Part shown: positions 1 to 64,000 of the stretch, piece after piece
Layout of the letters: every line of letters begins with the position of its first letter
How positions within the stretch are numbered: position 1 is the stretch's first letter
Sequence record: PV611058.1
Length of the DNA stretch: 64,000 nt
Direction: 5' to 3' (one strand)
Notes under the pieces: generated by a model
Told to the model about the DNA's origin: nothing
Database searches by the model: none
The model's input: the letters and a program-made list of their open reading frames with translations, nothing else
Position numbers and translations under genes: made by a program

Positions 1-31
1 GCCCCAAATGAGGCATCAAATGAAATTCAAA

Positions 32-727
32 TTAGACCCACTCTTCCACGCCACCGCGACGTTTGACGAGATACTTACCTTCTTCGTTGCGTGGACCAAG
101 GATGATACCATCAATGAAACCATGTTCACCGTATTCGAGTGCTTCTTCAGCGTTCAACCACAGGTCACGATCCGCATCTTTCAGTAGTTGTTCGTGTGAT
201 ACACCAACTGCTTCAGCGATTTCTTTAGTCAGTAGTGTGTTCAATGCATCAGAGTGTTTCAAGGAAATCTTCTGATCAGTAATCAGACCCTGAGTACCGG
301 AACTTACTTGGTGACACATGAAGTAAGAACGCTTCCCGCCTAGACGGAAACCTTTAGTACCAACTACTGATTGTGTATAGCAACCCATTGATGCTGCATA
401 ACCCATTACTACTGTACGGATAGGAGATACACAAGACTTAGCAATGTCAGCGATACCCAAACCTGCGTGTACTGAACCACCAGGAGAACTAATGTAGAAG
501 GTAATTGGTTCAGAACCCTGAGAATCCAACCACACCAATTGTTGCTTGATGATATGTGCCATTTGGTCATTGAAGTCAGTATCAAGGAAAATGATACGGT
601 CTTGCATCATACGAGATGCTAGATCATAAGTACGTTCTGCACCATTAACTTTTTCAACTACATAAGGAATAGAAATGTTGCGAACTTCACCACCAGCATA
701 ACCACCAAAATTGAATTGTTCAACCAT
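32..727 (-). CDS. clpP: ClpP-family serine protease subunit
   Basis: RIIFL, ISSPGGSV, AASMG (catalytic Ser), MCHQ (His), DRDLWL (Asp). Confidence 0.95.
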   Translation of the reverse strand: MVEQFNFGGYAGGEVRNISIPYVVEKVNGAERTYDLASRMMQDRIIFLDTDFNDQMAHIIKQQLVWLDSQGSEPITFYISSPGGSVHAGLGIADIAKSCVSPIRTVVMGYAASMGCYTQSVVGTKGFRLGGKRSYFMCHQVSSGTQGLITDQKISLKHSDALNTLLTKEIAEAVGVSHEQLLKDADRDLWLNAEEALEYGEHGFIDGIILGPRNEEGKYLVKRRGGVEEWV

Positions 728-761
728 TGTTATTTTCCTCTATTGTTTCATTGATGTGAGT

Positions 762-789
762 ATTATATCACAGTGTTCGTATTTGTCTA
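762..789 (-). promoter_or_regulatory. sigma70-like promoter upstream of clpP
   Basis: TAGACA-16nt-TATAAT with TGn extended -10. Confidence 0.7.
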
Positions 790-1170
790 CAAGTTTCTTA
801 AAAAATCTAGTAAACCGCAAATTGTATGTTTATTAAACATATCGTGGTCAATCTTTAACAACTTAACCATAGCATTATCATACACCGTAGAGTCGGTAAT
901 GTCAAACAAAGAATTTGTGTAATAACGTTCATTTTCTACATAAATGTATAATTCATTTGATTTGTCAAGATCTTCATAGAAGTTAGCATCAAAGTACTCT
1001 GCATTTCCATCAATCCAAACCTCAACTGAATCATCATCTAAGCAGTAGTTTCTTGCTTCTTTTGAATATATTTCCAGCTTTCTGGCTGCACTGGAGTAAT
1101 GTTTATAACCATTAATTACGTACTTTATTTCATCATTGTACTCAATTACATACACAACGATATTTTCCAT
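787..1170 (-). CDS. hypothetical protein
   Basis: 127 aa, abuts upstream gene. Confidence 0.75.
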   Translation of the reverse strand: MENIVVYVIEYNDEIKYVINGYKHYSSAARKLEIYSKEARNYCLDDDSVEVWIDGNAEYFDANFYEDLDKSNELYIYVENERYYTNSLFDITDSTVYDNAMVKLLKIDHDMFNKHTICGLLDFLRNL

Positions 1171-1565
1171 CAGTACTCCCTAATTGATACCAGTGCGTTA
1201 AGAAATTCTAAACGAATTCCACATGGGATGGTATCAAAATCAACCTCAATCATTCTGAATGAATCAGGGAGTTCATTTATAACGAACATATTACATGCAA
1301 ATGTACTGAAAGGTAACACATCACCGTTACTATCATCACAAACAACAACCCACACTTTACCACTAAAAGAATCCAAATCATCTGCTCTCTGGACCTCGGG
1401 ACCATAGTGATACCTATCTTTCAGTACTACATTGGTTCCTTTCTTATCACCATAGAATTGAACTTTATCACAATATGGCACTAGACTCATACCATATCGT
1501 TGGAACACACGAGAACTTCCATTGATTACAATCATTTTGTCTTTTATATGCAATGTATATATCAT
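1170..1565 (-). CDS. hypothetical protein
   Basis: 131 aa, in operon. Confidence 0.75.
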   Translation of the reverse strand: MIYTLHIKDKMIVINGSSRVFQRYGMSLVPYCDKVQFYGDKKGTNVVLKDRYHYGPEVQRADDLDSFSGKVWVVVCDDSNGDVLPFSTFACNMFVINELPDSFRMIEVDFDTIPCGIRLEFLNALVSIREY

Positions 1566-1574
1566 AGTAATTCC

Positions 1575-2366
1575 TTAGATTTCAAATACAAATTTAGGAT
1601 CGTAATCGAAGTTCTCACATGCACCACTGTAAGATTCATAACCTCTTGGATTACAAATGATACGAGTTTTCCCAATGTTGTAGTCAAAGCTACTATGAAC
1701 GTGACCATGAATCCAAACATCAGCACCCAAATCTTCGATGTACTGGTCCATATCAGAACAATAACATCCATTCAGTGAGTCATTCTTGTATCTCGGAGAT
1801 ACACTCTGATAACTTGGTGCATGATGTGTTACCACCACAACCTTGAAATCATTATCATTCATTAGACGAACTGTGTTAACTGAATTTTTGATAAATTGTT
1901 TATCCTGATGATGCATGAACTCAACATCATCAGGTTTGAGCTTACGTTTCCACGGTTCTGATGTTGTTCCATGACGAATGTGTTTATAATCATTCATCTT
2001 TTGTTGAGCATCAAACTTAACCAGTGCGTTGCCTTTATCAAAGTCAGTCCACAGTGTACTACCAACCAGCAGTACACCATCCAGCCATACAAATTTGTTT
2101 TGCAAAAAGATGAAATTTGGAATCTCATCTTGCATATCGGACAGTACTTTATTAGTCTTGTGAATGTTTGAACCGTAGTACTCATGATTACCAGGAACCA
2201 GTACTACATTCTTGAACTGCTTGCACAGGGATTCGATACCAGTACGATAACGACTGCGTTTAGCTTCATCAAAGTCCCCTGCAATAATCAGTACTGTATC
2301 ACTGTAATCACCACTATGGAGGTAATCAGTGCCACCGTGTACGTCTGACGTTACAACAAATTTCAT
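1575..2366 (-). CDS. calcineurin-like metallophosphoesterase
   Basis: SDVH, AGD, GNHE, THH, HGHVH motifs. Confidence 0.9.
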   Translation of the reverse strand: MKFVVTSDVHGGTDYLHSGDYSDTVLIIAGDFDEAKRSRYRTGIESLCKQFKNVVLVPGNHEYYGSNIHKTNKVLSDMQDEIPNFIFLQNKFVWLDGVLLVGSTLWTDFDKGNALVKFDAQQKMNDYKHIRHGTTSEPWKRKLKPDDVEFMHHQDKQFIKNSVNTVRLMNDNDFKVVVVTHHAPSYQSVSPRYKNDSLNGCYCSDMDQYIEDLGADVWIHGHVHSSFDYNIGKTRIICNPRGYESYSGACENFDYDPKFVFEI

Positions 2367-2385
2367 AATTACCTCCTATAAATGA

Positions 2386-3804
2386 TTAACCTAGTGATTC
2401 AAGAATACTATTAGAGAACACCTCAACAGCACTATCACGAATTTCTAAGATACGAGTATAGTCGTCACAGGTGTTTTTGTCAAATCTAAATTCAATAAAC
2501 ACTGGTAAAAATAGTGATGGCTCGCCAGTTCGCTTATCGAACACAATATCATTGCACTCTACTGTCACTACTTGACCAATGAGTTCTTGCATTCTTTCCC
2601 AAATGGTTTTAAACGTCCATTCTGCGTCTTTCTCTTTAATTCCAGTACCTACATTAACTTTCAATGTACCACAAGCACTTTCCAGTTGTAAAGAACCAAG
2701 GCTACCTTTACGCTTACCTTCACCTTCATTGAAACCAACAATACGCAAGTCCAATTGCATTTTAAGTTTCATTTTCAACTGCTTAGGAGAAGTGTGAGAT
2801 TTCCAGATACCATCTTCACATTTCAGTACTGAACCCTCTTCACCTTCGTTCATTAGTTCACTATTGTACTCAAATGCTTCTTTGATGTTTAGAACTTTAC
2901 GGAATCCAACCATACGAACAAAATCACTACCGAGTTCGTTAATTGCATCTACTAAGATCTCACGGCGTTCTTTACGTTTTACATCCCATACACCTTCACA
3001 AAATGCATCATATGGAACAACATCCCATAGAACGAATACAGTACGCATTGCTTCATTCTGACTGATGCTATCTTTACCAGCTTTCTGGATAATACCGTTA
3101 CCAGTAGTGCGTGGGAGAATGGTTTCTCCATCATTGTCCAGTACTACACCTTCACCCATAAAGACTACACCACTACTAAAACGTTCATCTTTACTTTGGA
3201 TAATGTGAGCAAGACCTGCCATCTCACCATCACGACAACCTAGGAAGTCGTATAGTTTACCATTACGGGATGTAGAAGTTAATGAACCATTAATGACAAC
3301 GTGGTTCAAGTACTGACCATCCATTTTAACTTCTGATATAGCATAACCATAATCTTTGAAGTTAATGTTCTTTGCAGTCTTTTTGTCAATCAAAGAACAA
3401 CGCATGTATGGTTCGTCTTTGATGAAACCTTTCCCGAACACATCATTACAGTTCTTTTCTTGGATACCACAATCAAGGTTCTTCGTGAGCATTTTACGAA
3501 GAACTTCCTGGTCATCTTCTGATACAGAACCCAGTACTGAAGAAATGAAGTCACGCCCAGCATTTCCGGTCACACCACGTTTGTAAATGCATTCTAGCTT
3601 ATCAATTGCTTCGTCTAATGTCATATGTTGGTATACATCATCAGCTTGTGGTAGCTTTTTATACCCACTTACAATTGAAGGGTCTAGTGTATATTTCAGT
3701 ACTTTTTGTAATGTTTGGTTATCTTTGTTTTGTTCAAGGATAGCTTTTTTACCCAGAGTACTGCTAGTATTTTTAATGCTTTCAAGAATTGCTAAAATGC
3801 TCAT
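2386..3804 (-). CDS. lig: ATP-dependent DNA ligase (T4 gp30-like)
   Basis: EVKMDG (KxDG), EGSVLK, KLK, OB-fold C-terminus LFLPVF. Confidence 0.95.
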   Translation of the reverse strand: MSILAILESIKNTSSTLGKKAILEQNKDNQTLQKVLKYTLDPSIVSGYKKLPQADDVYQHMTLDEAIDKLECIYKRGVTGNAGRDFISSVLGSVSEDDQEVLRKMLTKNLDCGIQEKNCNDVFGKGFIKDEPYMRCSLIDKKTAKNINFKDYGYAISEVKMDGQYLNHVVINGSLTSTSRNGKLYDFLGCRDGEMAGLAHIIQSKDERFSSGVVFMGEGVVLDNDGETILPRTTGNGIIQKAGKDSISQNEAMRTVFVLWDVVPYDAFCEGVWDVKRKERREILVDAINELGSDFVRMVGFRKVLNIKEAFEYNSELMNEGEEGSVLKCEDGIWKSHTSPKQLKMKLKMQLDLRIVGFNEGEGKRKGSLGSLQLESACGTLKVNVGTGIKEKDAEWTFKTIWERMQELIGQVVTVECNDIVFDKRTGEPSLFLPVFIEFRFDKNTCDDYTRILEIRDSAVEVFSNSILESLG

Positions 3805-3815
3805 TGTATATTCCC

Positions 3816-5018
3816 TTATAGATAATACTTTCCAATGTAAAGTTTATTACTTAGTGATAGCTGGACGTGACAAGGTTTTTCTTGGTAGTAACGAGTTGAT
3901 GATGTTTTATTTTCTGTTGGTGGGAAGAAAGGAGAACGGTATCCATTCCATGTACCAAATGATACATGTTCGTTTAAATCCACATCCATTGTCATAATAC
4001 CATTAGCATCAATTTCAACTGGATACGCACTGTATCGTTCAAATACATCAGTGTATTGAAGAATATAATCACCATTGCGACCATAATAACTTCTGGTTGT
4101 ATTGTTCTTTACACCAAAGAAAACACGATATGCCTGTTCATCAACTTTACACATGAACGGTACGTTCTCATTGAATCGTCCATTACTCATTATATCATCA
4201 GGATTGATTTCTTCGTACTTTACTTTCAAATCTTGTGCTTTAAACGACTTATCACTTATCAGTACTGGAATATTGCTTTCACATAATGGGTTACTTCGAT
4301 TTCGTTGGATATTTTGCCAAAATGCATTAGCTTTAACAATTTCATCTTGAACTGTAGTTTTTACATTCAGTGCAGCACTTGGTTCTAATGCATAAGTTTC
4401 AAGACGAGCATTAAGAGCATATGTCCCACGAGTAGTATTATATACTAAGTGATACTTGGAACTCTTATCAGAAAATGAAAACTCTTTAGTTTTCTTGATA
4501 CAAATAGCATTTACTTTACCACAATAATAGTAATCTTCCTTATTGTGTCTAAAACCATCACCCACTTTCAATTTAGAAACAACTTCTTTTTGATGTTCTT
4601 TCTTATTCTCCTTCTCAACCAATTTAGCAAAGGTTTTAGTTTTACCGTTAATTAGTTCTAAACTATTATTAAAGAACATAGGTTCAACAAATACACCCTT
4701 AACAATATCATTATTGATGATAAGGTCGTTCATGTTTTTAGCACTCACCAAGAACTCGAAACCTTCAGGGTGACGTATGGTGAAGTATGTTTCACGAGCA
4801 TGAACAGTGAGCTTATGTACCACAGAAAACCCAATTGTAGGCACATTATCAATCCATAGTGAAGGTAGATTGTTTTTCTTAGCCCAGTACTCGGCCTTTT
4901 CTTTTTTAGTCTCAAACGCTTTTGTGTGTGATTTTGTGGCATCTATAATGTAACCAGTAACTTGGTTATGATTTACATATGAACGAGCCACAAATAACTT
5001 CTCTGGAAAATCCATCAA
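3816..5018 (-). CDS. hypothetical protein, 400 aa
   Basis: long ORF in operon; RHPEGFEFLVS resembles the DPRGF-type motif of phage hypotheticals. Confidence 0.8.
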   Translation of the reverse strand: MMDFPEKLFVARSYVNHNQVTGYIIDATKSHTKAFETKKEKAEYWAKKNNLPSLWIDNVPTIGFSVVHKLTVHARETYFTIRHPEGFEFLVSAKNMNDLIINNDIVKGVFVEPMFFNNSLELINGKTKTFAKLVEKENKKEHQKEVVSKLKVGDGFRHNKEDYYYCGKVNAICIKKTKEFSFSDKSSKYHLVYNTTRGTYALNARLETYALEPSAALNVKTTVQDEIVKANAFWQNIQRNRSNPLCESNIPVLISDKSFKAQDLKVKYEEINPDDIMSNGRFNENVPFMCKVDEQAYRVFFGVKNNTTRSYYGRNGDYILQYTDVFERYSAYPVEIDANGIMTMDVDLNEHVSFGTWNGYRSPFFPPTENKTSSTRYYQEKPCHVQLSLSNKLYIGKYYL

Positions 5019-5434
5019 ACAGTCCTCATTGTGCTAATTGCTTTTAATGTGTTAAACAATGCACCATATTTTACTTGCATTAGTTGATCCCCAGCAGGAA
5101 GATTCATACGCATAACAGACATGTCTTCAACCATTTCAGATGTACATAGTACTGCTACACATGTAGTTGCATCATTTAATCCGGCTTCATTGAATTTAGC
5201 GAATGGCACTTTTCCCTGCTTACAAAGGTCATCATAATAAGAATTTAACTTATCATGTCCACCAGCATTTAGTACTACAATAGTTTCGTGGTCATAATAC
5301 CATTCATCAATAATAGTACTGAAAGCAGTACCTTCATATTCTTTAATTAGTTTTATGCCAGCATGAAATGCTTGAATTCCAGCTTGTACACCTTGGCAGT
5401 ACATGTTTGTTAAGCAATATAATTTCATTTCCAT
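5015..5434 (-). CDS. peptidyl-tRNA hydrolase type 2 (PTH2)-like protein
   Basis: GIQAFHA, W...TIVVL, F.E.GL..ATTCV pattern. Confidence 0.6.
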   Translation of the reverse strand: MEMKLYCLTNMYCQGVQAGIQAFHAGIKLIKEYEGTAFSTIIDEWYYDHETIVVLNAGGHDKLNSYYDDLCKQGKVPFAKFNEAGLNDATTCVAVLCTSEMVEDMSVMRMNLPAGDQLMQVKYGALFNTLKAISTMRTV

Positions 5435-5652
5435 ACCTCTTGTTTTTCCACAAACCCACGTCCATCACAACGTGGACATGCATAATAACTGCGATAGTCT
5501 TCAGATGGTACTTGTTGTGTTCCATTACATGTAGGGCATACTTTACGTGCACCAGAAATAATACGTTCATGATGTTCAGCTTGTTTAGCTGAATCAAAAA
5601 TACGACCATCTTCAGTTTGGTATTTTTCTACCATAACTTGAATTACTTTCAT
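5425..5652 (-). CDS. small DnaJ-type Zn-finger protein
   Basis: CPTCNGT and CPRCDGRG (CxxCxGxG) repeats. Confidence 0.75.
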   Translation of the reverse strand: MKVIQVMVEKYQTEDGRIFDSAKQAEHHERIISGARKVCPTCNGTQQVPSEDYRSYYACPRCDGRGFVEKQEVWK

Positions 5653-5662
5653 TTCTATTTCC

Positions 5663-5932
5663 TTATAAAAATGTTAAATCTTCAGTACTTAATTGTAATA
5701 ATTTACCATCATATTCAATTTCAACATATACATTTTGGTCATAAACAGCAACTACACGACTAATAACTCCACTCTTCACCACATTCTTTTTGTAGTTGAA
5801 TTCAACTGAGCAACCAATAAGTTTCTTTGATAGAATCTCACGTATTTGATTAGCATGGTCTTTTAGGATAGAATTAATAGATTTTTTCACAACATATCTA
5901 TCATTTAAGTATTTTTTAACTACATCATGCAT
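5663..5932 (-). CDS. family D small protein
   Basis: KKLIGCSVEF; internal ATG at 5932 chosen to avoid overlap. Confidence 0.7.
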   Translation of the reverse strand: MHDVVKKYLNDRYVVKKSINSILKDHANQIREILSKKLIGCSVEFNYKKNVVKSGVISRVVAVYDQNVYVEIEYDGKLLQLSTEDLTFL

Positions 5933-5936
5933 ATTA

Positions 5937-6695
5937 TTACCTTTTGAAGCGGTTAAATGAGTACTCATCTTTTTCTTTACGTAAGTATCTCATCCCACCA
6001 CTTTGGGGAGTTGCAAGAGTCAAATCGCCAGTTAAAAACTGACTATCAATCCAGATACGATTACCGTAGATGAGTGGGTCGGATACTGCGGTATGACCAC
6101 TAAAGACGCAATGGATACCATCAAGTCTATGGACGTAATATGTGTTATTTTTCTTGCAGTAGTCGAATGTATCACGTTCCCACAAGCACTTCTCAATTAT
6201 ATCAGCACTAAGTGATTTTGTCCCACTAACGAAACGTTCCCATGTTGTATATTCCAATGGAACACCAGCATGAACTAGTCCAATCTTCAATCCTCGGTGA
6301 TTGATTTGGATAATCATAGGGAGATCCTTTAAGTACTGACGGAAGAACTGTATACCTGTCTCACCAACTTCATCAAGAAATTTATCACCACCATTACTTT
6401 GCCAGCAATGATACCAATCCCTCATTGTTTCGGAGTCCACACACATCATCTCGTGGTTCCCAGCAATCATAAAACGGTTTTCACCGAAAAGGAATTCAAA
6501 CAGTAGTTTGGAATTCTGGTCACCACGGTCAATAACATCACCTACACAAAAAACATAGTCATTATTGGTGATACCAAATTCTTTCTTGGTAGCATCCCAC
6601 AGTTTTCCGTTGCCGTGTAAATCACCAACGATATATAAATCTTTATCATCCGGTACTGTAACTTCCAAAAAATGTTTCATTATTGTTCCAACCAT
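5937..6695 (-). CDS. NinI-like Ser/Thr protein phosphatase (PPP family)
   Basis: GDLHG, GDVIDRG, GNHE, VHAG, GHT. Confidence 0.92.
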   Translation of the reverse strand: MVGTIMKHFLEVTVPDDKDLYIVGDLHGNGKLWDATKKEFGITNNDYVFCVGDVIDRGDQNSKLLFEFLFGENRFMIAGNHEMMCVDSETMRDWYHCWQSNGGDKFLDEVGETGIQFFRQYLKDLPMIIQINHRGLKIGLVHAGVPLEYTTWERFVSGTKSLSADIIEKCLWERDTFDYCKKNNTYYVHRLDGIHCVFSGHTAVSDPLIYGNRIWIDSQFLTGDLTLATPQSGGMRYLRKEKDEYSFNRFKR

Positions 6696-7009
6696 ATAAT
6701 GTTAGTGTGTTTTGTAACTTGTGTTCCTGCAAAAGAACCATCTTTAAGATACGTATTAACTTTGAAACGCCATTCACCACCGCTAATATACATATCAGCG
6801 ATAATGTACTTCCCATAACCCCTTGAGTTTATCAAACGTACTTCTTGTCCAATATACTTCGGCTTCAAATCATTAATAAAATCATCAGCCAAAGACATAA
6901 GATATCGCAAATGTGAATAGTCGGTGTTGAACATTATTTCTTTCTCTTGAAGTGGGATATAATATCTTTTGTTATTGAGATAAAAAGATACACCATAGTT
7001 ACAGGCCAA
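6680..7009 (-). CDS. family D small protein
   Basis: PKYIGQEVRL; true start may be internal. Confidence 0.7.
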   Translation of the reverse strand: MACNYGVSFYLNNKRYYIPLQEKEIMFNTDYSHLRYLMSLADDFINDLKPKYIGQEVRLINSRGYGKYIIADMYISGGEWRFKVNTYLKDGSFAGTQVTKHTNIIWLEQ

Positions 7010-7149
7010 ATTATAGCCATTAGTGCTGCTGATTGTAGACTCATTGCAGTTATGATTTCATCTTTGAAACATTTCCAATTCAGTACTAGAAAGTTACATA
7101 TAAATGAGCAAAACGCAACAAATCCATATATTGCAAAAAATGTAGTCAT
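6934..7149 (-). CDS. small membrane protein
   Basis: two hydrophobic segments, basic C-terminus. Confidence 0.7.
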   Translation of the reverse strand: MTTFFAIYGFVAFCSFICNFLVLNWKCFKDEIITAMSLQSAALMAIIWPVTMVYLFISITKDIISHFKRKK

Positions 7150-7484
7150 TATTCTTCCTCATCAACAAGAATAAGATATTCTAAACTTATTTCATCCCCG
7201 AAAGCTGCGGCATCAATTGCATCGTAATTGATGTATTCCACCTGTGCAACTAAACGTATACCGAATTTGAGAATTTCAATAATTCTCATTCTTGTATTGG
7301 GATTTATGCACTGGTAGTATGATTCATAATCTGGATCATCATCCAGTTCCGCATATCGGTTGATGTGCTCGTCGGTATATTTTACTATCTTACCGACGAG
7401 TTCTTTTTCTGCACTTTTATAGAAATCATCTTTCATTTGATGCAACGCGATCAAGTACTGATTATATTGTGCAAGATGTTTCAT
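7149..7484 (-). CDS. family D small protein
   Basis: KELVGKIVKY. Confidence 0.75.
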   Translation of the reverse strand: MKHLAQYNQYLIALHQMKDDFYKSAEKELVGKIVKYTDEHINRYAELDDDPDYESYYQCINPNTRMRIIEILKFGIRLVAQVEYINYDAIDAAAFGDEISLEYLILVDEEE

Positions 7485-7486
7485 TG

Positions 7487-8083
7487 TTAATCACAGCTAC
7501 CTGAACTAGAACTTGAGCTTGAATCACAGCTAGAGCTATCATATGAACCAGTATCAGCAGAAGAGATATATGGTGTTACGAATGCTGCTGCGGTGGCTGC
7601 TGTAATAATATGGGAAGTATGGTCGTGTGTACCTTGTTGTGGTTCATCTTGGACTTTGTTTTTATTCTTCCCTTTAGTATAGCGAGCTTTCTTTGTAGTT
7701 TTGGTGTTCTTTGGTGCTTTAGTACTTTTCGGTGCTGCTTTAGGCTTTACTTCATTGACGACAGGAACAACAGTAACATTAACTTTTGGATCAGTTTCAT
7801 CAAGTGCATTGTGAACATTCACTTGCATTTGAACTTCAACTTTAAGTTCTTCTTGTTCTTCAGGAATAACTTTTTCAGGTTCTGGTGTAACCTGATCACG
7901 TTTATCATTAATCATGAAGTTGATATTACGTTCACCTAGCACTAATAAAGTAACGATGGTGAGTACTGGGGTTAGTACTAGACTAAGTAGTACATAGCCG
8001 ATAACACTACGATTGTAATTGTATGCAAGCATACCTGCAATAACTACACCAAGTACACTAATAACTGCTGCGATTGTTAACAT
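7487..8083 (-). CDS. membrane-anchored low-complexity protein
   Basis: two N-terminal TM helices, K/P/T-rich linker, C-terminal SSCDSSSSSSSGSCD. Confidence 0.8.
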   Translation of the reverse strand: MLTIAAVISVLGVVIAGMLAYNYNRSVIGYVLLSLVLTPVLTIVTLLVLGERNINFMINDKRDQVTPEPEKVIPEEQEELKVEVQMQVNVHNALDETDPKVNVTVVPVVNEVKPKAAPKSTKAPKNTKTTKKARYTKGKNKNKVQDEPQQGTHDHTSHIITAATAAAFVTPYISSADTGSYDSSSCDSSSSSSSGSCD

Positions 8084-8387
8084 ATTCTACTCCTTTGTAT
8101 ATAAATTTACCAATATCTTCGATGTATAAACAGATTCCACCTCGATCATTTAACACAAGCCAATCACCAAAACCACAACTGATGTTGCATATATTAAATT
8201 CTTCAATACCATCCGGTGAATACGCAATGAATGGACATATTTCATCTGATATACCATTTACATAGTTATTACATATTAAATCAAATGTATGTGAACTATA
8301 AGAATTATCAGTACTGAAAATGTGCATTAATGAACTAGATAGAATTACTATTGTTTTTTCCCACATTTTTAAAAAATCGTTATTCAC
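8058..8387 (-). CDS. hypothetical protein
   Basis: 109 aa ORF in operon. Confidence 0.6.
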   Translation of the reverse strand: MNNDFLKMWEKTIVILSSSLMHIFSTDNSYSSHTFDLICNNYVNGISDEICPFIAYSPDGIEEFNICNISCGFGDWLVLNDRGGICLYIEDIGKFIYKGVEYVNNRSSY

Positions 8388-8444
8388 AACAACTACTCCA
8401 TGTCAGTGTTGTAATGAAATTATATCACCGAATCAAGATATGTC

Positions 8445-8750
8445 TCATGAGATTCGCATTTCATCCAGATATAAACTACATGCTTCGAAATTGTTGTCAG
8501 CACTTAAACCTAAATCAACCATCAGACCACAATGCGTTCCACAGAATTTCTTTATGTATAGTTTCTTATTGTTTGTACCTAAGTCGTATACATATTCATT
8601 TTCGAAAATAGTTTTTAAATCATTACAAATACTTTTTACTATCTTCATTACATCATTATGATACTCATATGGTATTCCATCTAGTTCATCAATGATAATA
8701 GCAAAACCATTGTCATAGTACTTTAGTTTATTGAATGTTTGTATATCCAT
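8445..8750 (-). CDS. hypothetical protein
   Basis: 101 aa, abuts upstream gene. Confidence 0.7.
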   Translation of the reverse strand: MDIQTFNKLKYYDNGFAIIIDELDGIPYEYHNDVMKIVKSICNDLKTIFENEYVYDLGTNNKKLYIKKFCGTHCGLMVDLGLSADNNFEACSLYLDEMRIS

Positions 8751-9047
8751 TTAATATATAATCTCACTTACTTCTATGGTGTAGACACCATCATCAGTCA
8801 TTAATCTAACTGCAACTTTAATATTACTAGACATTCGTGTAACTATCAATCCAATAATTATACCATTCTTTAAAGTACCATTATGGTATCTAACTTTTAC
8901 TTCAGTTTTATTATCAATTAAGTATCTTCTAATTATGTGTATTTCCGTTCTAAACAGTTCTAAATAAACTTCACTATACTCCTTATCAGAACCATCAGCA
9001 CAGCTATACAATAAATGTACCTGTTCTAACAAAAGTTTTAAATTCAT
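8751..9047 (-). CDS. hypothetical protein (family D-like)
   Basis: helix followed by KVRY...GIIIG beta-rich C-terminus. Confidence 0.7.
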   Translation of the reverse strand: MNLKLLLEQVHLLYSCADGSDKEYSEVYLELFRTEIHIIRRYLIDNKTEVKVRYHNGTLKNGIIIGLIVTRMSSNIKVAVRLMTDDGVYTIEVSEIIY

Positions 9048-9403
9048 AAGAACCTCACAGATTTAATATTACTTGTTACATGTTTAAACACAGTGTTATC
9101 GAACTTGTAAACAATTGTATTAAGTGATTTATGAAAATTAACCTCGCACACTAATGCCTTGGAACCATTGATTGTACAGACCGTGGATGGTAAGTTGTTT
9201 GCTAATATCTCTTTTTCATCTAAACATAGTGAACTAATACAATCATAATAGAGAGGTTCAAGAACTTTTTCAGTACTAAGAAAATCGAAAGCAAGATCAT
9301 CTATTTGTTTTATGTAATTGAATAAATTTTGATAGTACTCATTCATGGTCGATCCTCTTGAATTTAGCATTATTCGAATAAGTATATGAATGTCCAAAAT
9401 CAT
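9044..9403 (-). CDS. hypothetical protein
   Basis: true start probably MNEYYQ. Confidence 0.7.
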   Translation of the reverse strand: MILDIHILIRIMLNSRGSTMNEYYQNLFNYIKQIDDLAFDFLSTEKVLEPLYYDCISSLCLDEKEILANNLPSTVCTINGSKALVCEVNFHKSLNTIVYKFDNTVFKHVTSNIKSVRFL

Positions 9404-9593
9404 TTACACCATGCACATTCAATACACCGTCGATGAAATAGATTCGGTCGATTGTTAGTTCACGTTTATAATCCGAATCATCATACCAGCACAGAACACG
9501 AATACCTTTATACTTTGTAGTTAGCTCTTTTTCTAATGTAACTAAGTACTCGATATAACTTTTGAATAGCTCTAAGTCCTGCTCAAACATCAT
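9339..9593 (-). CDS. family D small protein
   Basis: TKYKGIRVLCW. Confidence 0.7.
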   Translation of the reverse strand: MMFEQDLELFKSYIEYLVTLEKELTTKYKGIRVLCWYDDSDYKRELTIDRIYFIDGVLNVHGVNDFGHSYTYSNNAKFKRIDHE

Positions 9594-9850
9594 TGTTCCT
9601 CGTATAATTCTATGTCATCAACTCCAACTTGGCGAATTGCAGTACTTCTTTTAAATGTACCTTTTTCATATAAACATACAGTTAAACGTATTTCACACTT
9701 TAATGCACTGTAATAAATCATATCAATAACACCATATGTTTCATACATTTCTAAGTATACATTTCGTCCTAAGTACTTTTCTTCTAAATCAGTAATTAGA
9801 CTATTGATAAGATTACCTATCTGTGATATATCTGTGTGAAATTTATCCAT
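9590..9850 (-). CDS. family D small protein
   Basis: EKYLGRNVYL...GVIDMI. Confidence 0.75.
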   Translation of the reverse strand: MDKFHTDISQIGNLINSLITDLEEKYLGRNVYLEMYETYGVIDMIYYSALKCEIRLTVCLYEKGTFKRSTAIRQVGVDDIELYEEQ

Positions 9851-10095
9851 TACAATAATCCTCTCACATAAAACATTGATGAAAATAGATAATCTTCAGT
9901 ACTAGAATTTAGTAGTTTATCAAAACTATATTTTTTATGCTTATTTTTATACAAAGACATTCTATAGAATCTTTCTATATTTTCTAAGTATTCATTTCGT
10001 AATAACATCTGTGTTGTTACATTCACTATAATGTACCTTAAAAGAAAAAGGGACCAATATATGATCCCTTTTGTATTAGAAATTACCTTCAGCAA
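9850..10095 (-). CDS. hypothetical protein
   Basis: 81 aa, fills operon gap. Confidence 0.6.
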   Translation of the reverse strand: MLKVISNTKGIIYWSLFLLRYIIVNVTTQMLLRNEYLENIERFYRMSLYKNKHKKYSFDKLLNSSTEDYLFSSMFYVRGLL

Positions 10096-11008
10096 CTTGC
10101 ATTACTTTCAATCCAAGTAGTTTACGCCACATGAATACTACTTGTGCTCTGTCATCATATACCTTTTTAACATCGTAATGATCAACCACATTTTTCATGT
10201 ACAGGTCGAATTTTACAACATCATCAGGACGTTTGTCATCGATTCCTCGCATAAACAACGCATCGTAAGGAACACCCCAATTCTTAAGCCACTGTTCGGT
10301 ATCAGCACGACACCCTTCAGTGCGACCACTCATGATAATTACCTTGCGTTTATGAAAAACTGCTTCAGCGATAACAGATAAAATAACTTCTTCATCTGGT
10401 GTATCCTGGAGTACAGTACTTTCATCGAACGGGTTACGGCCCCATTTATGAGCAAGAGTACCGTCGATATCAACGATAATAGCAGCTTCTCGTGAATTAC
10501 CATAGTAACCAATGTGCAATGCTTTACTATAATAGTACGTATCTGCCATAGTGTCAATGATATTATCTTGTACTGAACGCTCACGCTGGAGGTTATATTT
10601 CTTACAAAGTTTTACGAACTCTTTAATCTTAAAGAATTCATGAACATCTGCACCACGGTCTTCATTAGGTACAAAATCATCATAGAAGTTCTTTTCTTTG
10701 TAATCATAACCATTATCTATAGCCCATACTTTCCATAGATTACGTAAATGTTGTTTAAGGTTCGTATCGGATATGATGATGTTCCAACCATTCTCTGCTG
10801 CTGAATTTGCTGCACTGAACTGTAAATTAGTTACGTACTGCTCATTAGCATCGTTGAATTTGTAAGCATCATGTGACCCAGCCATAGATTCACGAATATC
10901 ATCACGGTTGATGTTGATAGTCTTGGATTTGGCTTTTTTAATCTCTTGCACTGCCCATGTAGTTTTACCACACCCAGGCAATCCAACTGTTAGTGTGATA
11001 GTTGGCAT
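10076..11008 (-). CDS. pseT: polynucleotide 5'-kinase/3'-phosphatase (PseT-like)
   Basis: P-loop GLPGCGKTT, RDDIR, HAD DIDGT, SGR, DDR. Confidence 0.95.
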   Translation of the reverse strand: MPTITLTVGLPGCGKTTWAVQEIKKAKSKTININRDDIRESMAGSHDAYKFNDANEQYVTNLQFSAANSAAENGWNIIISDTNLKQHLRNLWKVWAIDNGYDYKEKNFYDDFVPNEDRGADVHEFFKIKEFVKLCKKYNLQRERSVQDNIIDTMADTYYYSKALHIGYYGNSREAAIIVDIDGTLAHKWGRNPFDESTVLQDTPDEEVILSVIAEAVFHKRKVIIMSGRTEGCRADTEQWLKNWGVPYDALFMRGIDDKRPDDVVKFDLYMKNVVDHYDVKKVYDDRAQVVFMWRKLLGLKVMQVAEGNF

Positions 11009-11011
11009 CCT

Positions 11012-11341
11012 TTAATCCTCTAAAAATTTAACATGCTCTATATTATGATATGTGAGCCATTCCTGTGGTGTTCCCTTGCGTATTAAAACACCAATATACG
11101 CAATACCATTAATTAGACCATTACTATCAGTATTCACATCAACTTTCACAATCTCGGAATCGTACCAGTGTTTGAATGTGTAATCCCAACATCTGACTTT
11201 CTTTCCAATAAGATTGCTCTTGTATTTGTCAATCATTTCATCGACGATAGTTTGTACTGAATTTTTAATTTCAGCTTCTACTGACTTTATATGTAGTAAA
11301 TTACTTTGTGCATTGTTTATCATTGTATTTCCCAATCCCAA
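11012..11341 (-). CDS. family D small protein
   Basis: SNLIGKKVRCW. Confidence 0.75.
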   Translation of the reverse strand: MGLGNTMINNAQSNLLHIKSVEAEIKNSVQTIVDEMIDKYKSNLIGKKVRCWDYTFKHWYDSEIVKVDVNTDSNGLINGIAYIGVLIRKGTPQEWLTYHNIEHVKFLED

Positions 11342-11537
11342 ATCGCTTGGAGATTTTCACAAGTACAGATTCATCACAACGAATACTAGCAGTATCATTG
11401 GATGAACTGTACTTTAATGGGGTCCACTGTAATTGAGATTCTTCTAGGAACTTGATACATCTGAAATAATCTTTCAAGGAAAGAAATTTAACTACTGACA
11501 TATCCTGAACAATACTATGCTGAACTTCAACTTTCAT
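11301..11537 (-). CDS. hypothetical protein
   Basis: 78 aa with SD. Confidence 0.65.
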   Translation of the reverse strand: MKVEVQHSIVQDMSVVKFLSLKDYFRCIKFLEESQLQWTPLKYSSSNDTASIRCDESVLVKISKRFGIGKYNDKQCTK

Positions 11538-11546
11538 ATGAACTCC

Positions 11547-11804
11547 TTATAGTGGGTCGAATTTATTTTCACGTTTCGATGTATAGCGAGTTACATCATG
11601 TATTCTCGGCTTAACACCTTTTGGTTTCCTTTTCTTCTTGTATTCAGTACTACTACACCCGAAAGTATTCTCGATTCGTTTCTTACTAATCTTCACACCT
11701 TTCTTAGAGCGTTTGTGCTGTAATTCATCGATTTCTTCTTGTATTTTCCTGAATTCTGTCGGAGAAAGGGAACCGTCATTTTTATACTTAGGTTTAGCCA
11801 TCAC
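11547..11804 (-). CDS. small highly basic protein
   Basis: K/R-rich (KRSKKGVKISKKR, KKKRKPKGVKPR), SD GGAG. Confidence 0.75.
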   Translation of the reverse strand: MMAKPKYKNDGSLSPTEFRKIQEEIDELQHKRSKKGVKISKKRIENTFGCSSTEYKKKRKPKGVKPRIHDVTRYTSKRENKFDPL

Positions 11805-11830
11805 TTCTCCTTGTGCTAGGCTAGATAGTA

Positions 11831-12973
11831 CTAAAAATCCTTTAGTACAATTTTCATGTACTTAATAAGAGTCTCTTTGTAATCGACTTTCTTATTGTTG
11901 TACATTGCAAAGGCCAAGCCCTGACGATTCAGTTCATTAGTTAAACACTCCTGAACCTTCTTAGCGAATTCCTTTCGCTCCAAGTGCTTGTGTTCCTTGA
12001 CGAAGCTTTCAACTTCATCTTGTAAAGCATTATAGCACGAAAAGACTAGTTGTTCCATTCTTAATATCTTTTGGGTAGCATATTCGTCAGTACTGAACAA
12101 CTGTTTTAAATCATCACTCGAACCATTTAATACAGCTTCATATAAATGGGAATCGATTATAATACTGTCTTTCGTTAAATGCAAAGAACAATACCAGTCG
12201 GTTTTGATTTTGCACATTGTACCATTATTTAGGATGCACACAAAACCTTCAATGTCAAGCATTTTCTTAACTTCTTCAACACTTTCTTTGAATGTAGCAC
12301 GAACAGGGAAAGTGTAATGAATATCTTTACCTGTCATGTTAGTACTGTACTGTGCAAGGCATGGAAACTTGTTACGTAATGCAGAACCACATAATAGTTC
12401 ACCACTCTTGCGATGGCGAACGTTTAGTACAAATATTTGTTCAACCTGGTATGGTAATACAATACGGTACTCTGGACTTGTATACTCCAGATTAACAGTA
12501 TAGCCCAAACGGTCTGCTTCGTCAATGTATTGATACAAATTTTGGTTCTCATTGAGAAGACGAGTACTGTTAATCGCATGGTCTGAATACAATGCAGTAT
12601 GTGATTTACAACGAATTACACCATCATTATCACGGTAAGTACTGATTACTGAACCATCCAACTTAGGCATCACTACTGCAATGTCATCAAATGTGGTATC
12701 AGCAGGGAACATTGTAGCAGGATTTTCGTAAGCATTGAAGAACTTTTTCATAGTACGAGCAGCACAACGAATCATATCACCATCTTCATCAATTTCCCAC
12801 ATAGAGCCACGGGTTTCTAATGCATTGGGTTGCATGAAATCGGTATATGATGCTAGACGATAACTGAATACACGATATGTTCCACCAGCAGGACTTTTAT
12901 GATCCACATAAAAGAAAGCCTCACGAGTATTACATAAGTGCATTAAATCTTCATATATTTGTAAAAGGGTCAT
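11831..12973 (-). CDS. rnlA: RNA ligase 1 (T4 Rnl1/RnlA-like)
   Basis: KFFN, KLDGS, EYTSP.YRIV, EGFV, KIKT.WY...H. Confidence 0.93.
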   Translation of the reverse strand: MTLLQIYEDLMHLCNTREAFFYVDHKSPAGGTYRVFSYRLASYTDFMQPNALETRGSMWEIDEDGDMIRCAARTMKKFFNAYENPATMFPADTTFDDIAVVMPKLDGSVISTYRDNDGVIRCKSHTALYSDHAINSTRLLNENQNLYQYIDEADRLGYTVNLEYTSPEYRIVLPYQVEQIFVLNVRHRKSGELLCGSALRNKFPCLAQYSTNMTGKDIHYTFPVRATFKESVEEVKKMLDIEGFVCILNNGTMCKIKTDWYCSLHLTKDSIIIDSHLYEAVLNGSSDDLKQLFSTDEYATQKILRMEQLVFSCYNALQDEVESFVKEHKHLERKEFAKKVQECLTNELNRQGLAFAMYNNKKVDYKETLIKYMKIVLKDF

Positions 12974-13278
12974 TTTATTACCTCTATATCTACATCTGTA
13001 CCATAGTAGGAAACGTAACCATTATCTGAATTACATTGAATTGATAACTCTGATTCATAGTATGTTACTTTGATCACTGTTAGAACTTTTTCATCAATTT
13101 TTCCCGTTAAATAATCCATTTCACGAACACGAACTTTGGTTCCTTTTGGGAGTTCTTGTGCAATTTTATTAACAAGTTCAAAAGCAGCTTCTTCAAGTGT
13201 GTGCAACAATTGCAATCTATCTTGGATATTCATATTATTTCCACCAAGTTGTATCACGACCACCAGACAAAGATTCAT
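12970..13278 (-). CDS. family D small protein
   Basis: ELPKGTKVRV; true start probably MNIQDRL. Confidence 0.7.
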   Translation of the reverse strand: MNLCLVVVIQLGGNNMNIQDRLQLLHTLEEAAFELVNKIAQELPKGTKVRVREMDYLTGKIDEKVLTVIKVTYYESELSIQCNSDNGYVSYYGTDVDIEVIK

Positions 13279-13924
13279 TGTACTGATGCCTGAAATTAGT
13301 ATTTGGATTATTTGTCATTGTACTAATAAAATCAAATTTAACATTCTCTTGAATGTAATTAATAACATTATCTTTAAATTTAATAGTACTGAAATCTAAA
13401 TCCAAATGTTCATACAATACAGGATGGCAAAACTCATGTGTACGCAATGATGGCATGGTATCCTTAATGTATTGCACCGTGTTAATCATTGCATTGTACT
13501 CAGGCATAGCACGCATCATCATTAGCTGAAAGTGTTCTTCCTCTGACATTGACTCATCCAAATCAATAACGACTTCATCATTTTTAGAGTCATATACTTT
13601 AATGGAACTCTTTGTTGGATCAAGCATAGCCCACTCTGGATACAGGCATGTTTTCCAAAAAGGATTATTGCACTGAAACATACTAATGAGATTTTGATTT
13701 TTATCAAAAATAGCAAATCCAAGATCCGAACTTGGCTGTACTTCACATACACAAATATCATAAGGCGAGTCTTCAGTACTGAATGAACCAACCACATTTG
13801 ATATATGTGAATATGGAGTTTCTCTTGATTTTAATTCAAAGGCTCTCTCCATACGATTAACCTGTGGTTGTAATGTAATTACACCCCTCAGTACATATAA
13901 AATTCTATCTAAATCTTTAATCAA
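13235..13924 (-). CDS. family A outlier
   Basis: SMSEEEHFQLMMM. Confidence 0.8.
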   Translation of the reverse strand: MIKDLDRILYVLRGVITLQPQVNRMERAFELKSRETPYSHISNVVGSFSTEDSPYDICVCEVQPSSDLGFAIFDKNQNLISMFQCNNPFWKTCLYPEWAMLDPTKSSIKVYDSKNDEVVIDLDESMSEEEHFQLMMMRAMPEYNAMINTVQYIKDTMPSLRTHEFCHPVLYEHLDLDFSTIKFKDNVINYIQENVKFDFISTMTNNPNTNFRHQYNESLSGGRDTTWWK

Positions 13925-13928
13925 AATT

Positions 13929-14228
13929 CTATCCTCTTAGTTTAATAGTACTGGCTGGATAATCTACCATAGTACTATCTGGTAATCCTATACAGTAATA
14001 AGGAAAATATCCCATCATATTAATACCAATTAACATTCCTGTTTTATATGAAGTATTAATTTCATAGTGGTCGTCTATATCAACCGCCAGTCCATATAAG
14101 GATATGTTACAATCCTTGATGTATCGTTCAAAGATTTTATACATTGATGGGTATACAGTTCCATTGGATTCTCTCACTACATCAGCCAACAACTTTATAG
14201 TACTGTTAATTAAATCTATACTAATCAT
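13929..14228 (-). CDS. hypothetical protein (family D-like)
   Basis: 99 aa, helix then beta-rich half. Confidence 0.7.
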   Translation of the reverse strand: MISIDLINSTIKLLADVVRESNGTVYPSMYKIFERYIKDCNISLYGLAVDIDDHYEINTSYKTGMLIGINMMGYFPYYCIGLPDSTMVDYPASTIKLRG

Positions 14229-14241
14229 CTTTGTACCTGCG

Positions 14242-14266
14242 AAAAAAGACCAGCAAACGCTGGCCT
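14242..14266 (-). terminator. intrinsic terminator
   Basis: AGGCCAGC-GTTT-GCTGGTCT followed by T-run. Confidence 0.8.
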
Positions 14267-14272
14267 AAAAAT

Positions 14273-14554
14273 TTAAATTATTTCATATAGACAATATACA
14301 CCATCAACGCCATCACAAGGAAAATCAACATAGAAATTCACACTAACAGTATCATAATCAATCTCAGTGATGCGTCCGGTTTTACCTACACTCTTCACGA
14401 ATAGGTCAGAGCCAAGATATACAAACTCAAACTCATCTGCATACTCTTTTATAATATCAGCAAAATCACAACCATATCTGGGATCAGTATTAATAATCTC
14501 AAGATATAATGTAATGTATTGTTCGTATGACCATGTGTGTAGGTAAAAATCCAT
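14273..14554 (-). CDS. hypothetical protein (family D-like)
   Basis: VYLGSDLFV...GRITEI. Confidence 0.7.
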   Translation of the reverse strand: MDFYLHTWSYEQYITLYLEIINTDPRYGCDFADIIKEYADEFEFVYLGSDLFVKSVGKTGRITEIDYDTVSVNFYVDFPCDGVDGVYCLYEII

Positions 14555-14563
14555 AACAGTTCC

Positions 14564-15301
14564 TTAGAAATATACCATACCCATCAATTCTGAATCTTCA
14601 GGGCGAGTATAGCCTTGTTTCTTAACTTTAAAGTAGAAGGATTCATTGTCTTCTAAATTATAACGTTTCTTCAAGCAACGGGTATATGTCTGGCAATTAG
14701 GATGAACCCATTCATATATATGAACACCATCTTCATTATAACCATTTATACTACAACGGTTGCCTTCATGTTTCTTGTAGTTCTTGCTTTTCTCGGTAAA
14801 TTCTTTTACAGCAGTAGTACTTGGTGATTTATATTCAAAAGGAACTTCAGTCATACGGAAATAATAATATTGATCGTCTTCATCATATCCCAAGAGCACT
14901 GTGTTAGTTTCACGTACATTGTAATGATTCTTACTTTTCAATTCATTTTCATATATATCTTGAAGTACTTCTGCAAATACTGTAGTACTGTCAGCATTTG
15001 GGTTGGATACACCTGATACTCTTCGTTCAATAATAAAATCAGTATATTTGCGGTCTTCTGCAATGTCTTCATTCATATAAAGACTAACGAACTTATCCTT
15101 GTACGTCTTTACACTGTATTGTTTACTTTGAACTTCGCTATATACATCTGCTAACATATTCTCCTGACCGCACTGCACACCACTTACAGAATAAGCACAT
15201 GCATGTTCAGCCATCACTGATGTTAACATTTGAAAATTTGCCATGTTTAATTCATTCGCCATCTCTGTAGCGAAACGGATACGGTCAAGCACTTTACACA
15301 C
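14564..15301 (-). CDS. hypothetical protein, 245 aa
   Basis: long ORF with SD AAGGAG. Confidence 0.8.
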   Translation of the reverse strand: MCKVLDRIRFATEMANELNMANFQMLTSVMAEHACAYSVSGVQCGQENMLADVYSEVQSKQYSVKTYKDKFVSLYMNEDIAEDRKYTDFIIERRVSGVSNPNADSTTVFAEVLQDIYENELKSKNHYNVRETNTVLLGYDEDDQYYYFRMTEVPFEYKSPSTTAVKEFTEKSKNYKKHEGNRCSINGYNEDGVHIYEWVHPNCQTYTRCLKKRYNLEDNESFYFKVKKQGYTRPEDSELMGMVYF

Positions 15302-15350
15302 TCCTTGTGTTAGTTATTGTTCCTCATCCAATATTATATCACTACTTGAG

Positions 15351-15635
15351 CTATTGTCCCGCTTTGTAACAATAAAGATTCTCAAATTTAAAGTTCTCTA
15401 TATCACATTCCTCACGAACTCGGTTCTTGTTCCAGAACAGAATACGAATCCTTTCATAATCACGATAAACACTAATAATACTTTTGTGTTTAGATTTGTA
15501 GTACTGCTGTATAACCTGAAGAGTTATATCCCTCAACTTGGACTTAATTGGGTAAGACATATCATTACTAGTTGTTATGGTATAAACCATCTTCATCGTT
15601 TCAGCAACAAGTACTTCATTCGATTTATTTGCCAT
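15351..15635 (-). CDS. hypothetical protein
   Basis: start MANKS at 15635 overlaps upstream stop. Confidence 0.65.
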   Translation of the reverse strand: MANKSNEVLVAETMKMVYTITTSNDMSYPIKSKLRDITLQVIQQYYKSKHKSIISVYRDYERIRILFWNKNRVREECDIENFKFENLYCYKAGQ

Positions 15636-15798
15636 TAAAATCCTTACAAACACTATGTAAAGTAAATCCTAAACCTACACCTACGAATGGGAATAGTAAA
15701 TTAATGTACCAGACATTCATTGTCGAAAGGAAACAAATCCCACTTACTGTCAGTACTGCTAGTGAGAAAAGACTCCAGATAAAAAATAATGCTCTCAT
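15625..15798 (-). CDS. 57 aa two-TM membrane protein (not in ORF track)
   Basis: manual translation MRALFFIWSLFSLAVLTVSGICFLSTMNVWYINLLFPFVGVGLGFTLHSVCKDFNGK; fills operon gap with overlapping start and stop. Confidence 0.7.
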   Translation of the reverse strand: MRALFFIWSLFSLAVLTVSGICFLSTMNVWYINLLFPFVGVGLGFTLHSVCKDFNGK

Positions 15799-16085
15799 AA
15801 AAATGTTACCTCGTTAGATGGGTAGTTACGATATATTTGTGAATTATGTTCCACACCATGAATTGTTATATGCCCGTTGTAGAAAAAAGTAATATCTACA
15901 ACTTTGAGTTCTTTACGTTTTTTAGTACTGAAATATCTACCCACTAACGCAGCATATATATAATCCCTGTACTCTTGAGTAATGAATTTATACATATTAT
16001 GATTTGCACTACACTTTTCATCATAAGTATTAGTATATTCTTTCATCAGTATAGCATATGTTTTTTGTATCAATATAATATTCAT
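15795..16085 (-). CDS. family C/D small protein
   Basis: IQKTYAIL; ALVGRYF. Confidence 0.7.
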   Translation of the reverse strand: MNIILIQKTYAILMKEYTNTYDEKCSANHNMYKFITQEYRDYIYAALVGRYFSTKKRKELKVVDITFFYNGHITIHGVEHNSQIYRNYPSNEVTFL

Positions 16086-16345
16086 CTATAGTTTAATATT
16101 GAAATGGGTAGACTATATATATGTACGTAAAGTTTATCAACTCTTTCCATATTCACTTTTAAAGTACTTCCAAGACGACTGATGCTATCTATGCGATAAA
16201 GCACGTCATTCAGCATCATTACGGTATCGGTGTAATCTTCACTAAGAGATTCAATGTAGATATCTTCAAGTTTCACATCCGTGCGTGGGATATCTAAATC
16301 CCTCAATAAACGCAGTGTTTGCACGATCAGTTCAGCTTTAGTCAT
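16082..16345 (-). CDS. hypothetical protein
   Basis: start MTKAEL at 16345 coupled to upstream stop. Confidence 0.65.
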   Translation of the reverse strand: MTKAELIVQTLRLLRDLDIPRTDVKLEDIYIESLSEDYTDTVMMLNDVLYRIDSISRLGSTLKVNMERVDKLYVHIYSLPISILNYR

Positions 16346-16538
16346 GGATACGCTCACAATTAAGGCAATAAATGCACTCAATGTCAGGTCGCCATGATTT
16401 ATCAAAATCTTTGTGCTGTTCTTCAGTGTATTCCGAATCATCATTGATGGGAAAGAAATCACCAGCACCAGTGGCCCAGTCTGAATCTAAACGGAAACGA
16501 GCTAATTGAGTACTGTTGCAATATGGACATTTATTCAA
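16338..16538 (-). CDS. small Zn-ribbon protein
   Basis: CPYC ... CLNC. Confidence 0.7.
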   Translation of the reverse strand: MNKCPYCNSTQLARFRLDSDWATGAGDFFPINDDSEYTEEQHKDFDKSWRPDIECIYCLNCERIHD

Positions 16539-16815
16539 AATTTATTCCTTCTAACTGATATACGTTTAATGAAAATGACCCACTATTATTATCGCATCTG
16601 AAACACAGTGTTAAAGAACCATTAAAACTAACAACATCAGTACATATACATTTTTCACCATTGGATATGATAGATTTTCCTATATATAAATCTCTTACTA
16701 TAGTACGGTAATGTTGCCATAAAAAATAATACACACTTTCATAGTACTCATCTTTTACATATGACAAGTATAAGAATTTATAAAATACTTGTATTTCCTT
16801 TAAGTTGTTTTTCAT
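16531..16815 (-). CDS. family C paralog
   Basis: LKEIQVFYKFLY; LYIGKSI. Confidence 0.75.
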   Translation of the reverse strand: MKNNLKEIQVFYKFLYLSYVKDEYYESVYYFLWQHYRTIVRDLYIGKSIISNGEKCICTDVVSFNGSLTLCFRCDNNSGSFSLNVYQLEGINFE

Positions 16816-17089
16816 TCTCCAACTCCAGTAAATTTACACCAATCCAATCAACATCACTATCAGTACTTAATTCCAATCGTAGCTTACCGCTATGACTAAC
16901 AATATCGCGGAATTTGTATATTTTATTATCACGAACTATACACAAATCATGGTAATATTCATGTAATTCATCCAAAAACTTTATCCATACCGAACGATAG
17001 ATTTCACCGTAGAGATATTCTCCAGCATCAACCGTAGCGTATTGGATATACAAAAATTTGTATGTGAATTGTATATCATTAAGATTCAT
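16778..17089 (-). CDS. family C paralog
   Basis: MNLNDIQFTYKFLY. Confidence 0.8.
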   Translation of the reverse strand: MNLNDIQFTYKFLYIQYATVDAGEYLYGEIYRSVWIKFLDELHEYYHDLCIVRDNKIYKFRDIVSHSGKLRLELSTDSDVDWIGVNLLELENEKQLKGNTSIL

Positions 17090-17099
17090 ATGTCAATCC

Positions 17100-17411
17100 T
17101 TATAGGTCCGTTAACTTCAAAACTTTGATCTCCATAAATTCCCTATCAGTTTTTTCAAGAAATTCTACATGGATAATACCTTGATAAGATTTGACACCTG
17201 AATATTCGAATATATCATCTCCATCAGTGTAAGTACTGTAATTCTTTTTTATATATTCAGCAATAGAATCTAAGTAATCATAGTAATTATGAATAAATGG
17301 TGATTCTTTTGATTCTACATGTTCACCAATCTTCCCACTAAAAAGATACATGTCATACAAACCGTATATATTTTTATATGTGAATTGAACATCATTCAAA
17401 TTTAATTTCAA
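17100..17411 (-). CDS. family C paralog
   Basis: LNLNDVQFTYKNIY. Confidence 0.8.
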   Translation of the reverse strand: MKLNLNDVQFTYKNIYGLYDMYLFSGKIGEHVESKESPFIHNYYDYLDSIAEYIKKNYSTYTDGDDIFEYSGVKSYQGIIHVEFLEKTDREFMEIKVLKLTDL

Positions 17412-17668
17412 GGGAATATCTCCAGAGGAACACTCGTAAATCCAAAATCTGTGAAGAACTGTACCTCAACTTTACCATCGAGCTTAATGATTATATCTGA
17501 AAATTCTGCATGATCGTTATTAATAATTACAGTACTGAATTTTTCTTTAATCCTCTCACGCACAGTATTAATCATTTCATTACATGTATCTTCTAAAAAT
17601 ATACTATTATTTTTATTTGCTAGGTCACGAATGCACTTGAATGTTAATTGGAAATCTTTATAATTCAT
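17408..17668 (-). CDS. family C paralog
   Basis: MNYKDFQLTFK. Confidence 0.8.
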   Translation of the reverse strand: MNYKDFQLTFKCIRDLANKNNSIFLEDTCNEMINTVRERIKEKFSTVIINNDHAEFSDIIIKLDGKVEVQFFTDFGFTSVPLEIFP

Positions 17669-17934
17669 ATATTCACCAAATCCACAGAGAATAGGTCGTT
17701 ATCAAATTTATATGAAAGTACTAATCTACCACCGAAACTATCTACTCTAAGTATCTTTCGTTTTTTTCCATTAATGACAATTTCAGTATTAACAAAATAC
17801 TCACGTAATTCTTCTAGATAATTTGACCATATTTTATGGGTAAACGCATTTTTATTAATTGTGTTAGTACTTCGGTGATTGTGGTGTAATTTAAATAATT
17901 CCATATAAGTGAATTGTATATGTTTGTAATTCAT
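17665..17934 (-). CDS. family C paralog
   Basis: MNYKHIQFTYMELF. Confidence 0.8.
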   Translation of the reverse strand: MNYKHIQFTYMELFKLHHNHRSTNTINKNAFTHKIWSNYLEELREYFVNTEIVINGKKRKILRVDSFGGRLVLSYKFDNDLFSVDLVNI

Positions 17935-17946
17935 ATTTCCCCTTAC

Positions 17947-17975
17947 AAAAATAGCCCGAACTTATGTCGGGCTAT
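17947..17975 (-). terminator. intrinsic terminator
   Basis: ATAGCCCGA-7nt-TCGGGCTAT followed by TTTT. Confidence 0.8.
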
Positions 17976-17980
17976 ATGTA

Positions 17981-18640
17981 TTATTCATCGTCATCATCGT
18001 CGTCGAGATCTAGGTAAATGTCACTATCACCATCATCGAAGTACTCAACCACTACACCAGGAATGTTCAGTGCTGTGAACATCGCATCATATTTTTCATC
18101 AGATGGGATAAGAACAAACTCATCAATGCTTTGAATTTCAGGCATACGATCTTCAGGAATACCCATTTGCAATAAGGATTGGATGATTTTTTCTTTGTAT
18201 TCTTGGAACTTCTCTTCTGATTCAAAATCCATAATAAGTTGTGCTACATAACCATCTTCGTTACCAAATGCGATTGACATTTGTGCATCAGTACCGACAT
18301 ATGACCATGTACGCTTGCCAGTATTTTTCTCAATGAAGTTCTGAATTTCAAGAACGATTTCATGACGAGAACTATTGGCAATGTTGTTAAGGTTAGCAAC
18401 ACCAGCAATAATTTCTGAACTGTCATTGGATTCTTCGAATGTGCCATAGTCACCTAATACATATTGAACACCATCACAATGTAATGCATATGCATAATCC
18501 AAATCAGCAAGTGAATCACACTTACCACGGATTGGGCGTAGGGAAAGCCCTAGGCGAAGATAACGAAAATATGTATTAGTATTTGTATTTGTCAACGTAA
18601 TGCTCCTTAACAATATAAAAGTAGTTGCTGTTGTTGTCAA
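17981..18640 (-). CDS. acidic-tailed hypothetical protein
   Basis: ends LDDDDDDE; start is TTG overlapping upstream gene, uncertain. Confidence 0.75.
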   Translation of the reverse strand: MTTTATTFILLRSITLTNTNTNTYFRYLRLGLSLRPIRGKCDSLADLDYAYALHCDGVQYVLGDYGTFEESNDSSEIIAGVANLNNIANSSRHEIVLEIQNFIEKNTGKRTWSYVGTDAQMSIAFGNEDGYVAQLIMDFESEEKFQEYKEKIIQSLLQMGIPEDRMPEIQSIDEFVLIPSDEKYDAMFTALNIPGVVVEYFDDGDSDIYLDLDDDDDDE

Positions 18641-18884
18641 AAAAGATGACTAATCCTTTGTAGACATTTACACCAATCTTGATTTGGCATATTTTATTCG
18701 ATTTACAAGCCTCAGTCAATAACATTTTGTGCTCTTTACTGAAAGTGTGGAAGAGTGGTTTTACATGCCACATCTCCACACCATCTAGTACTGGAAAATG
18801 TTCACTGAATTTGATCATTGATTCTTGCAAAAAATAACCTGTTAGATTTGAATCATCAGACATGTAAGTTCGCCAGGAAGTCAA
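18576..18884 (-). CDS. hypothetical protein
   Basis: true start probably MSDDS. Confidence 0.7.
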   Translation of the reverse strand: MTSWRTYMSDDSNLTGYFLQESMIKFSEHFPVLDGVEMWHVKPLFHTFSKEHKMLLTEACKSNKICQIKIGVNVYKGLVIFFDNNSNYFYIVKEHYVDKYKY

Positions 18885-19149
18885 TTACTTCGTCATGTGT
18901 TAACTTATCACTACGCTCTAGAACATTGATGATGAATGGTGTTTGACTATATAATTCAGCCAGAAACGCAACTTCATCAGATGTATAAGAATATCCCATA
19001 GGAACAACTTGTGCAGTCCAGTTTCCTAAAGTTTTGTTTGCAATGATTGCAACCACCGTATTACCTTTGAATTCAACATGGATTGAACGGAAACCCGAAT
19101 CCTCATTCTGATCCCAAAGTACTGGGTTAGTTTTAAACAGTACTGACAT
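18856..19149 (-). CDS. hypothetical protein
   Basis: 97 aa in operon. Confidence 0.75.
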   Translation of the reverse strand: MSVLFKTNPVLWDQNEDSGFRSIHVEFKGNTVVAIIANKTLGNWTAQVVPMGYSYTSDEVAFLAELYSQTPFIINVLERSDKLTHDEVIDFLANLHV

Positions 19150-19151
19150 AG

Positions 19152-19685
19152 TTATTTCCTCATGTATTTTATTACATCTTCAAATAGTTTAGTTTTCAGT
19201 GCATCATCATTACCAGGTAGAAAAGTACTGAAGCTATTAAAATCTTCATTCTTGGCAAACTCACGCATCTGTGTGGAACTGTAGCGACTTATATTTCGGT
19301 CAATTCCAGCTTGAACTGCCTTGATTGAACAAAAATTATATAACTTCCCATTGTACGTGTCAAGTGTTTTTTGGAATGGTTCAAGTCTATCTGAACCACA
19401 TATGAAAAGAACATCTAAGTACTTTCCATCCAGTTCTCTCATTATATCAAACAGATTATCTTCTGTATAGATATTTTCTTGTACAGATGGGTAAAATCCT
19501 TCTGTATAGTACATTTTCAGTTCAGGAGGTAATGGGTTTTTGATGGCATCAGTACTGGTACTAAGGAATATTTTCAAATCAGCATTGTACTGTTCTTGTA
19601 GTGCTTGAGCTTTTTCAAACACTAAACCATGACCTCGATGTACAGGGTTAATTCTTCCGAATGTCACTACGCATGTTTCTTTCAT
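19152..19685 (-). CDS. HxGH nucleotidyltransferase (cytidylyl-/NMN-adenylyltransferase-like)
   Basis: TFGRINPVHRGH, KNPL, GSDR, SSTQMRE. Confidence 0.85.
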   Translation of the reverse strand: MKETCVVTFGRINPVHRGHGLVFEKAQALQEQYNADLKIFLSTSTDAIKNPLPPELKMYYTEGFYPSVQENIYTEDNLFDIMRELDGKYLDVLFICGSDRLEPFQKTLDTYNGKLYNFCSIKAVQAGIDRNISRYSSTQMREFAKNEDFNSFSTFLPGNDDALKTKLFEDVIKYMRK

Positions 19686-20206
19686 ATGTTCTTCATCACC
19701 TGACCAATAGATTTAAGATGGTTGATTTTAGCTGGAGTCAAATACTTATCCAGTACTATTAAACAACTAGGGAATGGAGCACTGTCAGTCTTTTTATCTG
19801 GTTCTTCAGGGATACCGAACTTTAAGCGACCTTTTATAAAACAAATACAATCACAAACTTTCGCAGCATAATCCTGAAAGGCTATAGTATCAGTTCTTGA
19901 TGGTACGAGAATCAGTACTGTAGCACCTTTGTTATATGCATCAACTGCCTTAGATAACCACGTTTTCAAATCACTGTACGGTGGGTTGAGCCACACGATA
20001 TTGTTTCCCCAGTCCTGTTCAAGTGAATTGTCTTCTGGTGTAAAGAAATTATCACACAATGCTGTTTCTTTAACACATGCTGCATCTAGTGTAAATCCCC
20101 AGAGTTCATCCAAATCTTCAAAGAAATCCTTTGGAGTAGTCCAGTTATCTTTCCCAGTACTGAAATGTACTGATTGTTTTTTCTTCGAAGCATCCTTCTT
20201 CGACAT
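19682..20206 (-). CDS. phage-type DNA N6-adenine methyltransferase
   Basis: WTTP, FTLDAAC, WLNPPYS, LVPSRTDT, FIKGRLKF. Confidence 0.9.
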   Translation of the reverse strand: MSKKDASKKKQSVHFSTGKDNWTTPKDFFEDLDELWGFTLDAACVKETALCDNFFTPEDNSLEQDWGNNIVWLNPPYSDLKTWLSKAVDAYNKGATVLILVPSRTDTIAFQDYAAKVCDCICFIKGRLKFGIPEEPDKKTDSAPFPSCLIVLDKYLTPAKINHLKSIGQVMKNI

Positions 20207-20222
20207 ACATAATTTCCTTTGA

Positions 20223-20819
20223 TTATAGACAGTTAAGTACTATGTCATCAAAAGTACTACTGTCAATGTTGTATTCATATAAAAATTTAAAATGTGATCC
20301 ATAACGCATCATCAGATTAAACTCTTCTTCAGTATTAAATTTGTAATCATGAAGAGTTTCAAGGGTACATGTTAAACCTAAAAACTCAATAATTTCTGAT
20401 GTTACATCATTTCCTGAATTGAAGTATTTAACCCAAACACATTTTCCTTGTGGGTTGAATTTTCTATATTCTCCTTCTAGTTCTCCATTGACGATATGTG
20501 CTTTCGCACTGATTAGATTATTACTATAACGCTCTTCGTAGTAGTTCCCATAACGAGCTTTAAGAATTGTAGGCTTCTTGGTTGGGAATAACTTAATGGA
20601 AGTTAATTCAAAACCGCACTGCAACTCTTTGATGTACGAAATACATCCCTTTTCTTTAATCACAACAAAACCAGTAAAATTCTCTTGGTCTTGGTTCTGA
20701 TTGTCTGAATCAACAAATTCTAGTGTTTTATAAGTGACGCTTTTAGATTTTTTAATAAATGACATCATTATTCCTATGGAAACATCAATGACTGTACATG
20801 GCGTTGACTTCATCAACAC
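20223..20819 (-). CDS. hypothetical protein with MORN-like repeat and degenerate family A motif
   Basis: GELEGEYRKFNPQGK; FNTEEEFNLMM. Confidence 0.75.
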   Translation of the reverse strand: MLMKSTPCTVIDVSIGIMMSFIKKSKSVTYKTLEFVDSDNQNQDQENFTGFVVIKEKGCISYIKELQCGFELTSIKLFPTKKPTILKARYGNYYEERYSNNLISAKAHIVNGELEGEYRKFNPQGKCVWVKYFNSGNDVTSEIIEFLGLTCTLETLHDYKFNTEEEFNLMMRYGSHFKFLYEYNIDSSTFDDIVLNCL

Positions 20820-20821
20820 CA

Positions 20822-20856
20822 GTCGAATTATACACGCTTCGCATGTCTAATTCGAC
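20822..20856. repeat. long inverted repeat/hairpin with GCGAAGC core (minus strand)
   Basis: GTCGAATTA-G-ACATGC-GAA-GCGTGT-A-TAATTCGAC. Confidence 0.85.
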
Positions 20857-20879
20857 GAAAGTACTATGATTTGTTTTAA

Positions 20880-21385
20880 TTAATATTGACGGGGTTTGCT
20901 TGAGCATATTTCATCCCCCCGCAGGGGAAAGAACAAAAAAGTTTGACGCTGGTGGCCTTCACATAGTTCATATCACGAATTCTCTTCCGAGGCGAAAGCG
21001 GGTTGCTCTGTTTCTCTCTATCGCGGTTCTTGTAGCAACGGTCGTCGGTCTTAAACATCCCGACACATAATACAAATACCATATGACCAGTACTTGTATT
21101 TGATTTCACGAATTTTGGACGCAACTATTTTGTATAAATTACGACCGCAAATTTCTCATGAAATCTCCCTTAGATAATTGGTAAGGTGCGATCCTTATAT
21201 GTCTATCGAGGAACTCTCTTTATCCTATTGGAGTTCTTTATACAGCCGCATTGCCGTGAGTGGTTCAAACTATGCCATCATCTAACGGGTTTCATTTGCT
21301 GTTCGTACTGAAAGGACTACTCATCTACCCTCTACTTTTCGAGTGGATTAGGCTTTAATCATTTCCATATGGAACCTTTCAGGAT
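20880..21385 (-). ncRNA. candidate structured non-coding RNA
   Basis: largest gene-free stretch in an otherwise packed genome, raised GC, several hairpins; not matched to a known family; strand inferred from the upstream promoter. Confidence 0.4.
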
Positions 21386-21386
21386 T

Positions 21387-21418
21387 AAAAAAAGGCGACA
21401 ACATATTCTGCTGTCACC
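21387..21418 (-). terminator. intrinsic terminator/attenuator
   Basis: GGTGACAGCA-GAATA-TGTTGTCGCC followed by T-run. Confidence 0.8.
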
Positions 21419-21422
21419 TTAC

Positions 21423-21450
21423 ATTATATCATAAACTTATGGTATGTCTC
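21423..21450 (-). promoter_or_regulatory. sigma70-like promoter
   Basis: GAGACA-16nt-TATAAT(GT) with TGn. Confidence 0.55.
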
Positions 21451-22297
21451 GGTTGTATTCTGTTTTTTCAGTGAAATTAGTTAAGATATCTGCACTTAAG
21501 CTTCTCATAACCTCAATCTTACTTGGCATGAACCTGTGCTTGTTTTTTACATACAACTCATCATCTTCAATGAAAGATGTGAACATGAATACCATATCTT
21601 CACGTGGGATTGAGAGAATATTACAGTTTTCATTTTCAGCAACAGGGGAATCATTGTAGTACTTAGAGAATGCAGTACTTTGACGACCGATTATGATAGA
21701 ATTTCGGATTAGAAAATTACTACAGTACTGAAAATCTTTGTAGTACTTGTCAAGGATATATGGCATTATCGCTTCTTTCACTTCTTCATATCCATTGGTA
21801 CTATCAATTTCAGTACAATAATCTTCTCGGTCTTTTTTCCCTCGATGATTATCAAACTCGTACTCAAAGAATAAATTTTCATTTAATGAATTATTTGAAC
21901 CAACTGATCCACTATAGTATGATTTTCTATCATTCATTCGATCATCCGGGCATGATGCATACATAGAAATGTCATGTGTTGACGTACCGATATAAATTTT
22001 CTTAGTAATGTGATTGTACGCGATGTAATCATAATCTTGTACTCCAGTTAGCATTAACTGGAACATCAATTCATCAGGAACATCAATTAACGGGTACTCA
22101 AACTTCGAATATCTACTACGACAGAAATTCTTTTCAAATGCTCGATATGCGATGAAATCTTTTAGGTTTGTAATAGATTCATGCTCATGTGTACTACTGG
22201 TGCGTACATTGACATTAGTAGACGAGCAATACCCTTCAGATTCTTCTGCGTAGTCATAATAACCCTTACTGTAGTCAACGATTAGATAAAGTTTCAT
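21437..22297 (-). CDS. family A outlier, 286 aa
   Basis: VPDELMFQLML. Confidence 0.8.
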   Translation of the reverse strand: MKLYLIVDYSKGYYDYAEESEGYCSSTNVNVRTSSTHEHESITNLKDFIAYRAFEKNFCRSRYSKFEYPLIDVPDELMFQLMLTGVQDYDYIAYNHITKKIYIGTSTHDISMYASCPDDRMNDRKSYYSGSVGSNNSLNENLFFEYEFDNHRGKKDREDYCTEIDSTNGYEEVKEAIMPYILDKYYKDFQYCSNFLIRNSIIIGRQSTAFSKYYNDSPVAENENCNILSIPREDMVFMFTSFIEDDELYVKNKHRFMPSKIEVMRSLSADILTNFTEKTEYNRDIP

Positions 22298-22309
22298 ATA
22301 TCTCCAGAC

Positions 22310-22338
22310 AAAAAAAAGACGAGATATTATATCCCGTC
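22310..22338 (-). terminator. intrinsic terminator
   Basis: GACGGGAT-ATAAT-ATCTCGTC followed by T-run. Confidence 0.8.
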
Positions 22339-22348
22339 CTTTGGTTTA

Positions 22349-22654
22349 TTAGTGGCTTGCCCAGCAGTAAACAGGACGTAGATTTTCCATTGGGTTTACT
22401 TCAGGCTTCAGTACTGTAACACGAACTTCATACGGAGTACCATCTGCATGATGGAACGTTTCGTAATGAATACTCTCAATGAAGGTTTCATATTCTTCTT
22501 GAGAACGTGAACGAACTGATGGGGAATATTTCTTTTTGGTATCTGATTTTAGTGTAACACTTACTAGTTCTGATTCTTCACCATTTTCAAGTTTATTGAA
22601 ATCGAACTCTGGTACACCTTCAAACATATCAAATTTCATTCCGTTGTCTTCCAT
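22349..22654 (-). CDS. hypothetical protein
   Basis: 101 aa, SD AAGGA. Confidence 0.8.
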   Translation of the reverse strand: MEDNGMKFDMFEGVPEFDFNKLENGEESELVSVTLKSDTKKKYSPSVRSRSQEEYETFIESIHYETFHHADGTPYEVRVTVLKPEVNPMENLRPVYCWASH

Positions 22655-22705
22655 TTTAAATTCCTTTTTATATAATGTTAGTTAGATAGTTTTTAATAAA
22701 TCAGA

Positions 22706-23092
22706 TTAGATTACGTCATACGGTAGAGTACCGTGACGGAATTTATCAAGTTGTGCAAGAACTTCTTTACGTTCGACAATCTCTGGCACATCTTCTTGCA
22801 GTTGGTCACATACTTCAACGATGAAATCCCAATCGCTCTCACAACTCACACGTACTGCTTCAATTGTTTTCCAATCAGCACTAATTTCACCTTCAGGATT
22901 TACATACGAAGGCCATACCTTTCCATAGTCTTGTACTGATTTGTCGTTAAGAACACGAATAGCATTGAAAATCTGTCCAGTACTGAAGTGTTTAGTATTC
23001 TTCATGTCTTCTAAGCAACATAGCTTAGGTTCACCCTGGACTTCAATCAGAAGTACACCACCAATAGCTTTTAGAACAGAACTTGTATTCAT
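22706..23092 (-). CDS. hypothetical protein
   Basis: 128 aa, SD GGAG. Confidence 0.8.
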   Translation of the reverse strand: MNTSSVLKAIGGVLLIEVQGEPKLCCLEDMKNTKHFSTGQIFNAIRVLNDKSVQDYGKVWPSYVNPEGEISADWKTIEAVRVSCESDWDFIVEVCDQLQEDVPEIVERKEVLAQLDKFRHGTLPYDVI

Positions 23093-23125
23093 CTATATCT
23101 CCATTTATCAAAAAAAGATGTGAAC

Positions 23126-23153
23126 ATTATATCACAAGGAATTGTCATGTCCA
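23126..23153 (-). promoter_or_regulatory. sigma70-like promoter
   Basis: TGGACA-16nt-TATAAT(GT) with TGn. Confidence 0.7.
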
Positions 23154-23163
23154 CAATATTTTA

Positions 23164-23457
23164 TCAAATAGTCAAACTTTCGTGCCAGTTATTGAAATCG
23201 TTAATAGCCAGCATAAACATATTCTCATCATTAAATTCTAGAATATGTTCATTGTATAAGTAGCTAATGTACTTATTACTACAGTGTTTGCTATTCATAA
23301 TTAGCATTTCAACTGCACGTTCATACGAACATGGGCTGAGATACAATTTTGTTCCATCAGGATGCTCAATCTCCACTGCACCAGGTGGAATAAAACGTTC
23401 ACCAGTATAAGGGATATACGGCTCTGTTTTGAAAATAAGTTTGAATTTAGTATCCAT
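23164..23457 (-). CDS. hypothetical protein
   Basis: 97 aa; FNDENMFML weakly family A-like. Confidence 0.75.
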   Translation of the reverse strand: MDTKFKLIFKTEPYIPYTGERFIPPGAVEIEHPDGTKLYLSPCSYERAVEMLIMNSKHCSNKYISYLYNEHILEFNDENMFMLAINDFNNWHESLTI

Positions 23458-23473
23458 ACCAAATCCTCCATAA

Positions 23474-24322
23474 TTACATTGTTTCTTTTATGTTGCGTAA
23501 CATAGTATTAACTATGTTCATCTTCCCGCCTAACTTGAAGTAATATTCCAATTTATTAATAATATTACTTTTTAATATCTCAAATATTTGATATTCATTT
23601 GTTTCGAAACCAAGTTCGAATTGGAAAGTATATAAATTGTTGAATAGATGTACCAACGATGCATCAGGTGATTCCATTGTAAATGTGTAGTTGGTACGAT
23701 AACCAGTACTAATCACTACTTCCGATGATTCACCTTTCATGGATATGTCAATATTATACATCATTGGGCGACCAGTTGCAATATCTTTCATTCGGAAGAA
23801 TGCAGTACTACGATACACAACACCATCTTCGGTAACCTTTTCTTGTATAGTGATATTTGAAACTTCACTCTCTTTGAATTTGGATTCGAATGAATGAATA
23901 CGATTTGATTTTTCATCATCCGTATACATAGTGCATGTATATTTTCCAAAATCATCTCTAGATGTATATGATTTATCACTGCTAGTTTTATAAAACGAAA
24001 CCCCATTGATGTGTTCTTCTTTGTACATCATTGTGTCATTGGATTTGTAGTATGAACAATTAGGTGTTGAAAGAGATTCAAAATTGTTCACATCATGACA
24101 GTAAGAAATAGAAGAATCGCTATACAGTACTACATCACGAATTGCAACTTCTTTTGAAGTACCTTTTTTGACAGAAATTTGAAAGTCATTACATGGGAAA
24201 ATTCTATATCCATCGTATGAATCTGATGTACTGATGCCAAATGGTGTAGTAGAATTTAGAAATTCGTTGATATGTTCAAGTACTGAATACTTTTTGAAAT
24301 TACGAAAATCTGTTGTATCCAT
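23474..24322 (-). CDS. hypothetical protein, 282 aa
   Basis: long ORF with SD. Confidence 0.8.
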   Translation of the reverse strand: MDTTDFRNFKKYSVLEHINEFLNSTTPFGISTSDSYDGYRIFPCNDFQISVKKGTSKEVAIRDVVLYSDSSISYCHDVNNFESLSTPNCSYYKSNDTMMYKEEHINGVSFYKTSSDKSYTSRDDFGKYTCTMYTDDEKSNRIHSFESKFKESEVSNITIQEKVTEDGVVYRSTAFFRMKDIATGRPMMYNIDISMKGESSEVVISTGYRTNYTFTMESPDASLVHLFNNLYTFQFELGFETNEYQIFEILKSNIINKLEYYFKLGGKMNIVNTMLRNIKETM

Positions 24323-24349
24323 AGTAATACAATCTCCTAAATTTCGGAC

Positions 24350-24378
24350 AAAAAATTAGTCGAGAATAAATCTCGACT
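24350..24378 (-). terminator. intrinsic terminator overlapping end of small ORF
   Basis: AGTCGAGA-TTTAT-TCTCGACT then AATTTTT. Confidence 0.7.
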
Positions 24379-24487
24379 TGTGTTTTACTTTACCATTCTT
24401 CATTGCTTTTTTACGGTCCACATGTGTTTGAGGTTTATTAAACTCATTCATATGCTTTTGTACAAAGTTGTTTACATTTTTAGCCAT
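24356..24487 (-). CDS. 43 aa basic protein (not in ORF track)
   Basis: manual translation MAKNVNNFVQKHMNEFNKPQTHVDRKKAMKNGKVKHKSRFILD. Confidence 0.8.
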   Translation of the reverse strand: MAKNVNNFVQKHMNEFNKPQTHVDRKKAMKNGKVKHKSRFILD

Positions 24488-24489
24488 AC

Positions 24490-24963
24490 TTACTCCAAAT
24501 CGGGATCTTTAACTGTTAGGCTTTCAATATCACTTGCGTAAAGAACTACATTAGTTTGTGTCTCTGATACTTTAAAATCATGATAACTATCTTTCACTTT
24601 AAAATTATCCAAAATAAACCCTTTACTACAACACATCATGATTTTATCATCTTTGATAGTGTATGTATTCTTTTTCTTACGTACTTCAGATTGTGGGGTA
24701 ATATTATCATTGTTACGAATAACACAATCAATGTACTCGTCATTTGTACTCATAGGCATACCCATGATAAACGAATTACTAGTACTGATTGTTAGTATGA
24801 AAACATTAGTATTTGGATTGTGAAAGAAGTCGTGCATAGTTTTACTGCATAAAAACAAGCACTGAATTATGTCCTTTACATTGAACATTATATCATGAAC
24901 TTTGAATGCGTCCAACTCTAAAATGTCATCTATCTTTCCATTCTCAACAGTTTTAATCTCCAT
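24490..24963 (-). CDS. hypothetical protein
   Basis: 157 aa with SD. Confidence 0.75.
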   Translation of the reverse strand: MEIKTVENGKIDDILELDAFKVHDIMFNVKDIIQCLFLCSKTMHDFFHNPNTNVFILTISTSNSFIMGMPMSTNDEYIDCVIRNNDNITPQSEVRKKKNTYTIKDDKIMMCCSKGFILDNFKVKDSYHDFKVSETQTNVVLYASDIESLTVKDPDLE

Positions 24964-25005
24964 GATCTATCCTTGATCTTCAAAGGCACTCCATGTGCAC
25001 ATATA

Positions 25006-25506
25006 TTAGGTCACAGCTTTGTATTTCTCCATTGCTTCGGTGATATTCAATACTGCTTGCGGTACGTCACTTTTGTTGTATGCAATGGTTAGTTTTTCCA
25101 TGTTATTGAGAAGACTTAGAAACAATGGAAGTACTTCTGCATTGTCACTGAAGTTACAATCATTGACAGTACTCAATTGAAATAACTCACCAGCATCAAC
25201 ATTGAGTGTGTTGTATTCTTTAACAATGTTTTCTTCAGTATTGAAGATGTAGAATACAGTCCCCATGTGGTGTAAGTATACACCAGTATCATTCTGAATA
25301 TGACATGGGGTGATTACAATTGCTGTGTTATCAATATTATTTACTATTGTCAAACGCAGACTATGTAACCCAAAGATTACAGTACAATCCTTTGTACTGT
25401 GTTGGATCTGGTCACTAGTAAAGGAAGACCCACTATGATTTTTAGATCCATTTAGTATTTCTTTGATAATTTTAAATGAATACTTCATCGAATTAGTTAA
25501 AAGCAT
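25006..25506 (-). CDS. family A paralog
   Basis: DAGELFQLSTV. Confidence 0.8.
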   Translation of the reverse strand: MLLTNSMKYSFKIIKEILNGSKNHSGSSFTSDQIQHSTKDCTVIFGLHSLRLTIVNNIDNTAIVITPCHIQNDTGVYLHHMGTVFYIFNTEENIVKEYNTLNVDAGELFQLSTVNDCNFSDNAEVLPLFLSLLNNMEKLTIAYNKSDVPQAVLNITEAMEKYKAVT

Positions 25507-25906
25507 GAACTTTACCTTTAAGTAAATTAATTAATGATCGCATAGATTCAGTACTGACAGTACCAAAATCAACACCTAAGCACTCGTATTGAAAGAACTC
25601 AATAGAATCAATTGAGTCCAAAGGAATCTCAACAACCTGATTCCCTATACCAGACATAGTAACATTGCTTTTATTAATCGTCAAGAAGTTTTTTGAATAA
25701 GTATTAAATTTTAGTGAAATCGCATCGGGGTGCTTTGTAACAATGCAGTACTGGGAGCCATACACATATAGTACTTTACTTTCACTAAGATCCGTTTTAA
25801 AAAAATGAATCCCATTGAAGTATTTCTCATTGGCTTCCATCGCCGCGATTAGTTCATCTGTTGTTGTTAACCTTGTTTCGTTCTTCGTTAAACTGTTGAA
25901 AAGCAT
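25493..25906 (-). CDS. family A paralog
   Basis: DSIEFFQYECL. Confidence 0.75.
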   Translation of the reverse strand: MLFNSLTKNETRLTTTDELIAAMEANEKYFNGIHFFKTDLSESKVLYVYGSQYCIVTKHPDAISLKFNTYSKNFLTINKSNVTMSGIGNQVVEIPLDSIDSIEFFQYECLGVDFGTVSTESMRSLINLLKGKVHAFN

Positions 25907-26327
25907 AGAATACTACCTTAACCATTTGTAGTGTTTCAGACATTACTTCTGATGAAAATTCAACATCATTGAATTTCAGCATAGTGTTCTGTGTAAAGAA
26001 AGTTGCTTCTAAGTCTTCCAGATTGAAGGGTTCATCAAACAAATTAGTACTGAACATGTCAGTCTTCTTCTTGTATGTGAACAAGAATTTGGAATTATAA
26101 CGAAGAACTATTTCATCTTTATTAACCAAAATACGTGCAATGTTCTGACGTGTCAATGTGGTAATGTTTAAATTGAACACGTTCTTGCGTGTTTCAGTGA
26201 TATCAACAAAATACCCATCTCCCTGATGGATATTACATCGTACATCCAACCCTTTCTGTACTGTATTGAACAGTGCATCTTGAATAAAATAATTTGCTGT
26301 ATCGATGTTTCCTAAAATGTCTAACAT
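25854..26327 (-). CDS. family A paralog (degenerate)
   Basis: DLEATFFTQNTM. Confidence 0.75.
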   Translation of the reverse strand: MLDILGNIDTANYFIQDALFNTVQKGLDVRCNIHQGDGYFVDITETRKNVFNLNITTLTRQNIARILVNKDEIVLRYNSKFLFTYKKKTDMFSTNLFDEPFNLEDLEATFFTQNTMLKFNDVEFSSEVMSETLQMVKVVFYAFQQFNEERNKVNNNR

Positions 26328-26839
26328 AACTTCTCCTTGATTGCTGTCATATTTAGAAGAAATTCTTCAAGCAATTCCTCTGTAACATACTCAACATACC
26401 AGAATATCACAATATCTTTTGAAAGTCGAGTATTCTTAAAAATATCTACTAACTCTTTGTAGTACTCAAGATCATATACATCTTTTATAATTAGTGAGTA
26501 CTGAAATAGTGATTCTTCAGTTAACTTAAATTCTGGATATAGTAAGTCATTAAATTCTAATGATTCTGATTGTACTTTTATTTTAGTGAAGTCATTTGTT
26601 AATCCACCATTACATCCATATAATGCAGCGTAATTCACGAACTTGGCTTTTGGATTAAAATCAAGAACAGTTTCACCATTATATGACAATCGGTGGAACG
26701 CCGTGAACTTTGTAATTTGCCACGGTTGCTTAATATCTAAGTCATTTATGTCTTTATTATTGTACATAAGAACAGTGAATATTTCAGCAATCTTCAATAA
26801 TAATTTAGTACGTGCTAGTACTGTCATAGGTTCAATCAT
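26321..26839 (-). CDS. family A paralog
   Basis: LTEESLFQYSLI. Confidence 0.8.
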   Translation of the reverse strand: MIEPMTVLARTKLLLKIAEIFTVLMYNNKDINDLDIKQPWQITKFTAFHRLSYNGETVLDFNPKAKFVNYAALYGCNGGLTNDFTKIKVQSESLEFNDLLYPEFKLTEESLFQYSLIIKDVYDLEYYKELVDIFKNTRLSKDIVIFWYVEYVTEELLEEFLLNMTAIKEKLC

Positions 26840-27252
26840 TATACACCTTCATATTCATCAAGGAAATCTTCGATGATCATTTCTGCGTCATCCATGTGCA
26901 TAGCATCAACTTCAACAATGCGAACCTTAGACGTATCCCAAATCATATAGCTAGGAACTGTATCTGGTTCGTAATCGTTTTTGTACTGAACTGCATCATA
27001 GCCGTTAATTTCGCAGTACTCAATCACTCCACGCCATTCGTCGTCACTGCCCATATCCGTCCACAGAAGCACGTTATCAACATCAACTTCTAAGGTATGT
27101 AAGTATACTGTATCAGCGTCAACAACGTTCAGTGGGCTTCTCAACTTGCGTAATGCAGCTTCTAAAGCACTGTGTTTACCTCCCATATGAAGGCCACCAT
27201 ACGGGATATAAAAGTTATCAATTTTTACAGTACTCGCATGATACAGTTTCAT
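26839..27252 (-). CDS. putative ADP-ribosyltransferase-fold protein
   Basis: KLYHAS, GLHMG, GYDAVQY.N, SY.IWD resemble small ART-like domains. Confidence 0.45.
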   Translation of the reverse strand: MKLYHASTVKIDNFYIPYGGLHMGGKHSALEAALRKLRSPLNVVDADTVYLHTLEVDVDNVLLWTDMGSDDEWRGVIEYCEINGYDAVQYKNDYEPDTVPSYMIWDTSKVRIVEVDAMHMDDAEMIIEDFLDEYEGV

Positions 27253-27261
27253 TATTCATTC

Positions 27262-27846
27262 CTATTTCAGTACTTTGACAAGGGCTTTAACCGCTGTTTC
27301 AAGTTGTGCAAAGTCGTTGATTGTAAGATAATGAATACCCAATGTACTCATTTCTGAATCTATTTTACTATACAAATCGAACATGTCAAGTAGATATTGA
27401 TATGTATATGACTCCGATGACACACATGATTCTTGAAATAGACGTTCTTCCATATCATTTACTACTTCATCATTTGCGTCTCGAATCACACCATCTTTGT
27501 ATGTGTAGTAAATCTCATCCCATTCATCTGATAAGCGGAATAGTAAAGGTTTACCATTAAACATCTCAAGGTCATATGCATTGACTTCACTCAATAACAT
27601 ATCATCAGGATCAGGTGTGAAATCGAATTGAGCGAGTGAAGAACCATCATAATCCTTAAGGAATACACCAATAGCATTCAATTTAACTTCGCCATAATTG
27701 CCATTCTTGAACTTTACACGAATATTAATATCAATGTTTTGAACAGTATCATCATCTTGGAATTGATAATCAATTTTATACTTTTCCCAAAGTTTTTTAA
27801 TATCTTTAAAGTACTTAATTTTACTTTCTATTTCTTTAAAGTTCAT
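27262..27846 (-). CDS. family A paralog
   Basis: MEERLFQESCV. Confidence 0.8.
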   Translation of the reverse strand: MNFKEIESKIKYFKDIKKLWEKYKIDYQFQDDDTVQNIDINIRVKFKNGNYGEVKLNAIGVFLKDYDGSSLAQFDFTPDPDDMLLSEVNAYDLEMFNGKPLLFRLSDEWDEIYYTYKDGVIRDANDEVVNDMEERLFQESCVSSESYTYQYLLDMFDLYSKIDSEMSTLGIHYLTINDFAQLETAVKALVKVLK

Positions 27847-28474
27847 CTGGAACCGCCATCTCTTGTATGTTCTTGCATTTTATCATTGCACAATTAGTAT
27901 GTAAAATGATAGCGTACTTGTGTAATGATTTAATTTTATAACACTCATTAAGTACTGAAATGATGCCCCATAACTCTTCTACATCAATAGTGATAGGTTC
28001 ACTAGTACTAAGTTGCATTAGTGCTGCTTCCACATCATCTTTGTTATTGATTTTGAACTGCATACCACGTTTCAGTATTTTGGTTTTTGGATTATACTCT
28101 GCCATTACATCACCTTCAGGGTAACCCTCGTGTAATAATAATGTAGTCTCATAACCTCCACAATTGAAATTAATTTCATCATAGTCAGGAACACAAATCA
28201 TTCCTTCACCATATTGATTATCTACTGATTCGATTGTTAAAATACGCTGATGTTCATTACTCAGGATAATAGAATCATGCCAGTACTGCGTAGTGAATTT
28301 ACTACGTTTCTTTTGACAGCACATACTTGACATGGGACCATACTTTTTATATAGGGACTTCTTGAATGCTATCGCATCAGGAGCCACCTTAATAACTTCT
28401 CGAATTAGGTCAATAGCTTCTTGATAACTTTTTCTCATTTGTCGTACCCATATAAAATATGATCTAAAGTGCAT
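27836..28474 (-). CDS. family A paralog (degenerate)
   Basis: VEAALMQLSTS. Confidence 0.75.
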   Translation of the reverse strand: MHFRSYFIWVRQMRKSYQEAIDLIREVIKVAPDAIAFKKSLYKKYGPMSSMCCQKKRSKFTTQYWHDSIILSNEHQRILTIESVDNQYGEGMICVPDYDEINFNCGGYETTLLLHEGYPEGDVMAEYNPKTKILKRGMQFKINNKDDVEAALMQLSTSEPITIDVEELWGIISVLNECYKIKSLHKYAIILHTNCAMIKCKNIQEMAVPDEL

Positions 28475-28986
28475 TGAACTTCTTCATGGAAGAACAGTGG
28501 GTAAATTTGTATCAATTTTTCTTTAAGTTCAAGTGAATGGCATAATTCTAATGCTTTGATACAATCTTCATATTGAACTAAGCTATGTATTGTACTTAAC
28601 TGGAAATGTTGTTCTTCAGAGTAAGCTAAATCATATACCAAATTATCATCTAAAAGGTTTGATTTCTTTGAAGGATCAAGTACTGTGTTGCTATGACCTA
28701 CCCAGAAAAAAGCATTGGTGTTCATATTATTACAACCCCAACCTGCCCCCATTTTCTGGTGAATAGCAAAGACACAACTATCATAGAGATTAATACCAAG
28801 ACGTTCTTCGTTGACATAAATCGTAACACCATCGATTGTCATGGTTATTTGGAAACGCATTGAACCTTCACTTCGTGAACGTGCACAGAAGCCAAGATAA
28901 CGGTTAATAATTGTATTGATTTTATCTGCCCATCCTTCCACATCTTTGGATGCACATAATTTAAAAAGATCATGACTTTGATTCAT
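28435..28986 (-). CDS. family A paralog
   Basis: SEEQHFQLSTIH. Confidence 0.8.
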   Translation of the reverse strand: MNQSHDLFKLCASKDVEGWADKINTIINRYLGFCARSRSEGSMRFQITMTIDGVTIYVNEERLGINLYDSCVFAIHQKMGAGWGCNNMNTNAFFWVGHSNTVLDPSKKSNLLDDNLVYDLAYSEEQHFQLSTIHSLVQYEDCIKALELCHSLELKEKLIQIYPLFFHEEVQCTLDHILYGYDK

Positions 28987-28997
28987 GTAGTTCTCCG

Positions 28998-29579
28998 TTA
29001 ATCAAGCATAAGTGGCATCATCGCCCATATCTTTTTCATAATCATATCTTCAGTAAAAACAAACGTTTTAGGTGCAGTATATGATATTGACAACCCAAAT
29101 GGAAGTACGATTGCATCATCAATTATATTATGAATATCAAACCATGTTTTTACACAATCATATGGTGGAAGTTCATGTATTGTACTTAACTGAAAGTATT
29201 GTTCTTCACCAAATGTACTGCAATCAATATCACAAATTTTAGTGAATTGATGATTCCATTTAGATATAATACTGTTTTTATTATTGAACATATTAGTTCT
29301 ATGCATGAAACCATTTCTGCTAATATGATTTGATATTGCGTTTTCTTCAATATCATTGCTTATTTTAAAATTCATGTCAAAGTTGTAGTGCGAACTCGAC
29401 GATTCTTTGAATTTTAAATGAAAATAACGATTGTTATTAATTTCCATTTCAATACAAAACACATCTGAATCAAAACGATTAAACTTGTAATCGTTGTCTT
29501 CAGGTAGAGTCTGTAATTTTTTCATAACACCAAGCATAGGGTGCACTAAGCTTCTAATAAAATCATTAGTTATTTTCAT
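28998..29579 (-). CDS. family A paralog
   Basis: GEEQYFQLSTIH. Confidence 0.8.
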   Translation of the reverse strand: MKITNDFIRSLVHPMLGVMKKLQTLPEDNDYKFNRFDSDVFCIEMEINNNRYFHLKFKESSSSHYNFDMNFKISNDIEENAISNHISRNGFMHRTNMFNNKNSIISKWNHQFTKICDIDCSTFGEEQYFQLSTIHELPPYDCVKTWFDIHNIIDDAIVLPFGLSISYTAPKTFVFTEDMIMKKIWAMMPLMLD

Positions 29580-30072
29580 AGTATTCCTTTAGAACTTTAA
29601 ATGATTCAACAATACTATCTTGTGTGTAATTAGAACTATATACAATTGCATTTGATTTGATTGACCACAGATATGACATAAAGGTTATAACACTACTACA
29701 TGAACTTAATGTATTGTTTTGGAATTCATTTTCTTCAATGTTATCAGTACTGGTATTGATGAATTGGATAGTATCTTGTTTCTGATTAGACATTGAAACT
29801 AAAGTACAATCAGTATAAGGAGTGTACAAAAACGTCTCATTACTAATTGAACTATCATTAGTATATGATGGTTTGGTAATATAAATCAAACGCATGATAT
29901 CACGCTCAATACCCGATTTACGACTTTCCACTAAAGAAATCATATCTATATTTTTCATATGATCAACATTGACATGGAACTTTTTGTTTAGAATTACATC
30001 TTTTGGGGAATTTTTATATGAAGATAAGATCTCATACATCTCAACTAATTCTCGTGCATTTAATAAACTCAT
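29566..30072 (-). CDS. family A paralog
   Basis: IEENEFQNNTL. Confidence 0.75.
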   Translation of the reverse strand: MSLLNARELVEMYEILSSYKNSPKDVILNKKFHVNVDHMKNIDMISLVESRKSGIERDIMRLIYITKPSYTNDSSISNETFLYTPYTDCTLVSMSNQKQDTIQFINTSTDNIEENEFQNNTLSSCSSVITFMSYLWSIKSNAIVYSSNYTQDSIVESFKVLKEYYENN

Positions 30073-30497
30073 GTTTTGTCTCTTAATGAAAGAATATCCT
30101 TAGTATAAACTGATACAGAAATGTGATTGTATTTCATCATTAATTTATACACATAAGAAGCTAGTACTAAATCGTAAATTAATTTAGTATCATACAGTAC
30201 TCCGTATTGTAAAGCAAGTGAATCAATATCATCTTTACTTTCAATATCCAGAAATGTGCCGAAATATGTAGTACCGTGGAGATGAAAATTGGAATTAATG
30301 CAATCAATGCATTCATTGTCCAACAGAGTAGATGATGATGCCCTCGGTGAATCCCAAATAGTCACTGCGTGTATGCCCTCAACGAACAAATCTATCCATA
30401 TTTTGTGTCGTTGTCTTTTTTTTGTTTTATAATTTTCTGGATTTGAAAGTGTAGTTTCAATTATATCCCATATGTATAAGCATTCATCTCTTGTCAT
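30069..30497 (-). CDS. hypothetical protein (possible degenerate family A)
   Basis: DIDSLALQYGVLYD. Confidence 0.7.
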   Translation of the reverse strand: MTRDECLYIWDIIETTLSNPENYKTKKRQRHKIWIDLFVEGIHAVTIWDSPRASSSTLLDNECIDCINSNFHLHGTTYFGTFLDIESKDDIDSLALQYGVLYDTKLIYDLVLASYVYKLMMKYNHISVSVYTKDILSLRDKT

Positions 30498-31075
30498 TAT
30501 AGCACCTTGTCCATTGCTGCATTTAATGCTTTTAAACGATCAACATTCAAAGTATTGAAGATGTACGTTCCTAAAATGTGGAAATCGAACTGGTTCTTTT
30601 TGTATGTGTGATAAATTAAACTACAAAAAACAACAGTACTAAGAACCTCTTCCGGTATAACGGTGCTCATCTGAAACAGTTCTTCATCAACTGTACTTGA
30701 TTCTGGATTGATAGCTTTTAACTCATACTCTTTATCACCGAATAGTACTTTAATATTATATAAAACACCAACAGTACTAATATGAAATGGATGGTGTGAA
30801 AAACTTCCATCATCATTAATTTGGATATCGGATCTAATCTCGCACTCTTCATTACTTTTACTATTATTTTTTACAATACAAATATTCCTGGCACCAGAAA
30901 TAGTAAGAATACCGTGATCGTAATATTCTTTGGACATACATTTAGATGAAAATGACACATCACGAATGAGGTAATGTTTGTTAATTTCTTTGGTACTACC
31001 AACAATGGATAACATTTTTGTACTGATATCATATAGCTGTTGGTGTCGGGCTGTCATATAACTATAAGCGTTCAT
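30497..31075 (-). CDS. family A paralog
   Basis: VDEELFQMSTVI. Confidence 0.8.
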   Translation of the reverse strand: MNAYSYMTARHQQLYDISTKMLSIVGSTKEINKHYLIRDVSFSSKCMSKEYYDHGILTISGARNICIVKNNSKSNEECEIRSDIQINDDGSFSHHPFHISTVGVLYNIKVLFGDKEYELKAINPESSTVDEELFQMSTVIPEEVLSTVVFCSLIYHTYKKNQFDFHILGTYIFNTLNVDRLKALNAAMDKVL

Positions 31076-31646
31076 ATGTATCCTTGATGTTTTTGATTGC
31101 CGTGTGTAGCTCTTTTAATGTATCGGATTCACAGTTAATGAACTTACTATACATTACCAATTCACCAGTGTCAATAGCTTTTGCAGTTTCATAGCAAAGC
31201 ATCATGTACTCAAACTCCTTGAAGTTGTCAAGTACTGATCTCTGGAAAATGTATGCTTCACGAATGTCTTCACTTTGATCTAGTTCTGGTGGAATTTCCA
31301 AATATGTATCATTCTCTACGTCATCAAAATTAGATTCAACAATTCGATTAATATCTTCGTGTAAAGCATTGACAAATATCATGTTTGGAGTAATGGAACC
31401 AATTCGCTCACTATGCCTTGATGTACGGATATACATTGCCATAGTATCCCATGAACCTTTTTTTGTCGTTCCATAATCGTAAACTTTATAAGACTCCAGT
31501 ACTACTGAACCAAAACGATATGGTGATTTGCATTCAACTTTAAGACGATAATTTCCAATAGGCTCATGTTCAGTAATGTTGTGCTTTTCAGATAGTTCTG
31601 CAATGTCATGCATCAATTTCATAATTTGAATGTGTTCAGCTTGCAT
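31062..31646 (-). CDS. family A paralog
   Basis: IREAYIFQRSVL. Confidence 0.8.
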   Translation of the reverse strand: MQAEHIQIMKLMHDIAELSEKHNITEHEPIGNYRLKVECKSPYRFGSVVLESYKVYDYGTTKKGSWDTMAMYIRTSRHSERIGSITPNMIFVNALHEDINRIVESNFDDVENDTYLEIPPELDQSEDIREAYIFQRSVLDNFKEFEYMMLCYETAKAIDTGELVMYSKFINCESDTLKELHTAIKNIKDTYERL

Positions 31647-32209
31647 TATAAGTCCTCTAATTTAACAGGTACATGTTCATTGATGAACGTCTTAAGAGCC
31701 AGTACTAGATCTTCTAATTCTTCTGTACTGAATTTTAATATAGTTTTAAAGATTATCAATTCATTTCTTTCTATAATCTTTGGAATTTCATATGCTAACA
31801 TAAGATTGCGAACAGTACCAGCGTTGTGTATGAGGTTCGCATTGAATAAAAGTACATCGTACTCGTCTTTTTTAATTTTATAATTGTACTCTTCAATTAC
31901 TTCATGTGTGTATGTATTCTTATAAGCAATTTTATTTTTATGAAATTTATAACCAACAGTAACACTATCATCATAAAATGTAGAACGATAATCTTGTTTT
32001 CTATCGCCGGACGAAATGATGTGTAATGCGGTGTATTTGTCCTCAACATCTAACTCAATGTTTGCATAACTGTTAACGGTTTCATTCTTTAGGACGTTAA
32101 TGTTATATTTCTCATTAACTTTAATGTACTGGCGTGAACCATTATCATCAATGAACTTAAAACAATGCTTTACCAACAATGTGATTTCTTTAATTAATTC
32201 AGTACTCAT
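31646..32209 (-). CDS. hypothetical protein (possible degenerate family A)
   Basis: EYDVLLFNANLIH. Confidence 0.75.
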   Translation of the reverse strand: MSTELIKEITLLVKHCFKFIDDNGSRQYIKVNEKYNINVLKNETVNSYANIELDVEDKYTALHIISSGDRKQDYRSTFYDDSVTVGYKFHKNKIAYKNTYTHEVIEEYNYKIKKDEYDVLLFNANLIHNAGTVRNLMLAYEIPKIIERNELIIFKTILKFSTEELEDLVLALKTFINEHVPVKLEDL

Positions 32210-32236
32210 ATCTTCTCCTGTACTCTGTTAAAAGCG

Positions 32237-32265
32237 ATTATAACACACCTGAATGCTCATGTAAA
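32237..32265 (-). promoter_or_regulatory. sigma70-like promoter
   Basis: TTTACA-17nt-TATAAT with TGn. Confidence 0.75.
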
Positions 32266-32274
32266 GCACTAAAC

Positions 32275-32298
32275 AAAAAAAGACCCATAAGGGTCTTT
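32275..32298 (-). terminator. intrinsic terminator
   Basis: AAAGACCC-TTAT-GGGTCTTT followed by T-run. Confidence 0.8.
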
Positions 32299-32881
32299 AT
32301 TTTGGTAAAACGCTGTCAATGTACGCTAGAGCCTCATCTCGGAGGTACGTTCCATCTATTGTTATGTAATAGTTCTTAGGGATATCACTACCAATCTTCT
32401 CGTAAATTTTCATACATGATATCACATCTTCATCACAAATGGTACTCAATTGAAACTGTACTTCATCAGTTAAAGGTACGATATCATGTTTAGATGGGGG
32501 GTTGGTATTTTCATTCAAAACAATATCAAACAAATTAGGAGTATTCTTTGACGAAATGTAACGATGTTTACTACGAATTACCATTCTCGACAGAGAAATA
32601 CTGGAACTCCATCTTGGGTCCACATCTTCGTATGTTAACGCAATTAACATTTCATAATAATCTTGGAATTTCATTGATGCATAATATGTTTTGTCCTCAC
32701 CGTACATTCCAAATGATTTGAATTCAATGTCACCTACATTGTGTGTATCGCTATCACTATTCACGAATTTTAACAGACTGTTGATTAGTCTGATTAGAAT
32801 ATCATCTTTATTCATTATCAGATAACTCCCTGTGCATGTTGTATAAATCTCTAAAGTCCTGATAGAAATCTTTTTCTTCAA
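32297..32881 (-). CDS. family A paralog
   Basis: LTDEVQFQLSTI; true start probably MNKDD. Confidence 0.8.
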   Translation of the reverse strand: MKKKISIRTLEIYTTCTGSYLIMNKDDILIRLINSLLKFVNSDSDTHNVGDIEFKSFGMYGEDKTYYASMKFQDYYEMLIALTYEDVDPRWSSSISLSRMVIRSKHRYISSKNTPNLFDIVLNENTNPPSKHDIVPLTDEVQFQLSTICDEDVISCMKIYEKIGSDIPKNYYITIDGTYLRDEALAYIDSVLPK

Positions 32882-33365
32882 GAATATCTTTTAAACTAGG
32901 AATCTCATCCATAATCTCATCGATATCAGTTTCAATAGTAAAACCTGATTTATAATTTTGTAAGAGATAACTAAAAGCAACAAGATAAAGAATTTCATTT
33001 GGTTTATGAATTAACATGTGTTGGAACATAACTGATTCTAAATCAGATTCAGTACTAAGGTCAGCATAACATGTATCGTTGGTGTCAATTCGTACTTTAC
33101 TTGAATTTGGATTCCATGTAAAGCAATGTGTTCCAACTGTTCCCAAACATCCTACTCTTGTACTATCATTTGTTCCCAAAAAGATATCAAAATACGTTTC
33201 ATCTGTATAATCGTATTTTTGTACTTTACCTTTTTTAAGGCATAAATCATTATCCTTTCGAAAAGTTTTAGATGATAGTGTATCAATGATGCACATTAAT
33301 GTTTTTGCAAATGCAATACAATGACGTAATTCAAGTCTATGTAAATTATAATTAGTAAAATTCAT
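32808..33365 (-). CDS. family A paralog
   Basis: LESVMFQHMLIH. Confidence 0.8.
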   Translation of the reverse strand: MNFTNYNLHRLELRHCIAFAKTLMCIIDTLSSKTFRKDNDLCLKKGKVQKYDYTDETYFDIFLGTNDSTRVGCLGTVGTHCFTWNPNSSKVRIDTNDTCYADLSTESDLESVMFQHMLIHKPNEILYLVAFSYLLQNYKSGFTIETDIDEIMDEIPSLKDILEEKDFYQDFRDLYNMHRELSDNE

Positions 33366-33904
33366 AATTGTACCTTCAATATTTTATCAGCAATTGATAT
33401 AACCTTCTCATTGAATACATTACCAATCTCAATTCTTATATACATCGCAGGTGGAATCTTTCCCTGAAGTGCATAATATGTTTGTATACCTAAGTACTCA
33501 TTATTTGATAATGAAAATTTGATTCTCTCCATATCTATGTCTGATGTTGGTAAATCTAGTAGTTCATGGTTGTAGTCAACATTTTCAGTGTATATCTGTT
33601 CGACGTAATTTGAATGATCACTACTAATGTAGATACTATCATCACGAATAATTACTTTATAATCAGAAGGTTCAAACTTATCTTTAGGAGAAAAGAAGAC
33701 ATCATCTATCTTCTCTTCTCGTATACCGAATAACAATTTACCATCGTACTTTACATCAAGCATATTACCTAGAATAGTAATTACACAATGTTCATCAATG
33801 TCATGACGTAATGAACGAGTCTTGTATTTTGGGTTAATGAAAATTTTCATTAATTTTATACAAATGTCGGCAATGCATTTTACATTATCATTTTCTATGT
33901 ACAT
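33362..33904 (-). CDS. hypothetical protein (possible degenerate family A)
   Basis: 180 aa within array; DMERIKFSL. Confidence 0.75.
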   Translation of the reverse strand: MYIENDNVKCIADICIKLMKIFINPKYKTRSLRHDIDEHCVITILGNMLDVKYDGKLLFGIREEKIDDVFFSPKDKFEPSDYKVIIRDDSIYISSDHSNYVEQIYTENVDYNHELLDLPTSDIDMERIKFSLSNNEYLGIQTYYALQGKIPPAMYIRIEIGNVFNEKVISIADKILKVQL

Positions 33905-34382
33905 CGTAAATCCTCTTTAATTCTTTTACATTTTTAATGAATACTTTCATTGCAGAAATCTCAAAAGCTAATGATTTAAATTTGCAGTACTTTTTAAAGT
34001 ACGACATAATGAATAGCATTTTGAGTTCTTTTTCTGTGTAAATTAAACTATTTTGAAAGTAACTTTCTTCTGATAAATCATCAAGAAAAGGATATACAAC
34101 TCCATTTGGAGTCAAGAACATGACACGTTCACTCCAAGATCTAAATGAAATGTAATCAGTCTTACCACATTCATATAATGAGTTTATCATGCCATCAATC
34201 ATTAAGGAGAACTCAATACTGTATCCTAATCGTTGACACTTGTATCTCTTATCTTCTTTCTTTGTAATTACGAAGTGACGACCCAATGCGTCTTTGTTAT
34301 CGAAAATGAAATTAACTGTCTCTAAACACTCCTTAGCGAACTTTATAGTTTCTCTGTACTTTCGGTTCATTAGTCTCTCCAA
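33888..34382 (-). CDS. family A paralog
   Basis: LSEESYFQNSLIY. Confidence 0.8.
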   Translation of the reverse strand: MERLMNRKYRETIKFAKECLETVNFIFDNKDALGRHFVITKKEDKRYKCQRLGYSIEFSLMIDGMINSLYECGKTDYISFRSWSERVMFLTPNGVVYPFLDDLSEESYFQNSLIYTEKELKMLFIMSYFKKYCKFKSLAFEISAMKVFIKNVKELKRIYDVHRK

Positions 34383-34783
34383 ACTTTACCAGGGAAGTGT
34401 TTCTCGTAGAACTCATCATCACTTAACATATAATCAGGTGTTTCTACTTCTATGGGTTTGTAGAATGTTTCTGGAATGTGTGTAATTTTATTGGGTAGTA
34501 CTTTATGTTCGCGTAAAACCTTCTGTATAGCTCCTAGACGTTGTAAATCAATACAACCCGGCAGAACTAAGCTGTACTGAAATAGCTCATCAGGGGTCAT
34601 TATAGATACATCCTTGGCTTGTTTGATTTTATTGTTGGCATTAATGAATATATCAAAACCAAGTACTGCATTATAGCTTACATATGTTGTTTTGTTTTTG
34701 TCAATAGCTGCACTTAAACTATATCCATATATTCCATGTTGGTCAACAATGCATCGTTGCATAATTTTAATCATTTCGAACAT
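34370..34783 (-). CDS. family A paralog
   Basis: MTPDELFQYSLV. Confidence 0.8.
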   Translation of the reverse strand: MFEMIKIMQRCIVDQHGIYGYSLSAAIDKNKTTYVSYNAVLGFDIFINANNKIKQAKDVSIMTPDELFQYSLVLPGCIDLQRLGAIQKVLREHKVLPNKITHIPETFYKPIEVETPDYMLSDDEFYEKHFPGKVWRD

Positions 34784-35129
34784 AATTTACCTCGTATGTG
34801 TTATAATTCCACGTTTTAACACTATCCATTTGTATATCCTGAACTTCATGGAAATATTTAAGTACCTTCTGGTATTCCATTAGTTCGTACACATCTTCAG
34901 TATTGACAGTGCTCTCCTGAAACAATTCCTCTTCTGATAAAGTACTATAATCAGGGATTTTTATTTCAGAATATATCTCATTCATATATGAATCATTTTG
35001 GTAAATCTGTAGATAAAACTGATTATATTCAGGGATATAGGTTACGAAATGGTTCTTGATGAATTCATATCTTGAAGCAAAGCAATCATTGCCATCCGTC
35101 ATGTACTGAATTGTTGTTGTATTATGCAT
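34767..35129 (-). CDS. family A paralog
   Basis: LSEEELFQESTV. Confidence 0.8.
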   Translation of the reverse strand: MHNTTTIQYMTDGNDCFASRYEFIKNHFVTYIPEYNQFYLQIYQNDSYMNEIYSEIKIPDYSTLSEEELFQESTVNTEDVYELMEYQKVLKYFHEVQDIQMDSVKTWNYNTYEVNYVRND

Positions 35130-35604
35130 TCAAATAATCCACGCATTTATGGTATACATCTAAATCTAAAAAGAATCGTTGTTTGTATTTGTAATGATGA
35201 AGTAGTGCACCATAAAGTAATATAGCATTAAGTACTTTTGCATCATGAATACAAGACCCTTGGAAGTACATTTCTTCTGTCATGAAAACTAACTCATTGT
35301 ACGGGATAAGCACTGAATCTCTAAATGTATCAATGTTAATCTTCAAATCGGACCCTTGGCAATATGAAATATATTCACCTCGGTAATGAAAGTCATTATC
35401 GTCAAAGTACTCAGCATATACTTGATTGTTCCTATTATTTTTAAAGGCAAGTCTTCCTTTGGTTGAACTGAATTGGTCATATTGGAACATTCCACCAAAA
35501 GGCATTCCACCGAAAGGTTGGGGACTTCTGAACTCCTTTGCAATGCGATGAATGTTAGATGCAAATTCTAAAACACCATCGTAATCATATTCTGTTGTAA
35601 TCAT
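35122..35604 (-). CDS. family A paralog
   Basis: MTEEMYFQGSCIH. Confidence 0.8.
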   Translation of the reverse strand: MITTEYDYDGVLEFASNIHRIAKEFRSPQPFGGMPFGGMFQYDQFSSTKGRLAFKNNRNNQVYAEYFDDNDFHYRGEYISYCQGSDLKINIDTFRDSVLIPYNELVFMTEEMYFQGSCIHDAKVLNAILLYGALLHHYKYKQRFFLDLDVYHKCVDYLNA

Positions 35605-36080
35605 AGACCATTTTTCTCCATGTACTCAATGATTTCATCTACGAAGTTTAAATCCATATAGAATCTATCATCTGCGTCATTGAGTTCATCTTTAAGTACT
35701 GTAAAAATTGTAGAACTAAACACGATTCTCTCATTGTACAAAGTACTGTACTGGAAGAATTCTTCTTCTGATCTAACATTAAATGTGTCATATTCATCAT
35801 CATCATTAGATCTAGGATGATAGTACTTAAAACTATCAGATGTATGGAAACAATATGAGATAAAATCCCCTGATGGTGCATCGTCAAGTACACGAATACC
35901 ACAGAAATTCTCATCTGTAGTATGCAACAAATTGCTATTCATTGACAAATAATTTTTGTACGCATAAAGTGTGCATCGTGGGAGAATTATATTCTCTTTA
36001 ACTGTTACAAAGAACTTATGAAGTTTAATGATATTTTGTGCGATTTTTTGTGCATTGCTAAATGATAGGTCTTTGGACAT
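35601..36080 (-). CDS. family A paralog
   Basis: RSEEEFFQYSTLY. Confidence 0.8.
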   Translation of the reverse strand: MSKDLSFSNAQKIAQNIIKLHKFFVTVKENIILPRCTLYAYKNYLSMNSNLLHTTDENFCGIRVLDDAPSGDFISYCFHTSDSFKYYHPRSNDDDEYDTFNVRSEEEFFQYSTLYNERIVFSSTIFTVLKDELNDADDRFYMDLNFVDEIIEYMEKNGL

Positions 36081-36113
36081 AGTGATATAACCCTTTACAA
36101 TTAATATAAAGAG

Positions 36114-36143
36114 ATTATATCACAAAGATTTGGAGGGTGTCAA
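36114..36143 (-). promoter_or_regulatory. sigma70-like promoter
   Basis: TTGACA-18nt-TATAAT with TGn. Confidence 0.75.
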
Positions 36144-36730
36144 GAGTTCTCACGAAGTTCTACCATTTCTTTCCATACTAAATGGTAATCTTCTAAGTCC
36201 AGATAGAAGTCTTCATTTAAGTGCTCATATAAGTACTTGTACATGAATAGTACACCTAAATTGTATTCAGTATTAAGCAATGATTGTTGGAAGTAGTTTT
36301 CTTCATTTAGTTCTATATCCATGAACTCAAATCTACCTAGACCTTTTAATGTACGTATCTCAACATGTGAAGTATCTGTTTTACTGAAGCACATGAATCC
36401 ACCTCTAAATTCGGGATCATATTCACATTCATACTGTCCACTGTTATTATAGAAATCTCTATTACCATCCTTATCTTTTGGCTTAACAACTGATACGTGA
36501 AGGTCGTCATCTTTGTACATTGTACGTTCTGGCGTTTTCACACATTTTAACTTATTTTCTTTAATGTACTTGATAATATCAATTATATCTTGTGCAGTAC
36601 TGATTGCTGCCTCGAACGTATCCAACTTAAGATGATTGTATAGAGTTCCCTCGTTCTTTATTTTATCTAACATACTAACCTCATAGTTCATACATCTTTG
36701 ATTTGAATTGCATTGGTCCACCAACTTCAC
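36140..36730 (-). CDS. family A paralog
   Basis: LNEENYFQQSLL; true start probably MLDKIK. Confidence 0.8.
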   Translation of the reverse strand: MKLVDQCNSNQRCMNYEVSMLDKIKNEGTLYNHLKLDTFEAAISTAQDIIDIIKYIKENKLKCVKTPERTMYKDDDLHVSVVKPKDKDGNRDFYNNSGQYECEYDPEFRGGFMCFSKTDTSHVEIRTLKGLGRFEFMDIELNEENYFQQSLLNTEYNLGVLFMYKYLYEHLNEDFYLDLEDYHLVWKEMVELRENS

Positions 36731-37019
36731 ATGGATAATTTTCCATAATACGATTCAAAAGTATCTGGTACTGTTGTAGTACTTCAATTTCCAAATGTAT
36801 ACTACTATCCAGTACTAATGACTCCTGGAACAATTCACCTGTATCTAAACATGAAAAATCATTTATAGTTAGCATTGGCTTATCATTGGTACGCAATGTA
36901 AATGATTCCTCATTTCGGATTAATGTACAGAATTCATTATGTTTTCTGTTATAATTCATTTTAACCAATAATAACTTAGTGTGAGTTGCGTACATTATTT
37001 TTACTAATTCAGTCTTCAT
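36681..37019 (-). CDS. family A paralog
   Basis: DTGELFQESLV. Confidence 0.8.
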   Translation of the reverse strand: MKTELVKIMYATHTKLLLVKMNYNRKHNEFCTLIRNEESFTLRTNDKPMLTINDFSCLDTGELFQESLVLDSSIHLEIEVLQQYQILLNRIMENYPCEVGGPMQFKSKMYEL

Positions 37020-37368
37020 AACGGAATAAAATTCTCCTGTACTGCTCCGGCTTAGTACTCAATCTCTTCACCGGATAATTGTCGAAGATCCTTTTCATTT
37101 CTTTCTGGATTAAACAAAGAAAATCAAAATCACAATAGTATTTTTTATCCCATACTAAACTTTCTTGAAATAACTCATCTTCTTGCATTAGCGTAGTATC
37201 AATTGTATCTTCACGTGTATTTGAGTACGCTTCATGACATTGAAAACCATCTTCTGATAATTCTAATGTATATGCCGCCATTTCAAACATATCATCATTT
37301 GTCTTTAACGAAAGTAAACAACAAACGTATTTTTTCGTTGTGTAGTACGTAATACTAATGGTATTCAT
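37009..37368 (-). CDS. family A paralog
   Basis: QEDELFQESLVWD. Confidence 0.8.
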   Translation of the reverse strand: MNTISITYYTTKKYVCCLLSLKTNDDMFEMAAYTLELSEDGFQCHEAYSNTREDTIDTTLMQEDELFQESLVWDKKYYCDFDFLCLIQKEMKRIFDNYPVKRLSTKPEQYRRILFRYED

Positions 37369-37373
37369 GGCAT

Positions 37374-37976
37374 TTAAACCTCAGTATAAAGCTTACAATA
37401 GCTTTCATCGAAATCAAAAATACTTCTCAAGAACTGACAAAGGTCAGTAAAAATATTTACATTTGCTATATACACATTATCAAATTCTGTTCTTTCGAAG
37501 AATGTATGCATAGAATTTGTAATATATCTCATTGCAGATTCACGCTGCATTGTTATATCATTTGTGAACATCGCATCTTCATCAGTACTGACTAATTCAA
37601 TATCAAATGATTGCATATATGGGATACTCTTTCCTAGTGCAAAGCTATCACCGTATGATGCTTCAACTGCACCTTTAGAATACACCAATTGATATAAGTC
37701 CGAAATAGGGTTATAAAAAGTACGACATATTGATGAACATAATTTATTATCTATCCAAAAGAAAACCCTATTTGTATTACCGTCAAATGCTATACGCAAT
37801 CCATCACCATCTAACGATATATCACCATCGAGATTAAAAGAGAACTGAACTAATGCTTTTTCTAAGTCCATTCTTTTGTGATAAATGATTTCTTGCATAT
37901 AGATAATATCATTTACTAATTTCTTAAAATACAAATGAACCTCAATACTACAACATTTATTTGCATTTAATAACAT
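37374..37976 (-). CDS. hypothetical protein (possible degenerate family A)
   Basis: TDEDAMFTNDI. Confidence 0.75.
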   Translation of the reverse strand: MLLNANKCCSIEVHLYFKKLVNDIIYMQEIIYHKRMDLEKALVQFSFNLDGDISLDGDGLRIAFDGNTNRVFFWIDNKLCSSICRTFYNPISDLYQLVYSKGAVEASYGDSFALGKSIPYMQSFDIELVSTDEDAMFTNDITMQRESAMRYITNSMHTFFERTEFDNVYIANVNIFTDLCQFLRSIFDFDESYCKLYTEV

Positions 37977-38563
37977 AGTAGATCCTTATACATTGCATGT
38001 ATTCTTACAATGTCTCTGTAAGAACTCATATCTTCACGATTATCATTAAAAACAGTAACACTGAATACAGCAGTACTAATTGAACTATCAACAATGTACT
38101 CTTTTAATTTATTATAAAGATATATGCACTTAGTAGATGTATCATCCCACATAAGACTATTTTGAAAGATGTTTTCTTCTGTGTTAGGATATAAGTACTG
38201 CTCAATCTTGTACTCCAATGAACTATCACAGTTTTTATATACAGAAATAGATGGGACATTCATATTGCACATAATACTAATAACATTATCATTGTATGTA
38301 GAAATTAAACTGGTACTGGATGCTACACTTTCATCATAATTCAGTACTGAAATTCTTGCATTATCTGTGCAGTACAGATGTTTCATTCCACCTCTCATAG
38401 CCATAGTAAGAAATTTATCAGTGAACCATATTCCTTTTGTTTTCAGTATAGTTTCATGCATAATATAAGTTTCAATGAAGATTTTTACACGCTCAAATGC
38501 CAAGTCAAGTTCATTGTACATAACGGATATCCTTCTGTAAAGAATCAATATATTCTTTAACAA
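37967..38563 (-). CDS. family A paralog
   Basis: NTEENIFQNSLMWD; true start probably MYNELD. Confidence 0.8.
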   Translation of the reverse strand: MLKNILILYRRISVMYNELDLAFERVKIFIETYIMHETILKTKGIWFTDKFLTMAMRGGMKHLYCTDNARISVLNYDESVASSTSLISTYNDNVISIMCNMNVPSISVYKNCDSSLEYKIEQYLYPNTEENIFQNSLMWDDTSTKCIYLYNKLKEYIVDSSISTAVFSVTVFNDNREDMSSYRDIVRIHAMYKDLLCY

Positions 38564-38702
38564 CTTGTTCCTGATACTGTGTACCCAAATACATCAGTAC
38601 TTTTAATTCTTTGAATTCAGTACTATATGAGTCGGTTTGCATCATTTTAGAAGAATATATATTGAATAGTTTAGCAATATCATCTTGGTCTATTATTTTC
38701 AT
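38511..38702 (-). CDS. family B outlier
   Basis: YLGTQYQEQVV. Confidence 0.8.
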   Translation of the reverse strand: MKIIDQDDIAKLFNIYSSKMMQTDSYSTEFKELKVLMYLGTQYQEQVVKEYIDSLQKDIRYVQ

Positions 38703-38907
38703 ATATTCTCTTCTGGATTAGTTCCTGTAAGTGCTGAATATAACCCTTCATTGCAACATCCTGTTTGTTAGAGCCAACGAAGAACAATAGCTTAAAGTCA
38801 TGGTAATCCATTTTTGGTTTAGTAGTGAACCATATGTCCCACACTGCACTCACAGTTCTCATGTATTCAATTCGATTAAATGTTTTTGAATACTTCATCG
38901 AAATCAA
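38680..38907 (-). CDS. family B outlier
   Basis: FVGSNKQDVAM. Confidence 0.75.
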   Translation of the reverse strand: MISMKYSKTFNRIEYMRTVSAVWDIWFTTKPKMDYHDFKLLFFVGSNKQDVAMKGYIQHLQELIQKRIYENNRPR

Positions 38908-39409
38908 CCTTTAATAAATTGATATTTAAATTACTGTTAAATGCCATCTGCAATTCCATATAGAACTGAATAATAGCATAGTCAGGATCAGTACAAGATA
39001 GTTGAAAGCACTGTTCTTCAAATGAATTGTAATTGTACTTAGGAATATTAATAGTACGATATAACTCTGGATAACCCCATATCATAGTGTACACGTCAAT
39101 TTCAGTACACTTTTTCTTAAAAGTCATCTGTCGAATAGTTTCAGATCTGGATTCAAGGTATACAACATTCTTATGAACGGCTGAACCAATTGAAAGCAAT
39201 GATGTATCAATGACGTGTTTCTCACGTATCTCACACTTCTGGAATGCACCATTCCCTTGTAGAAGTTTATGGAAATCGTACTTCTCACTAATAACTGTAC
39301 TAGGATCAATTAATCCAGTACTGCATTTTTTCAGTACTGGTACGATAGTGCGAATCTTTTTTGATAAATCTTGTAATGCATCATAATCATTAATGTTAAT
39401 TTTTCTCAA
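38876..39409 (-). CDS. family A paralog
   Basis: SFEEQCFQLSC. Confidence 0.8.
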   Translation of the reverse strand: MRKININDYDALQDLSKKIRTIVPVLKKCSTGLIDPSTVISEKYDFHKLLQGNGAFQKCEIREKHVIDTSLLSIGSAVHKNVVYLESRSETIRQMTFKKKCTEIDVYTMIWGYPELYRTINIPKYNYNSFEEQCFQLSCTDPDYAIIQFYMELQMAFNSNLNINLLKVDFDEVFKNI

Positions 39410-39852
39410 ACGGATGCCTCTTCTATAGTAACGAAATCAACTAACCTATCAAGTTTTTCAGTGTCTAGATAAAATATATCCAGTACTGACTTCTGATATA
39501 GTACACTAAATGTACATAGATTGTCAAGTGTTCCTTCATTATAAACAGTACTTCCCTGGAAGTACCCTTCTTCTGTACTCAGAGATAAAATATCAGAAAT
39601 TTTAAAAGATTCTTCATTCTCATGACGCTCTATCGTAACTTCATCATATTTTCTGTTCAATGAAATATAATCGTATGCTAATTCAATAGTACTACAGTTG
39701 TTGTTGCTAGTGTCAAATAAAGAATCAATTGTAATCTTCGTGCCATTAGAAACTTCTCTTCGTTCATCATCTACGTATTCAGGATTTTCTTTGAAGAACT
39801 TAACAACTTTTAGAATATCATTTGCTTTCTTGATTGCACTTTCGTAACTCAT
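39406..39852 (-). CDS. family A paralog
   Basis: STEEGYFQGSTVY. Confidence 0.8.
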   Translation of the reverse strand: MSYESAIKKANDILKVVKFFKENPEYVDDERREVSNGTKITIDSLFDTSNNNCSTIELAYDYISLNRKYDEVTIERHENEESFKISDILSLSTEEGYFQGSTVYNEGTLDNLCTFSVLYQKSVLDIFYLDTEKLDRLVDFVTIEEASV

Positions 39853-40292
39853 TTTTTTCTGGACTCCATATATATCACCTGATTTAGTTCATATACATAA
39901 TCTAAATCAATGAATATAGAATTATTAAAGTTCTCTTTCAGGAATGCATTAAAAACTACTAAAGCTCTTAACGCCCCATTTGGGTATATAGTACTGTACT
40001 GGAAGTAAGCATCTTCTGAATTTAAAAATAGTACTTCTTCTTCTGTGAATTCAAAATATTTTCCACCTTCCTCTATATAATAGAAAGTTCCAGAATCCCA
40101 TACGAAGTACTTGAATTCCAAATCATAATCATGGGACTCGTACTTATATTCATTACCTAATCCTAGAATATCTGTACCAACACTTATAGTACTAATATAT
40201 GCCCCTTTATAGTCTAAGTACTTTACATTATTTTGAAAGAACTTTACTATATTAACTAATTCTTCAGCGTGCTTAAGAACACTTTCGTACAT
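39849..40292 (-). CDS. family A paralog
   Basis: NSEDAYFQYSTIY. Confidence 0.8.
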   Translation of the reverse strand: MYESVLKHAEELVNIVKFFQNNVKYLDYKGAYISTISVGTDILGLGNEYKYESHDYDLEFKYFVWDSGTFYYIEEGGKYFEFTEEEVLFLNSEDAYFQYSTIYPNGALRALVVFNAFLKENFNNSIFIDLDYVYELNQVIYMESRKK

Positions 40293-40606
40293 TATATTTC
40301 AATCTCTATATATTTTTGGGTAATTAAGTAATCCCAGTAGTACTTCACTTGTTTTTGTATCTCAAGTAAAGCATAAAAATTAATTCTCTTATCCCATACA
40401 AGTGATTCCTGAAAAATAAATGATTCATGATCATCTCTGTAATCGCATTCAAGGAAGTCAGGAATATAATCACAATCGTGAAGATATTCAATCATTAAAG
40501 ATTCATTACATCTTCTAATGGCAAGGAGCTGGAAATTATCATGATCGAAGAAATACATTAAACTAATTGTACCAGGAATGTACTGAATACTGTATAAGAA
40601 TTTCAT
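40292..40606 (-). CDS. family A paralog
   Basis: HESFIFQESLVWDK. Confidence 0.8.
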   Translation of the reverse strand: MKFLYSIQYIPGTISLMYFFDHDNFQLLAIRRCNESLMIEYLHDCDYIPDFLECDYRDDHESFIFQESLVWDKRINFYALLEIQKQVKYYWDYLITQKYIEIEI

Positions 40607-41046
40607 CGTTTGCCCTTATATGCTTCACGTACATATTCATAATCCAAATAAAATCTTGTACTATCAATACTTTTAAAGTACCACATAATAACTAAAGTAT
40701 CTAGTACTTCATCATCATACAAAGTACTATTCTGAAAGTAATACTCTTCACTATCCCACGGACCTTTCAGTACTTCAAAGTTCAATTTTAAAGGTCTGCT
40801 GCGATTATAAAAACGGATTTCACCACCATAAGCATAACTGATAAATTCTGCATCTGGATTGTATTGTGAAAAATCTGCGGGACTTTTGGAATTCAGCCCA
40901 AGAATAACTGTAGTTGTGGTAAAATCACTATCCTTGTAGTAGTTACCATTCTCGGCTTTGTATACTTCTTCGAACTTCCCAGCCTTGATATCTTCAATAT
41001 ATACCTGTAGTTCTTTTGCTTTATCCAGAGCACTTTGTAATGACAT
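40603..41046 (-). CDS. family A paralog (GPW subfamily)
   Basis: GPWDSEEYYFQNSTLY. Confidence 0.85.
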   Translation of the reverse strand: MSLQSALDKAKELQVYIEDIKAGKFEEVYKAENGNYYKDSDFTTTTVILGLNSKSPADFSQYNPDAEFISYAYGGEIRFYNRSRPLKLNFEVLKGPWDSEEYYFQNSTLYDDEVLDTLVIMWYFKSIDSTRFYLDYEYVREAYKGKR

Positions 41047-41512
41047 TATCTTCCCCTACAGTATTCTCTACGTATTCATAATCGAAATAGAAACTATCAG
41101 AACCAATACTTTTAAAGTACCACATAATTACAATAACATCTAATTCTTCTTCATTGTACACAGTACTGTTCTGGAAGTAATATTCTTCACTATCCCACGG
41201 ACCTTCCAGTACTGAATACGGAATGATTGTGTCATAATCATCGTAATCAGGACTGTAAATTATAATATCTTCATCTCTACAATAACTAATGTACTGATTG
41301 TACATATGATATTCACAGTCATCAGTATCACCCGTATCAGTGTGTAGTACTAACGTTTCTGCACATATCTCTGACTCATCATAATCGTCGCGGTCTTTTA
41401 CAAAAAATTCAGTATCAGATGTTTTATACACACCAGGCACTGAACCTTCTTGTACCATAATCATGTACTCATGAATCTTCTTTGCTTCTTTCAATGCACT
41501 TTCTAATGACAT
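41021..41512 (-). CDS. family A paralog (GPW subfamily)
   Basis: GPWDSEEYYFQNSTVY. Confidence 0.85.
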   Translation of the reverse strand: MSLESALKEAKKIHEYMIMVQEGSVPGVYKTSDTEFFVKDRDDYDESEICAETLVLHTDTGDTDDCEYHMYNQYISYCRDEDIIIYSPDYDDYDTIIPYSVLEGPWDSEEYYFQNSTVYNEEELDVIVIMWYFKSIGSDSFYFDYEYVENTVGEDNVITKCSG

Positions 41513-41514
41513 TA

Positions 41515-41955
41515 CTAATCCCCTGTACTTAAATATTCACATGCTCCCCAGTCAAGGAAGAAGGGTTCAAAATTCAATTCCTTAAAGTACCACAAAACAA
41601 CCAAGGAATCAAGCATTTCTTGGTTAAAAATAAGACTCTGTTGGAAGTAATACTCTTCAGTACCCCACGGCCCATCAAGTACCCCGAAGTCAACAGGTGT
41701 ATTTGATGTGTCAAAAGTAATCTTAGTACCTGGAATATATACAAAGAAACTAGTATATTGACTACATGAAGAGTACTGTATAGTATTGTCTTTATCATGG
41801 CCCATAAGTAAAATATCATCAGAGTATGTCTTTATACCTGATAGATAATACTCATTACCAAATGCACTTACTTTATCACCATAGAAACCACTTTTTATGT
41901 TATCGTGGAAGTGATGTATTTTGTGTGCCAGTTTAAGTGCACTTGCTAAACTCAT
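41515..41955 (-). CDS. family A paralog (GPW subfamily)
   Basis: GPWGTEEYYFQQSLIF. Confidence 0.85.
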   Translation of the reverse strand: MSLASALKLAHKIHHFHDNIKSGFYGDKVSAFGNEYYLSGIKTYSDDILLMGHDKDNTIQYSSCSQYTSFFVYIPGTKITFDTSNTPVDFGVLDGPWGTEEYYFQQSLIFNQEMLDSLVVLWYFKELNFEPFFLDWGACEYLSTGD

Positions 41956-42422
41956 ATATCCTCTTTAATAACTCGTAGTAGATCCAAGTCCAGATAGAAG
42001 CTAGGACAATCGGTATTATTAAAGTACCACAGAATGACAAGCTTGTCAAGCACATATTCCTCGTAGATAGTATTCTGCTGGAAGTAGAACTCTTCACTTC
42101 CCCAGTCATTATCCAGTACTGAATATGGAAGATGTTTCTCTGCTGCACCAGTTATAATGTCAGTATATTGTATTAAAATATCAGCATCACGACAGAAGTA
42201 CATGTAATTATCTTCCAGATTAACATCACACCCAGTGAGTGTTGTTTCAGAAGAATCTAAGTTTTCTTCGTACATGTGAATGTACTCACTACTGTCATCG
42301 TATATCATTCGACAATAAGCTTTACCTTCCTTGAATAGATACCCATTGAGTCGATTGAGTACTATTTCCTTTTTACATAAATCAATTAACTTAGCAATTT
42401 CTAATGCTCTTGCAAAACTCAT
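41952..42422 (-). CDS. family A paralog (GPW subfamily)
   Basis: DWGSEEFYFQQNTIY. Confidence 0.85.
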   Translation of the reverse strand: MSFARALEIAKLIDLCKKEIVLNRLNGYLFKEGKAYCRMIYDDSSEYIHMYEENLDSSETTLTGCDVNLEDNYMYFCRDADILIQYTDIITGAAEKHLPYSVLDNDWGSEEFYFQQNTIYEEYVLDKLVILWYFNNTDCPSFYLDLDLLRVIKEDI

Positions 42423-42423
42423 A

Positions 42424-42609
42424 TCAACTCCTGTGTTGTGTCTTGATATAATCTCGGTAAACCATGTGAATATTAGCTATATACAATTCACTAATATCAT
42501 ATGTACCGAAGTACATGTCATTCCTAATGCTGTTGTTATGTCTAATATCAATTACGAATCGTCGAAGTATTGTATTCATGAATGATTCCATTTGTTCTTT
42601 TTTATTCAT
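42424..42609 (-). CDS. hypothetical protein
   Basis: 61 aa filling operon gap. Confidence 0.6.
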   Translation of the reverse strand: MNKKEQMESFMNTILRRFVIDIRHNNSIRNDMYFGTYDISELYIANIHMVYRDYIKTQHRS

Positions 42610-43022
42610 AGCTTAAAACGATACCTATCTTTGGAATCAGTCTCTATACAGATTCTTCTATATTCTTTCATCTTCTGTTGGAGTTCAATAACTTCCTCTA
42701 GTGTACACAAGTACTTCTTGTCAAATATTAATGACTCTTGAAATATTTCAGCCTCACCCTGTACAGTTGTATAGTCTTTCATATTTTCTACAACTGTTCC
42801 TTTGGCCTGATAATCAATGAAGCTAAAGTAAGAACCATTAAATTTAATGTACTGATCCATTTTGTGTTCATAATCACCTTTGTTAAGATTGCAATACACT
42901 TCCAGTGAAGTACTAATCTTAGGTATAAACATAGAAAAATCATATTCCATATTACTCACCTGTATTGAAATAATAATTACTTGTTGTTGGTGTAGATGTA
43001 TCAAAGGTGTTTTCTTTAACAT
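42606..43022 (-). CDS. family A paralog (CNL.KGD subfamily)
   Basis: EAEIFQESLIFDKKY; true start probably MEYDF. Confidence 0.8.
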   Translation of the reverse strand: MLKKTPLIHLHQQQVIIISIQVSNMEYDFSMFIPKISTSLEVYCNLNKGDYEHKMDQYIKFNGSYFSFIDYQAKGTVVENMKDYTTVQGEAEIFQESLIFDKKYLCTLEEVIELQQKMKEYRRICIETDSKDRYRFKL

Positions 43023-43317
43023 ATCTCTTCATTTCATTTTGTATAAAAATCATATCTTCTATTGTACATGAGTACTTATTCTTGTCAAACACCAAAGAAG
43101 CTTGAAATAGTTCAACATCATCCAGTACTGTATAATCTGTAATACTTTCAGAGTTATAGTCGAAGTCATCATGCAATACATCAATGAAATTAAAACACAA
43201 ATCCGAGTACTGAATATATAAACTCAACTCATGTTCCGAATCACCCTTGACAAGATTACAGCACAAATCCCACCCCGTTCTGGACTTACAAACGTACATT
43301 GAATAATCATATGTCAT
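42952..43317 (-). CDS. family A paralog (CNL.KGD subfamily)
   Basis: DDVELFQASLVFDK. Confidence 0.8.
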   Translation of the reverse strand: MTYDYSMYVCKSRTGWDLCCNLVKGDSEHELSLYIQYSDLCFNFIDVLHDDFDYNSESITDYTVLDDVELFQASLVFDKNKYSCTIEDMIFIQNEMKRYVKENTFDTSTPTTSNYYFNTGE

Positions 43318-43673
43318 TCTGGTATTCCTATATTGAATTTGTATTCTTGATTAATACTGACATTGCCTTTATTCAAAGAGTCATACTCTTTCATTTCATT
43401 TTGTATTGCAATAACTTCTTCAAATGTACACAAGTACTTCTTATCAAATACTAATGACTCCTGAAATAGTTCAGCGGCATCCATTACTGTATAATCCGGC
43501 ATATCCTGATGTGGATACTGTAATGAATTGTAATCAATGAATGTAAATTTACCCTGAGTGAAATGAATATACTCATTTGCACTGTGCATCAAATCACCTT
43601 TGTTTAAATTACAAAAGTACTGATAACTGTGCTTGAAAGTATGTACTGATATTAAAAAATCAAATTCCATCAC
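43314..43673 (-). CDS. family A paralog (CNL.KGD subfamily)
   Basis: DAAELFQESLVFDKKY. Confidence 0.8.
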   Translation of the reverse strand: MMEFDFLISVHTFKHSYQYFCNLNKGDLMHSANEYIHFTQGKFTFIDYNSLQYPHQDMPDYTVMDAAELFQESLVFDKKYLCTFEEVIAIQNEMKEYDSLNKGNVSINQEYKFNIGIPE

Positions 43674-44095
43674 TCTTCTCCTAGATTAAAAAATTTCCAG
43701 AAATCAACTTCACCAGTACTGCACCAGATATCTATACATTCCTTGTGAATACATTTAATTCTATGCTGGATTTCAACCATCTCTTCTAATGTACAGATGT
43801 ACTTCTTATCAAATACTAATGCCTCCTGAAACAGTGCAGCATCATCAAGTACTGTATAGTCCTGCATCTCGATAGATATCCCATGAAACCCAGTACTAAA
43901 ATCCATCAAATAAAAGTCAGCATTCCAGTACTTTAAAATCTTGTCCCTGGCGTAGTTTAAATCACCCTTGTATAAGTTACAATGCGTAACTAACTCACCA
44001 GTGTACATGAATGTCCTTGCACAAAATTCATTATATTTTATTTGCATCTTCATTTCAATCGTAATCTCTACTATAATTAATAAGGTAAACGCCAA
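43670..44095 (-). CDS. family A paralog (CNL.KGD subfamily)
   Basis: DDAALFQEALVFDKKY; true start probably internal (MKMQIK). Confidence 0.8.
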   Translation of the reverse strand: MAFTLLIIVEITIEMKMQIKYNEFCARTFMYTGELVTHCNLYKGDLNYARDKILKYWNADFYLMDFSTGFHGISIEMQDYTVLDDAALFQEALVFDKKYICTLEEMVEIQHRIKCIHKECIDIWCSTGEVDFWKFFNLGEE

Positions 44096-44144
44096 TATAA
44101 GGAGAACGTTTGCGGCGGGGTATTTTTTGTTTCAGGAAACATGA

Positions 44145-44221
44145 NNNNNNNNNNNNNNNNNNNNNNNNNNNNNNNNNNNNNNNNNNNNNNNNNNNNNNNN
44201 NNNNNNNNNNNNNNNNNNNNN
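44145..44221. other. assembly gap (77 N)
   Basis: run of N flanked by GC-rich GCGGCGGGG and C9 tracts. Confidence 0.99.
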
Positions 44222-44257
44222 ACCCCCCCCCCAGCGGCCTGTAAAAATGAAACGTCT

Positions 44258-44482
44258 CTATTTATTCAGCCTAGAAAGCTTGATTTCTTCAATCCTTTTC
44301 ATCGCACAAAGCCTTCGACTCGTCTTCTCGTATATATTCAATACTCGTTGTACTGCATTATCTGCATCATCTGCAACTGCAATCTGAACCAAATATGTAT
44401 CCTTCAAAATCGAATCCATCATGTATTCAAAACCTTTCACACTAAAGCAATATACCACTTCCGGCTCTTCAAACGTAATCAT
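44258..44482 (-). CDS. hypothetical protein
   Basis: 74 aa. Confidence 0.7.
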   Translation of the reverse strand: MITFEEPEVVYCFSVKGFEYMMDSILKDTYLVQIAVADDADNAVQRVLNIYEKTSRRLCAMKRIEEIKLSRLNK

Positions 44483-44672
44483 AATTCCAATCCCCTATCC
44501 CATCTAACCTTCTAAGATATCTTGCGTAAATTATTTCGAAATATCTGTGCAACGAAATTACGGATTGCTCATAATCATCATTCCTGTACATTGTGCATGT
44601 AAGAAAATCATTTAAACCGTAATCTAAACTGCACTTGAACTTCTCCTTTGCAACATCTCTAAAATTATCCAT
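44469..44672 (-). CDS. hypothetical protein
   Basis: 67 aa. Confidence 0.65.
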   Translation of the reverse strand: MDNFRDVAKEKFKCSLDYGLNDFLTCTMYRNDDYEQSVISLHRYFEIIYARYLRRLDGIGDWNYDYV

Positions 44673-44826
44673 AATATGTCCTCTGCACAGCGTAGGTGTA
44701 CTGTGAACTCAGCACCGTTAATAGGTAATCTATGTTGTAAGCACGATTTCCTCGTTGACTAGCATGACTAGAATAAAGAATATTATCCACATATGTATCG
44801 AACTGTTCTTCAAATAACTCTTTCAT
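44665..44826 (-). CDS. 53 aa hypothetical protein (not in ORF track)
   Basis: manual translation MKELFEEQFDTYVDNILYSSHASQRGNRAYNIDYLLTVLSSQYTYAVQRTYYG; fills operon gap. Confidence 0.6.
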   Translation of the reverse strand: MKELFEEQFDTYVDNILYSSHASQRGNRAYNIDYLLTVLSSQYTYAVQRTYYG

Positions 44827-44835
44827 CAGCACCCT

Positions 44836-45462
44836 TTAGCACCCTTTAACAACTTTTGAAATGTAATCTTCTAATGCACCAATGTTCTTTGTATTCGTTC
44901 GAACTAAAAGATAACTTAAATTCTCGAACTCCTGAACATAATGCTTAACAGCGTACATGCATCGTAATTCAAAATCTGTATGAACCGTTTTGTACTGAAA
45001 TAACATCTCTTCTGAAGCATCTAAAAGCTCTGTAGCTTGTTCTGTACTGAACTTAAAGGGATTCTGTACTCCTGAACTAAAACACTTTTGTTCGTTCGTC
45101 TGGACACCCTGTGATAGATATAATCCTGTGCTACCATCTTGTGTTGATATCGAATTGAAACCATTACTTGCAACCATTAAATCTGAACTCAATACAAATA
45201 ATAATTTATCTTCCTTATGAATTAATAAATCTGACTTCAGGGATTTTATTCCTGTACTGGTTATATCACCTATACTAAGATTGTCACTGAACTTCTCAGC
45301 GTTGTTCGCAATGCTCTGGACAAGATTTTTTAATCTCTTAATGGCACTTCTGTCTTTTTCTAATGTATCTAATAAACTCATTGAACTCATTGTACTTTCC
45401 TTACATATTTGTACCGAACAAAACGGAACTTTGAATGCCATTAATCGACACTTCATGTACAT
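44836..45462 (-). CDS. family A paralog
   Basis: ASEEMLFQYKTVH; true start probably MSSMSL. Confidence 0.8.
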   Translation of the reverse strand: MYMKCRLMAFKVPFCSVQICKESTMSSMSLLDTLEKDRSAIKRLKNLVQSIANNAEKFSDNLSIGDITSTGIKSLKSDLLIHKEDKLLFVLSSDLMVASNGFNSISTQDGSTGLYLSQGVQTNEQKCFSSGVQNPFKFSTEQATELLDASEEMLFQYKTVHTDFELRCMYAVKHYVQEFENLSYLLVRTNTKNIGALEDYISKVVKGC

Positions 45463-45745
45463 ATATATTTTGTCTGAATACCTGAAGCAATTGAACTAAA
45501 CTCTGTTGCATAATAATATGCATCGCTAAATTATCAAAGGCCGTTTCGTGTTGGAATCGTGCAGCTTCATCTTCTATGAAATTCGGAACTTGGACTGGAT
45601 TCTCAAAATTTGTCCTTGTACTGAACTGTACATCATTGTCCTGTACCTTAATACCATATGAATTATCATTGTTATCAACTACATCAAATTCAATTAAACT
45701 ACCATCTTTACTGACGTTTACTATATAAACTGAAAATCTACTCAT
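45401..45745 (-). CDS. family A paralog
   Basis: EDEAARFQHETAFD. Confidence 0.8.
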   Translation of the reverse strand: MSRFSVYIVNVSKDGSLIEFDVVDNNDNSYGIKVQDNDVQFSTRTNFENPVQVPNFIEDEAARFQHETAFDNLAMHIIMQQSLVQLLQVFRQNIYVHEVSINGIQSSVLFGTNM

Positions 45746-46260
45746 AATCCTATTTCCTTTAAATCTTCCAAAAATGTTTCATAATCACTTAAGGAAAAAA
45801 AGATATCCGTATCGATGTTCGCATCTAATACATTATACAAATTCTGCATCTGTAACACATCAGGAGCATCAATCAATGATTGCTGAAAATAGGCAGCTTC
45901 ATCTTCTAAAATATCCCTGAATGATCTCTCTCGTACTCTGTGGTGTACTGAATTGAATATTGTTTTCTCATCCTTAAGCATTGGTAGGTATCGAATGTAC
46001 ATGTGTTCTCTTAGATCAGGACTGATGGAACCCCTGAACTGTAACACGTATTCGAAGCACATAGCAACATCCTGAAGGTAATTGGCACTGTAATTATTGC
46101 TGTAAACAATCTTATGACTTCTGAACTCATCATCATTTCTGAACCAATTGTCACCTACTCTGGTGTACTTATGACTAAGCAATCCACCCTCTAACGCTTT
46201 GATGATCTTCAAAATGTTGTGTGCAAATGCATATGATGTATTGTACTTGGCCTGATACAT
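45742..46260 (-). CDS. family A paralog
   Basis: EDEAAYFQQSLID; start MYQAKY after SD GAGG and promoter. Confidence 0.8.
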   Translation of the reverse strand: MYQAKYNTSYAFAHNILKIIKALEGGLLSHKYTRVGDNWFRNDDEFRSHKIVYSNNYSANYLQDVAMCFEYVLQFRGSISPDLREHMYIRYLPMLKDEKTIFNSVHHRVRERSFRDILEDEAAYFQQSLIDAPDVLQMQNLYNVLDANIDTDIFFSLSDYETFLEDLKEIGL

Positions 46261-46273
46261 GTGTGCCTCAACC

Positions 46274-46468
46274 TTATCTTGTGTTAAAATATTCACTGAA
46301 ATGATTATAACACAAAAGCACCACGATGTTAAGCACTCTGTTGTCAAAATCATCTTGTGATGTAGGATGCAAGGACGCATTGATGTTAAAATTCACTATA
46401 TCATTGTGGAATTGGTATGTGAACAAATCAAACTTCGTATGCCTTTGTTTGATATCATAGGCGGTCAT
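46274..46468 (-). CDS. hypothetical protein
   Basis: 64 aa starting right after upstream stop. Confidence 0.5.
   Translation of the reverse strand: MTAYDIKQRHTKFDLFTYQFHNDIVNFNINASLHPTSQDDFDNRVLNIVVLLCYNHFSEYFNTR
46304..46332 (-). promoter_or_regulatory. sigma70-like promoter
   Basis: TTAACA-17nt-TATAAT with TGn. Confidence 0.7.
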
Positions 46469-46469
46469 A

Positions 46470-47078
46470 TTATATATTCAACCCTTTAACAATGGAAATA
46501 AATTCTTTGTAAACATTTTCAGGTAAAGCTCTACTACCATAAAGAACACTAAATTCAGGTAACATATCCGAAATCTCTTTCGCTAAATTTATTTCATCCC
46601 TGAACATTTGCACAGGCATGATATCCTGTACCAATGATAACTGAAAGAAAAATGATTCAATATCTTCATGAACCTCTGAATTTAAATAAATCTCTTCTGG
46701 AAACTGGGCTGTACTGTAATAATAAAATACATCAATTCTTTTTTCATTATTTTGTACAAGAGGTAAATTTCTTTCGTCTCTCTTATTAATATTTGTTTTC
46801 CATGACTCAATGTTATTCGGAACCCAAAACTCATAAGGTGTCTTCTCTCCTGAAATATTATCCAGCTTCAATCCATAATATTCACTTTCGCCGTACTTTT
46901 GCTTCAAAACAATACCTGTACTACTGATGTTTACAATGTACGTATCAACAATCCCTTCTGTGGTAAAAGGAATATTTAACTCTGAACCTTCAGGGTACTT
47001 AGCATTGAATGAATCTAATGCTTTACTTAGCACTGGGATTGCACTTGTACTGTACTTCATTAATTGATCTATGTTCAT
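46470..47078 (-). CDS. family A paralog
   Basis: IESFFFQLSLVQD. Confidence 0.8.
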   Translation of the reverse strand: MNIDQLMKYSTSAIPVLSKALDSFNAKYPEGSELNIPFTTEGIVDTYIVNISSTGIVLKQKYGESEYYGLKLDNISGEKTPYEFWVPNNIESWKTNINKRDERNLPLVQNNEKRIDVFYYYSTAQFPEEIYLNSEVHEDIESFFFQLSLVQDIMPVQMFRDEINLAKEISDMLPEFSVLYGSRALPENVYKEFISIVKGLNI

Positions 47079-47650
47079 TTTAATTCCCCTGTAATCACTG
47101 CATTTACTGCACTTGATGCAAATAAACTGATATTTGAACGATACATATCGTACACTGTACTTTCTTTCTTGTGCACAATGAAATCATAAAGATCGACGAA
47201 TGCAGGAATAATAATCTTGAATGATTTATTTGGGTACGTCCCAAAATCAACTGTACTCAATTTTGCAACGAGCATAACAACAAAGATTTCTTCTGGACTA
47301 TGCAATGTACTGTACTGAAAATATTCCTCAGCACTCATGGCACTTATTGCATTTATATCTTGTGTTTGTAATGTAATATTAAGATATTCAAAAATAGAAT
47401 AAAACTCTGATTTTGTTTGTATTTTGTATTTGTCAATTGGGGTATCTCTCATGAACCATAAACGATCTTGTCCATAAAAAGGAATGATTGAATTTGGGGA
47501 AGCCAGAAATACTTCTTCTCTATCAATATCCTTTAACTCAATTTGCATACCGGATGAATTGGCAATAATTAATTCATGAAAAATATAATGAACCTTGTGT
47601 ACCATCTCTTGTACTGAATTGAAATCATCTGGTATTTTAAAATTTTCCAT
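47075..47650 (-). CDS. family A paralog
   Basis: SAEEYFQYSTLH. Confidence 0.8.
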   Translation of the reverse strand: MENFKIPDDFNSVQEMVHKVHYIFHELIIANSSGMQIELKDIDREEVFLASPNSIIPFYGQDRLWFMRDTPIDKYKIQTKSEFYSIFEYLNITLQTQDINAISAMSAEEYFQYSTLHSPEEIFVVMLVAKLSTVDFGTYPNKSFKIIIPAFVDLYDFIVHKKESTVYDMYRSNISLFASSAVNAVITGELK

Positions 47651-47677
47651 AGGTATCTCCTTAAAAAATGATTACAC

Positions 47678-47706
47678 ATTGTACCATGCATTTGTACTTG
47701 TGTCAA
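47678..47706 (-). promoter_or_regulatory. sigma70-like promoter
   Basis: TTGACA-17nt-TACAAT with TGn. Confidence 0.75.
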
Positions 47707-47708
47707 AC

Positions 47709-47739
47709 AAAAAAAGCCCATATCTTACGATACAGGCAT
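47709..47739 (-). terminator. intrinsic terminator
   Basis: GCCTGTATC-GTAA-GATATGGGC followed by T-run. Confidence 0.8.
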
Positions 47740-48222
47740 GTTTATTTGAATTTCATTGTACAAATCATCAATATATAGACATGAAAACGATAAACTTTCT
47801 TTAACTATATTGTTGTGATAAAGCATTTTAAATGCAATATAGAAAAATAAATCAATATCATCATGTACTAAATTCTGCTGGAACCACCACTCTTCTGTTA
47901 AATCTTGTGCATTAAAATCATCAGGAACTACAATTGACGACATATCAGCATCTTCTTTGTACTCAAACCACATGTCGTCATTTGGATAACGTTCATGCTT
48001 CTCTGGGTAACAATTGCTGGGATTAAATGCTAAAATATAAAATGCCGTCGCAGAATGTTCTTTATTATAAAATGAATTATTCCACACCTGATACCTTTCA
48101 CCAACATCAAACTCTTTTGATACTGATGTTATTGCACATAATGTACGATATATTGTTTCTATTTTGTGAACAAATTTAAAGGCTGCATCTAAACTGAACT
48201 CTAAATCAGACATGCGGTGCAT
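47725..48222 (-). CDS. family A paralog
   Basis: LTEEWWFQQNLVHD. Confidence 0.8.
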   Translation of the reverse strand: MHRMSDLEFSLDAAFKFVHKIETIYRTLCAITSVSKEFDVGERYQVWNNSFYNKEHSATAFYILAFNPSNCYPEKHERYPNDDMWFEYKEDADMSSIVVPDDFNAQDLTEEWWFQQNLVHDDIDLFFYIAFKMLYHNNIVKESLSFSCLYIDDLYNEIQINMPVS

Positions 48223-48542
48223 AAAATTACCTCAACTAAAATAAGAACGGTATTGAATTCGATGCAACCTTTGATACCTTGATTGTACATGTACTTTGCT
48301 ACTACATATTTCTGTACTAAATTATAATTATTAAATTCCTCAAAATTGTAATTTAGAATGAAATTTGTACTCAAAAATAACTTATGCATCTCTAATGCAC
48401 TCTGATAATATTTGTACAACTCACTGATATCAATACTTTGTAAATCACTTTGTTCATATGTATGATAAGGAATGGCGTCAATTTCAATATTATTAAACCA
48501 TTCTCTTAACTTCTTAATATCAAATGTATTATTCAGCTTCAT
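48201..48542 (-). CDS. hypothetical protein
   Basis: 113 aa in operon. Confidence 0.65.
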   Translation of the reverse strand: MKLNNTFDIKKLREWFNNIEIDAIPYHTYEQSDLQSIDISELYKYYQSALEMHKLFLSTNFILNYNFEEFNNYNLVQKYVVAKYMYNQGIKGCIEFNTVLILVEVILCTACLI

Positions 48543-49122
48543 AACTCAATACCTCCATTAAGCACTCATAAACACCATCAATCGCATAAGCACAAAAATT
48601 GAAATTAATTTTGTGATTCTTGTGTAATGGACTATTGTGTACTGTACTCATTATGACATTATAAAACAACAAACGCACTGGTACAAGCATTGAACCTTGG
48701 AAAAATTCTTCCTCTGATTTATATGTATTGTACTCTATTGCTTTGTTCGTTTCTGTATCATATGTTACCATTACTAATGGGGAATTTTTATTATACCATG
48801 CGTATTCTAAATCATTCTTTCCAATAACAGCACCTGGGGCGAAATCCAAAAGACCAATAACACTACGGGAATTTGGGGTATCAGGTGTATTGAATCGTTT
48901 ATCAAAATGACTCGTGCACGCAATATGTGAATTATAATCAGATGGTTTAAACCCCATGAATGCGTTAATGATTCTTGTATATGGTTTTTTATTATGTGCT
49001 GCTTTCTGTGCATTATATAAGGCTGCAACAATACAAGCTAACTTTTGTCCCATAAGGATTGCATTAGCGTAGGTGTACTGAATTTCATTGTACTCATTGC
49101 TTTCATTGTACTTCGAGATCAT
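48529..49122 (-). CDS. family A paralog
   Basis: KSEEEFFQGSML. Confidence 0.8.
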   Translation of the reverse strand: MISKYNESNEYNEIQYTYANAILMGQKLACIVAALYNAQKAAHNKKPYTRIINAFMGFKPSDYNSHIACTSHFDKRFNTPDTPNSRSVIGLLDFAPGAVIGKNDLEYAWYNKNSPLVMVTYDTETNKAIEYNTYKSEEEFFQGSMLVPVRLLFYNVIMSTVHNSPLHKNHKINFNFCAYAIDGVYECLMEVLSYEAE

Positions 49123-49444
49123 GGAACAGCCTCACTTTACCTAACTTGTCATTGGATATTAATTCGTTAACAGCTTTCTGTATATTCCTTAATAATAGCA
49201 CATCAAATCCTTTTGTGTCAAGCACACATTGCATTTGGAAGAATTCTTCTTCTGATAATGTATTAAAATCCACAAAATTGTCTAATATTACGTCATTATC
49301 CAAATGTGCCATGTGCCATGTATTTCTTTCGGAGCGTTTAATAAAATTCCATCCATCTGGATAATCGGGTTCTAATTCTACATATATCCCCGATACTGTA
49401 TAAAGCATTTTATATATCATAACTATTGTACTCATTGCTTTCAC
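49103..49444 (-). CDS. family A paralog
   Basis: LSEEEFFQMQCVLD; close paralog of 49441-49752. Confidence 0.85.
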   Translation of the reverse strand: MKAMSTIVMIYKMLYTVSGIYVELEPDYPDGWNFIKRSERNTWHMAHLDNDVILDNFVDFNTLSEEEFFQMQCVLDTKGFDVLLLRNIQKAVNELISNDKLGKVRLFHDLEVQ

Positions 49445-49752
49445 TGTACGTCGATGTCATAATACGCTCCTACCTCATAATCTTTCTTGCTTTGGAATTC
49501 ATTAACGACTTTCTGTATATTTCTTAATGTTACCATGTCATGTCCGTACATGTCAACCACCAATTGCATTTGGAAAAATTCTTCTTCAGATAATGTATTA
49601 AAATCTATAAAATAATCCGTAACAACATGTTCGTCTAAATTTGCCATGTACCATTGATTGGTATCGACCTCTTTAACCAAATTCCATGCATCTGAATCGG
49701 ATTCTAATTCTACATATATTAATGTTAATGTATAAAGAATTTTATACTTCAT
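49441..49752 (-). CDS. family A paralog
   Basis: LSEEEFFQMQLVVD. Confidence 0.85.
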   Translation of the reverse strand: MKYKILYTLTLIYVELESDSDAWNLVKEVDTNQWYMANLDEHVVTDYFIDFNTLSEEEFFQMQLVVDMYGHDMVTLRNIQKVVNEFQSKKDYEVGAYYDIDVQ

Positions 49753-50248
49753 AACTATATCCTTGCATTAATAAATCATAAACGTTTGAAAGGTGCGGAA
49801 TTTTGATATAAAATTTAAAACCCTTAATTAAAGGATTCGCGTACAATGAACTGAATAACTTTAGATAATGTATTTGACGAGGACTGTATAATAACGATTT
49901 CTGAAATAATTCAGCACTACAATCTGAACTAATATCAATTAAATCAATTCGTGCTTCTACTTCATCATCTTGTTTCAAAACATAAAAGAAATAATCGTTT
50001 GTGTTGACCCACAAATACCCTTCACTATTTTCGTATATAACAGGAGATGCTTGTTCTGGATTGCCTTGGGCAAATGCTGCAAAACAAACTTTTGCATTAC
50101 TTTCATCTTTAAACATAAACGATAATTTATCATATCTATCTTCTATGCGTAAATCACCTATAAAAATGTACTTATGCATAGAATGATTATTCTTGAGCAT
50201 AAGCATTACTGTACTAATCTTGTGTGCTAATAATTCTATCTCATTCAT
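49742..50248 (-). CDS. family A paralog
   Basis: CSAELFQKSLLY; ends DLLMQGYSYEV. Confidence 0.85.
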   Translation of the reverse strand: MNEIELLAHKISTVMLMLKNNHSMHKYIFIGDLRIEDRYDKLSFMFKDESNAKVCFAAFAQGNPEQASPVIYENSEGYLWVNTNDYFFYVLKQDDEVEARIDLIDISSDCSAELFQKSLLYSPRQIHYLKLFSSLYANPLIKGFKFYIKIPHLSNVYDLLMQGYSYEV

Positions 50249-50254
50249 ATATTA

Positions 50255-50335
50255 TTACCTATTGATGGATACATCGTCATTGTCTTCTAATTCAACATAA
50301 ATCATATCTTTTGTATAAAGCATTTTATACTTCAT
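50255..50335 (-). pseudogene. 26 aa truncated remnant of the 49441-49752 paralog
   Basis: MKYKMLYTKDMIYVELEDNDDVSINR* versus MKYKILYTLTLIYVELESDSD. Confidence 0.7.
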
Positions 50336-50885
50336 AACTATATCCTTGCATTAAAAGATCATAAGCAATATCAACTAATTCTAAACGAATGAAAAATTTT
50401 AAATTATCTTTCAATGGATTCAAATGCATTGTACTAAACAACATAAGATACTTCATTTGATTTGTATTGTATATTAGGGATGTCTGAAATACTTCTGCTT
50501 CATTGTAAGGATCAATGAATTTTATACCTTCTTCACTATAATCCGTTTTGGAATTCTGATATATAAAATAATCATCACCATAATTGTACCACAAATAACC
50601 TTCAAAACTGGAATCAAATTCTGAATTTTCATTTCGCATTAAAGGTGATACTGAAATTGGATTTGAACCAACTGTTGCACAAACCTCAATGAAAGCATCT
50701 TCATTTCCCTTAACTTCTTCTTTGATTTTATCATTGTACTGTCCTGCAAAACCAGCTTTTACTTCCAAATATAAACTACTCCCAACTTTATTAATTCTTA
50801 AAAGGGAACTCTGTACTGTATTCGCATTGTTCAGCACTAACGATATTGTGCAAATCTTATGTACCAATAACTCAATATCATTCAT
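50325..50885 (-). CDS. family A paralog
   Basis: NEAEVFQTSLIY; ends DLLMQGYSYEV. Confidence 0.85.
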   Translation of the reverse strand: MNDIELLVHKICTISLVLNNANTVQSSLLRINKVGSSLYLEVKAGFAGQYNDKIKEEVKGNEDAFIEVCATVGSNPISVSPLMRNENSEFDSSFEGYLWYNYGDDYFIYQNSKTDYSEEGIKFIDPYNEAEVFQTSLIYNTNQMKYLMLFSTMHLNPLKDNLKFFIRLELVDIAYDLLMQGYSYEV

Positions 50886-50896
50886 ATTGGTATTCC

Positions 50897-51079
50897 TTAA
50901 TTTGGTGGATTTGGATGTAATAACTGATCTATATAATTTAAATGTTCTATTGTAACTAATGAAAGATAATAATTGTAATTATCTATACCACCCTTTAAAT
51001 GTATATTGTAATACATCTTGATACTTACTAATAAAGAATCATTTAAATCATTTATTGCTTTTGTATTAACGGTTTTCAT
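50897..51079 (-). CDS. hypothetical protein
   Basis: 60 aa. Confidence 0.55.
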   Translation of the reverse strand: MKTVNTKAINDLNDSLLVSIKMYYNIHLKGGIDNYNYYLSLVTIEHLNYIDQLLHPNPPN

Positions 51080-51276
51080 TAATGTTCTTCTCTTAAAAAA
51101 CGCTTAATGGCACAATCTAAATAAAAATCATAATACATCATATCTCTATTCTTAACCCATACACAATAATCTGCATTAATATTTCTTAATAATATATTCA
51201 TATTATAATCTTCACACCCTAATCGTGCCATTTGATAGGATACTCCGTTCCATTTATTGTATAAGATATAATCCAT
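51079..51276 (-). CDS. hypothetical protein
   Basis: 65 aa. Confidence 0.55.
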   Translation of the reverse strand: MDYILYNKWNGVSYQMARLGCEDYNMNILLRNINADYCVWVKNRDMMYYDFYLDCAIKRFLREEH

Positions 51277-51629
51277 CCGTAATGAATAGGATGATTTTTG
51301 TCTGAAACAGGAATAAAATATAAAGATGTACTGGGGTTATAACTGAATAAATCGTTGTTACCAATTGTAAAATGTGATAACTCAATCTTCCTTGTACCTG
51401 TACTTGGACGAAGAACATTCTTAACACCGAAGACTGTACCTTGATATTTCTCGGAAAATTCAAACAATGCATCTGCAATTAAATCACGAAACTCCGCATG
51501 TATGGTTTCAAAAAAATCTATATTACACGATGTTTTAATATCCTTGAACTCCTTATATAAAGAGCTTCTTGTATTCAAAAGAAATATTACTTTTTTAAGA
51601 TCCTGAACTATTTCTGGATTCATATTCAT
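51219..51629 (-). CDS. hypothetical protein
   Basis: 136 aa; EKYQGTVF is family D-like. Confidence 0.7.
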   Translation of the reverse strand: MNMNPEIVQDLKKVIFLLNTRSSLYKEFKDIKTSCNIDFFETIHAEFRDLIADALFEFSEKYQGTVFGVKNVLRPSTGTRKIELSHFTIGNNDLFSYNPSTSLYFIPVSDKNHPIHYGWIISYTINGTEYPIKWHD

Positions 51630-51846
51630 TTATCTCATTCTGTAACTTAAGCATCAAAATTTGCATATTAATTTTTTGTACAAGATGATTGAGAAATTTC
51701 TGTACTGTATCTTCTTGTTCTTTTGTACCAAGATAAAATAACATATTAAATTCAGATAATCTCAGAGCGAAATCTTCCTCTCCACCTTGTAAACAAAAAT
51801 CCCTGTACTTTGATGCATACAAATAACGGTTTATTTTTTTGTACAT
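51595..51846 (-). CDS. family B outlier
   Basis: YLGTKEQEDTV. Confidence 0.8.
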   Translation of the reverse strand: MYKKINRYLYASKYRDFCLQGGEEDFALRLSEFNMLFYLGTKEQEDTVQKFLNHLVQKINMQILMLKLQNEINEYESRNSSGS

Positions 51847-51874
51847 TTATATTGCATCTCCTTTAGGTATATTC

Positions 51875-52186
51875 TTATATGTCAATTTCAATGATCCTCC
51901 CTGACATACCTTGTATTAGCTTATCATACATATCGAGCATCACTTTTTGTATATTAATTAATACTGGCATCGTGCAAATATCAATGTCGTATATTAAGCT
52001 GTACTGGAATAATTCCTCTTCCTGCATGTGTACTAAATTAGGTAAAAGATAATTGTCTGCCTCTTCATCCTGGTACTTGAAATGCATAACACCATCCTTT
52101 TTGTACAAAAGAATGTCAATATCACCTAACTCTTCTGCATAACCAAAAATACATATACTCGATGTTTTTGCTATATTAAATTTCAT
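51875..52186 (-). CDS. family A paralog
   Basis: MQEEELFQYSLIYD. Confidence 0.85.
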   Translation of the reverse strand: MKFNIAKTSSICIFGYAEELGDIDILLYKKDGVMHFKYQDEEADNYLLPNLVHMQEEELFQYSLIYDIDICTMPVLINIQKVMLDMYDKLIQGMSGRIIEIDI

Positions 52187-52195
52187 ATTCTTCTC

Positions 52196-52546
52196 TTATA
52201 TGTAGAATTCACATACGCGTTGAACAAAATTCTTTGGAAGATGACAATGTGCAATCATCTGCTTTTGTACTTCCTTCATGTCTTCGAATGTAAATCCTAA
52301 AGAATCATCATGTACTAACAAGTACTGAAACTCTTCTTCTTCAGAGATAGAACATAAATTCGGTACTGAAATTGTTTTTGCTTTTCTTGCACCCAATTTC
52401 CAATGAAAAGAATTATTGCATTTTCTGTACTCAAATATCTTCAACCCAGAACCTGTATTAAAATCAGCTACTACAATGTAACATGAATTCTTACGTACAA
52501 TACAATTGAACTTACGCATTATCTCCACCTCTCTCCGTCTGTACAA
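52196..52546 (-). CDS. family A paralog
   Basis: ISEEEEFQYLLVHD. Confidence 0.8.
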   Translation of the reverse strand: MYRRREVEIMRKFNCIVRKNSCYIVVADFNTGSGLKIFEYRKCNNSFHWKLGARKAKTISVPNLCSISEEEEFQYLLVHDDSLGFTFEDMKEVQKQMIAHCHLPKNFVQRVCEFYI

Positions 52547-52764
52547 GAGTACTGGTACGTTGTCGTTAGGGTAGGGACCATGTTTGTAATGGGCATATTA
52601 TTAACAATAACGGTAACAGGCATAAGAATCGTCTCTACTCTACTCTGTCCTGTCCTTGTACAATTCATCTTCTGCATTTCATCTGAATCCATGAAATACA
52701 ATACAAATGGTGCAATCCCAAGAACAATACACAAGACGATAAGGAAATTTAAAAAATTTAACAT
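52519..52764 (-). CDS. small membrane-anchored protein
   Basis: N-terminal TM helix, CTRTG...YQYSC Cys pair. Confidence 0.75.
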   Translation of the reverse strand: MLNFLNFLIVLCIVLGIAPFVLYFMDSDEMQKMNCTRTGQSRVETILMPVTVIVNNMPITNMVPTLTTTYQYSCTDGERWR

Positions 52765-52793
52765 AATTTTTACCCCATGATTAACGTACAGGT

Positions 52794-52822
52794 ACTATAT
52801 CAGTAATGAAAAGTACTGTCAA
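52794..52822 (-). promoter_or_regulatory. sigma70-like promoter
   Basis: TTGACA-17nt-TATAGT with TGn; AGTACT overlaps the -35. Confidence 0.75.
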
Positions 52823-52823
52823 G

Positions 52824-53198
52824 CTAGTATTGCACTGTTCTAATGAAAGTACCTTTACTCATGGATTTAAGCTTATGAACCTCTTCCTGTATACCCTTGA
52901 TTAACCCTAAAGGTATAGGTAAATCATGTACTAAGCTGTACTGAAAGTATTCTTCTTCAGATAAAGTACTAACATCTGGAATGCCAATTTTAGTTAGATA
53001 ATCTTGATGTGTTGACCAATAAATTATATCTTCAGTACTATTGTACTCCCCATATACTGAACAATATTGATGAATATCTTTCCTGTACCCTTGAGCAATA
53101 AAGAACTTATCTACTGCATTACCAGCATTAATAGAATTCACTTCGATTGTCACAGTACTTGAGCTTGTTTTTCCTTTACTATGCATATTAATCCCCAA
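52824..53198 (-). CDS. family A paralog
   Basis: LSEEEYFQYSLVHD. Confidence 0.85.
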   Translation of the reverse strand: MGINMHSKGKTSSSTVTIEVNSINAGNAVDKFFIAQGYRKDIHQYCSVYGEYNSTEDIIYWSTHQDYLTKIGIPDVSTLSEEEYFQYSLVHDLPIPLGLIKGIQEEVHKLKSMSKGTFIRTVQY

Positions 53199-53374
53199 AT
53201 TAGATATCGAACACTATCAGCTTGATAGTTAGTTCCTACTGTGTGTTTTAATATTAACTCATCTTTCAGTACTGAACATTCTGCATTAGATATAGGAAGA
53301 GAATTAATTCTTTGAATTTCTGGTCGCAAAATACCGCGAAGCTTGCGGTAATCTTCGTATGATAATATTTTCAT
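53150..53374 (-). CDS. family B outlier
   Basis: MKILSYEDY...VGTNYQA. Confidence 0.8.
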   Translation of the reverse strand: MKILSYEDYRKLRGILRPEIQRINSLPISNAECSVLKDELILKHTVGTNYQADSVRYLIWGLICIVKEKQAQVL

Positions 53375-53377
53375 TGT

Positions 53378-53719
53378 TCAGTACTCAACGATGTGTTCTT
53401 CATAACCATTAAACTCCGGTTTAGTTTCTTTCATTAGGACTACCATTTTATGTACTAATGGCATAGGAAATTCTAAATCCCATACTAATGATTCTTGAAA
53501 GTATTCTTCTTCAGATAAAGTACTTAAATCTTTAATATCAACGTGCTTGTATATTTTCTTTTCGTAATTAAGAAATGATATATATAAATCATTAACATAA
53601 GAATCATAAGTAATTGTGAATGGCTTACCCTTGTAGTCCATTACATCTTTACATAGACTGCATTTGATATATGTATGTTCTTCTGAACTGTATACATTGA
53701 GTTGTATATTAGTTTTCAT
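53378..53719 (-). CDS. family A paralog (recent duplicate)
   Basis: LSEEEYFQESLVWD; C-half nearly identical to 53734-54072. Confidence 0.9.
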   Translation of the reverse strand: MKTNIQLNVYSSEEHTYIKCSLCKDVMDYKGKPFTITYDSYVNDLYISFLNYEKKIYKHVDIKDLSTLSEEEYFQESLVWDLEFPMPLVHKMVVLMKETKPEFNGYEEHIVEY

Positions 53720-53733
53720 AGTTACCTTATATA

Positions 53734-54072
53734 TTAATACTCAACGATGTGTTCTTCATAACCATTAAACTCCGGTTTAGTTTCTTTCATTAGTACTATC
53801 ATCTTATGTACTAATGGCATAGGAAACTCCAAATCCCATACTAATGATTCTTGAAAGTATTCCTCTTCAGATAAAGTACTTAAATCTTCAATGTCAATGT
53901 GTTCGTATATGTTATATTTGTAATCAGCAAAAGATATATAAAAACCTCTTGTATTATCATAAGTAAGTGCAAATGGCTTACCTTTGTAGTCCATTACAGA
54001 GTTACATGTATGGCATTTGATGTATGTACTTGCAAATGATTTATATACCTTGAGTTTTATATTAGTTTTCAT
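53734..54072 (-). CDS. family A paralog (recent duplicate)
   Basis: LSEEEYFQESLVWD. Confidence 0.9.
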   Translation of the reverse strand: MKTNIKLKVYKSFASTYIKCHTCNSVMDYKGKPFALTYDNTRGFYISFADYKYNIYEHIDIEDLSTLSEEEYFQESLVWDLEFPMPLVHKMIVLMKETKPEFNGYEEHIVEY

Positions 54073-54346
54073 ATTTCTCTTTATTAGCTTGTTTAGATTG
54101 TGTGGTTTTATAGTGAATGAAATCTATTAATGTAATCAAGTACAACGTCAAATAGTACTCTTGTTGATCTGTACCTAATGATACAAAGAACTTGTGCTCA
54201 TAGATTAAAACCTGTTTCTCTTCAAATGGACATTTAATCCTCTGTATAGGCTTAAGTAAATGATAGTACTTATTAAATCTATGATACATTTCTAGTTCTG
54301 TCAGTACTTTCATATTAAACACGTACTCCATTAGCAGTAGCATCAC
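54062..54346 (-). CDS. family B paralog
   Basis: LGTDQQEYYL; true start probably MKVLT. Confidence 0.8.
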   Translation of the reverse strand: MMLLLMEYVFNMKVLTELEMYHRFNKYYHLLKPIQRIKCPFEEKQVLIYEHKFFVSLGTDQQEYYLTLYLITLIDFIHYKTTQSKQANKEKYEN

Positions 54347-54536
54347 GTAAAGCTAACAAATACTTCTGTACTGCTTGCTCTTGATGATCTGTACCTAAAA
54401 GTATATACATCCATAATTCACTGTAATGTACATCTTGTGTATAAGGGTTGTTGTAACTTTTTGATAATATAGCATCAAATTCAGATGCATGAACCCTTGC
54501 GAACTTAAGCATATCTTGTTGTGTTATGATTCTCAT
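54315..54536 (-). CDS. family B paralog
   Basis: LGTDHQEQAV. Confidence 0.85.
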   Translation of the reverse strand: MRIITQQDMLKFARVHASEFDAILSKSYNNPYTQDVHYSELWMYILLGTDHQEQAVQKYLLALRDATANGVRV

Positions 54537-54748
54537 ATCTTTTCCTGTACTATCTGTATAAGAATACCTATGTGTGAATTAACAGTTCTCTCTTGATGCT
54601 GTGTTCCTAAGAGTGTCAGTACTATCATATCTGAACGCAAAAGATTTTTCTGAAGTTCACTTATATCAGTTCTTGAATCAAGTGCCATATATTTGTGATT
54701 ATTCTTCCTGAATAGTGCCAAGTACTCTTGATTTGATATTTCCTTCAT
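54533..54748 (-). CDS. family B paralog
   Basis: LGTQHQERTV. Confidence 0.85.
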   Translation of the reverse strand: MKEISNQEYLALFRKNNHKYMALDSRTDISELQKNLLRSDMIVLTLLGTQHQERTVNSHIGILIQIVQEKI

Positions 54749-54984
54749 AGTTTATCCCTGATGCCATTTAAAAGTGCTCTAATATGCTCCTGTACGAATT
54801 TGTACTGACTGTCTGTTCCTAGAGTGAGTAGTAATCTTAAATCTGAACTTTTGATATGATATTCTAAATCATTATTTGATTCTTGCATCAGTTTCTTAAA
54901 GGATGAGAAGTTTGCAGCCATTAGTTCAATGTATTCTGCTGTTCCTAGGGGTTTGTGTATTGGCTGTTTGTGCTGTCTGTGCAT
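54745..54984 (-). CDS. family B paralog
   Basis: LGTDSQYKFV. Confidence 0.8.
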   Translation of the reverse strand: MHRQHKQPIHKPLGTAEYIELMAANFSSFKKLMQESNNDLEYHIKSSDLRLLLTLGTDSQYKFVQEHIRALLNGIRDKL

Positions 54985-55196
54985 TTTAATTTTATTACCC
55001 TTTTGAGTGTATTAATGTAATTATACACATTGGCTTCTTGATAGTTTGTTCCTAGAGTAGCTTGAACGTAGATTTCATTTAACTTAATAATTTTATCAGT
55101 ATCTGGAAGTTTTGATGTGTTAATGGCAAATAACTTCGAAAACAGTCCATTTATGATTGTTAGGTATTCTACTTCGGTAATGATTCGCATTTGCAT
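54945..55196 (-). CDS. family B paralog
   Basis: LGTNYQEANV. Confidence 0.85.
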   Translation of the reverse strand: MQMRIITEVEYLTIINGLFSKLFAINTSKLPDTDKIIKLNEIYVQATLGTNYQEANVYNYINTLKRVIKLKCTDSTNSQYTNP

Positions 55197-55402
55197 TGGA
55201 TAAACCTTTTTAGTTCTTTGATGTAATCATTAATATTACATTCTTGATAGTTAGTCCCTAGGGTAGAATTAACATAGATTTCACTCATTAGAATATTTTT
55301 TTCTTCATCAGGTAAATCTGTGGTCTTTGCTATATACAATTTTAGAATTAAACTACTTAATAGTTCGTGGTATTCACTTGGTGAAAGGATTTTCATTTGC
55401 AT
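55169..55402 (-). CDS. family B paralog
   Basis: LGTNYQECNI. Confidence 0.85.
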   Translation of the reverse strand: MQMKILSPSEYHELLSSLILKLYIAKTTDLPDEEKNILMSEIYVNSTLGTNYQECNINDYIKELKRFIQCKCESLPK

Positions 55403-55608
55403 GTTCTCAGTACAGATTCTTTAAGTTCATCGATGTAGTCCTCAACGAATTGCTCTTGGAAGTTAGTTCCAATATATAAAAGAACTCTTAAATCTGCTCT
55501 AAGTAACTCTTTTTCATCATCATCTATATCAGACAATGTTATGTTTAAGAATTTACTTGTATTAAAGATTAACAATTCTGTTTGTTCACTGTGGCTTAAA
55601 ATTTTCAT
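55393..55608 (-). CDS. family B paralog
   Basis: IGTNFQEQFV. Confidence 0.85.
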   Translation of the reverse strand: MKILSHSEQTELLIFNTSKFLNITLSDIDDDEKELLRADLRVLLYIGTNFQEQFVEDYIDELKESVLRTCK

Positions 55609-55816
55609 AATCTCTTTTTGCTTTCCTCGACAGTAGGTACAAATACGATTCTTCGTATTGTGCTTGGAAGTTTGTGTTTAAGAGTCGAAACAACTTCTGT
55701 TCTTCTAGAACGAGTTGCTTATCTTCATAACAACGGTAGCGTATCAACTTTTTGTATTCGATGTTGATTACATCCATTACTATAAGCCCATGTTCATCAT
55801 CTGTCAAGTGCTTCAT
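55586..55816 (-). CDS. family B paralog
   Basis: LNTNFQAQYE. Confidence 0.85.
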   Translation of the reverse strand: MKHLTDDEHGLIVMDVINIEYKKLIRYRCYEDKQLVLEEQKLFRLLNTNFQAQYEESYLYLLSRKAKRDYENFKPQ

Positions 55817-56055
55817 GCTTTTTTTCTTTTCCTGATGTGTTTAGTTAAAAGGTATATTAGTTTTCTGATGTATTCTTCCTGATAGTTTGTTCCTAGGAGT
55901 GCAAGAAGTTTTGCTTCAACTAAAGCTAATTGACGTTCTTCAAATGTGTGTTCCAGTATGTACTTTGGGTTTGATTTTTTAGAAATTGCACTATTAGTTT
56001 TCATTACAATCTTATGATATTCATTAACTGTTAGGATTTTTAAATTCTTGAGCAT
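55813..56055 (-). CDS. family B paralog
   Basis: LGTNYQEEYI. Confidence 0.85.
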   Translation of the reverse strand: MLKNLKILTVNEYHKIVMKTNSAISKKSNPKYILEHTFEERQLALVEAKLLALLGTNYQEEYIRKLIYLLTKHIRKRKKA

Positions 56056-56281
56056 GTATCTTTTCCTTTATAGAGAATTTAAGATATCGAAGCATACTTT
56101 CAATGTAATACTCTTGTCTGTCAGTTCCAAGAAAGTACAGGAGTTGAATGTATAAAACTTCTGCACTCCTTTCGGCATGTGACTTGTTTGTGTCGTTTGG
56201 AAGTTGATTTGTAAGTTTTCTGGATTTAATTAATCGTTCTTTTAACTCATCGTCTGTTAAGTATTTCATTTCATTTTGCAT
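56024..56281 (-). CDS. family B paralog
   Basis: LGTDRQEYYI. Confidence 0.85.
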   Translation of the reverse strand: MQNEMKYLTDDELKERLIKSRKLTNQLPNDTNKSHAERSAEVLYIQLLYFLGTDRQEYYIESMLRYLKFSIKEKIHAQEFKNPNS

Positions 56282-56501
56282 TTACTTTTTCCTTAATACT
56301 CATTACAAGATGTTCAATCATATTTTGAACCATAAATTCTTGTTTATCAGTTCCAAGAACGTATGGTAGCTTCTGAAACAATACATTCGCAGACATTTCA
56401 TATATTGATTGATTTGGAACGAACTTAAGAGTAATGTTATTGGCTTTTAACATCTTCTCTTGAAATTCTTCATTCGTTAAGTATATCATTTCACTTTGCA
56501 T
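56271..56501 (-). CDS. family B paralog
   Basis: LGTDKQEFMV. Confidence 0.85.
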   Translation of the reverse strand: MQSEMIYLTNEEFQEKMLKANNITLKFVPNQSIYEMSANVLFQKLPYVLGTDKQEFMVQNMIEHLVMSIKEKVNAK

Positions 56502-56727
56502 TTACTTTTTCCATAATAGTAATTTTGAGATATTTAATTATACGTTCAATGTGATACTCTTGCCTATCAGTTCCAAGAATGTATGGTAATCTTTGGAATA
56601 AAACTTCTGCACTCCTTTCCGCTGGGGTTTGGTTTGGGTTGTGTGGAAGATATTTTGTAAGTTTTTTGGATTTATCTAGTCTTTCTGTTAACTCATCATG
56701 TGTTAAGTATATCATTTCATTTTGCAT
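56491..56727 (-). CDS. family B paralog
   Basis: LGTDRQEYHI. Confidence 0.85.
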   Translation of the reverse strand: MQNEMIYLTHDELTERLDKSKKLTKYLPHNPNQTPAERSAEVLFQRLPYILGTDRQEYHIERIIKYLKITIMEKVNAK

Positions 56728-56963
56728 TTAATGTTCCTTACGTAAATTGTCTGGATTAAACAATCAATCCAAGTTTGAATATATTGGTTTTGATACTGTG
56801 TGCCTAAGAGACTCTGCATTTTAAACTCTGCTTCAAGTTCATATCTCTTTTCTATAGAAAAGCTCAAATGACCATATTCTTTATCGTATCTTCTCAGTGC
56901 TTCCCCAATTCTATCAAATCTTTCTGCTAATCTGATGTTATTCACAATATTCATCGCATTCAT
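56712..56963 (-). CDS. family B paralog
   Basis: LGTQYQNQYI. Confidence 0.85.
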   Translation of the reverse strand: MNAMNIVNNIRLAERFDRIGEALRRYDKEYGHLSFSIEKRYELEAEFKMQSLLGTQYQNQYIQTWIDCLIQTIYVRNIKCKMK

Positions 56964-57238
56964 CGATCAGTACACCTCAGTGGTTGGGTCATTTGATAAA
57001 AGTACAGCTTACCTTTGATTTCCAATAGTAACTCCGCGATTAAGCGATTTACTTCTGGCTCTTGATAGTTTGTTCCCAAGAATACACCCATCTTTAACTC
57101 ACGCATCATAATCATTTTCTTACTGTGTTGAATTTTTTGGTTGTGATAGATTGTATTACGTTTGTGTGTAATTTTTGTCATACGCTCGGTATATTCATCT
57201 TTACTTAAATTGATCATTTGCATGTTCATCAACCTCAC
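56960..57238 (-). CDS. family B paralog
   Basis: LGTNYQEPEV. Confidence 0.85.
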   Translation of the reverse strand: MRLMNMQMINLSKDEYTERMTKITHKRNTIYHNQKIQHSKKMIMMRELKMGVFLGTNYQEPEVNRLIAELLLEIKGKLYFYQMTQPLRCTDR

Positions 57239-57449
57239 ATTTATTTTCGATACAAATCATGAGTTCTCTAAGATAGTTTTTTATCTTACCTTCCTGATGG
57301 TTCGTCCCCAGGAAGTTGCATAACTCTGCTTCTATTATTTTGATTCTTCTGGTGTCAGGTTTCAATCTTTTGTTATTGAAGATTTGAATCCTTATATCCC
57401 TTGATGCATTTAAACGTTTTTGATATTCATGGAAAGATAAATTAATCAT
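57201..57449 (-). CDS. family B paralog
   Basis: LGTNHQEGKI. Confidence 0.85.
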   Translation of the reverse strand: MINLSFHEYQKRLNASRDIRIQIFNNKRLKPDTRRIKIIEAELCNFLGTNHQEGKIKNYLRELMICIENKCEVDEHANDQFK

Positions 57450-57673
57450 TTACTTTGTATCTCTCTCTTGAGGGCATCAATTAACAACAGTACAGCATTC
57501 TCTTGATAGTTTGTTCCTAAGACTGAAAGCATCTTAATCTCATTTACTACAATCAACTTCTTTGAGCGTTCAATAATGTTACTATTATAAACGGCGTTAC
57601 GTGCTGGATAAGTTTTTGCAAGACGTTCATAATATTCATCTTTACTTAAATTAATCATTTGCATTTCTCGCAC
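57446..57673 (-). CDS. family B paralog
   Basis: LGTNYQENAV. Confidence 0.85.
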   Translation of the reverse strand: MREMQMINLSKDEYYERLAKTYPARNAVYNSNIIERSKKLIVVNEIKMLSVLGTNYQENAVLLLIDALKREIQSK

Positions 57674-57899
57674 GTTTACTTAGTTTACTTCCAATGTATT
57701 TCTTAAGTGTAATTATATATTCCTCTACATAATACTCCTGATAGTTAGTTCCTAAGAATGCACATAGCTTTGTCTCACGCTTCATAATCATCTTATTTTC
57801 GTGTTTGTTTACTTCACCGAAATGGATTTCATTAAGTTTAGGTAAGATTTTTGCTTGGCGTTCTTTATATTCAGATTTACTTAAATTAATCATTTGCAT
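57651..57899 (-). CDS. family B paralog
   Basis: LGTNYQEYYV. Confidence 0.85.
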   Translation of the reverse strand: MQMINLSKSEYKERQAKILPKLNEIHFGEVNKHENKMIMKRETKLCAFLGTNYQEYYVEEYIITLKKYIGSKLSKRARNAND

Positions 57900-58108
57900 T
57901 TACTTTTGACCTCCTTGACTAATGCATCAACCCACATGTCTATATACATTTGTTGATAGTTTGTCCCTATGAGTGCCCCTGCATAGAGTTCAGCTATCAA
58001 TGTATGTTTTAGGTTGGCAGGGATGCTCTTATCAGATTGAATCTTTACTCTTCTGTTGGCACATGTTTTCAGGAGTCTGATGTATTCAAAGCCTTGTAAT
58101 TTTCTCAT
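57890..58108 (-). CDS. family B paralog
   Basis: IGTNYQQMYI. Confidence 0.85.
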   Translation of the reverse strand: MRKLQGFEYIRLLKTCANRRVKIQSDKSIPANLKHTLIAELYAGALIGTNYQQMYIDMWVDALVKEVKSKCK

Positions 58109-58320
58109 TCTTTTGATATCACCTTGTTACGTAAGGCACTTAACAATACGTCAGTGTAGATGTTTTGATAGTTTGTTCCTACGAATGCACCCAACTTCAT
58201 TTCAGCTATTATAACACATTTATCCTCTTGTGCAATAGACTTGTCTAAAGAAATACTAACAACTTTCCTTCTTATAGCTTGTAACCTCCAATGATACTGA
58301 TACTCATTTAGTGTTATCAT
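58105..58320 (-). CDS. family B paralog
   Basis: VGTNYQNIYT. Confidence 0.85.
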   Translation of the reverse strand: MITLNEYQYHWRLQAIRRKVVSISLDKSIAQEDKCVIIAEMKLGAFVGTNYQNIYTDVLLSALRNKVISKE

Positions 58321-58555
58321 TCTCTCGCCTCCATATCTCGGTTCTAATGTGTTGACATTGTGCTTCGATGAACATATCTATTGATTTGGCAATTGCGTTT
58401 TTATCTGTGCCTGTCATCAGTACAAGCATCTCGGCCTCACAGTGAAGTAAACGCATGATATCATAGGGTAATATTCCAGATACCGTGTCATAGTGTTTCT
58501 GTGCCAGTGTCTGCAATAGTTTACAATACATTTTGTGATTTAGTCTGTGTCGCAT
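58304..58555 (-). CDS. family B paralog (divergent)
   Basis: MTGTDKNAIA. Confidence 0.75.
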   Translation of the reverse strand: MRHRLNHKMYCKLLQTLAQKHYDTVSGILPYDIMRLLHCEAEMLVLMTGTDKNAIAKSIDMFIEAQCQHIRTEIWRRENDNTK

Positions 58556-58812
58556 TGTTTATTCCATTCTTTTTTGGCCTTGATGGTTTTATATTGGATT
58601 TGGTTTCTTAATGCTGATAAGTATCGTTGAATGAACAGATCTTGATAGTTTGTTCCAATGAATTTCATAAGATAAAGTTCACCGTTGATAACATCCACTT
58701 CAGGTGCACCATATAAGGCATTGTTTTTTCTAAGGGCATGGATTAAAGAGAATAGGGCAGTTTGATACTCAACTCCTGATAAAGTCTTCATGTTTTGTGA
58801 GCCAATAATCAT
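58540..58812 (-). CDS. family B paralog
   Basis: IGTNYQDLFI. Confidence 0.85.
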   Translation of the reverse strand: MIIGSQNMKTLSGVEYQTALFSLIHALRKNNALYGAPEVDVINGELYLMKFIGTNYQDLFIQRYLSALRNQIQYKTIKAKKEWNKQCDTD

Positions 58813-59050
58813 CTAGTTTATCCTGTATAACATTCATTAATTGTTCGACATATTCTGTGCAAAACTTATCTTGATATTGAGTCCCCATAAAGTACAGCAA
58901 CCATAGCTCATTAACTTTAGCTCGCATTTGGTTCCATGTAAGGCTGGGGTCATCGTAGACTATCCTTGCTATAGGGGTTAGTTTACGGACTATAGTTTCA
59001 TATTCATCTAGTGTTAAGTGTTTCATTTGCCTAAATCCCTGACATGACAT
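58769..59050 (-). CDS. family B paralog
   Basis: MGTQYQDKFC. Confidence 0.85.
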   Translation of the reverse strand: MSCQGFRQMKHLTLDEYETIVRKLTPIARIVYDDPSLTWNQMRAKVNELWLLYFMGTQYQDKFCTEYVEQLMNVIQDKLDDYWLTKHEDFIRS

Positions 59051-59247
59051 TTTAAGGCCGTGATGTGGTTGTCTACCATAACCTCCTGATAGTTTGTTCC
59101 TACAAATGGTATTAATGTTGAGTCTGTTAGTATAACATACTTTTCATTGGATGTTAGTGATTCATCATCGTAAACTTGAAGTCTAAAGTTCTTCCCTTGT
59201 TCTAATCGTTTAAGATATTCTTGAGTGTTTATGTCTTTCATTTGCAT
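59023..59247 (-). CDS. family B paralog
   Basis: VGTNYQEVMV. Confidence 0.85.
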   Translation of the reverse strand: MQMKDINTQEYLKRLEQGKNFRLQVYDDESLTSNEKYVILTDSTLIPFVGTNYQEVMVDNHITALKCHVRDLGK

Positions 59248-59456
59248 TTGTCCCTTATTAAATCAGTGAGGGCAACTATGTGTGCAACAACATACTCTTC
59301 CTGAAAGTTCGTCCCCAGTACAGCCATCATGCGTATATCGGTGGTGTTTATCCTGTGTTCCCTTACACATAAACCTTCTGTGTGAGGAAGTGTAAAATAT
59401 TTGTTTATTGCAGCAACGATAATTTTATTCTTCTCGGAATTACTTAAATGTTTCAT
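59238..59456 (-). CDS. family B paralog
   Basis: LGTNFQEEYV. Confidence 0.85.
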   Translation of the reverse strand: MKHLSNSEKNKIIVAAINKYFTLPHTEGLCVREHRINTTDIRMMAVLGTNFQEEYVVAHIVALTDLIRDKCK

Positions 59457-59665
59457 AGTTTACTCTTAATGTATTTCTGGAGTGCAATTATATACTCATT
59501 CAAGAAATGCTCCTGATAGTCTGTGCCGAGGAATGCACCCAATAGTATATCATTTTCCAATACTAATGCTAAGTTCAAATCATCAGTCTCTTCATATACT
59601 ATGAGAATTTCAAGTTGTCTTGCAGCGACGCGTTCGGTATATAGATTTGAGTTAATGCTATTCAT
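59453..59665 (-). CDS. family B paralog
   Basis: LGTDYQEHFL. Confidence 0.85.
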   Translation of the reverse strand: MNSINSNLYTERVAARQLEILIVYEETDDLNLALVLENDILLGAFLGTDYQEHFLNEYIIALQKYIKSKL

Positions 59666-59874
59666 AGTTTACTCTTAATGTAATTCTGGAGTGCAATTAA
59701 GTATTCCCCTACATAATACACCTGAAAGTCTGTATCCAAAAATGCACCCATAAGTAAATCTTTTTCTAATACCCTTGATAAGTTAAGGTCTGCATTTGAA
59801 TTGTATATAATTAAGATTTTATTCTGGACAGAAACAAAACGTATCTTATATTCTTCTGGTGTTAAAAAAATCAT
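59662..59874 (-). CDS. family B paralog
   Basis: LDTDFQVYYV. Confidence 0.85.
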   Translation of the reverse strand: MIFLTPEEYKIRFVSVQNKILIIYNSNADLNLSRVLEKDLLMGAFLDTDFQVYYVGEYLIALQNYIKSKL

Positions 59875-60080
59875 AGTTTACTCTTAATATCTTCTATTAA
59901 AAAATGAATCCAATCGTCAACATACTCTTCCTGATGGTTTGTGTTCAGTACAGCCAACATGCGGATCTCTGCTCTTGCAACTTGGATTTCAGTTTTAGAA
60001 AGGTCTTTGCTGATATCAAACATTAAGTCCATGTATTTCAAGATAAGACCGAATGATTGGGTTCGTGTTATAGTTTTCAT
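59871..60080 (-). CDS. family B paralog
   Basis: LNTNHQEEYV. Confidence 0.85.
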   Translation of the reverse strand: MKTITRTQSFGLILKYMDLMFDISKDLSKTEIQVARAEIRMLAVLNTNHQEEYVDDWIHFLIEDIKSKL

Positions 60081-60277
60081 TGTTTCCTCGTGGACAATAT
60101 TTTATTTTTCAATGTATCCATATATTGAATCACCCATCTTTCCTGATAGTTAGTTCCCAAAGTAATCAAAAGGTATAACTCCATTCGTTCTACGTGTGTG
60201 TCTGTATTATAAATCTTTGTGAAGTTTTTACGTAACAGTTCTTGATAATCTTCTTTATTTAAAATACGCATTTTCAT
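60077..60277 (-). CDS. family B paralog
   Basis: LGTNYQERWV. Confidence 0.85.
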   Translation of the reverse strand: MKMRILNKEDYQELLRKNFTKIYNTDTHVERMELYLLITLGTNYQERWVIQYMDTLKNKILSTRKQ

Positions 60278-60471
60278 AGTCTACCTTTTATGTCCCTTCG
60301 TAATTCTTGTAAGTATAGTTCGATATACTTTTCTTGATAGTTAGTTCCTATGAAAAGTTTCATAACCAATTCACGCTTATATGCAATACCACGGATATGT
60401 GACATATGTAAGATATATGCCATGTTGGATATGAGTGTGTGGTTGTGCTCTTCTTGAGTTAAAATACGCAT
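60274..60471 (-). CDS. family B paralog (first gene of array)
   Basis: IGTNYQEKYI. Confidence 0.85.
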   Translation of the reverse strand: MRILTQEEHNHTLISNMAYILHMSHIRGIAYKRELVMKLFIGTNYQEKYIELYLQELRRDIKGRL

Positions 60472-60501
60472 AGGGACTCCATTAAAAATAATATCAATCC
60501 A

Positions 60502-60529
60502 ATAATATACGATTCATATAAAAAGTCAA
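60502..60529 (-). promoter_or_regulatory. sigma70-like promoter driving family B array
   Basis: TTGACT-16nt-TATTAT, SD GGAG before first ATG. Confidence 0.65.
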
Positions 60530-60622
60530 TAACATTTTATTAGTAATACCCCTTTATCGAAGTCGCTAAGGTTACCCGCCCTTTAGCCCCCTACGCATTT
60601 TGCCATAGTCCAATCCCTTTTT

Positions 60623-60698
60623 ATTCATAAAAGTCAAGGGATTACCTATGCATTTTTTTAACGCTGAAGTTTAAAAATGTCTTGACTTTTTTATGATT
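60623..60698. repeat. imperfect inverted repeat
   Basis: ATTCATAAAAGTCAAG ... CTTGACTTTTTTATGATT. Confidence 0.6.
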
Positions 60699-60720
60699 CA
60701 GTACTAAATCCTTTTACGCA

Positions 60721-60930
60721 TTAATCCTTCGTTACGCTTACGATTATCTGTGTATCCCCATAGTCCTGCCATACTTCCACGCCAGCCGTCGCCCTGGTTA
60801 GTCGTGCTGTCATCTGCTTAATGGTCTTAGGCTTTAGTGGAACCTGTTGCAGTACTGTACGCATAGCACCATCGACGTTATCATGTACGCCTGCAATAGT
60901 GCCTAGAACGTTGTATACTGTATAGATCAT
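60721..60930 (-). CDS. early-region hypothetical protein
   Basis: 69 aa with SD GGAG. Confidence 0.75.
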   Translation of the reverse strand: MIYTVYNVLGTIAGVHDNVDGAMRTVLQQVPLKPKTIKQMTARLTRATAGVEVWQDYGDTQIIVSVTKD

Positions 60931-60954
60931 GTGTATGTACTCCTGATATAGTTA

Positions 60955-60974
60955 AGGCCGCTAGAGAGCGGCCT
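60955..60974. repeat. intergenic GC-rich hairpin
   Basis: AGGCCGCT-AGAG-AGCGGCCT, no T-tract. Confidence 0.75.
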
Positions 60975-60998
60975 ATGATGTTTGATGATGTGTAACGC

Positions 60999-61400
60999 TT
61001 ACAACCCTAAGATAGTGCGTGCTTCGTTACGTTCCGTACACAGCTGCATGATGTGAGCAAGTAAGTCCTTGCTAATGTATCCGGTGTTCATAGCTTCACG
61101 AATAGATACATCATAAGCACCGAACCCAGTGCGAACGATACGCACATCATTCAGGTTAGTATTATAGATACCGCCGAGATCAACGGCTTCGAATACTACA
61201 TCAACAGAATATTCATTGTTGCCATCGTGGAAGTTTTCCAGTGCAATAGTATTGGAAACCGCCCAACGTTTGCAGTTTCCAATGATGCGGCACTGTTCCG
61301 GTTGGATAGTGCCATTACTTACAGCGTACTCCAGTGCATCTTTACCAAAAGTCCGAGCCAGTACTAAAACGTCAGCGAAGGAAGTGATTGAGAAGGTCAT
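60999..61400 (-). CDS. early-region hypothetical protein
   Basis: start MTFSITS after SD AAGGAG. Confidence 0.8.
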   Translation of the reverse strand: MTFSITSFADVLVLARTFGKDALEYAVSNGTIQPEQCRIIGNCKRWAVSNTIALENFHDGNNEYSVDVVFEAVDLGGIYNTNLNDVRIVRTGFGAYDVSIREAMNTGYISKDLLAHIMQLCTERNEARTILGL

Positions 61401-61420
61401 GATAAAACTCCTTAATTTAG

Positions 61421-61487
61421 GAGGGAGAACCATTTCCCCCTCTCTATGTAAAACATTATACATGAATCTAAGTACTATGCAAGTACT
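61421..61487 (-). promoter_or_regulatory. early promoter plus leader stem-loop cassette
   Basis: TTGCAT-16-TATAAT; GAGGGGGAA-ATGG-TTCTCCCTC; two AGTACT. Confidence 0.85.
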
Positions 61488-61489
61488 TT

Positions 61490-61822
61490 TTACATTTTAA
61501 TACCTGGATTCAGGTAGCGGTGAGATCCATATTCTGGATCGGTTTCGGTCCAGTACTGTAAATCTATAGTACCTTTAGCGTTAATCTTATCTACCAGCTT
61601 ATTCATCTTAGCGTATACTACATCAGCATCGATGCGTTTAAAGCCAGTGGCTTTAGTGAAGTAGTAGTGATTTGCTTCACTATCATTCAGGATGTACCGA
61701 GAACCGTTTGCCGTTTGTGCGATAATGATTGAGTATTCTACGTTACGGTCGAGGCCGTCGATGAATACAGAGGAAACATTAGTACGGATGAAAGCTTTAA
61801 CGATAGCGATTGAAGTAGTCAT
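61490..61822 (-). CDS. early-region hypothetical protein
   Basis: 110 aa with SD AGGAG. Confidence 0.8.
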   Translation of the reverse strand: MTTSIAIVKAFIRTNVSSVFIDGLDRNVEYSIIIAQTANGSRYILNDSEANHYYFTKATGFKRIDADVVYAKMNKLVDKINAKGTIDLQYWTETDPEYGSHRYLNPGIKM

Positions 61823-61842
61823 TTTGAATCTCCTAACTTTGT

Positions 61843-61904
61843 GGGCCGTCGCACCATTGCCGCCCTACGAGATACATTATCGCAGTACTGATATACTTTG
61901 TCAA
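61843..61904 (-). promoter_or_regulatory. early promoter plus leader stem-loop cassette
   Basis: TTGACA-17-GATAAT; GGGC.GCA-ATGG-TGC...GCCC; AGTACT in spacer. Confidence 0.8.
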
Positions 61905-62017
61905 TACTTTTTTTATTAATAGTTTTAGTTCCACCAGCAGATAGTTACTCACCGTTATTAACTATATATTTTGGATACACCTATGCACCCTGTGGGCTAG
62001 TTTTTGTCTATGCGTAT

Positions 62018-62057
62018 ATAATAGCAAAGGGACTGACCGGAGTCAATCCCTTTTTTT
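62018..62057. promoter_or_regulatory. hairpin/terminator overlapping minus-strand promoter
   Basis: AAAGGGACTGAC-CGGA-GTCAATCCCTTT with T-run on +; TTGACT-17-TATTAT on -. Confidence 0.65.
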
Positions 62058-62068
62058 ATTCTTTTTTG

Positions 62069-62269
62069 TTAGATGATTCTCCAATCATCAACGATCATGG
62101 TAAGATACCGAACCAGTGATTCGAGTGATTCGTGTTCTCGATAGTCTGCCGCTCCACCAGCGGTACAAGTACAGCCGATTAAGCCGTTTTGTAGTTCCTG
62201 GATCTTTACGTCGATCTGGTTGGCTTTAGCTTCTTTCAGTACTTCAACCAGGGCGATAGCGATAGACAT
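62069..62269 (-). CDS. early-region hypothetical protein
   Basis: 66 aa with SD GGAG. Confidence 0.75.
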   Translation of the reverse strand: MSIAIALVEVLKEAKANQIDVKIQELQNGLIGCTCTAGGAADYREHESLESLVRYLTMIVDDWRII

Positions 62270-62291
62270 AATGTTTTACTCCAAACTATTG

Positions 62292-62352
62292 GCGGGAGAA
62301 CTATTCCCCCGCTCTATGTAAAACATTATACATTACTGGTTAGTACTGTCAA
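62292..62352 (-). promoter_or_regulatory. early promoter plus leader stem-loop cassette
   Basis: TTGACA-16-TATAAT; GCGGGGGAA-TAG-TTCTCCCGC; AGTACT overlaps -35. Confidence 0.9.
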
Positions 62353-62359
62353 ATAGTTT

Positions 62360-62617
62360 TTATGAAATATCTTCGATGTAGTCGGCCCATTTCATTTTTT
62401 CAGTACTGTCAATGGCTACCGGATTATTTGGATCAAACCATTCACCATCACCGCAATACATACCCACGGCTACGGTTTTATAGCCATCCTGGGCCGTACA
62501 CCACGACATTGCACGATAGATATGGCCTTTAACTGGTTGCAGTACTGGTAACGTTTTATGGTCTTCTACGTAGGCCATAGCTTGAGGATTTACCCGATAT
62601 TGTGTGAACTGATCCAT
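62360..62617 (-). CDS. early-region hypothetical protein
   Basis: 85 aa. Confidence 0.8.
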   Translation of the reverse strand: MDQFTQYRVNPQAMAYVEDHKTLPVLQPVKGHIYRAMSWCTAQDGYKTVAVGMYCGDGEWFDPNNPVAIDSTEKMKWADYIEDIS

Positions 62618-62645
62618 TATGTTTCCCCTTGTAGTTAGTAAAGTT

Positions 62646-62681
62646 ATTACATCAGTACTATCAAGCTATGTCAATAGTACT
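62646..62681 (-). promoter_or_regulatory. early promoter
   Basis: TTGACA-17-TGTAAT; AGTACT in spacer and upstream of -35. Confidence 0.75.
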
Positions 62682-62693
62682 GAAATAAAACTT

Positions 62694-62918
62694 TTAGATT
62701 AGATTATTGAGGCCGTCAATGGTAGACTCACTTTCTTCTTTCTCCCATTGTCGGTAGTACTTCCATGCTTCATGATAGGTGGCGATTAGTTCATCTTTTT
62801 GATCCTGGTTACATGCCAGTACTGAATCACGGTGAGCGGTGTTATAGATAGAATCGAATGATTTCTTCTCTTCTGCCAGGTTAGCTACTTCCCGCATCAG
62901 TTCATCAAAGTTAGCCAT
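62694..62918 (-). CDS. early-region hypothetical (coiled-coil) protein
   Basis: 74 aa with SD AAGGAG. Confidence 0.8.
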   Translation of the reverse strand: MANFDELMREVANLAEEKKSFDSIYNTAHRDSVLACNQDQKDELIATYHEAWKYYRQWEKEESESTIDGLNNLI

Positions 62919-62936
62919 TTTATTACTCCTTTTAGT

Positions 62937-62998
62937 GGGGGAGGATATCTCCCCCTATGCAAAACATTATACTTTGTTTTAGTTATTATGCAAGTACT
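62937..62998 (-). promoter_or_regulatory. early promoter plus leader stem-loop cassette
   Basis: TTGCAT-16-TATAAT; GGGGGAG...CTCCCCC; AGTACT abuts -35. Confidence 0.85.
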
Positions 62999-63249
62999 TT
63001 TTTCATATAAACATTAAATTCTACACCGCCGTAACCTTCCACGATGATATGTTTTGCGTTATCACGTTTGCACATAGTGAAACCATCGTTTACGTGTTTT
63101 GCATTTTCCAGGGCGACATCACCGATAGCGGCACATACGGCACTAATAACAGTATTCCGCAAAGTACTGGTATCATTGGCGGTCATAGTAGTTTGCAGTA
63201 CTACGTTGTCGTATACGTGTGCATTGATAGTGATTTCGATAGTGTTCAT
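62986..63249 (-). CDS. early-region hypothetical protein
   Basis: start MNTIEIT after SD AGGAG. Confidence 0.8.
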   Translation of the reverse strand: MNTIEITINAHVYDNVVLQTTMTANDTSTLRNTVISAVCAAIGDVALENAKHVNDGFTMCKRDNAKHIIVEGYGGVEFNVYMKKVLA

Positions 63250-63267
63250 GGTGTATCTCCTGGACTT

Positions 63268-63334
63268 GAGGGGAAACCATTTCCCCCTCTCGATATAAAA
63301 CATTATACGTTAATCTAACTACAATGCAAGTACT
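63268..63334 (-). promoter_or_regulatory. early promoter plus leader stem-loop cassette
   Basis: TTGCAT-16-TATAAT; GAGGGGGAA-ATGG-TTTCCCCTC; AGTACT abuts -35. Confidence 0.85.
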
Positions 63335-63336
63335 TT

Positions 63337-63528
63337 TTAAATTTTATTTCCGATATAGTCCGGCATGTTCTTTTCAGTCATACGCTTTGCTAATGTCTGC
63401 ATATGGCTTATAGCGTTCAAGGTGTCTTCCTCCAGGGATGAATCAAGATAATCAGGATCATTCTTCACCTTGCAATGATTATGATATCGTAGTACTGCCA
63501 GTACTTTTTTAACTTCTTCAACTGTCAT
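63337..63528 (-). CDS. early-region hypothetical protein
   Basis: 63 aa. Confidence 0.7.
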   Translation of the reverse strand: MTVEEVKKVLAVLRYHNHCKVKNDPDYLDSSLEEDTLNAISHMQTLAKRMTEKNMPDYIGNKI

Positions 63529-63797
63529 AATAAGTACCCCACTTCGTTAGCTTTCAGGTTAGTATCAATCATCAGTGGATTTTTGTAGTTCACAAAACGA
63601 GTAGTTTTCTCGATAGCGAAACCCATATAATCCAGCTTACTAACAGTACATTCATTCTTAAAAACTTCTTTCGCTGCATCGATGGCTGATTGCATGGATA
63701 ACCGCCCATCTAAGTTAATATTTCCAAATGATCCACCAGCAGAAGTAGGATTACCGTTCATATCTTTAATGATCATAGTAGCGGAGTAGCTGGACAT
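63525..63797 (-). CDS. early-region hypothetical protein
   Basis: 90 aa with SD AAGGA. Confidence 0.8.
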   Translation of the reverse strand: MSSYSATMIIKDMNGNPTSAGGSFGNINLDGRLSMQSAIDAAKEVFKNECTVSKLDYMGFAIEKTTRFVNYKNPLMIDTNLKANEVGYLL

Positions 63798-63821
63798 AAT
63801 TTTGTTTCCTTTTATTGGTGT

Positions 63822-63880
63822 GGGGAGAACTATTCTCCCCTTGATGTAAACTATTATACAGTACTGATATACTTTGTCAA
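63822..63880 (-). promoter_or_regulatory. early promoter plus leader stem-loop cassette
   Basis: TTGACA-16-TATAAT; GGGGAGAA-TAG-TTCTCCCC; AGTACT in spacer. Confidence 0.9.
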
Positions 63881-63886
63881 ATACTT

Positions 63887-64000
63887 TTATTCGCCCATAT
63901 AGATTAGATTATCATCGCCTACATAGGGATCGCAAACGTTGATTTCTTCGCAGTACTTCGTGAATACATCGCCATAGTGACCTAAACCACGATCCCAAAA
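63887..64000 (-). CDS. 3' end of a hypothetical protein (partial)
   Basis: manual translation ...FWDRGLGHYGDVFTKYCEEINVCDPYVGDDNLIYMGE*. Confidence 0.65.
   Translation of the reverse strand, partial: FWDRGLGHYGDVFTKYCEEINVCDPYVGDDNLIYMGE

Follow-up and report, generated by a model that had tools for sequence, protein, structure and literature searches.

A jumbo phage of Escherichia coli studded with AGTACT palindromes

Escherichia phage WPEC3, a giant phage of E. coli (Asteriusvirus, PBECO4/121Q-like), and its enterobacterial relatives each keep about 1,000 copies of the six-letter palindrome AGTACT, at 8–9 times the number expected by chance and 35 times the density of the host, and these copies are both spread through genes and built into early promoters. 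Phages normally purge restriction-type sites of this kind, and the excess thus points to an undescribed protein that reads or marks the phage's own DNA, although that such a protein exists is an inference. We examined a stretch of 64,000 nucleotides (hereafter the window), which is identical to positions 301061–365060 of record PV611058.1 with 0 mismatches, and then extended the analysis to the whole genome and to its relatives. An initial annotation made from the letters alone had described AGTACT as an iterated palindrome recurring far above chance; that observation is confirmed, and it extends well beyond the window.

AGTACT occurs 205 times in the window, whereas the expected numbers are 21 from base composition, 17.6 from an order-1 Markov model, 39.5 at order 2, and 84 at order 3. 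All four spot counts of the initial annotation are exact (10 in 19081–20280, 6 in 9001–10200, 7 in 40561–41780, and 2 in 1–1200), and its detail on a recent duplicate gene pair is also correct; 53436–53441 reads AGGACT and 53792–53797 reads AGTACT. The annotation had specified that the claim should fall if the excess vanished under a codon- and dinucleotide-preserving null, and it does not vanish under the null models so named: within open reading frames there are 181 sites, as compared to 52.4±5.9 (maximum 74) after synonymous-codon shuffling, a difference of 22 SD, and 24.2±4.9 after codon permutation. Sites in the window are distributed 68/46/65 over the three reading frames, with 26 more in 4.9 kb of non-coding or edge DNA. 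The unique 360 kb of the genome holds 1,006 copies against 122 expected (8.3x at order 0, 9x at order 1, and 4.7x at order 2), with frame counts of 417/153/283 plus 153 non-coding. One correction is needed, as the motif is not present throughout the window; there is none in 43933–52320 and none in 54727–60699. The layout of the window, including these zones, is as follows.

1–44144, no single strand: zone A, with 166 AGTACT (3.8/kb, 11x expected) in genes that almost all lie on the minus strand; the one-sided variant TGTACT (66 copies) rises towards the right end.
19682–20206, minus strand: orphan DNA N6-adenine methyltransferase gene (174 aa, Pfam PF05869 Dam family, E=6e-33, PHROG 'DNA methyltransferase', NPPY motif intact); a candidate enzyme for the site, of unknown specificity.
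44145–44221, no strand: masked stretch of 77 N, whose letters were not examined.
44222–52320, minus strand: zone B, with no AGTACT and no AGTAC on the plus strand, and with 45 TGTACT, which read AGTACA on the coding strand, 15x expected, in all three frames (16/15/12 plus 2 non-coding).
52321–54726, no single strand: zone C, with 16 AGTACT (6.6/kb) mixed with 10 TGTACT; it contains the duplicate pair 53378/53734.
54727–60699, minus strand: zone D, with no AGTACT and with GTAC at chance level; it is most of a tandem array of 26 old paralogous genes of 66–94 aa (mean 25% aa identity, shared LGTNYQE motif), the left-most members of which lie in zone C.
60569–64000, no single strand: start of the right copy of the 22,503-bp direct terminal repeat (record 1–22503 is identical to 361629–384131); from the first site at 60700 to the window end there are 23 AGTACT in 3.3 kb (22x expected), 10 of them intergenic.
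63853–63880, minus strand: example of a sigma-70-type early promoter with an embedded box, TTGACA-N9-AGTACT-G-TATAAT.
62654–62681, minus strand: example of a twin box, two AGTACT 22 bp apart (62654 and 62676) bracketing a TTGACA -35 hexamer in an intergenic promoter region.
61471–61487, minus strand: example of a twin box 11 bp apart (61471 and 61482), in which AGTAC-TTGCAT is the -35 element and a second AGTACT lies in the spacer upstream of TATAAT.

The sequences flanking the masked stretch map to record positions 345204 and 345282, such that the 77 N stand for exactly 77 record bases and the two sides are collinear. The annotated gene CDS620 runs into this gap, and the boundary between the AGTACT zone and the AGTACT-free zone lies between 43932 and 44349 and so contains it. 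Absence from independent assemblies had also been put forward in advance as grounds for rejecting the observation, and independent assemblies agree with it: PBECO4, RaK2, GAP32, fHe-Yen9-04, CBB, and Munch carry the same excess, and in four metagenome assemblies from four studies, which cover 48600–54599, only one of the 40 listed differences (of 125) touches a site. The AGTACT-free, one-strand state of zone B is likewise seen in fEgEco12, largely in ph0011, and in the four metagenome assemblies.

The sites override codon choice. Of 803 Ser-Thr pairs in the genome, 419 (52%) are coded AGT-ACT against 124 expected, the other two frames give 149 versus 29 and 284 versus 54, and even the Ser-Thr and Val-Leu dipeptides are raised, 1.5x and 1.3x. 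The sites are also retained: 74% are identical in PBECO4, as compared to 48% of all hexamers; between close relatives there were 3 losses against 8.6 expected, and 3 gains; and in core genes at about 60–70% aa identity, 19–27% of sites are still positionally shared. Selection and biased gene conversion predict the same conservation statistics. Copy number is held across genera, with seven clade genomes from six host genera carrying 850–1,235 copies each (record counts of 891, 937, 1,011, 1,008, 850, and 1,235, where the 1,235 of CBB counts both terminal-repeat copies), whereas the outgroups PA5oct (15 copies), XacN1 (0), Atu_ph07, and T4 avoid the word. E. coli K-12 has 400 sites in 4.64 Mb.

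The word is surrounded by a graded, symmetric consensus, CAGTACTG, with weak outer arms that give a 12-bp palindrome, TTCAGTACTGAA. C at -1 and G at +1 are found in 40–53% of sites, in most frames and in non-coding DNA, whereas G at -1 or C at +1 occurs in only 3–11%, apart from G at -1 in one frame (24%). CAGTACTG is the commonest 8-mer form, with 222 occurrences against 3 for GAGTACTC, and TTC-AGT is the commonest half-site. Variants at the outer positions are about 2x enriched and inner ones are not. A graded, symmetric consensus of this kind is typical of dimeric DNA-binding proteins. Information content is about 0 beyond ±3 bp and spacing is near-exponential, with uniform genome coverage; in other words, the sites do not behave as a dispersed repeat or miniature mobile element.

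In the terminal repeat, pairs of boxes flank the -35 and -10 of sigma-70 early promoters. There are 55 sites in 4 kb of terminal-repeat intergenic DNA, and their offsets to promoter hexamers are fixed: TATAAT at +7 (20 cases) and +27 (24), TTGCA at +5 (23), and TTGACA at -15 (18). Pair distances of 20–24 bp are in excess, 31 versus 13. Only about 5% of sites lie in promoters, and promoter control cannot explain the intragenic 95%. The same twin-box design occurs in Munch and CBB, and a search of IMG/VR for the exact pattern returned only about 15 contigs, nearly all of 345–378 kb; the design is found almost only in this jumbo clade.

The interpretation offered in the initial annotation is partly supported. 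The window is a phage, the excess is not a codon-pair effect, the word is actively retained (as site conservation, codon override, and constant copy number across genera show), and it stands out against ordinary palindrome avoidance in the same genome, in which GCGC occurs 0 times against 362 expected, GGTACC 0 times, CAGCTG once against 37, and CCGG at 0.36x. The comparison to HIP1, the highly iterated palindrome GCGATCGC of cyanobacteria, holds as a description; both are short perfect palindromes, over-represented many-fold (with thousands-fold significance here), present in all frames and between genes, more conserved than their surroundings, accompanied by a DNA methyltransferase in the same genome, and of unresolved function. 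A methylation- or repair-driven origin, however, is not supported. A bias driven by deamination plus very-short-patch repair, of the E. coli CCWGG type, would deplete the one-mutation neighbour produced by deamination, and no one-letter neighbour of AGTACT is depleted; AGTATT stands at 1.04x and AATACT at 1.30x, and the only low neighbours, AGGACT/AGTCCT, are explained at order 2, at 0.89x. A packaging or recombination signal, which had also been suggested, is still possible and was not tested. The annotation missed the promoter-embedded twin boxes, the clade-wide distribution, the two AGTACT-free zones, and the strand-polar variant.

Our best reading, to which we give a probability of roughly 0.45, is that AGTACT is a selected recognition site for a two-fold-symmetric, sequence-specific DNA-reading protein peculiar to the enterobacterial RaK2-like jumbo phages. 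In this view, the site works in two settings. The first is as paired, operator-like boxes about two helical turns apart, one abutting the -35 and one abutting the -10 of the early promoters in the terminal repeat, where binding or modification would switch early transcription. The second is as a dense tag, about 1 per 350 bp, randomly spaced and in every gene class, which makes phage DNA about 35 times richer in the site than host DNA. What our data establish is the excess, its independence from coding, its retention by selection or an equivalent bias, the graded palindromic consensus, the promoter placement, and the clade distribution; that a protein reads the site, which protein it is, and what binding achieves are inferred, as neither binding nor methylation was measured and the public sequencing runs examined hold contigs only, without kinetic or raw-signal data. 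Additionally, three observations have no explanation at present: the 8-kb zone with only a one-strand variant, which a symmetric reader does not explain, the 6-kb zone with no sites, and the total absence of GCGC. The leading candidate for the reader or writer is the conserved orphan Dam-family methyltransferase at 19682–20206, which would give a phage-specific methyl mark, although a non-enzymatic dimeric repressor or nucleoid-type protein is about as likely.

The candidate enzyme has points in its favor and points against it. AGTACT is a short palindromic word of the type recognized by restriction-modification enzymes, being the site of ScaI and also of Eco255I, and orthologues of the methyltransferase with intact NPPY are present in 7/7 AGTACT-rich genomes and in 0/4 outgroups, but this co-occurrence is confounded by phylogeny, as the clade shares hundreds of genes. 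Characterized PF05869 enzymes such as phage T1 Dam methylate GATC, not AGTACT, a property of the family that was not tested here, and the WPEC3 enzyme is about 30% identical to Stx-phage homologues annotated as Dam or N6-adenine methyltransferases; no solved or named homologue of known specificity was found, and whether the enzyme recognizes AGTACT was not assayed. The genome also encodes a DNMT3-like m5C methyltransferase. DNA of fEgEco12 cuts normally with ten other enzymes (PMC13070987), which says nothing about AGTACT.

Among the alternatives, two are unlikely but survive best. In the first, the site is a signal for an enzyme that tracks along one DNA strand, such as a Chi-like stop signal for a helicase-nuclease, a nickase or primase site, or a packaging-motor signal; the working unit would be 5'-AGTAC-3' on a single strand, with the palindrome serving both directions and the one-strand variant of zone B only one. 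For example, all 70 AGTAC in zone B lie on one strand and none on the other, the palindrome is removed there by diverse mutations, the near-exponential spacing and uniform coverage are as for Chi or uptake sequences, zone B lies 8–16 kb from the terminal-repeat boundary, where travel might be one-way, and true Chi is also enriched and strand-biased, with 7 and 24 copies against about 1 expected each. As to whether the word is a polar self-signal of this type, the evidence points both ways and does not settle the matter: the main word is symmetric, and only zone B, along with a gradient from window 23 kb on, shows a strictly one-strand variant, 45:0. Outside window 23–52 kb the two one-sided variants are equally common, 1.2–3x each, and the symmetric C/G flanks and fixed positions inside promoters fit a double-strand reader better. 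Known primases read three letters, and a cut site would tend to erase itself by gene conversion.

The second, equally unlikely, is a mutational or repair drive rather than function, in which motif-directed mismatch repair, biased gene conversion, or molecular drive during the heavy recombination of T4-like replication keeps converting near-matches into AGTACT, as proposed for HIP1 and for uptake sequences. The excess touches all frames and even shifts amino-acid content, as a drive would, gains and losses are in rough balance, a methyltransferase is present, and the phage has UvsX/UvsW-type recombination genes. Against this model, no neighbour is depleted and the outer-position variants are enriched, no Vsr-like gene was annotated, and a drive explains neither the fixed placement in promoters across genera nor two zones of 8.4 and 6 kb that lack the word entirely in a genome where the next largest gap is 2.3 kb.

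The remaining alternatives are very unlikely. Binding sites for a host protein of Enterobacterales, serving as a decoy or as a way to block cell division, were considered because the site of the nucleoid-occlusion factor SlmA, GTGAGTACTCAC (PMC3020112), has an AGTACT core in a 12-bp palindromic frame, because the trait is limited to phages of Enterobacterales, and because cells infected with the related phage Sharanji filament (PMC11895373). SlmA itself is largely refuted: it needs G1, T2, a purine at position 3, A4, and G5 in each half (GTRAGYRCTYAC; PMC3020112), whereas the phage has no site matching GTRAGTACTYAC, half-site matches are below expectation (20 and 11 against 27 and 31), the outer arms are TTC/GAA rather than GTG/CAC, and G at -1 is the rarest flank (3–8% of sites, 24% in one frame). 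An RNA-level signal, with AGUACU as a processing, decay, or modification site, would fit the facts that nearly all genes share one strand, that the coding strand of zone B always carries AGUACA, and that density is highest in early genes, whose messages must be cleared; however, an RNA signal need not be a palindrome, the flanks are symmetric, many sites lie in promoter DNA upstream of transcription starts at fixed offsets to -35 and -10, and genes on the other strand carry the word equally. Finally, codon usage, dinucleotide bias, a dispersed repeat family, or systematic sequencing error at a modified site are refuted by the nulls, by the uninformative flanks, and by the same excess in the four metagenome assemblies and in records from several laboratories under 2012–2025 accessions, one of them sequenced on Illumina HiSeq 2000 (PMC3622015); GTAC itself is 2.3–3x enriched and the order-3 model already predicts 84 sites, but those models contain the motif itself.

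HIP1 is a trait of cellular genomes at about 1/kb, whereas AGTACT is a trait of a virulent phage clade, with a 6-bp core and graded flanks at about 3/kb, built into promoters at fixed positions, absent from two long zones, and without repair-type neighbour depletion. DNA uptake sequences (USS/DUS) and Chi share with it the roughly 1,000 dispersed copies, near-random spacing, tolerance inside genes, strong enrichment relative to foreign DNA, and maintenance over long evolutionary spans with site turnover, but they are asymmetric and are read by uptake or RecBCD machines of cells, whereas this palindrome is in a lytic phage and has no known reader. Operator pairs of phage repressors and methylation-sensitive promoters (GATC in P1 and Mu mom or IS10-type control) likewise have two short palindromic boxes about two helical turns apart, overlapping the -35 edge and the spacer next to -10 of strong sigma-70 promoters; here, no repressor or methyl-reader is known, and the same box occurs about 950 times outside promoters, which ordinary operators do not. 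We found no mention of the AGTACT excess or of the GCGC absence in the open papers on RaK2, CBB, phAPEC6, Sharanji, and fEgEco12 (the GAP32 genome paper was not read). In practice, the motif density, the twin-box promoter, and the absence of GCGC form a near-unique signature for finding these phages in metagenomes, and the site also matters for engineering or restriction-mapping therapeutic jumbo phages.

A more speculative possibility, which we consider doubtful but which would be of great interest if true, is that the enterobacterial RaK2-like jumbo phages use a sequence 'barcode' instead of base replacement to tell their own DNA from that of the host. The positive tag would be AGTACT, read or methylated by a clade-specific protein, and the negative tag GCGC, with zero copies in 360 kb while it is common in the host. 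Together, the two would let phage enzymes silence or destroy host DNA and time early promoters, and the AGTACT-free, one-strand zone next to the terminal repeat would be a deliberately unmarked or one-way segment.

Virulent phages are textbook examples of purging short palindromes to escape restriction, and here a whole clade of the largest coliphages does the opposite with one restriction-type word while purging others completely. That the trait is held at about 1,000 copies per genome in seven genomes from six host genera implies a strong and unknown constraint. The defined 8–12-bp site, the conserved twin-box early promoter, and the candidate methyltransferase give a concrete handle on how nucleus-less jumbo phages organise, mark, or time their 350-kb genomes.

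The window matches Escherichia phage WPEC3 (PV611058.1) positions 301061-365060 at 100% identity, and a rebuilt record shows 0 mismatches against it. WPEC3 is an Asteriusvirus, a PBECO4/121Q-like jumbo myovirus, whose 384-kb record begins and ends with identical stretches of 22,503 bp that form a direct terminal repeat; the related phage fEgEco12 has a 20,993-bp repeat that was confirmed by digestion (PMC13070987). Nearly all genes in the window lie on the minus strand. The features to which we refer below are the following, in window coordinates unless stated otherwise.

19152-19685: gene for a 177-aa cytidylyltransferase-like protein (PHROG 3041; weak FAD_syn hit), overlapping the start of the next gene by 4 nt.
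19682-20206, minus strand: gene for a 174-aa Dam-family N6-adenine methyltransferase.
24000-44100: long runs of back-to-back minus-strand genes of 100-210 aa, with several small paralogue families (for example 33888-34382, 35122-35604 and 40603-42422), none of known function.
44145-44221: masked stretch of 77 N, standing for exactly 77 record bases, both flanks collinear with the record; the masked letters were not examined.
44222-52320: zone B, without AGTACT.
53150-60471: tandem array of 26 small paralogous genes (66-94 aa, mean 25% aa identity) sharing an LGTNYQE-like motif, directly inside the terminal-repeat boundary.
54727-60699: zone D, without AGTACT.
From 60569: right copy of the terminal repeat.
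Record 101295-102155, outside the window: gene for a 286-aa C5-cytosine methyltransferase.
Record 295157-295688, outside the window: five runs of 70-78 C where the annotation is fragmented (pieces called PhoH, portal, NUDIX, Sir2), which looks like an assembly or placeholder problem in the deposited 'partial genome'.

The excess of AGTACT reported in the initial annotation is confirmed, and its four spot counts, as well as its detail on a recent duplicate pair in which one copy reads AGTACT and the other AGGACT, are exact. The word occurs 205 times in the window, whereas 21 copies are expected from base composition and 17.6, 39.5 and 84 under order-1, order-2 and order-3 Markov models, respectively. 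It is by far the most enriched palindromic hexamer (9.6x), the next being ATGCAT at 2.0x. Codon- and dinucleotide-aware nulls had been singled out beforehand as the comparison that could make the enrichment vanish, and it did not vanish: within ORFs there are 181 copies, against 52.4±5.9 when synonymous codons are shuffled within each gene and 24.2±4.9 when codons are permuted. Over the unique 360 kb of the genome there are 1,006 copies (8.3x), and every 6-kb bin outside two special zones holds at least 7. Half of all Ser-Thr pairs are coded AGT-ACT (419 of 803, against 124 expected from codon usage), the frame reading xAG-TAC-Txx has 149 against 29, and the frame reading xxA-GTA-CTx has 284 against 54. 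Additionally, the dipeptides ST and VL are themselves raised (1.5x and 1.3x) while TS and LV are not; the word has therefore shaped both codon choice and, mildly, protein sequence. Together these Markov, permutation, shuffling and per-dipeptide tests reject a codon or dinucleotide artefact.

Is the word also retained over time? PBECO4 is 85% identical over window 1-43,500, has 146 sites in the same stretch, and keeps 74% of the sites letter for letter, against 48% of all hexamers. Between WPEC3 and Ecwhy_1 (98.5% identical), with PBECO4 as outgroup, 3 sites were lost against 8.6 expected and 3 were gained against 1.4 expected; the direction fits retention, although the numbers are small and frequent hexamers in general score 0.67. 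In seven core genes compared with GAP32 and fHe-Yen9-04 (about 60-70% aa identity), 7/26 and 5/26 sites sit at the same codon position. Individual sites therefore turn over slowly while the density is held. Independent assemblies had also been named in advance as a place where the excess might prove absent; four metagenome assemblies from four studies cover 48600-54599, and of their 40 listed differences (of 125), only one touches a site. An assembly or base-calling artefact is rejected on these grounds, including the idea that the TGTACT of zone B is a miscalled AGTACT, since the same letters stand in fEgEco12, ph0011 and the four metagenome assemblies.

The excess is a trait of a clade, as whole-record counts show.

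Whole-record counts of AGTACT and of the control word TCATGA.
Phage (host genus); AGTACT; control; record size
PBECO4 (Escherichia); 891; 135; 348 kb
RaK2 (Klebsiella); 937; 142; 346 kb
GAP32 (Cronobacter); 1,011; 169; 359 kb
fHe-Yen9-04 (Yersinia); 1,008; 137; 354 kb
Munch (Salmonella); 850; 149; 350 kb
CBB (Pectobacterium, both repeat copies); 1,235; 187; 378 kb
PA5oct (outgroup); 15; 40; 287 kb
Atu_ph07 (outgroup); 25; 82; 490 kb
XacN1 (outgroup); 0; 127; 385 kb
T4 (outgroup); 29; 51; 169 kb

In 40-50-kb samples of RaK2, GAP32 and fHe-Yen9-04, AGTACT is the single most enriched hexamer, whereas in the PA5oct sample it is the most depleted palindrome. The distant jumbo relatives PA5oct, Atu_ph07 and XacN1 avoid the word strongly, and the same word is under opposite pressures in sister lineages. 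E. coli K-12 has 400 copies in 4.64 Mb, or 0.086/kb, against 1,147 copies of the control word, and the phage is therefore about 35 times denser in the site than its host. In the literature searched, the papers on these phages mention neither this excess nor a second peculiarity of composition, the complete absence of GCGC: there are 0 copies in the window (49 expected), 0 in the unique 360 kb (362 expected), and 0 in every sample of PBECO4, fEgEco12, ph0011, RaK2, GAP32, fHe-Yen9-04, Munch and CBB, although the word is normal in PA5oct (35 vs 27). GGTACC is also absent, and CAGCTG occurs once (window 61041). The E. coli Chi octamer GCTGGTGG, by contrast, is enriched and strand-biased in this lytic phage (window 690, 5259, 12882, 20948, 61931, 62154, 63733); the genome has 7 on the + strand and 24 on the - strand, against about 1 expected each.

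No information lies beyond ±3 bp of the core, and a repeat family is rejected for that reason. C at -1 and G at +1 occur in 40-53% of sites, in most frames and in non-coding DNA, whereas G at -1 or C at +1 occurs in 3-11%, apart from G at -1 in one frame, where GAG codons give 24%. CAGTACTG occurs 222 times and GAGTACTC 3 times. The commonest half-site is TTC-AGT, which gives a weak 12-bp palindrome TTCAGTACTGAA (22 perfect copies); a literature search for CAGTACTG or TTCAGTACTGAA gave nothing useful. One-letter variants at the two outer positions are about 2x enriched, while inner variants are at expectation, and this graded, symmetric profile is what dimeric DNA-binding proteins leave. Periodicity of spacing, a check that had been proposed at the outset, was looked for and not found, either helical or codon-based: spacing is near-exponential with a mean of 354 bp, distances modulo 3 are 338/270/309, and the only excess is at 20-24 bp (31 pairs against 13), which comes from promoter pairs. 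Within genes the sites are evenly spread, with only small peaks just after stop codons and about 50 nt upstream of starts.

Intergenic DNA of the terminal repeat carries 55 sites in 4,044 nt, and they sit at fixed places in sigma-70-type promoters: AGTAC-TTGCA, where the last T of the box starts the -35 hexamer; AGTACT-A-TTGACA; TTGACA-N9-AGTACT; and AGTACT-n-TATAAT (examples of such early promoters lie at window 62654-62681 and 63853-63880). Genome-wide, the offsets +7 and +27 to TATAAT, +5 to TTGCA and -15 from TTGACA stand 10-20 times above background. Munch and CBB, from distant genera, have the same design, ATCAAA-AGTACT-TGCA...(G)AGTACT-T-TATAAT, with box centres 21 bp apart. Among 2.9 million IMG/VR contigs, the exact twin-box pattern occurs in only about 15, nearly all of 345-378 kb. 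About 5% of all sites are of this kind. Coding DNA shows a density gradient, from 14.9x in the terminal repeat through 8-11x in accessory or early regions to about 6x in replication and structural genes.

Two zones break the rule. Zone B has no AGTACT over 8.4 kb, whereas the largest gap elsewhere is 2.3 kb, which is what random placement predicts. Zone B also has no AGTAC at all on the + strand; instead, it has 45 TGTACT on that strand, which read AGTACA on the coding strand, 15x expected, in all three frames, and it never has the complement there. The one-sided variant already rises from window about 23 kb onward (5.6x in 23-44 kb). As to a polar signal of the Chi or uptake type, the main word is symmetric, only this zone and the rise from 23 kb show the one-strand variant, and the observations do not decide for or against membership in that class. 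fEgEco12 shows the same pattern, and ph0011 mostly does; where ph0011 has AGTACT, WPEC3 has AGCACT (twice), TGTGCT or TGTACT. The palindrome therefore looks counter-selected there rather than changed by one mutational rule. Zone B genes are mostly not paralogues of zone A genes (zone A being the AGTACT-rich stretch to the left of the masked letters). We have no tested explanation for zone B or for zone D, and AGTACT-free zones were not mapped in other genera. Zone D covers most of the array of 26 paralogous genes, of which only the left-most members carry AGTACT; a recent amplification of a motif-less unit is rejected there, as the copies are old, with only 25% identity.

The candidate reader is the 174-aa Dam-family methyltransferase encoded in the window (PF05869, E=6e-33). 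Orthologues with an intact NPPY motif exist in all seven AGTACT-rich genomes tested and in none of four outgroups, which is consistent with the site being its target. However, this co-occurrence is confounded by shared ancestry, and the specificity of the enzyme cannot be read from sequence; the sequencing runs consisted of contigs only, and neither methylation nor RNA ends were examined. Characterized relatives such as phage T1 Dam act on GATC, and the closest Stx-phage homologues, annotated as Dam or N6-adenine methyltransferases, are about 30% identical. A tblastn search with the methyltransferase returned 1,571 phage records with no information on specificity, and searches for solved structures of the Dam-family enzyme and for PHROGs of its neighbours gave nothing useful. 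The adjacent cytidylyltransferase-like gene is also next to the methyltransferase gene in PBECO4, Ecwhy_1 and vB_EcoM_E9.1 (Ecwhy_1 annotates it as ribonucleotide reductase A). The C5-methyltransferase encoded outside the window has as its best solved relatives the catalytic domains of animal DNMT3A/3B (E=1e-23, full length), which rank ahead of the bacterial M.HhaI and M.HaeIII, and this fits the CpG methylation reported for RaK2 (PMC3622015).

The interpretation in the initial annotation, that the motif is actively created or retained, for instance as a methylation- or repair-driven signature, is partly supported: retention is borne out, but deamination plus short-patch repair is rejected, as no one-letter neighbour of AGTACT is depleted. 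Among the alternatives, a strand-tracking signal and a conversion drive survive best, although we consider each unlikely; whether indel or recombination breakpoints between relatives coincide with sites was not examined. A host-factor decoy and an RNA-level signal are both very doubtful. For the host factor SlmA the reading is rejected, because its site needs G1, T2 and a purine at position 3 (PMC3020112), no such site exists here, and that flank is the rarest; a TrpR-like half-site (GTACT) was considered but not pursued.

What the analysis establishes is an excess that is real, large, clade-wide and maintained; that a protein reads the site is our inference. The best-supported mechanism, to which we give a probability of about 0.45, is a selected site for a symmetric DNA-reading protein, and we do not choose between methylation by the Dam-family enzyme and binding by an unknown dimer. 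In this view, the site would serve these phages as an operator-like twin box in early promoters and as a dense phage-DNA tag elsewhere.

Follow-up and report, generated by a model that had tools for sequence, protein, structure and literature searches.

A gene-free interval, enriched in GC and dense in potential hairpins, lies at 20880-21418 of a 64,000-nucleotide stretch (hereafter, the window) of the genome of Escherichia phage WPEC3 (PV611058.1, 384 kb; window position equals record position minus 301060), a member of the Asteriusvirus 121Q/PBECO4/G17 group. The initial annotation proposed that it encodes an unannotated structured phage RNA or, alternatively, is a replication origin. Comparative analysis of this locus strongly supports the first of these proposals and does not exclude the second. 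The interval belongs to a gene for an intricately folded non-coding RNA of roughly 0.5-0.65 kb that Rak2-like jumbo phages keep in four or five regularly spaced copies, and that appears to be a new class of large phage RNA of still unknown function.

The gene-free interval and its promoter

The upstream minus-strand ORF, of 286 aa, ends at 21437, and the downstream minus-strand gene, as annotated in WPEC3 and G17, starts at 20765, which leaves a gap of 671 nt (20766-21436). This is the largest stretch of the window without a plausible gene; the only longer stretch free of ORFs of 75 aa or more (59051-60998) is tiled by overlapping ORFs of 65-74 aa, and a masked run of N at 44145-44221 plays no part here. 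The GC content of the gap is 0.399 compared to 0.336 for the window, which corresponds to the 96.6th percentile of equal-sized windows. The minimum free energy of the 627-nt minus-strand RNA is -170.4 kcal/mol, with z = -4.35 against 20 dinucleotide shuffles. The sigma70-like promoter that the initial annotation placed at 21423-21450 was confirmed by a consensus scan (GAGACA-16-TATAAT with TG, 10 of 12 matches), which also showed one weak plus-strand promoter-like site at 20804-20831.

ARAGORN found no tRNA or tmRNA gene in the whole window. A search of window positions 19500-23000 against the covariance models of Rfam 15, which include RNase P A/B, group I and II introns, tmRNA, 6S, GOLLD, ROOL, OLE and HEARO, gave a single unrelated, sub-threshold hit outside the element at E <= 1, and a search with four paralogous loci of phage G17 gave no hit on any element even at E <= 10. 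The element does not interrupt a host gene in the manner of a group I intron, given that the upstream gene ends with its own stop codon and terminator, the downstream gene has its own RBS and ATG, the flanks differ completely among paralogues, and one copy lies between genes of the opposite strand.

A multi-copy family in Rak2-like jumbo phages

Window positions 20200-22300 are 87-99.6% identical to the Asteriusvirus jumbo phages (121Q, PBECO4, G17, phAPEC6 and others), and the gap is more conserved than its flanking genes (95% compared to about 87% identity to 121Q-type phages). A blastn search reported 4-5 places per record in 62 phage records. Whole-record searches revealed four copies in G17 and WPEC3, and five in Erwinia phage Kaldavass, Xanthomonas phages XbC2 and XaC1, Salmonella phage 7t3, Serratia phage BF, Cronobacter phage GAP32, Yersinia phage fHe-Yen9-04, Pectobacterium phage CBB and Klebsiella phage fENko-Kae01; in addition to Asteriusvirus, the related genera (Mimasvirus, Eneladusvirus, RaK2 and unclassified relatives) carry the element, with five copies. 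All 53 full-length copies from these 11 genomes contain both a 5' and a 3' anchor profile, are 400-535 nt long from anchor to anchor and, within a genome, lie on the same strand. A search for further copies inside the window found none, the other WPEC3 copies being located at about 72.5, 187.1 and 270.6 kb of the record. A pattern scan of IMG/VR, filtered with a profile, found real copies only in jumbo-phage contigs of about 345-371 kb or their fragments, among them Klebsiella phage RaK2, with three covariance-model hits. A partial scan of prokaryotic genomes gave one real hit, on a 68.8-kb contig binned into a Buttiauxella MAG, which is most likely a phage fragment. As far as we searched, the family is restricted to Rak2-like jumbo phages of Enterobacterales and Xanthomonas.

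A covarying, pseudoknotted fold on the minus strand

Comparison of the copies showed that the conserved unit is longer than the interval outlined in the initial annotation and runs from the promoter (21450) to about 20800. The following features, all on the minus strand, were delineated.

21423..21450 (-), promoter of the RNA gene: -35-like GAGACA (21450-21445), 16-nt spacer and extended -10 TGATATAAT (21431-21423), overlapping the 3' end and stop codon of the upstream 286-aa gene
21385..21420 (-), 12-bp hairpin (21420-21392) plus U-run, a terminator for the upstream gene, starting 3 nt after the -10
21363..21386 (-), conserved leader: motif AAYYCUGNNUGR (here AAUCCUGAAAGG, 21386-21375) followed by a short hairpin (UUCCAUAUGGAA, 21374-21363)
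21165..21353 (-), 5' domain: helices H1 21346-21341/21332-21328 (GAAAAnGUA loop), H3 21320-21316/21309-21305, H4a 21302-21298/21246-21242, H4b 21288-21285/21257-21254, H5 21236-21231/21216-21211 and an AAGG/CCUU hairpin 21197-21194/21185-21182; invariant single-stranded blocks GAUAGACAUAUAAGG (21207-21193) and UAAGGGAG (21172-21165)
21104..21164 (-), central variable region with a portable sub-module (consensus ACAAUAUAGAUCCGUCCAAAAUU)
20964..21103 (-), 3' domain with two pseudoknots: hairpin S1 21100-21088/21081-21069, the loop of which (21087-21081) pairs with 20973-20967 (pseudoknot 1); H7 about 21065-21062/21047-21043; stem A 21039-21035/21006-21002, which crosses H9 and H10 (pseudoknot 2); H9 21025-21021/20978-20974; H10 21018-21014/20998-20994; H11 20991-20988/20985-20982
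20929..20963 (-), linker ending in the first CGUCA motif (CAGCGUCAAAC, 20951-20941) and a U6 run (20940-20935)
20886..20928 (-), invariant 3' block: C4-loop-G4 hairpin (20928-20924/20919-20915), GGGGGGAUGAAA (20920-20909) and a second CGUCA motif (CCCCGUCAA, 20894-20886)
20800..20856 (-), tail hairpins: 20856-20822 (9-bp outer stem, inner stem, GAA triloop) and 20820-20800 (8 bp, UGAAG loop), both formed in the minimum free energy fold
20876..21124 (-), 82-codon ORF, not a gene

The pattern of substitutions provides very strong evidence of a conserved RNA fold. A crude all-against-all covariation scan was too noisy because of shared ancestry and was replaced with stacked-helix filtering. RNAalifold applied to the alignment of the 53 copies predicted 60 pairs, of which 41 show compensatory double changes. 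In the 5' domain, compensatory changes were seen in 5 of 6 pairs of H1, 4 of 5 of H3, 3 of 5 of H4a and 6 of 6 of H5. A covariance model of the 3' domain, which matches window positions 20964-21103 on the minus strand at 103.8 bits, recovered 89 copies at 92-131 bits. Among the 78 distinct sequences in this set, 98.2% of the cells are paired and 23 of 28 pairs show double changes, with a covariation score of 0.731 compared to 0.241 +/- 0.009 in shuffled alignments (0 of 500 shuffles reached the observed value) and at most 0.149 when the partners were slid by 1-3 columns. For the curated structure of the whole element, which consists of 73 pairs, 93.1% of the cells are paired, compared to 38-46% with slid partners, 54 pairs are compensated, and the score is 0.581 against at most 0.156. 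Since orthologues and paralogues are related sequences, the shuffle statistics overstate independence and are not probabilities, a problem that the slid-partner controls address; furthermore, the alignments of the variable regions are rough, and the helices in the leader, linker, 3' block and tail are delineated without statistical testing. G.U and U.G cells outnumber A.C and C.A cells 203 to 22, which puts the fold on the minus strand of the window, the strand of the promoter. In all, the fold comprises two domains with at least 14 covariation-supported helices, connected by invariant, purine-rich single-stranded blocks.

Both pseudoknots of the 3' domain are supported by covariation. The 8-nt loop of hairpin S1 (12 bp, 92% paired compared to 31-43% in slid controls, covariation 0.87) pairs over 7 bp with a strand about 110 nt downstream, and all 7 pairs are compensated. 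Stem A (GUUGC/GCAAC) is 100% paired in the 78 distinct sequences, with CG/UA exchange at its closing pair. In H10, a CUUUC strand covaries with a local GAGAG strand.

Of the five helices proposed in the initial annotation, four are confirmed: GAACTC/GAGTTC, which is H5; TACAAGTAC/GTATTTGTA, which is S1; GTCGG/CCGAC (about 21065-21043); and GTTGC/GCAAC, which is, however, a pseudoknot strand (stem A) and not a simple hairpin. The fifth, a GGGG...CCCC pairing with TGCT/AGCA at 20891-20918, is not supported, as the downstream C-run and the TGCT/AGCA arms are not conserved. The conserved pairing is instead the upstream C4-loop-G4 hairpin, which varies only by C-to-U changes giving U.G.

Anatomy of the gene

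Each of the 53 copies is preceded by TGnTATAAT with a TGRRAC-like hexamer about 16 nt upstream. This promoter class is common in the window, with 20 TGnTATAAT sites, 17 of them on the minus strand. In the window copy and its orthologues, the -10 element sits 3-4 nt before the terminator hairpin of the upstream gene, the homologue of which is annotated in G17 as an ARNold terminator, and the order of promoter and hairpin recurs, with different hairpin sequences, in the orthologues of other genera (clade A). We infer that transcripts of the upstream gene stop at the 12-bp terminator, whereas those initiated at the nested promoter would carry only a truncated hairpin of about 7 bp and read on into the RNA. 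The variable 5' hairpin is followed by the conserved leader motif with its own hairpin and then by the two domains. The portable sub-module of the central region sits, in other paralogues, inside the H11 loop, in both places or in neither, which is similar to the relocation of peripheral elements in large ribozymes.

Downstream of the 3' domain, at the linker (alignment columns about 560-625), about half of the paralogues have a terminator-like hairpin plus U-run that precedes the invariant 3' block, so that the 3' end of the RNA is ambiguous. The conserved 3' motif is CGUCAG in most copies but CGUCAA in those of Asteriusvirus, 7t3 and XaC1, and this G/A variation is not compensated in the CUG motif of the leader. 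GGGGGGAT occurs in the 360-kb genome of fENko-Kae01 only at its five elements, and GGGGGGAU occurs nowhere else in a 360-kb genome. Hairpins equivalent to those of the tail, and an AAUUCUU(A)GAC-hairpin-GGCWAAU motif, follow other copies, and in fENko-Kae01 this motif is found only next to elements, although these hairpins may or may not belong to the mature RNA.

The element is not protein-coding. The 82-codon ORF is open only in WPEC3 and G17, whereas the longest ORFs in the 53 copies range from 31 to 97 aa in varying frames and strands, and those of the clade-A orthologues of other genera are 31-61 aa long in other frames or on the other strand; the tblastn matches are short, frame-broken pieces. 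A Pfam search with the flanking ORFs and the 82-aa ORF produced only a Dam methyltransferase and a weak cytidylyltransferase-like hit, both in neighbouring genes.

Evidence of transcription is only weak. In two RNA-seq runs of one study, contigs over this copy have a depth of 10-11.5 and contigs of paralogues 15-18, compared to 2.5-5.8 for flanking genes, that is, 2-4 times the flank depth. A third RNA library, a wastewater metatranscriptome, showed no clear excess over one flank, and a run analyzed at the level of raw reads contained no phage reads. The contigs give neither ends nor strand and cannot exclude DNA carry-over.

Possible functions

That this is a family of structured non-coding RNA genes can be considered established with high confidence, but the function is not. 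As the best available explanation, which we regard as at most about as likely as not, we infer that the RNA acts through its three-dimensional fold rather than through coding or simple antisense pairing, as an abundant trans-acting RNA made during infection, either the core of an RNA-protein or RNA-only assembly, or a ribozyme. Under this reading, the several promoter-driven copies supply dosage, the conserved core carries the activity, and the variable peripheral hairpins and the portable sub-module are tertiary or partner-contact elements. The elaborate fold, the invariant loop nucleotides and the relocated module are the grounds for this view, and large RNAs with this much conserved tertiary-type structure, which are rare, have in the past turned out to be ribozymes, guide RNAs or unusual RNA assemblies. 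However, no partner protein, target or catalytic signature was identified, and a trans-acting mode explains neither the regular spacing and co-orientation of the copies nor the long retention of diverged paralogues at syntenic sites. The five copies are 45-95 kb apart, except for one 34-kb gap in XaC1, and the probability that five random points on a circle have a minimum gap at least as large as observed is 0.001-0.02 in eight of the nine five-copy genomes and 0.07 in XaC1, compared to 0.06-0.10 for the four less evenly spaced copies of the Asteriusvirus genomes. Because these genomes are syntenic, this amounts to one observation, made post hoc.

The spacing, the co-orientation and the unique G6 block are explained only by the alternative that each copy is the RNA part of a replication origin, where the promoter-driven, structured transcript forms a persistent R-loop near the invariant C4/G6 block and the AT-rich tail and primes leading-strand synthesis, four or five such origins replicating a 350-kb genome. 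The location of the copies at syntenic sites next to unrelated genes is as expected of cis-acting sites, and conservation exceeding that of coding DNA fits joint DNA and RNA constraints. The analogy would be to the ColE1 RNA II pre-primer, probably a structured RNA of about 550 nt in which a G-run and C-run interaction sets hybrid formation, and to the promoter-driven R-loop origins oriF and oriG from which T4-type replisomes appear to start. Nevertheless, fourteen covarying helices, two pseudoknots and invariant loop nucleotides are far more structure than known primer RNAs need, and GC skew in fENko-Kae01 follows gene strand and shows no inflection at any copy, although this test is weak because skew is dominated by transcription; we consider an origin role possible but unlikely. 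A giant cis-acting leader, riboswitch-like or a put/EAR-like processive antitermination element, appears still less likely. The order of promoter, structured RNA, terminator-like hairpin in about half of the copies and same-strand genes, the lack of a clear terminator before the downstream gene in the window, and conserved hairpins that reach to just upstream of the next ribosome-binding site are compatible with it, but the downstream genes are unrelated among paralogues, and one syntenic paralogue group near endonuclease VII (G17 176 kb, CBB 174 kb and others) has no co-directional downstream gene and lies antisense between plus-strand genes; the element also seems to be 5-10 times larger than known put or EAR elements. 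A coding role, for the 82-codon ORF or for the four small hypothetical proteins annotated in the gap in the WPEC3 record, is very improbable given that most annotators call no gene here and that the substitutions are pairwise-compensatory, not codon-like. Similarly improbable is a DNA-level repeat without RNA function, such as the remnant of a mobile element or a protein-binding site array: the element is multi-copy and dispersed, with signs of gene conversion, but compensatory changes preserve pairing on one strand only, the syntenic positions across genera show that the copies are not recently mobile, every copy keeps a promoter, and no terminal repeats or transposase were seen. A function not considered here also remains possible. 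It is tentatively conceivable, although doubtful, that the four or five diverged paralogues work together, either as a hetero-oligomeric RNA machine or ribozyme made in bulk during infection, or as the RNA components of a set of regularly spaced, RNA-primed origins, a ColE1-like mechanism multiplied along a 350-kb viral chromosome. The element bears on the open question of what organises replication or expression of a 350-kb genome that has no nucleus-like shell.

Relationship to known RNAs

No description of the element was found in the literature that we could search, including work on phages 121Q, PBECO4, RaK2, GAP32, CBB, fEgEco12, Sharanji and phAPEC6, and sequence records either leave the region blank or annotate spurious small CDS; about 60 GenBank records need an ncRNA feature at 4-5 sites each. 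The phages concerned include cultivable phages of E. coli, Klebsiella, Salmonella, Erwinia, Serratia, Yersinia, Cronobacter, Pectobacterium and Xanthomonas, several of which are candidates for therapy or biocontrol. In kind, the RNA resembles the large 'ornate' bacterial and prophage RNAs GOLLD, ROOL and OLE (bioRxiv 10.1101/2024.12.08.627333) in its size class (0.45-0.8 kb), its many covarying helices with pseudoknots, phage association (GOLLD and ROOL), the absence of an associated ORF and a function that cannot be deduced from sequence, but it is not homologous to GOLLD and ROOL, matches no Rfam model, and is present as four or five diverged paralogues per genome at regular spacing, each with its own promoter. 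With ColE1 RNA II and the T4 oriF/oriG origins it shares a promoter-driven, structured transcript of about 0.5 kb and a G-run and C-run near the 3' part, and might share a cis-acting logic that would explain the spacing and co-orientation, but its fold is far more elaborate and deeply conserved, and there are several homologous copies in one replicon. The packaging RNA (pRNA) of the phi29 family is likewise a phage-encoded structural RNA, one that works as an oligomer, and five paralogues invite the idea of a ring or hetero-oligomer; however, pRNA is about 120-174 nt long, single-copy and homo-oligomeric, and no similarity was found. The distantly related Pseudomonas jumbo phage PA5oct produces four RNA-seq-defined, ORF-free transcripts of 236-619 nt (ncRNA001-004), two of them highly expressed (PMC7318152). 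These are not homologous to the element: the covariance model of the 3' domain finds nothing in the whole PA5oct record at E <= 1, a full-length profile search with nhmmer finds nothing in the region holding ncRNA001 and ncRNA002, and the signature motifs are absent.

Evolution of the copies

The flanking proteins are conserved among orthologous positions but unrelated among paralogues. A tree of the copies shows position-specific clades that are shared by several genera. All five XaC1 copies cluster together, which points to concerted evolution, and there is apparent gene conversion in CBB and WPEC3.

Nested promoter, annotation and neighboring genes

Further features of the window are the following.

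21385-21450, nested promoter of the RNA and terminator of the upstream gene
20785-21358, four small CDS (CDS567-570) in the deposited WPEC3 record
19152-20206, neighboring genes
59051-60998, cluster of small overlapping ORFs, minus strand
44145-44221, run of 77 N (masked or a gap)

The -10 of the RNA's promoter lies 3 nt before the 12-bp terminator hairpin of the upstream gene, and this arrangement is conserved in orthologues of other genera with different hairpin sequences. The four CDS that the WPEC3 annotation places inside the RNA gene are labeled as hypothetical proteins; none is conserved in homologues, and several other deposited records call no gene there. The neighboring genes encode a Dam-family N6-adenine methyltransferase (Pfam PF05869, E = 6e-33) and, beside it, a protein with a weak match to the FAD-synthetase (cytidylyltransferase-like) family. 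Elsewhere in the window, the stretch of about 2 kb at 59051-60998 is tiled by eight overlapping ORFs of 65-74 aa and looks like a cluster of very small genes rather than non-coding DNA.

Sequence signatures and evolution of the paralogues

In fENko-Kae01 (OR228459.1), where the elements are located at 39.0, 99.1, 181.0, 264.8 and 312.0 kb, GGGGGGAT occurs only at the five elements in 360 kb, and the motif AATTCTTAGAC-hairpin-GGCTAAT occurs only 57-84 nt downstream of three of them. There are, in addition, signs of concerted evolution or gene conversion among paralogues: all five XaC1 copies cluster together, the clade-A-position copy of CBB groups with clade D, and the 5' end of the WPEC3 copy at 72.5 kb differs from its G17 orthologue and resembles other paralogues.

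A full-length element (nhmmer 300 bits) was also detected in a 68.8-kb contig (DAMALH010000023.1) binned as a bacterial MAG (Buttiauxella sp.), which is probably a mis-binned jumbo-phage fragment. One Asteriusvirus paralogue (within the G17 region 62.6-68.1 kb) lies immediately downstream of the phage's RpoD-like sigma factor gene, with an HNH-endonuclease-like gene about 0.5 kb further on.

What the first reader, a model, noticed from the sequence alone, without database searches (positions are those of the whole stretch)
25006..54072. ~29 kb array of ~50 divergent proteins sharing one short acidic EE-x-FQ-x-S-(L/T)-(I/V) module (family A)
Seen: by manual count, 48 ORFs in this interval carry a clear motif, e.g. 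LSEEELFQESTV, LTEESLFQYSLI, SEEQHFQLSTIH, WDSEEYYFQNSTLY, LSEEEYFQESLVWD. About 6 more carry degenerate versions. The motif sits in the middle to C-terminal part and is followed by a helical stretch. The N-terminal 60-130 aa look unrelated between subfamilies. Genes are packed with overlapping stops/starts, and sigma70-type promoters subdivide the array. Inference: a variable-domain plus constant-module design, i.e. a library of effectors or adaptors that all dock on one common partner (host protein, phage scaffold or packaging/localisation signal) while each variable part recognises a different target such as defence systems. I know of no described function for such a family.
Basis: partly seen in the sequence, partly recalled or inferred. 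Interest (0 to 1): 0.92.

Follow-up and report, generated by a model that had tools for sequence, protein, structure and literature searches.

The report
Fifty-copy early protein family, jumbo coliphage
A 29-kb stretch of a giant E. coli phage (Asteriusvirus) holds about fifty tandemly duplicated, very divergent copies of one small acidic protein. The family has no known function or fold and probably belongs to the phage's early, host-directed gene set. The copies look like an ordinary but very large paralogue family, not a short docking tag on unrelated domains.

Summary
The window matches Escherichia phage WPEC3 at 100% over the 10 kb compared (window 34000-44000). This is an Asteriusvirus, one of the Rak2-like jumbo phages.

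- **Count:** In 25006-54072, all on the minus strand, an iterated HMM finds 46 members at 27-79 bits. Shuffled proteins reach at most 12.4 bits. About 8 degenerate copies and one outlier at 13235-13924 come on top. F and Q of the motif are invariant in 182 family proteins.
- **Shape of the shared part:** It is not a short module. It is the core of a roughly 100-residue alpha/beta domain. Two AlphaFold models of members with unrelated N-terminal sequences show the same order of elements. They also hit the same predicted structures of Rak2-like phage proteins over their full length. No solved structure matches.
- **Context:** The genes lie just inside the terminal repeat and are read away from it. 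Ten strong sigma-70-type promoters, all on the coding strand, lie in the array; six of them sit just upstream of gene starts. The phAPEC6 equivalents (gp404c-gp466c) are absent from the published virion proteome. Purifying selection holds (dN/dS about 0.25-0.31).
- **Assembly gap:** It lies between genes.

Most likely this is a tandemly amplified early family of host-directed binders, and the motif is a fold determinant. The function is inferred, not shown.

The parts
13235..13924 (-). family A member outside the array (229 aa)
   Evidence: HMM 38.7 bits
25006..25506 (-). family A member
   Evidence: 36.3 bits
26321..26839 (-). family A member
   Evidence: 34.1 bits
27262..27846 (-). family A member
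   Evidence: 42.4 bits
28435..28986 (-). family A member
   Evidence: 32.2 bits
28998..29579 (-). family A member; AlphaFold model 2
   Evidence: 55.7 bits; pLDDT 80.7, pTM 0.79
29566..30072 (-). family A member (weakest)
   Evidence: 26.8 bits
30497..31075 (-). family A member
   Evidence: 49.3 bits
31062..31646 (-). family A member
   Evidence: 32.6 bits
32297..32881 (-). family A member (annotated start 32815 in WPEC3)
   Evidence: 53.8 bits
32808..33365 (-). family A member
   Evidence: 43.3 bits
33888..34382 (-). family A member
   Evidence: 50.8 bits
34370..34783 (-). family A member
   Evidence: 40.2 bits
34767..35129 (-). family A member, short form
   Evidence: 50.9 bits; phrog_13866
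35122..35604 (-). family A member
   Evidence: 63.3 bits
35601..36080 (-). family A member
   Evidence: 61.4 bits
36140..36730 (-). family A member (annotated start 36673)
   Evidence: 55.8 bits; phrog_28549 and phrog_12674
36681..37019 (-). family A member, short form
   Evidence: 33.8 bits
37009..37368 (-). family A member, short form
   Evidence: 55.2 bits
37967..38563 (-). family A member (annotated start 38521)
   Evidence: 44.1 bits
38876..39409 (-). family A member
   Evidence: 40.8 bits
39406..39852 (-). family A member
   Evidence: 56.7 bits
39849..40292 (-). family A member; no reciprocal-best ortholog found in the phAPEC6 stretch compared
   Evidence: 45.5 bits
40292..40606 (-). family A member, short form
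   Evidence: 30.8 bits
40603..41046 (-). family A member
   Evidence: 72.5 bits
41021..41512 (-). family A member; AlphaFold model 1
   Evidence: 79.2 bits; pLDDT 78.5, pTM 0.76
41515..41955 (-). family A member
   Evidence: 56.1 bits
41952..42422 (-). family A member
   Evidence: 60.4 bits
42606..43022 (-). family A member
   Evidence: 55.9 bits
42952..43317 (-). family A member, not annotated in the WPEC3 record
   Evidence: 49.5 bits; absent from the table
43314..43673 (-). family A member, short form
   Evidence: 57.4 bits
43670..44095 (-). family A member (annotated start 44008); first gene downstream of the assembly gap
   Evidence: 52.4 bits
44145..44221 (.). assembly gap (N), between genes; poly-G run on its upstream edge on the coding strand
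   Evidence: letters not looked up
44836..45462 (-). family A member (annotated start 45390)
   Evidence: 54.5 bits
45742..46380 (-). family A member (annotated start 46260)
   Evidence: 46.0 bits; phrog_28680 covers residues 41-212
46470..47078 (-). family A member
   Evidence: 34.3 bits
47075..47650 (-). family A member
   Evidence: 57.5 bits
47725..48222 (-). family A member
   Evidence: 54.8 bits
48529..49122 (-). family A member
   Evidence: 56.6 bits
49103..49444 (-). family A member, short form
   Evidence: 41.3 bits
49441..49752 (-). family A member, short form
   Evidence: 41.3 bits
49742..50248 (-). family A member
   Evidence: 67.0 bits
50325..50885 (-). family A member
   Evidence: 58.7 bits
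51875..52186 (-). family A member, short form
   Evidence: 51.4 bits
52196..52546 (-). family A member, short form
   Evidence: 46.2 bits
52824..53198 (-). family A member, short form
   Evidence: 54.0 bits
53378..53719 (-). family A member, short form
   Evidence: 46.8 bits
53734..54072 (-). family A member, short form; 76% identical to 53378-53719
   Evidence: 53.3 bits
25493..25906 (-). candidate degenerate member (..SIEFFQYECLG..)
   Evidence: by eye; HMM and hhalign not significant
25854..26327 (-). candidate degenerate member (..ATFFTQNTML..)
   Evidence: by eye
27836..28474 (-). candidate degenerate member (..AALMQLSTS..)
   Evidence: by eye
30069..30497 (-). candidate degenerate member (..LALQYGVLYD..)
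   Evidence: by eye
31646..32209 (-). candidate degenerate member; BLAST-related to member 31062-31646
33362..33904 (-). candidate degenerate member (weak)
   Evidence: by eye
37374..37976 (-). candidate degenerate member (weak)
   Evidence: by eye
45401..45745 (-). candidate degenerate member (..EDEAARFQHETAFD..)
   Evidence: by eye
32237..32298 (-). terminator-like hairpin (32298-32279), then sigma-70-type promoter TTTACA-17-TATAAT with TG
36114..36143 (-). sigma-70-type promoter, 12 of 12 matches with TG, in the gap upstream of 35601-36080
44030..44058 (-). sigma-70-type promoter, 11 of 12, upstream of annotated start 44008
46304..46332 (-). sigma-70-type promoter, 11 of 12 with TG, upstream of annotated start 46260
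47678..47737 (-). terminator-like hairpin (47737-47716), then promoter TTGACA-17-TACAAT with TG
52794..52822 (-). sigma-70-type promoter TTGACA-17-TATAGT with TG, in the gap upstream of 52519-52764

Best explanation
Family A is a tandemly amplified, old and fast-diverging paralogue family of small, acidic proteins that were not found in the virion of a related phage. It occupies the host-promoter-driven region just inside the terminal repeat of an Asteriusvirus jumbo coliphage.

All members share one alpha/beta domain of about 100 residues. About two thirds also carry an N-terminal helix plus beta-hairpin of about 60 residues, which belongs to the same predicted fold. The conserved [ST]-E-E-x-[YLF]-F-Q-x-S-[LT]-[VI] stretch is a short helix in the centre of that fold. 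I read it as a helix N-cap followed by core residues, that is, a fold determinant and not a detachable docking peptide.

The most likely function is inferred from position, promoters, absence from the virion and the pattern of evolution. It rests on analogy with early accessory genes of T4-type phages and with multigene families of large eukaryotic viruses. On this reading the family is a diversified set of early host-directed binders for take-over or counter-defence. Each paralogue would use its variable surface on a different host target.

Shown: family membership, domain extent, genomic position, absence of the phAPEC6 equivalents from its virion proteome, purifying selection, tandem duplication. 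Inferred: early expression, the structural role of the motif, host-directed function.
For: **Family and domain.**
- 46 + 1 members score 27-79 bits; shuffled proteins reach at most 12.4 bits.
- F and Q are invariant in the 47-, 150- and 182-sequence alignments.
- The domain envelope covers nearly all of the 103-124-residue members.

**Fold.**
- Two AlphaFold models (pLDDT 78.5 and 80.7; pTM 0.76 and 0.79) have the same order of secondary-structure elements, although their N-terminal parts share no detectable sequence similarity.
- Both hit the same BFVD models of RaK2, GAP32, fHe-Yen9, Serratia BF and Erwinia phage proteins. Model 2 does so over nearly its full length.
- N-terminal extensions cluster at 55-65 residues in 110 of 182 family proteins.

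**Position and expression signals.**
- The array begins next to the terminal-repeat boundary and is read away from it.
- All 14 strongest sigma-70-type sites in 25-64 kb lie on the coding strand, several in the intergenic gaps.
- The CBB paper regards the region that holds two of its homologs, CBB_468 and CBB_469, as early and host-take-over.

**Not in the virion.** No protein between gp348 and gp548 is in the phAPEC6 virion proteome. The array there is gp404c-gp466c.

**Evolution.**
- dN/dS against phAPEC6 is 0.25 for the domain and 0.31 for the N-terminal part.
- dS per gene ranges from 0.06 to 2.6, and some genes have no reciprocal-best ortholog in the phAPEC6 stretch compared.
- The closest paralogue lies within two genes for 20 of 46 members; permuted order gives a mean of 4.0.
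- The family is expanded in related genera: phAPEC6 54 matches, RaK2 38, Munch 24, GAP32 7, fHe-Yen9-04 7.
Against: - No expression data. The one raw RNA-seq run offered held no phage reads, so early timing rests on promoter consensus and position only.
- No partner, target or phenotype is known for any member.
- A glutamine that is invariant across about 12% mean identity is unusual for a purely structural residue. It may mark a shared functional site.
- The invariance is partly circular, because copies that lost FQ fall below the HMM threshold.
- Both structures are predictions. Part of the N-terminal region of model 1 is low-confidence (residues 45-60), as is the stretch just before the motif in model 2 (residues about 81-120).
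- Gene-wide dN/dS shows no positive selection. An arms-race family might show it, although site-level tests were not run.
Confidence: 0.5

Rival explanations
1. The conserved E-E-x-x-F-Q-x-S-L-V surface binds one shared hub, either a host protein or a phage machine. The rest of each paralogue recognises a different target, so the array is an adaptor or effector library. One concrete sub-case, from my own recall and untested: Q-x-S-L-[VI]-[YWF] resembles the bacterial sliding-clamp-binding pentapeptide QL[SD]LF.
For: F and Q are invariant, and E, E and S are conserved at 77-84%, in 182 proteins whose mean identity is otherwise about 10%. That is stronger than expected for fold maintenance alone. 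The variable remainder and the large copy number fit a library. The members are acidic.
Against: The motif lies inside a confidently modelled helix in the middle of the domain (block pLDDT 79-97), not in a tail or a loop. The conserved region extends over about 100 residues. The whole-protein fold is shared. No partner has been identified. The clamp-motif likeness differs at position 2 and sits in structured sequence.
Confidence: 0.2
2. The family is an enzyme family. The E-E, Q and S residues would form a conserved active or ligand-binding site, for example modifying a host macromolecule or sequestering a small signalling molecule. The paralogues would then differ in substrate.
For: The invariant and conserved residues are polar or acidic and clustered within 8 residues.
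Against: There is no similarity to any Pfam family, PDB sequence or solved fold. That includes known phage nucleotide sponges and ADP-ribosyltransferases. About fifty paralogous enzymes of about 110 residues would be unprecedented. The [ST]-E-E pattern is explained more simply as a helix cap.
Confidence: 0.07
3. The members assemble with themselves or with each other through the conserved core. They would form a homo- or hetero-oligomeric intracellular structure or a combinatorial set of complexes.
For: Many co-expressed paralogues share one conserved surface, and the genes are packed into operons.
Against: No evidence either way. The one homodimer prediction gave no verdict. None of the phAPEC6 equivalents is in its virion proteome.
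Confidence: 0.08
4. The array is largely dispensable duplicated DNA, a genomic accordion left over from past selection. Most copies would have no present function.
For: Some copies have degenerate motifs. Some members lack a reciprocal-best ortholog in phAPEC6. Divergence is very high.
Against: All 46 frames are open. Pooled dN/dS is 0.25-0.31 over 6,265 codons. Order and content are largely syntenic with phAPEC6. The family is kept in several genera.
Confidence: 0.05

Closest known systems
PHROGs of unknown function: phrog_13866, 9317, 12674, 28680, 28549, 34636, 30978, 19795, 32531 and others
   Same: The window's members match these profiles, several over their full length. They are the same proteins of Rak2-like jumbo phages.
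   Different: PHROGs split the family into at least nine groups among the ten members scanned, with no function and no link between most of them. The unifying 100-residue domain with invariant F-Q is not recorded there or in Pfam.
Paralogous genes noted in the genome papers of RaK2 (PMC3622015: nearly 10% of gene products are paralogues) and CBB (PMC5259590: 22 paralogous ORFs; region with RpoD-like promoters suspected to be early and host-take-over)
   Same: Same phage clade and the same kind of region. The CBB homologs CBB_468 and CBB_469 lie in that suspected early region.
   Different: Those papers give neither a family definition, motif, copy number or structure, nor any function.
Lineage-specific expansions in other large viruses, for example the roughly 35-copy zinc ribbon of Bacillus phage G (PMC7824862). 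From my own knowledge: the multigene families near the genome ends of African swine fever virus and poxviruses, and the non-essential immediate-early genes of phage T4.
   Same: Tandem arrays of small divergent paralogues lie near a genome end or in the early region. Content varies between close relatives. A host-interaction role is presumed.
   Different: There is no sequence or fold relationship. This is an analogy of organisation only. The copy number here (46-62 in one phage genome) is larger than the phage G case cited.
Bacterial sliding-clamp-binding motif QL[SD]LF and the TEV protease site E-x-x-Y-x-Q-(S/G); both likenesses are recalled from memory
   Same: Both are superficial string likenesses: Q-x-S-L-[VI]-[YWF], and E-E-x-Y-F-Q-x-S.
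   Different: The motif here is in a structured helix inside a domain. The spacing to S differs from the TEV site (Q-x-S, not Q-S). Neither was tested functionally.

Membership tests
Family A itself (as defined here) | Significant match to the roughly 100-residue domain HMM, well above shuffled controls | tested here: met
   47 window ORFs score 26.8-79.2 bits; shuffled proteins reach 8.7-12.4 bits
Family A itself (as defined here) | Invariant F-Q within [ST]-E-E-x-x-F-Q-x-S-[LT]-[VIL] | tested here: met
   F and Q are at 100%, E/E at 79/77% and S at 84% in 182 proteins. About 8 neighbouring ORFs have lost it.
Family A itself (as defined here) | One shared fold across subfamilies | tested here: met
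   Two models have the same order of elements and share BFVD hits. These are predictions only.
Any Pfam family or solved fold | Match above the curated cut-off, or a structural match with Z of 8 or more or Foldseek E of 0.001 or less | tested here: not met
   Pfam: no hit above cut-off for 47 members. PDB profile search: 0 hits. Foldseek against PDB: best E 1.7. VIA wide: best Z 2.6 and 4.3. Atlas: TM at most 0.31.
Virion or internal-head proteins | Detected in the purified-virion proteome | tested here: not met
   The phAPEC6 virion list has nothing between gp348 and gp548. The array is gp404c-gp466c.
Early (host RNA polymerase-dependent) genes | Sigma-70-type promoters upstream, on the coding strand | tested here: met
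   The 10 sites with at least 11 of 12 matches in the interval are all on the minus strand. Six lie just upstream of gene starts.
Early (host RNA polymerase-dependent) genes | Transcripts present in the first minutes of infection | tested here: inconclusive
   The only raw RNA run offered (X23) held 0 reads of the phage. The other runs are contigs and probably DNA.
Short linear docking motif (clamp-binding type) | Motif in a disordered tail or loop, able to function as an isolated peptide | tested here: not met
   The motif lies in a helix within blocks of pLDDT 79-97, in the middle of the domain. This rests on predictions only.
Short linear docking motif (clamp-binding type) | Binding to the hub protein | not tested

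The most novel reading that the evidence does not exclude
The invariant F-Q with its acidic cap is an exposed common interface. Through it, some fifty to sixty paralogues all engage one hub, such as a polymerase clamp, RNA polymerase, a protease or a phage machine. Each paralogue would bring a different variable surface. The array would then be a phage-encoded adaptor library on a new fold, the largest paralogue family I know of in a cultured phage.
Probability: 0.15. Interest if true: 0.85.

Novelty: new member of a known kind. Interest (0 to 1): 0.5.

Why it matters
Jumbo phages carry hundreds of genes of unknown function. Here about 8% of one genome (46-62 of 756 annotated genes) reduces to a single domain family, with a simple diagnostic motif and confident models. 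A 29-kb block of "hypothetical proteins" becomes one testable object.

The same family is expanded in at least four related genera that infect Escherichia, Klebsiella, Salmonella, Cronobacter, Pectobacterium and Yersinia. If the members are host-directed, they form a ready panel of about fifty natural variants of one scaffold for finding host targets or defence systems. Mutating the invariant F-Q pair would test in one step whether the motif is structural or a docking site. These phages are also being proposed for therapy, so it is useful to know what a tenth of their genes do.

Tried and rejected
**Similarity searches that found nothing.**
- Pfam scans of 10 and then all 47 members gave only sub-threshold noise.
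- A profile search of PDB sequences found nothing.
- Foldseek against PDB, VIA-align against 48,161 chains (two models) and the ESM Atlas shape search gave no credible match.
- The ESM Atlas feature search gave no usable hit.

**Tests that gave no answer.**
- RNA evidence: run X23 held no reads on 46300-52290, and the other runs are contigs and probably DNA. Nothing can be said on expression.
- A homodimer prediction for 41024-41512 gave no verdict. It is not evidence either way.

**Relationships looked for and not found.**
- hhalign of the 30 non-member ORFs of 60 residues or more in 20-54 kb against the family profile gave nothing significant. The 8 degenerate copies rest on inspection only.
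- Family B (54062-60471) shows no relation to family A or to its N-terminal extension by hhalign.
- Pseudomonas phage PA5oct, which has published temporal RNA-seq, has no family member. Its data cannot be transferred.
- One hit of the large profile search (P0009, 773 aa, 14 stretches) is a spurious tandem-repeat ORF.

**Ideas considered and dropped.**
- A protease-site reading, because the spacing differs from the TEV-type site.
- A virion or packaging signal, because the proteins are not in the phAPEC6 virion.

- No whole genome is held for the window. The identical GenBank record was searched instead.
- The letters of the assembly gap were not looked up.

Full report
**What the window is.** Window 34000-44000 is 100% identical to Escherichia phage WPEC3 (PV611058), 98.8% to fEgEco12 and about 83% to phage 121Q. 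These are all Asteriusvirus, jumbo myoviruses of the Rak2-like group. Every gene of the region is on the minus strand. Every annotated product in the 25-64 kb part is "hypothetical protein".

- The strict pattern [FYW]Q.S[LTSIVAC][ILVMFY] occurs in 35 of the 69 minus-strand ORFs of 25006-54072. It occurs in none of the 91 other minus-strand ORFs. Shuffling the 69 proteins gives a mean of 0.45 and a maximum of 3.
- An HMM built on the motif region and iterated three times recovers 46 ORFs in the interval, plus one at 13235-13924, at 26.8-79.2 bits. Twenty shuffles of every ORF never exceed 12.4 bits.
- Eight further ORFs of similar size inside the array carry recognisably decayed versions. They do not reach significance by HMM or hhalign.
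- Members are acidic, with median pI 4.9 against 5.75 for the other ORFs. They are packed with -1 and -4 overlaps.

**The assembly gap.** N fills 44145-44221. On the coding strand the order is as follows:
- the stop of ORF 44258-44482;
- a short spacer that ends in a poly-G run;
- the gap;
- about 90 bases that hold a sigma-70-type site (44058-44030);
- the family A gene 43670-44008/44095.

No family A frame crosses the gap. The + strand ORF 44141-44515 in the mechanical list merely reads through N. Continuity cannot be judged from the window. I did not look the letters up in other copies.

**What is shared.**
- It is not a 12-residue module. The domain envelopes are about 100 residues long and always reach the C-terminus. 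In the 103-124-residue members they cover nearly the whole protein.
- F and Q are invariant in alignments of 47, 150 and 182 family proteins. Otherwise only the two preceding E (79% and 77%), the S two places after Q (84%) and a few hydrophobic positions are conserved. Mean column identity is 8-12%.
- The invariance is partly circular, since copies that lost F-Q drop below the threshold.

**Is the N-terminus an unrelated variable domain?**
- At the sequence level it mostly looks unrelated. BLAST links only three small groups. Iterated profile searches link 9 of the window's long members and leave the others as singletons or pairs.
- Its length is regular: 55-65 residues in most of the 110 long family proteins.
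- PHROG 12674 aligns over nearly the full length of two long members of different subfamilies.
- Two AlphaFold models were made. One is of 41024-41512 (163 aa, pLDDT 78.5, pTM 0.76). The other is of 29001-29579 (193 aa, pLDDT 80.7, pTM 0.79), whose N-terminal part shares no detectable sequence similarity with the first. Both show the same succession: a long N-terminal helix, a beta meander, a short helix that carries E-E-x-x-F-Q, a long helix, a strand and a C-terminal helix.
- Searched against predicted viral structures, both hit the same uncharacterised proteins of RaK2, GAP32, fHe-Yen9-03/04, Serratia phage BF and Erwinia phage pEa_SNUABM_47. Model 2 aligns over about 190-220 columns with TM up to 0.76 at 12-15% identity.
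- So the long members share one whole-protein architecture, and the short members are its C-terminal two thirds.

**Relation to known folds and families.** None was found.
- Pfam gives only sub-threshold noise.
- The profile search of PDB sequences finds nothing.
- Foldseek against PDB has a best E of 1.7.
- An exhaustive alignment to 48,161 solved chains gives a best Z of 2.6 and 4.3, below the usual background of 7-8.
- The ESM Atlas gives TM of at most 0.31.
- PHROGs hold the members in at least nine separate groups among the ten scanned, all of unknown function.

**Distribution.**
- A profile search of 1.84 billion representative proteins finds 136 clusters at E of 0.001 or less. All are 55-229 residues long and nearly all carry the motif. 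One false hit is a tandem-repeat ORF.
- Named members are hypothetical proteins of Asteriusvirus or RaK2-type phages, or sit on contigs of about 350 kb in E. coli assemblies.
- Six-frame searches count 62 matches in WPEC3. Of these, 46 are in the array, one is at window 13235, and about 15 weak ones are in a second region outside the window. The same search counts 54 in phAPEC6, 38 in RaK2, 24 in Salmonella phage Munch, 7 in GAP32 and 7 in fHe-Yen9-04. A search with the broader full-length profile counts 5 in CBB and none in Pseudomonas phage PA5oct.
- The family therefore predates these genera and is expanded in several of them.

**Genomic setting.**
- Window 60600-63900 occurs at both ends of the WPEC3 record and inside the 20,993-bp direct terminal repeat of fEgEco12. 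Window 57000-60300 maps once, just inside that repeat.
- Going inward from the repeat, one meets first a 31-member array of small helical proteins (family B, 60471 down to 54062). Family A follows (54072 down to 25006). Both are read away from the repeat.
- Weak promoter-like sites are no more frequent than in shuffles. However, all 14 sites with at least 11 of 12 consensus matches in 25-64 kb lie on the coding strand. Ten of these are inside the array. Six of those ten sit in the few intergenic gaps or just before annotated starts, and two directly follow terminator-like hairpins.
- The CBB genome paper regards the corresponding promoter-rich region as early and host-take-over. Two of the CBB homologs, CBB_468 and CBB_469, lie in it.
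- In phAPEC6 the array is gp404c-gp466c. The published virion proteome lists nothing between gp348 and gp548.

**Evolution.**
- Against phAPEC6 the array is syntenic. Orthologue identity ranges from 41 to 95%, and seven members have no reciprocal-best ortholog in the phAPEC6 stretch compared.
- Pooled dN/dS is 0.25 for the domain, 0.31 for the N-terminal part and 0.22 for non-family ORFs nearby. These are coding genes under purifying selection, and the N-terminus is only slightly freer.
- dS per gene varies from 0.06 to 2.6 between neighbours, which points to allelic mosaicism by recombination.
- The closest paralogue lies within two positions for 20 of 46 members, against a permuted mean of 4.0 and maximum of 14. 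All strongly similar pairs are adjacent, which is the signature of tandem duplication. Most copies are old, at 30% identity or less.

**How it most likely works.**
- Shown: one domain family, tandemly amplified, conserved in frame, next to the terminal repeat, behind host-type promoters. Its phAPEC6 equivalents were not found in the virion.
- Inferred: the proteins are made early by host RNA polymerase and act in the cytoplasm on host components. The variable surfaces give different specificities.
- I read the motif as the structural heart of the fold. [ST]-E-E is a typical helix N-cap followed by acidic first-turn residues. F, L/T and V/I have the spacing of a buried face. The stretch is the best-predicted part of model 1.
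- The invariant Q is the one feature that this reading does not explain well.
- Enzyme, self-assembly and junk readings are less likely, for the reasons given under rivals.

**Literature.**
- The RaK2 paper states that nearly 10% of its gene products are paralogues.
- The CBB paper lists 22 paralogous ORFs.
- A comparative review of 224 jumbo phages mentions 121Q only for its fibres. Its text search turned up a 35-copy zinc ribbon in phage G but no expansion in this group.
- Papers on fEgEco12, JP4, Sharanji and phAPEC6 call these genes hypothetical.
- Within the library searched, nobody has defined this family, its motif, its size or its fold.

**Verdict.** It is a new and unusually large instance of a known kind of thing, of moderate interest.

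Noticed in passing
window 54062-60471, plus 38511-38702, 51595-51846 and 53150-53374: A second multigene family (family B). It has 31 paralogues of 63-94 aa, looks helical from sequence, and carries a conserved L-G-T-(N/D)-Y-Q-E motif. It lies between the terminal repeat and array A, with three copies interspersed in array A. It shows no detectable relation to family A. Pooled dN/dS against phAPEC6 is 0.39.
   Followed up: partly
window about 60500-60600 (boundary); 60600-64000: This is the inner edge of the direct terminal repeat. Window 60600-63900 is present at both ends of the WPEC3 record and inside the fEgEco12 repeat, while 57000-60300 is single-copy. The repeat part holds several perfect or near-perfect sigma-70-type promoters (61904, 62352, 63880), followed by GC-rich hairpins.
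   Followed up: partly
window 42952-43317: This is a clear family A gene (49.5 bits, ATGA overlap with the upstream gene). It is not annotated in GenBank record PV611058, which lists only a 41-codon ORF at 43059-43184 there.
   Followed up: yes
L010 (PV611058 83000-107000) and record positions 45-106 kb, outside the window: About 15 weaker matches to the family A profile (E from 4e-8 to 9e-3) lie in a second block of hypothetical genes mixed with tRNA genes. The superfamily may therefore exceed 60 copies per genome.
   Followed up: partly
window 60600-63900: Megablast finds matches in 81 phage records, including Campylobacter, Klebsiella and Shigella phages at 80-90% identity. This is far wider than for the arrays (34-36 records). 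Which element is shared was not determined.
   Followed up: no
window 25006-54072 against L002 (phAPEC6): Synonymous divergence differs up to 40-fold between neighbouring orthologue pairs (dS 0.06 to 2.6). This suggests that alleles of individual genes are exchanged between phage lineages.
   Followed up: partly
window 16531-17934: A small four-member paralogue group of 89-103 aa: 16531-16815, 16778-17089, 17100-17411 and 17665-17934.
   Followed up: no
window 44222-44240: A run of about ten G on the coding strand directly borders the assembly gap, and a CCCCGCCG stretch lies on its far side. A GC-rich hairpin or homopolymer may be why the assembly broke there.
   Followed up: no
proteins P0026, P0145-P0157: Many copies of these phage proteins are filed under Escherichia coli in public assemblies, on contigs of 320-354 kb. 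Whole Asteriusvirus genomes therefore sit in bacterial genome records, through carrier state or contamination.
   Followed up: no
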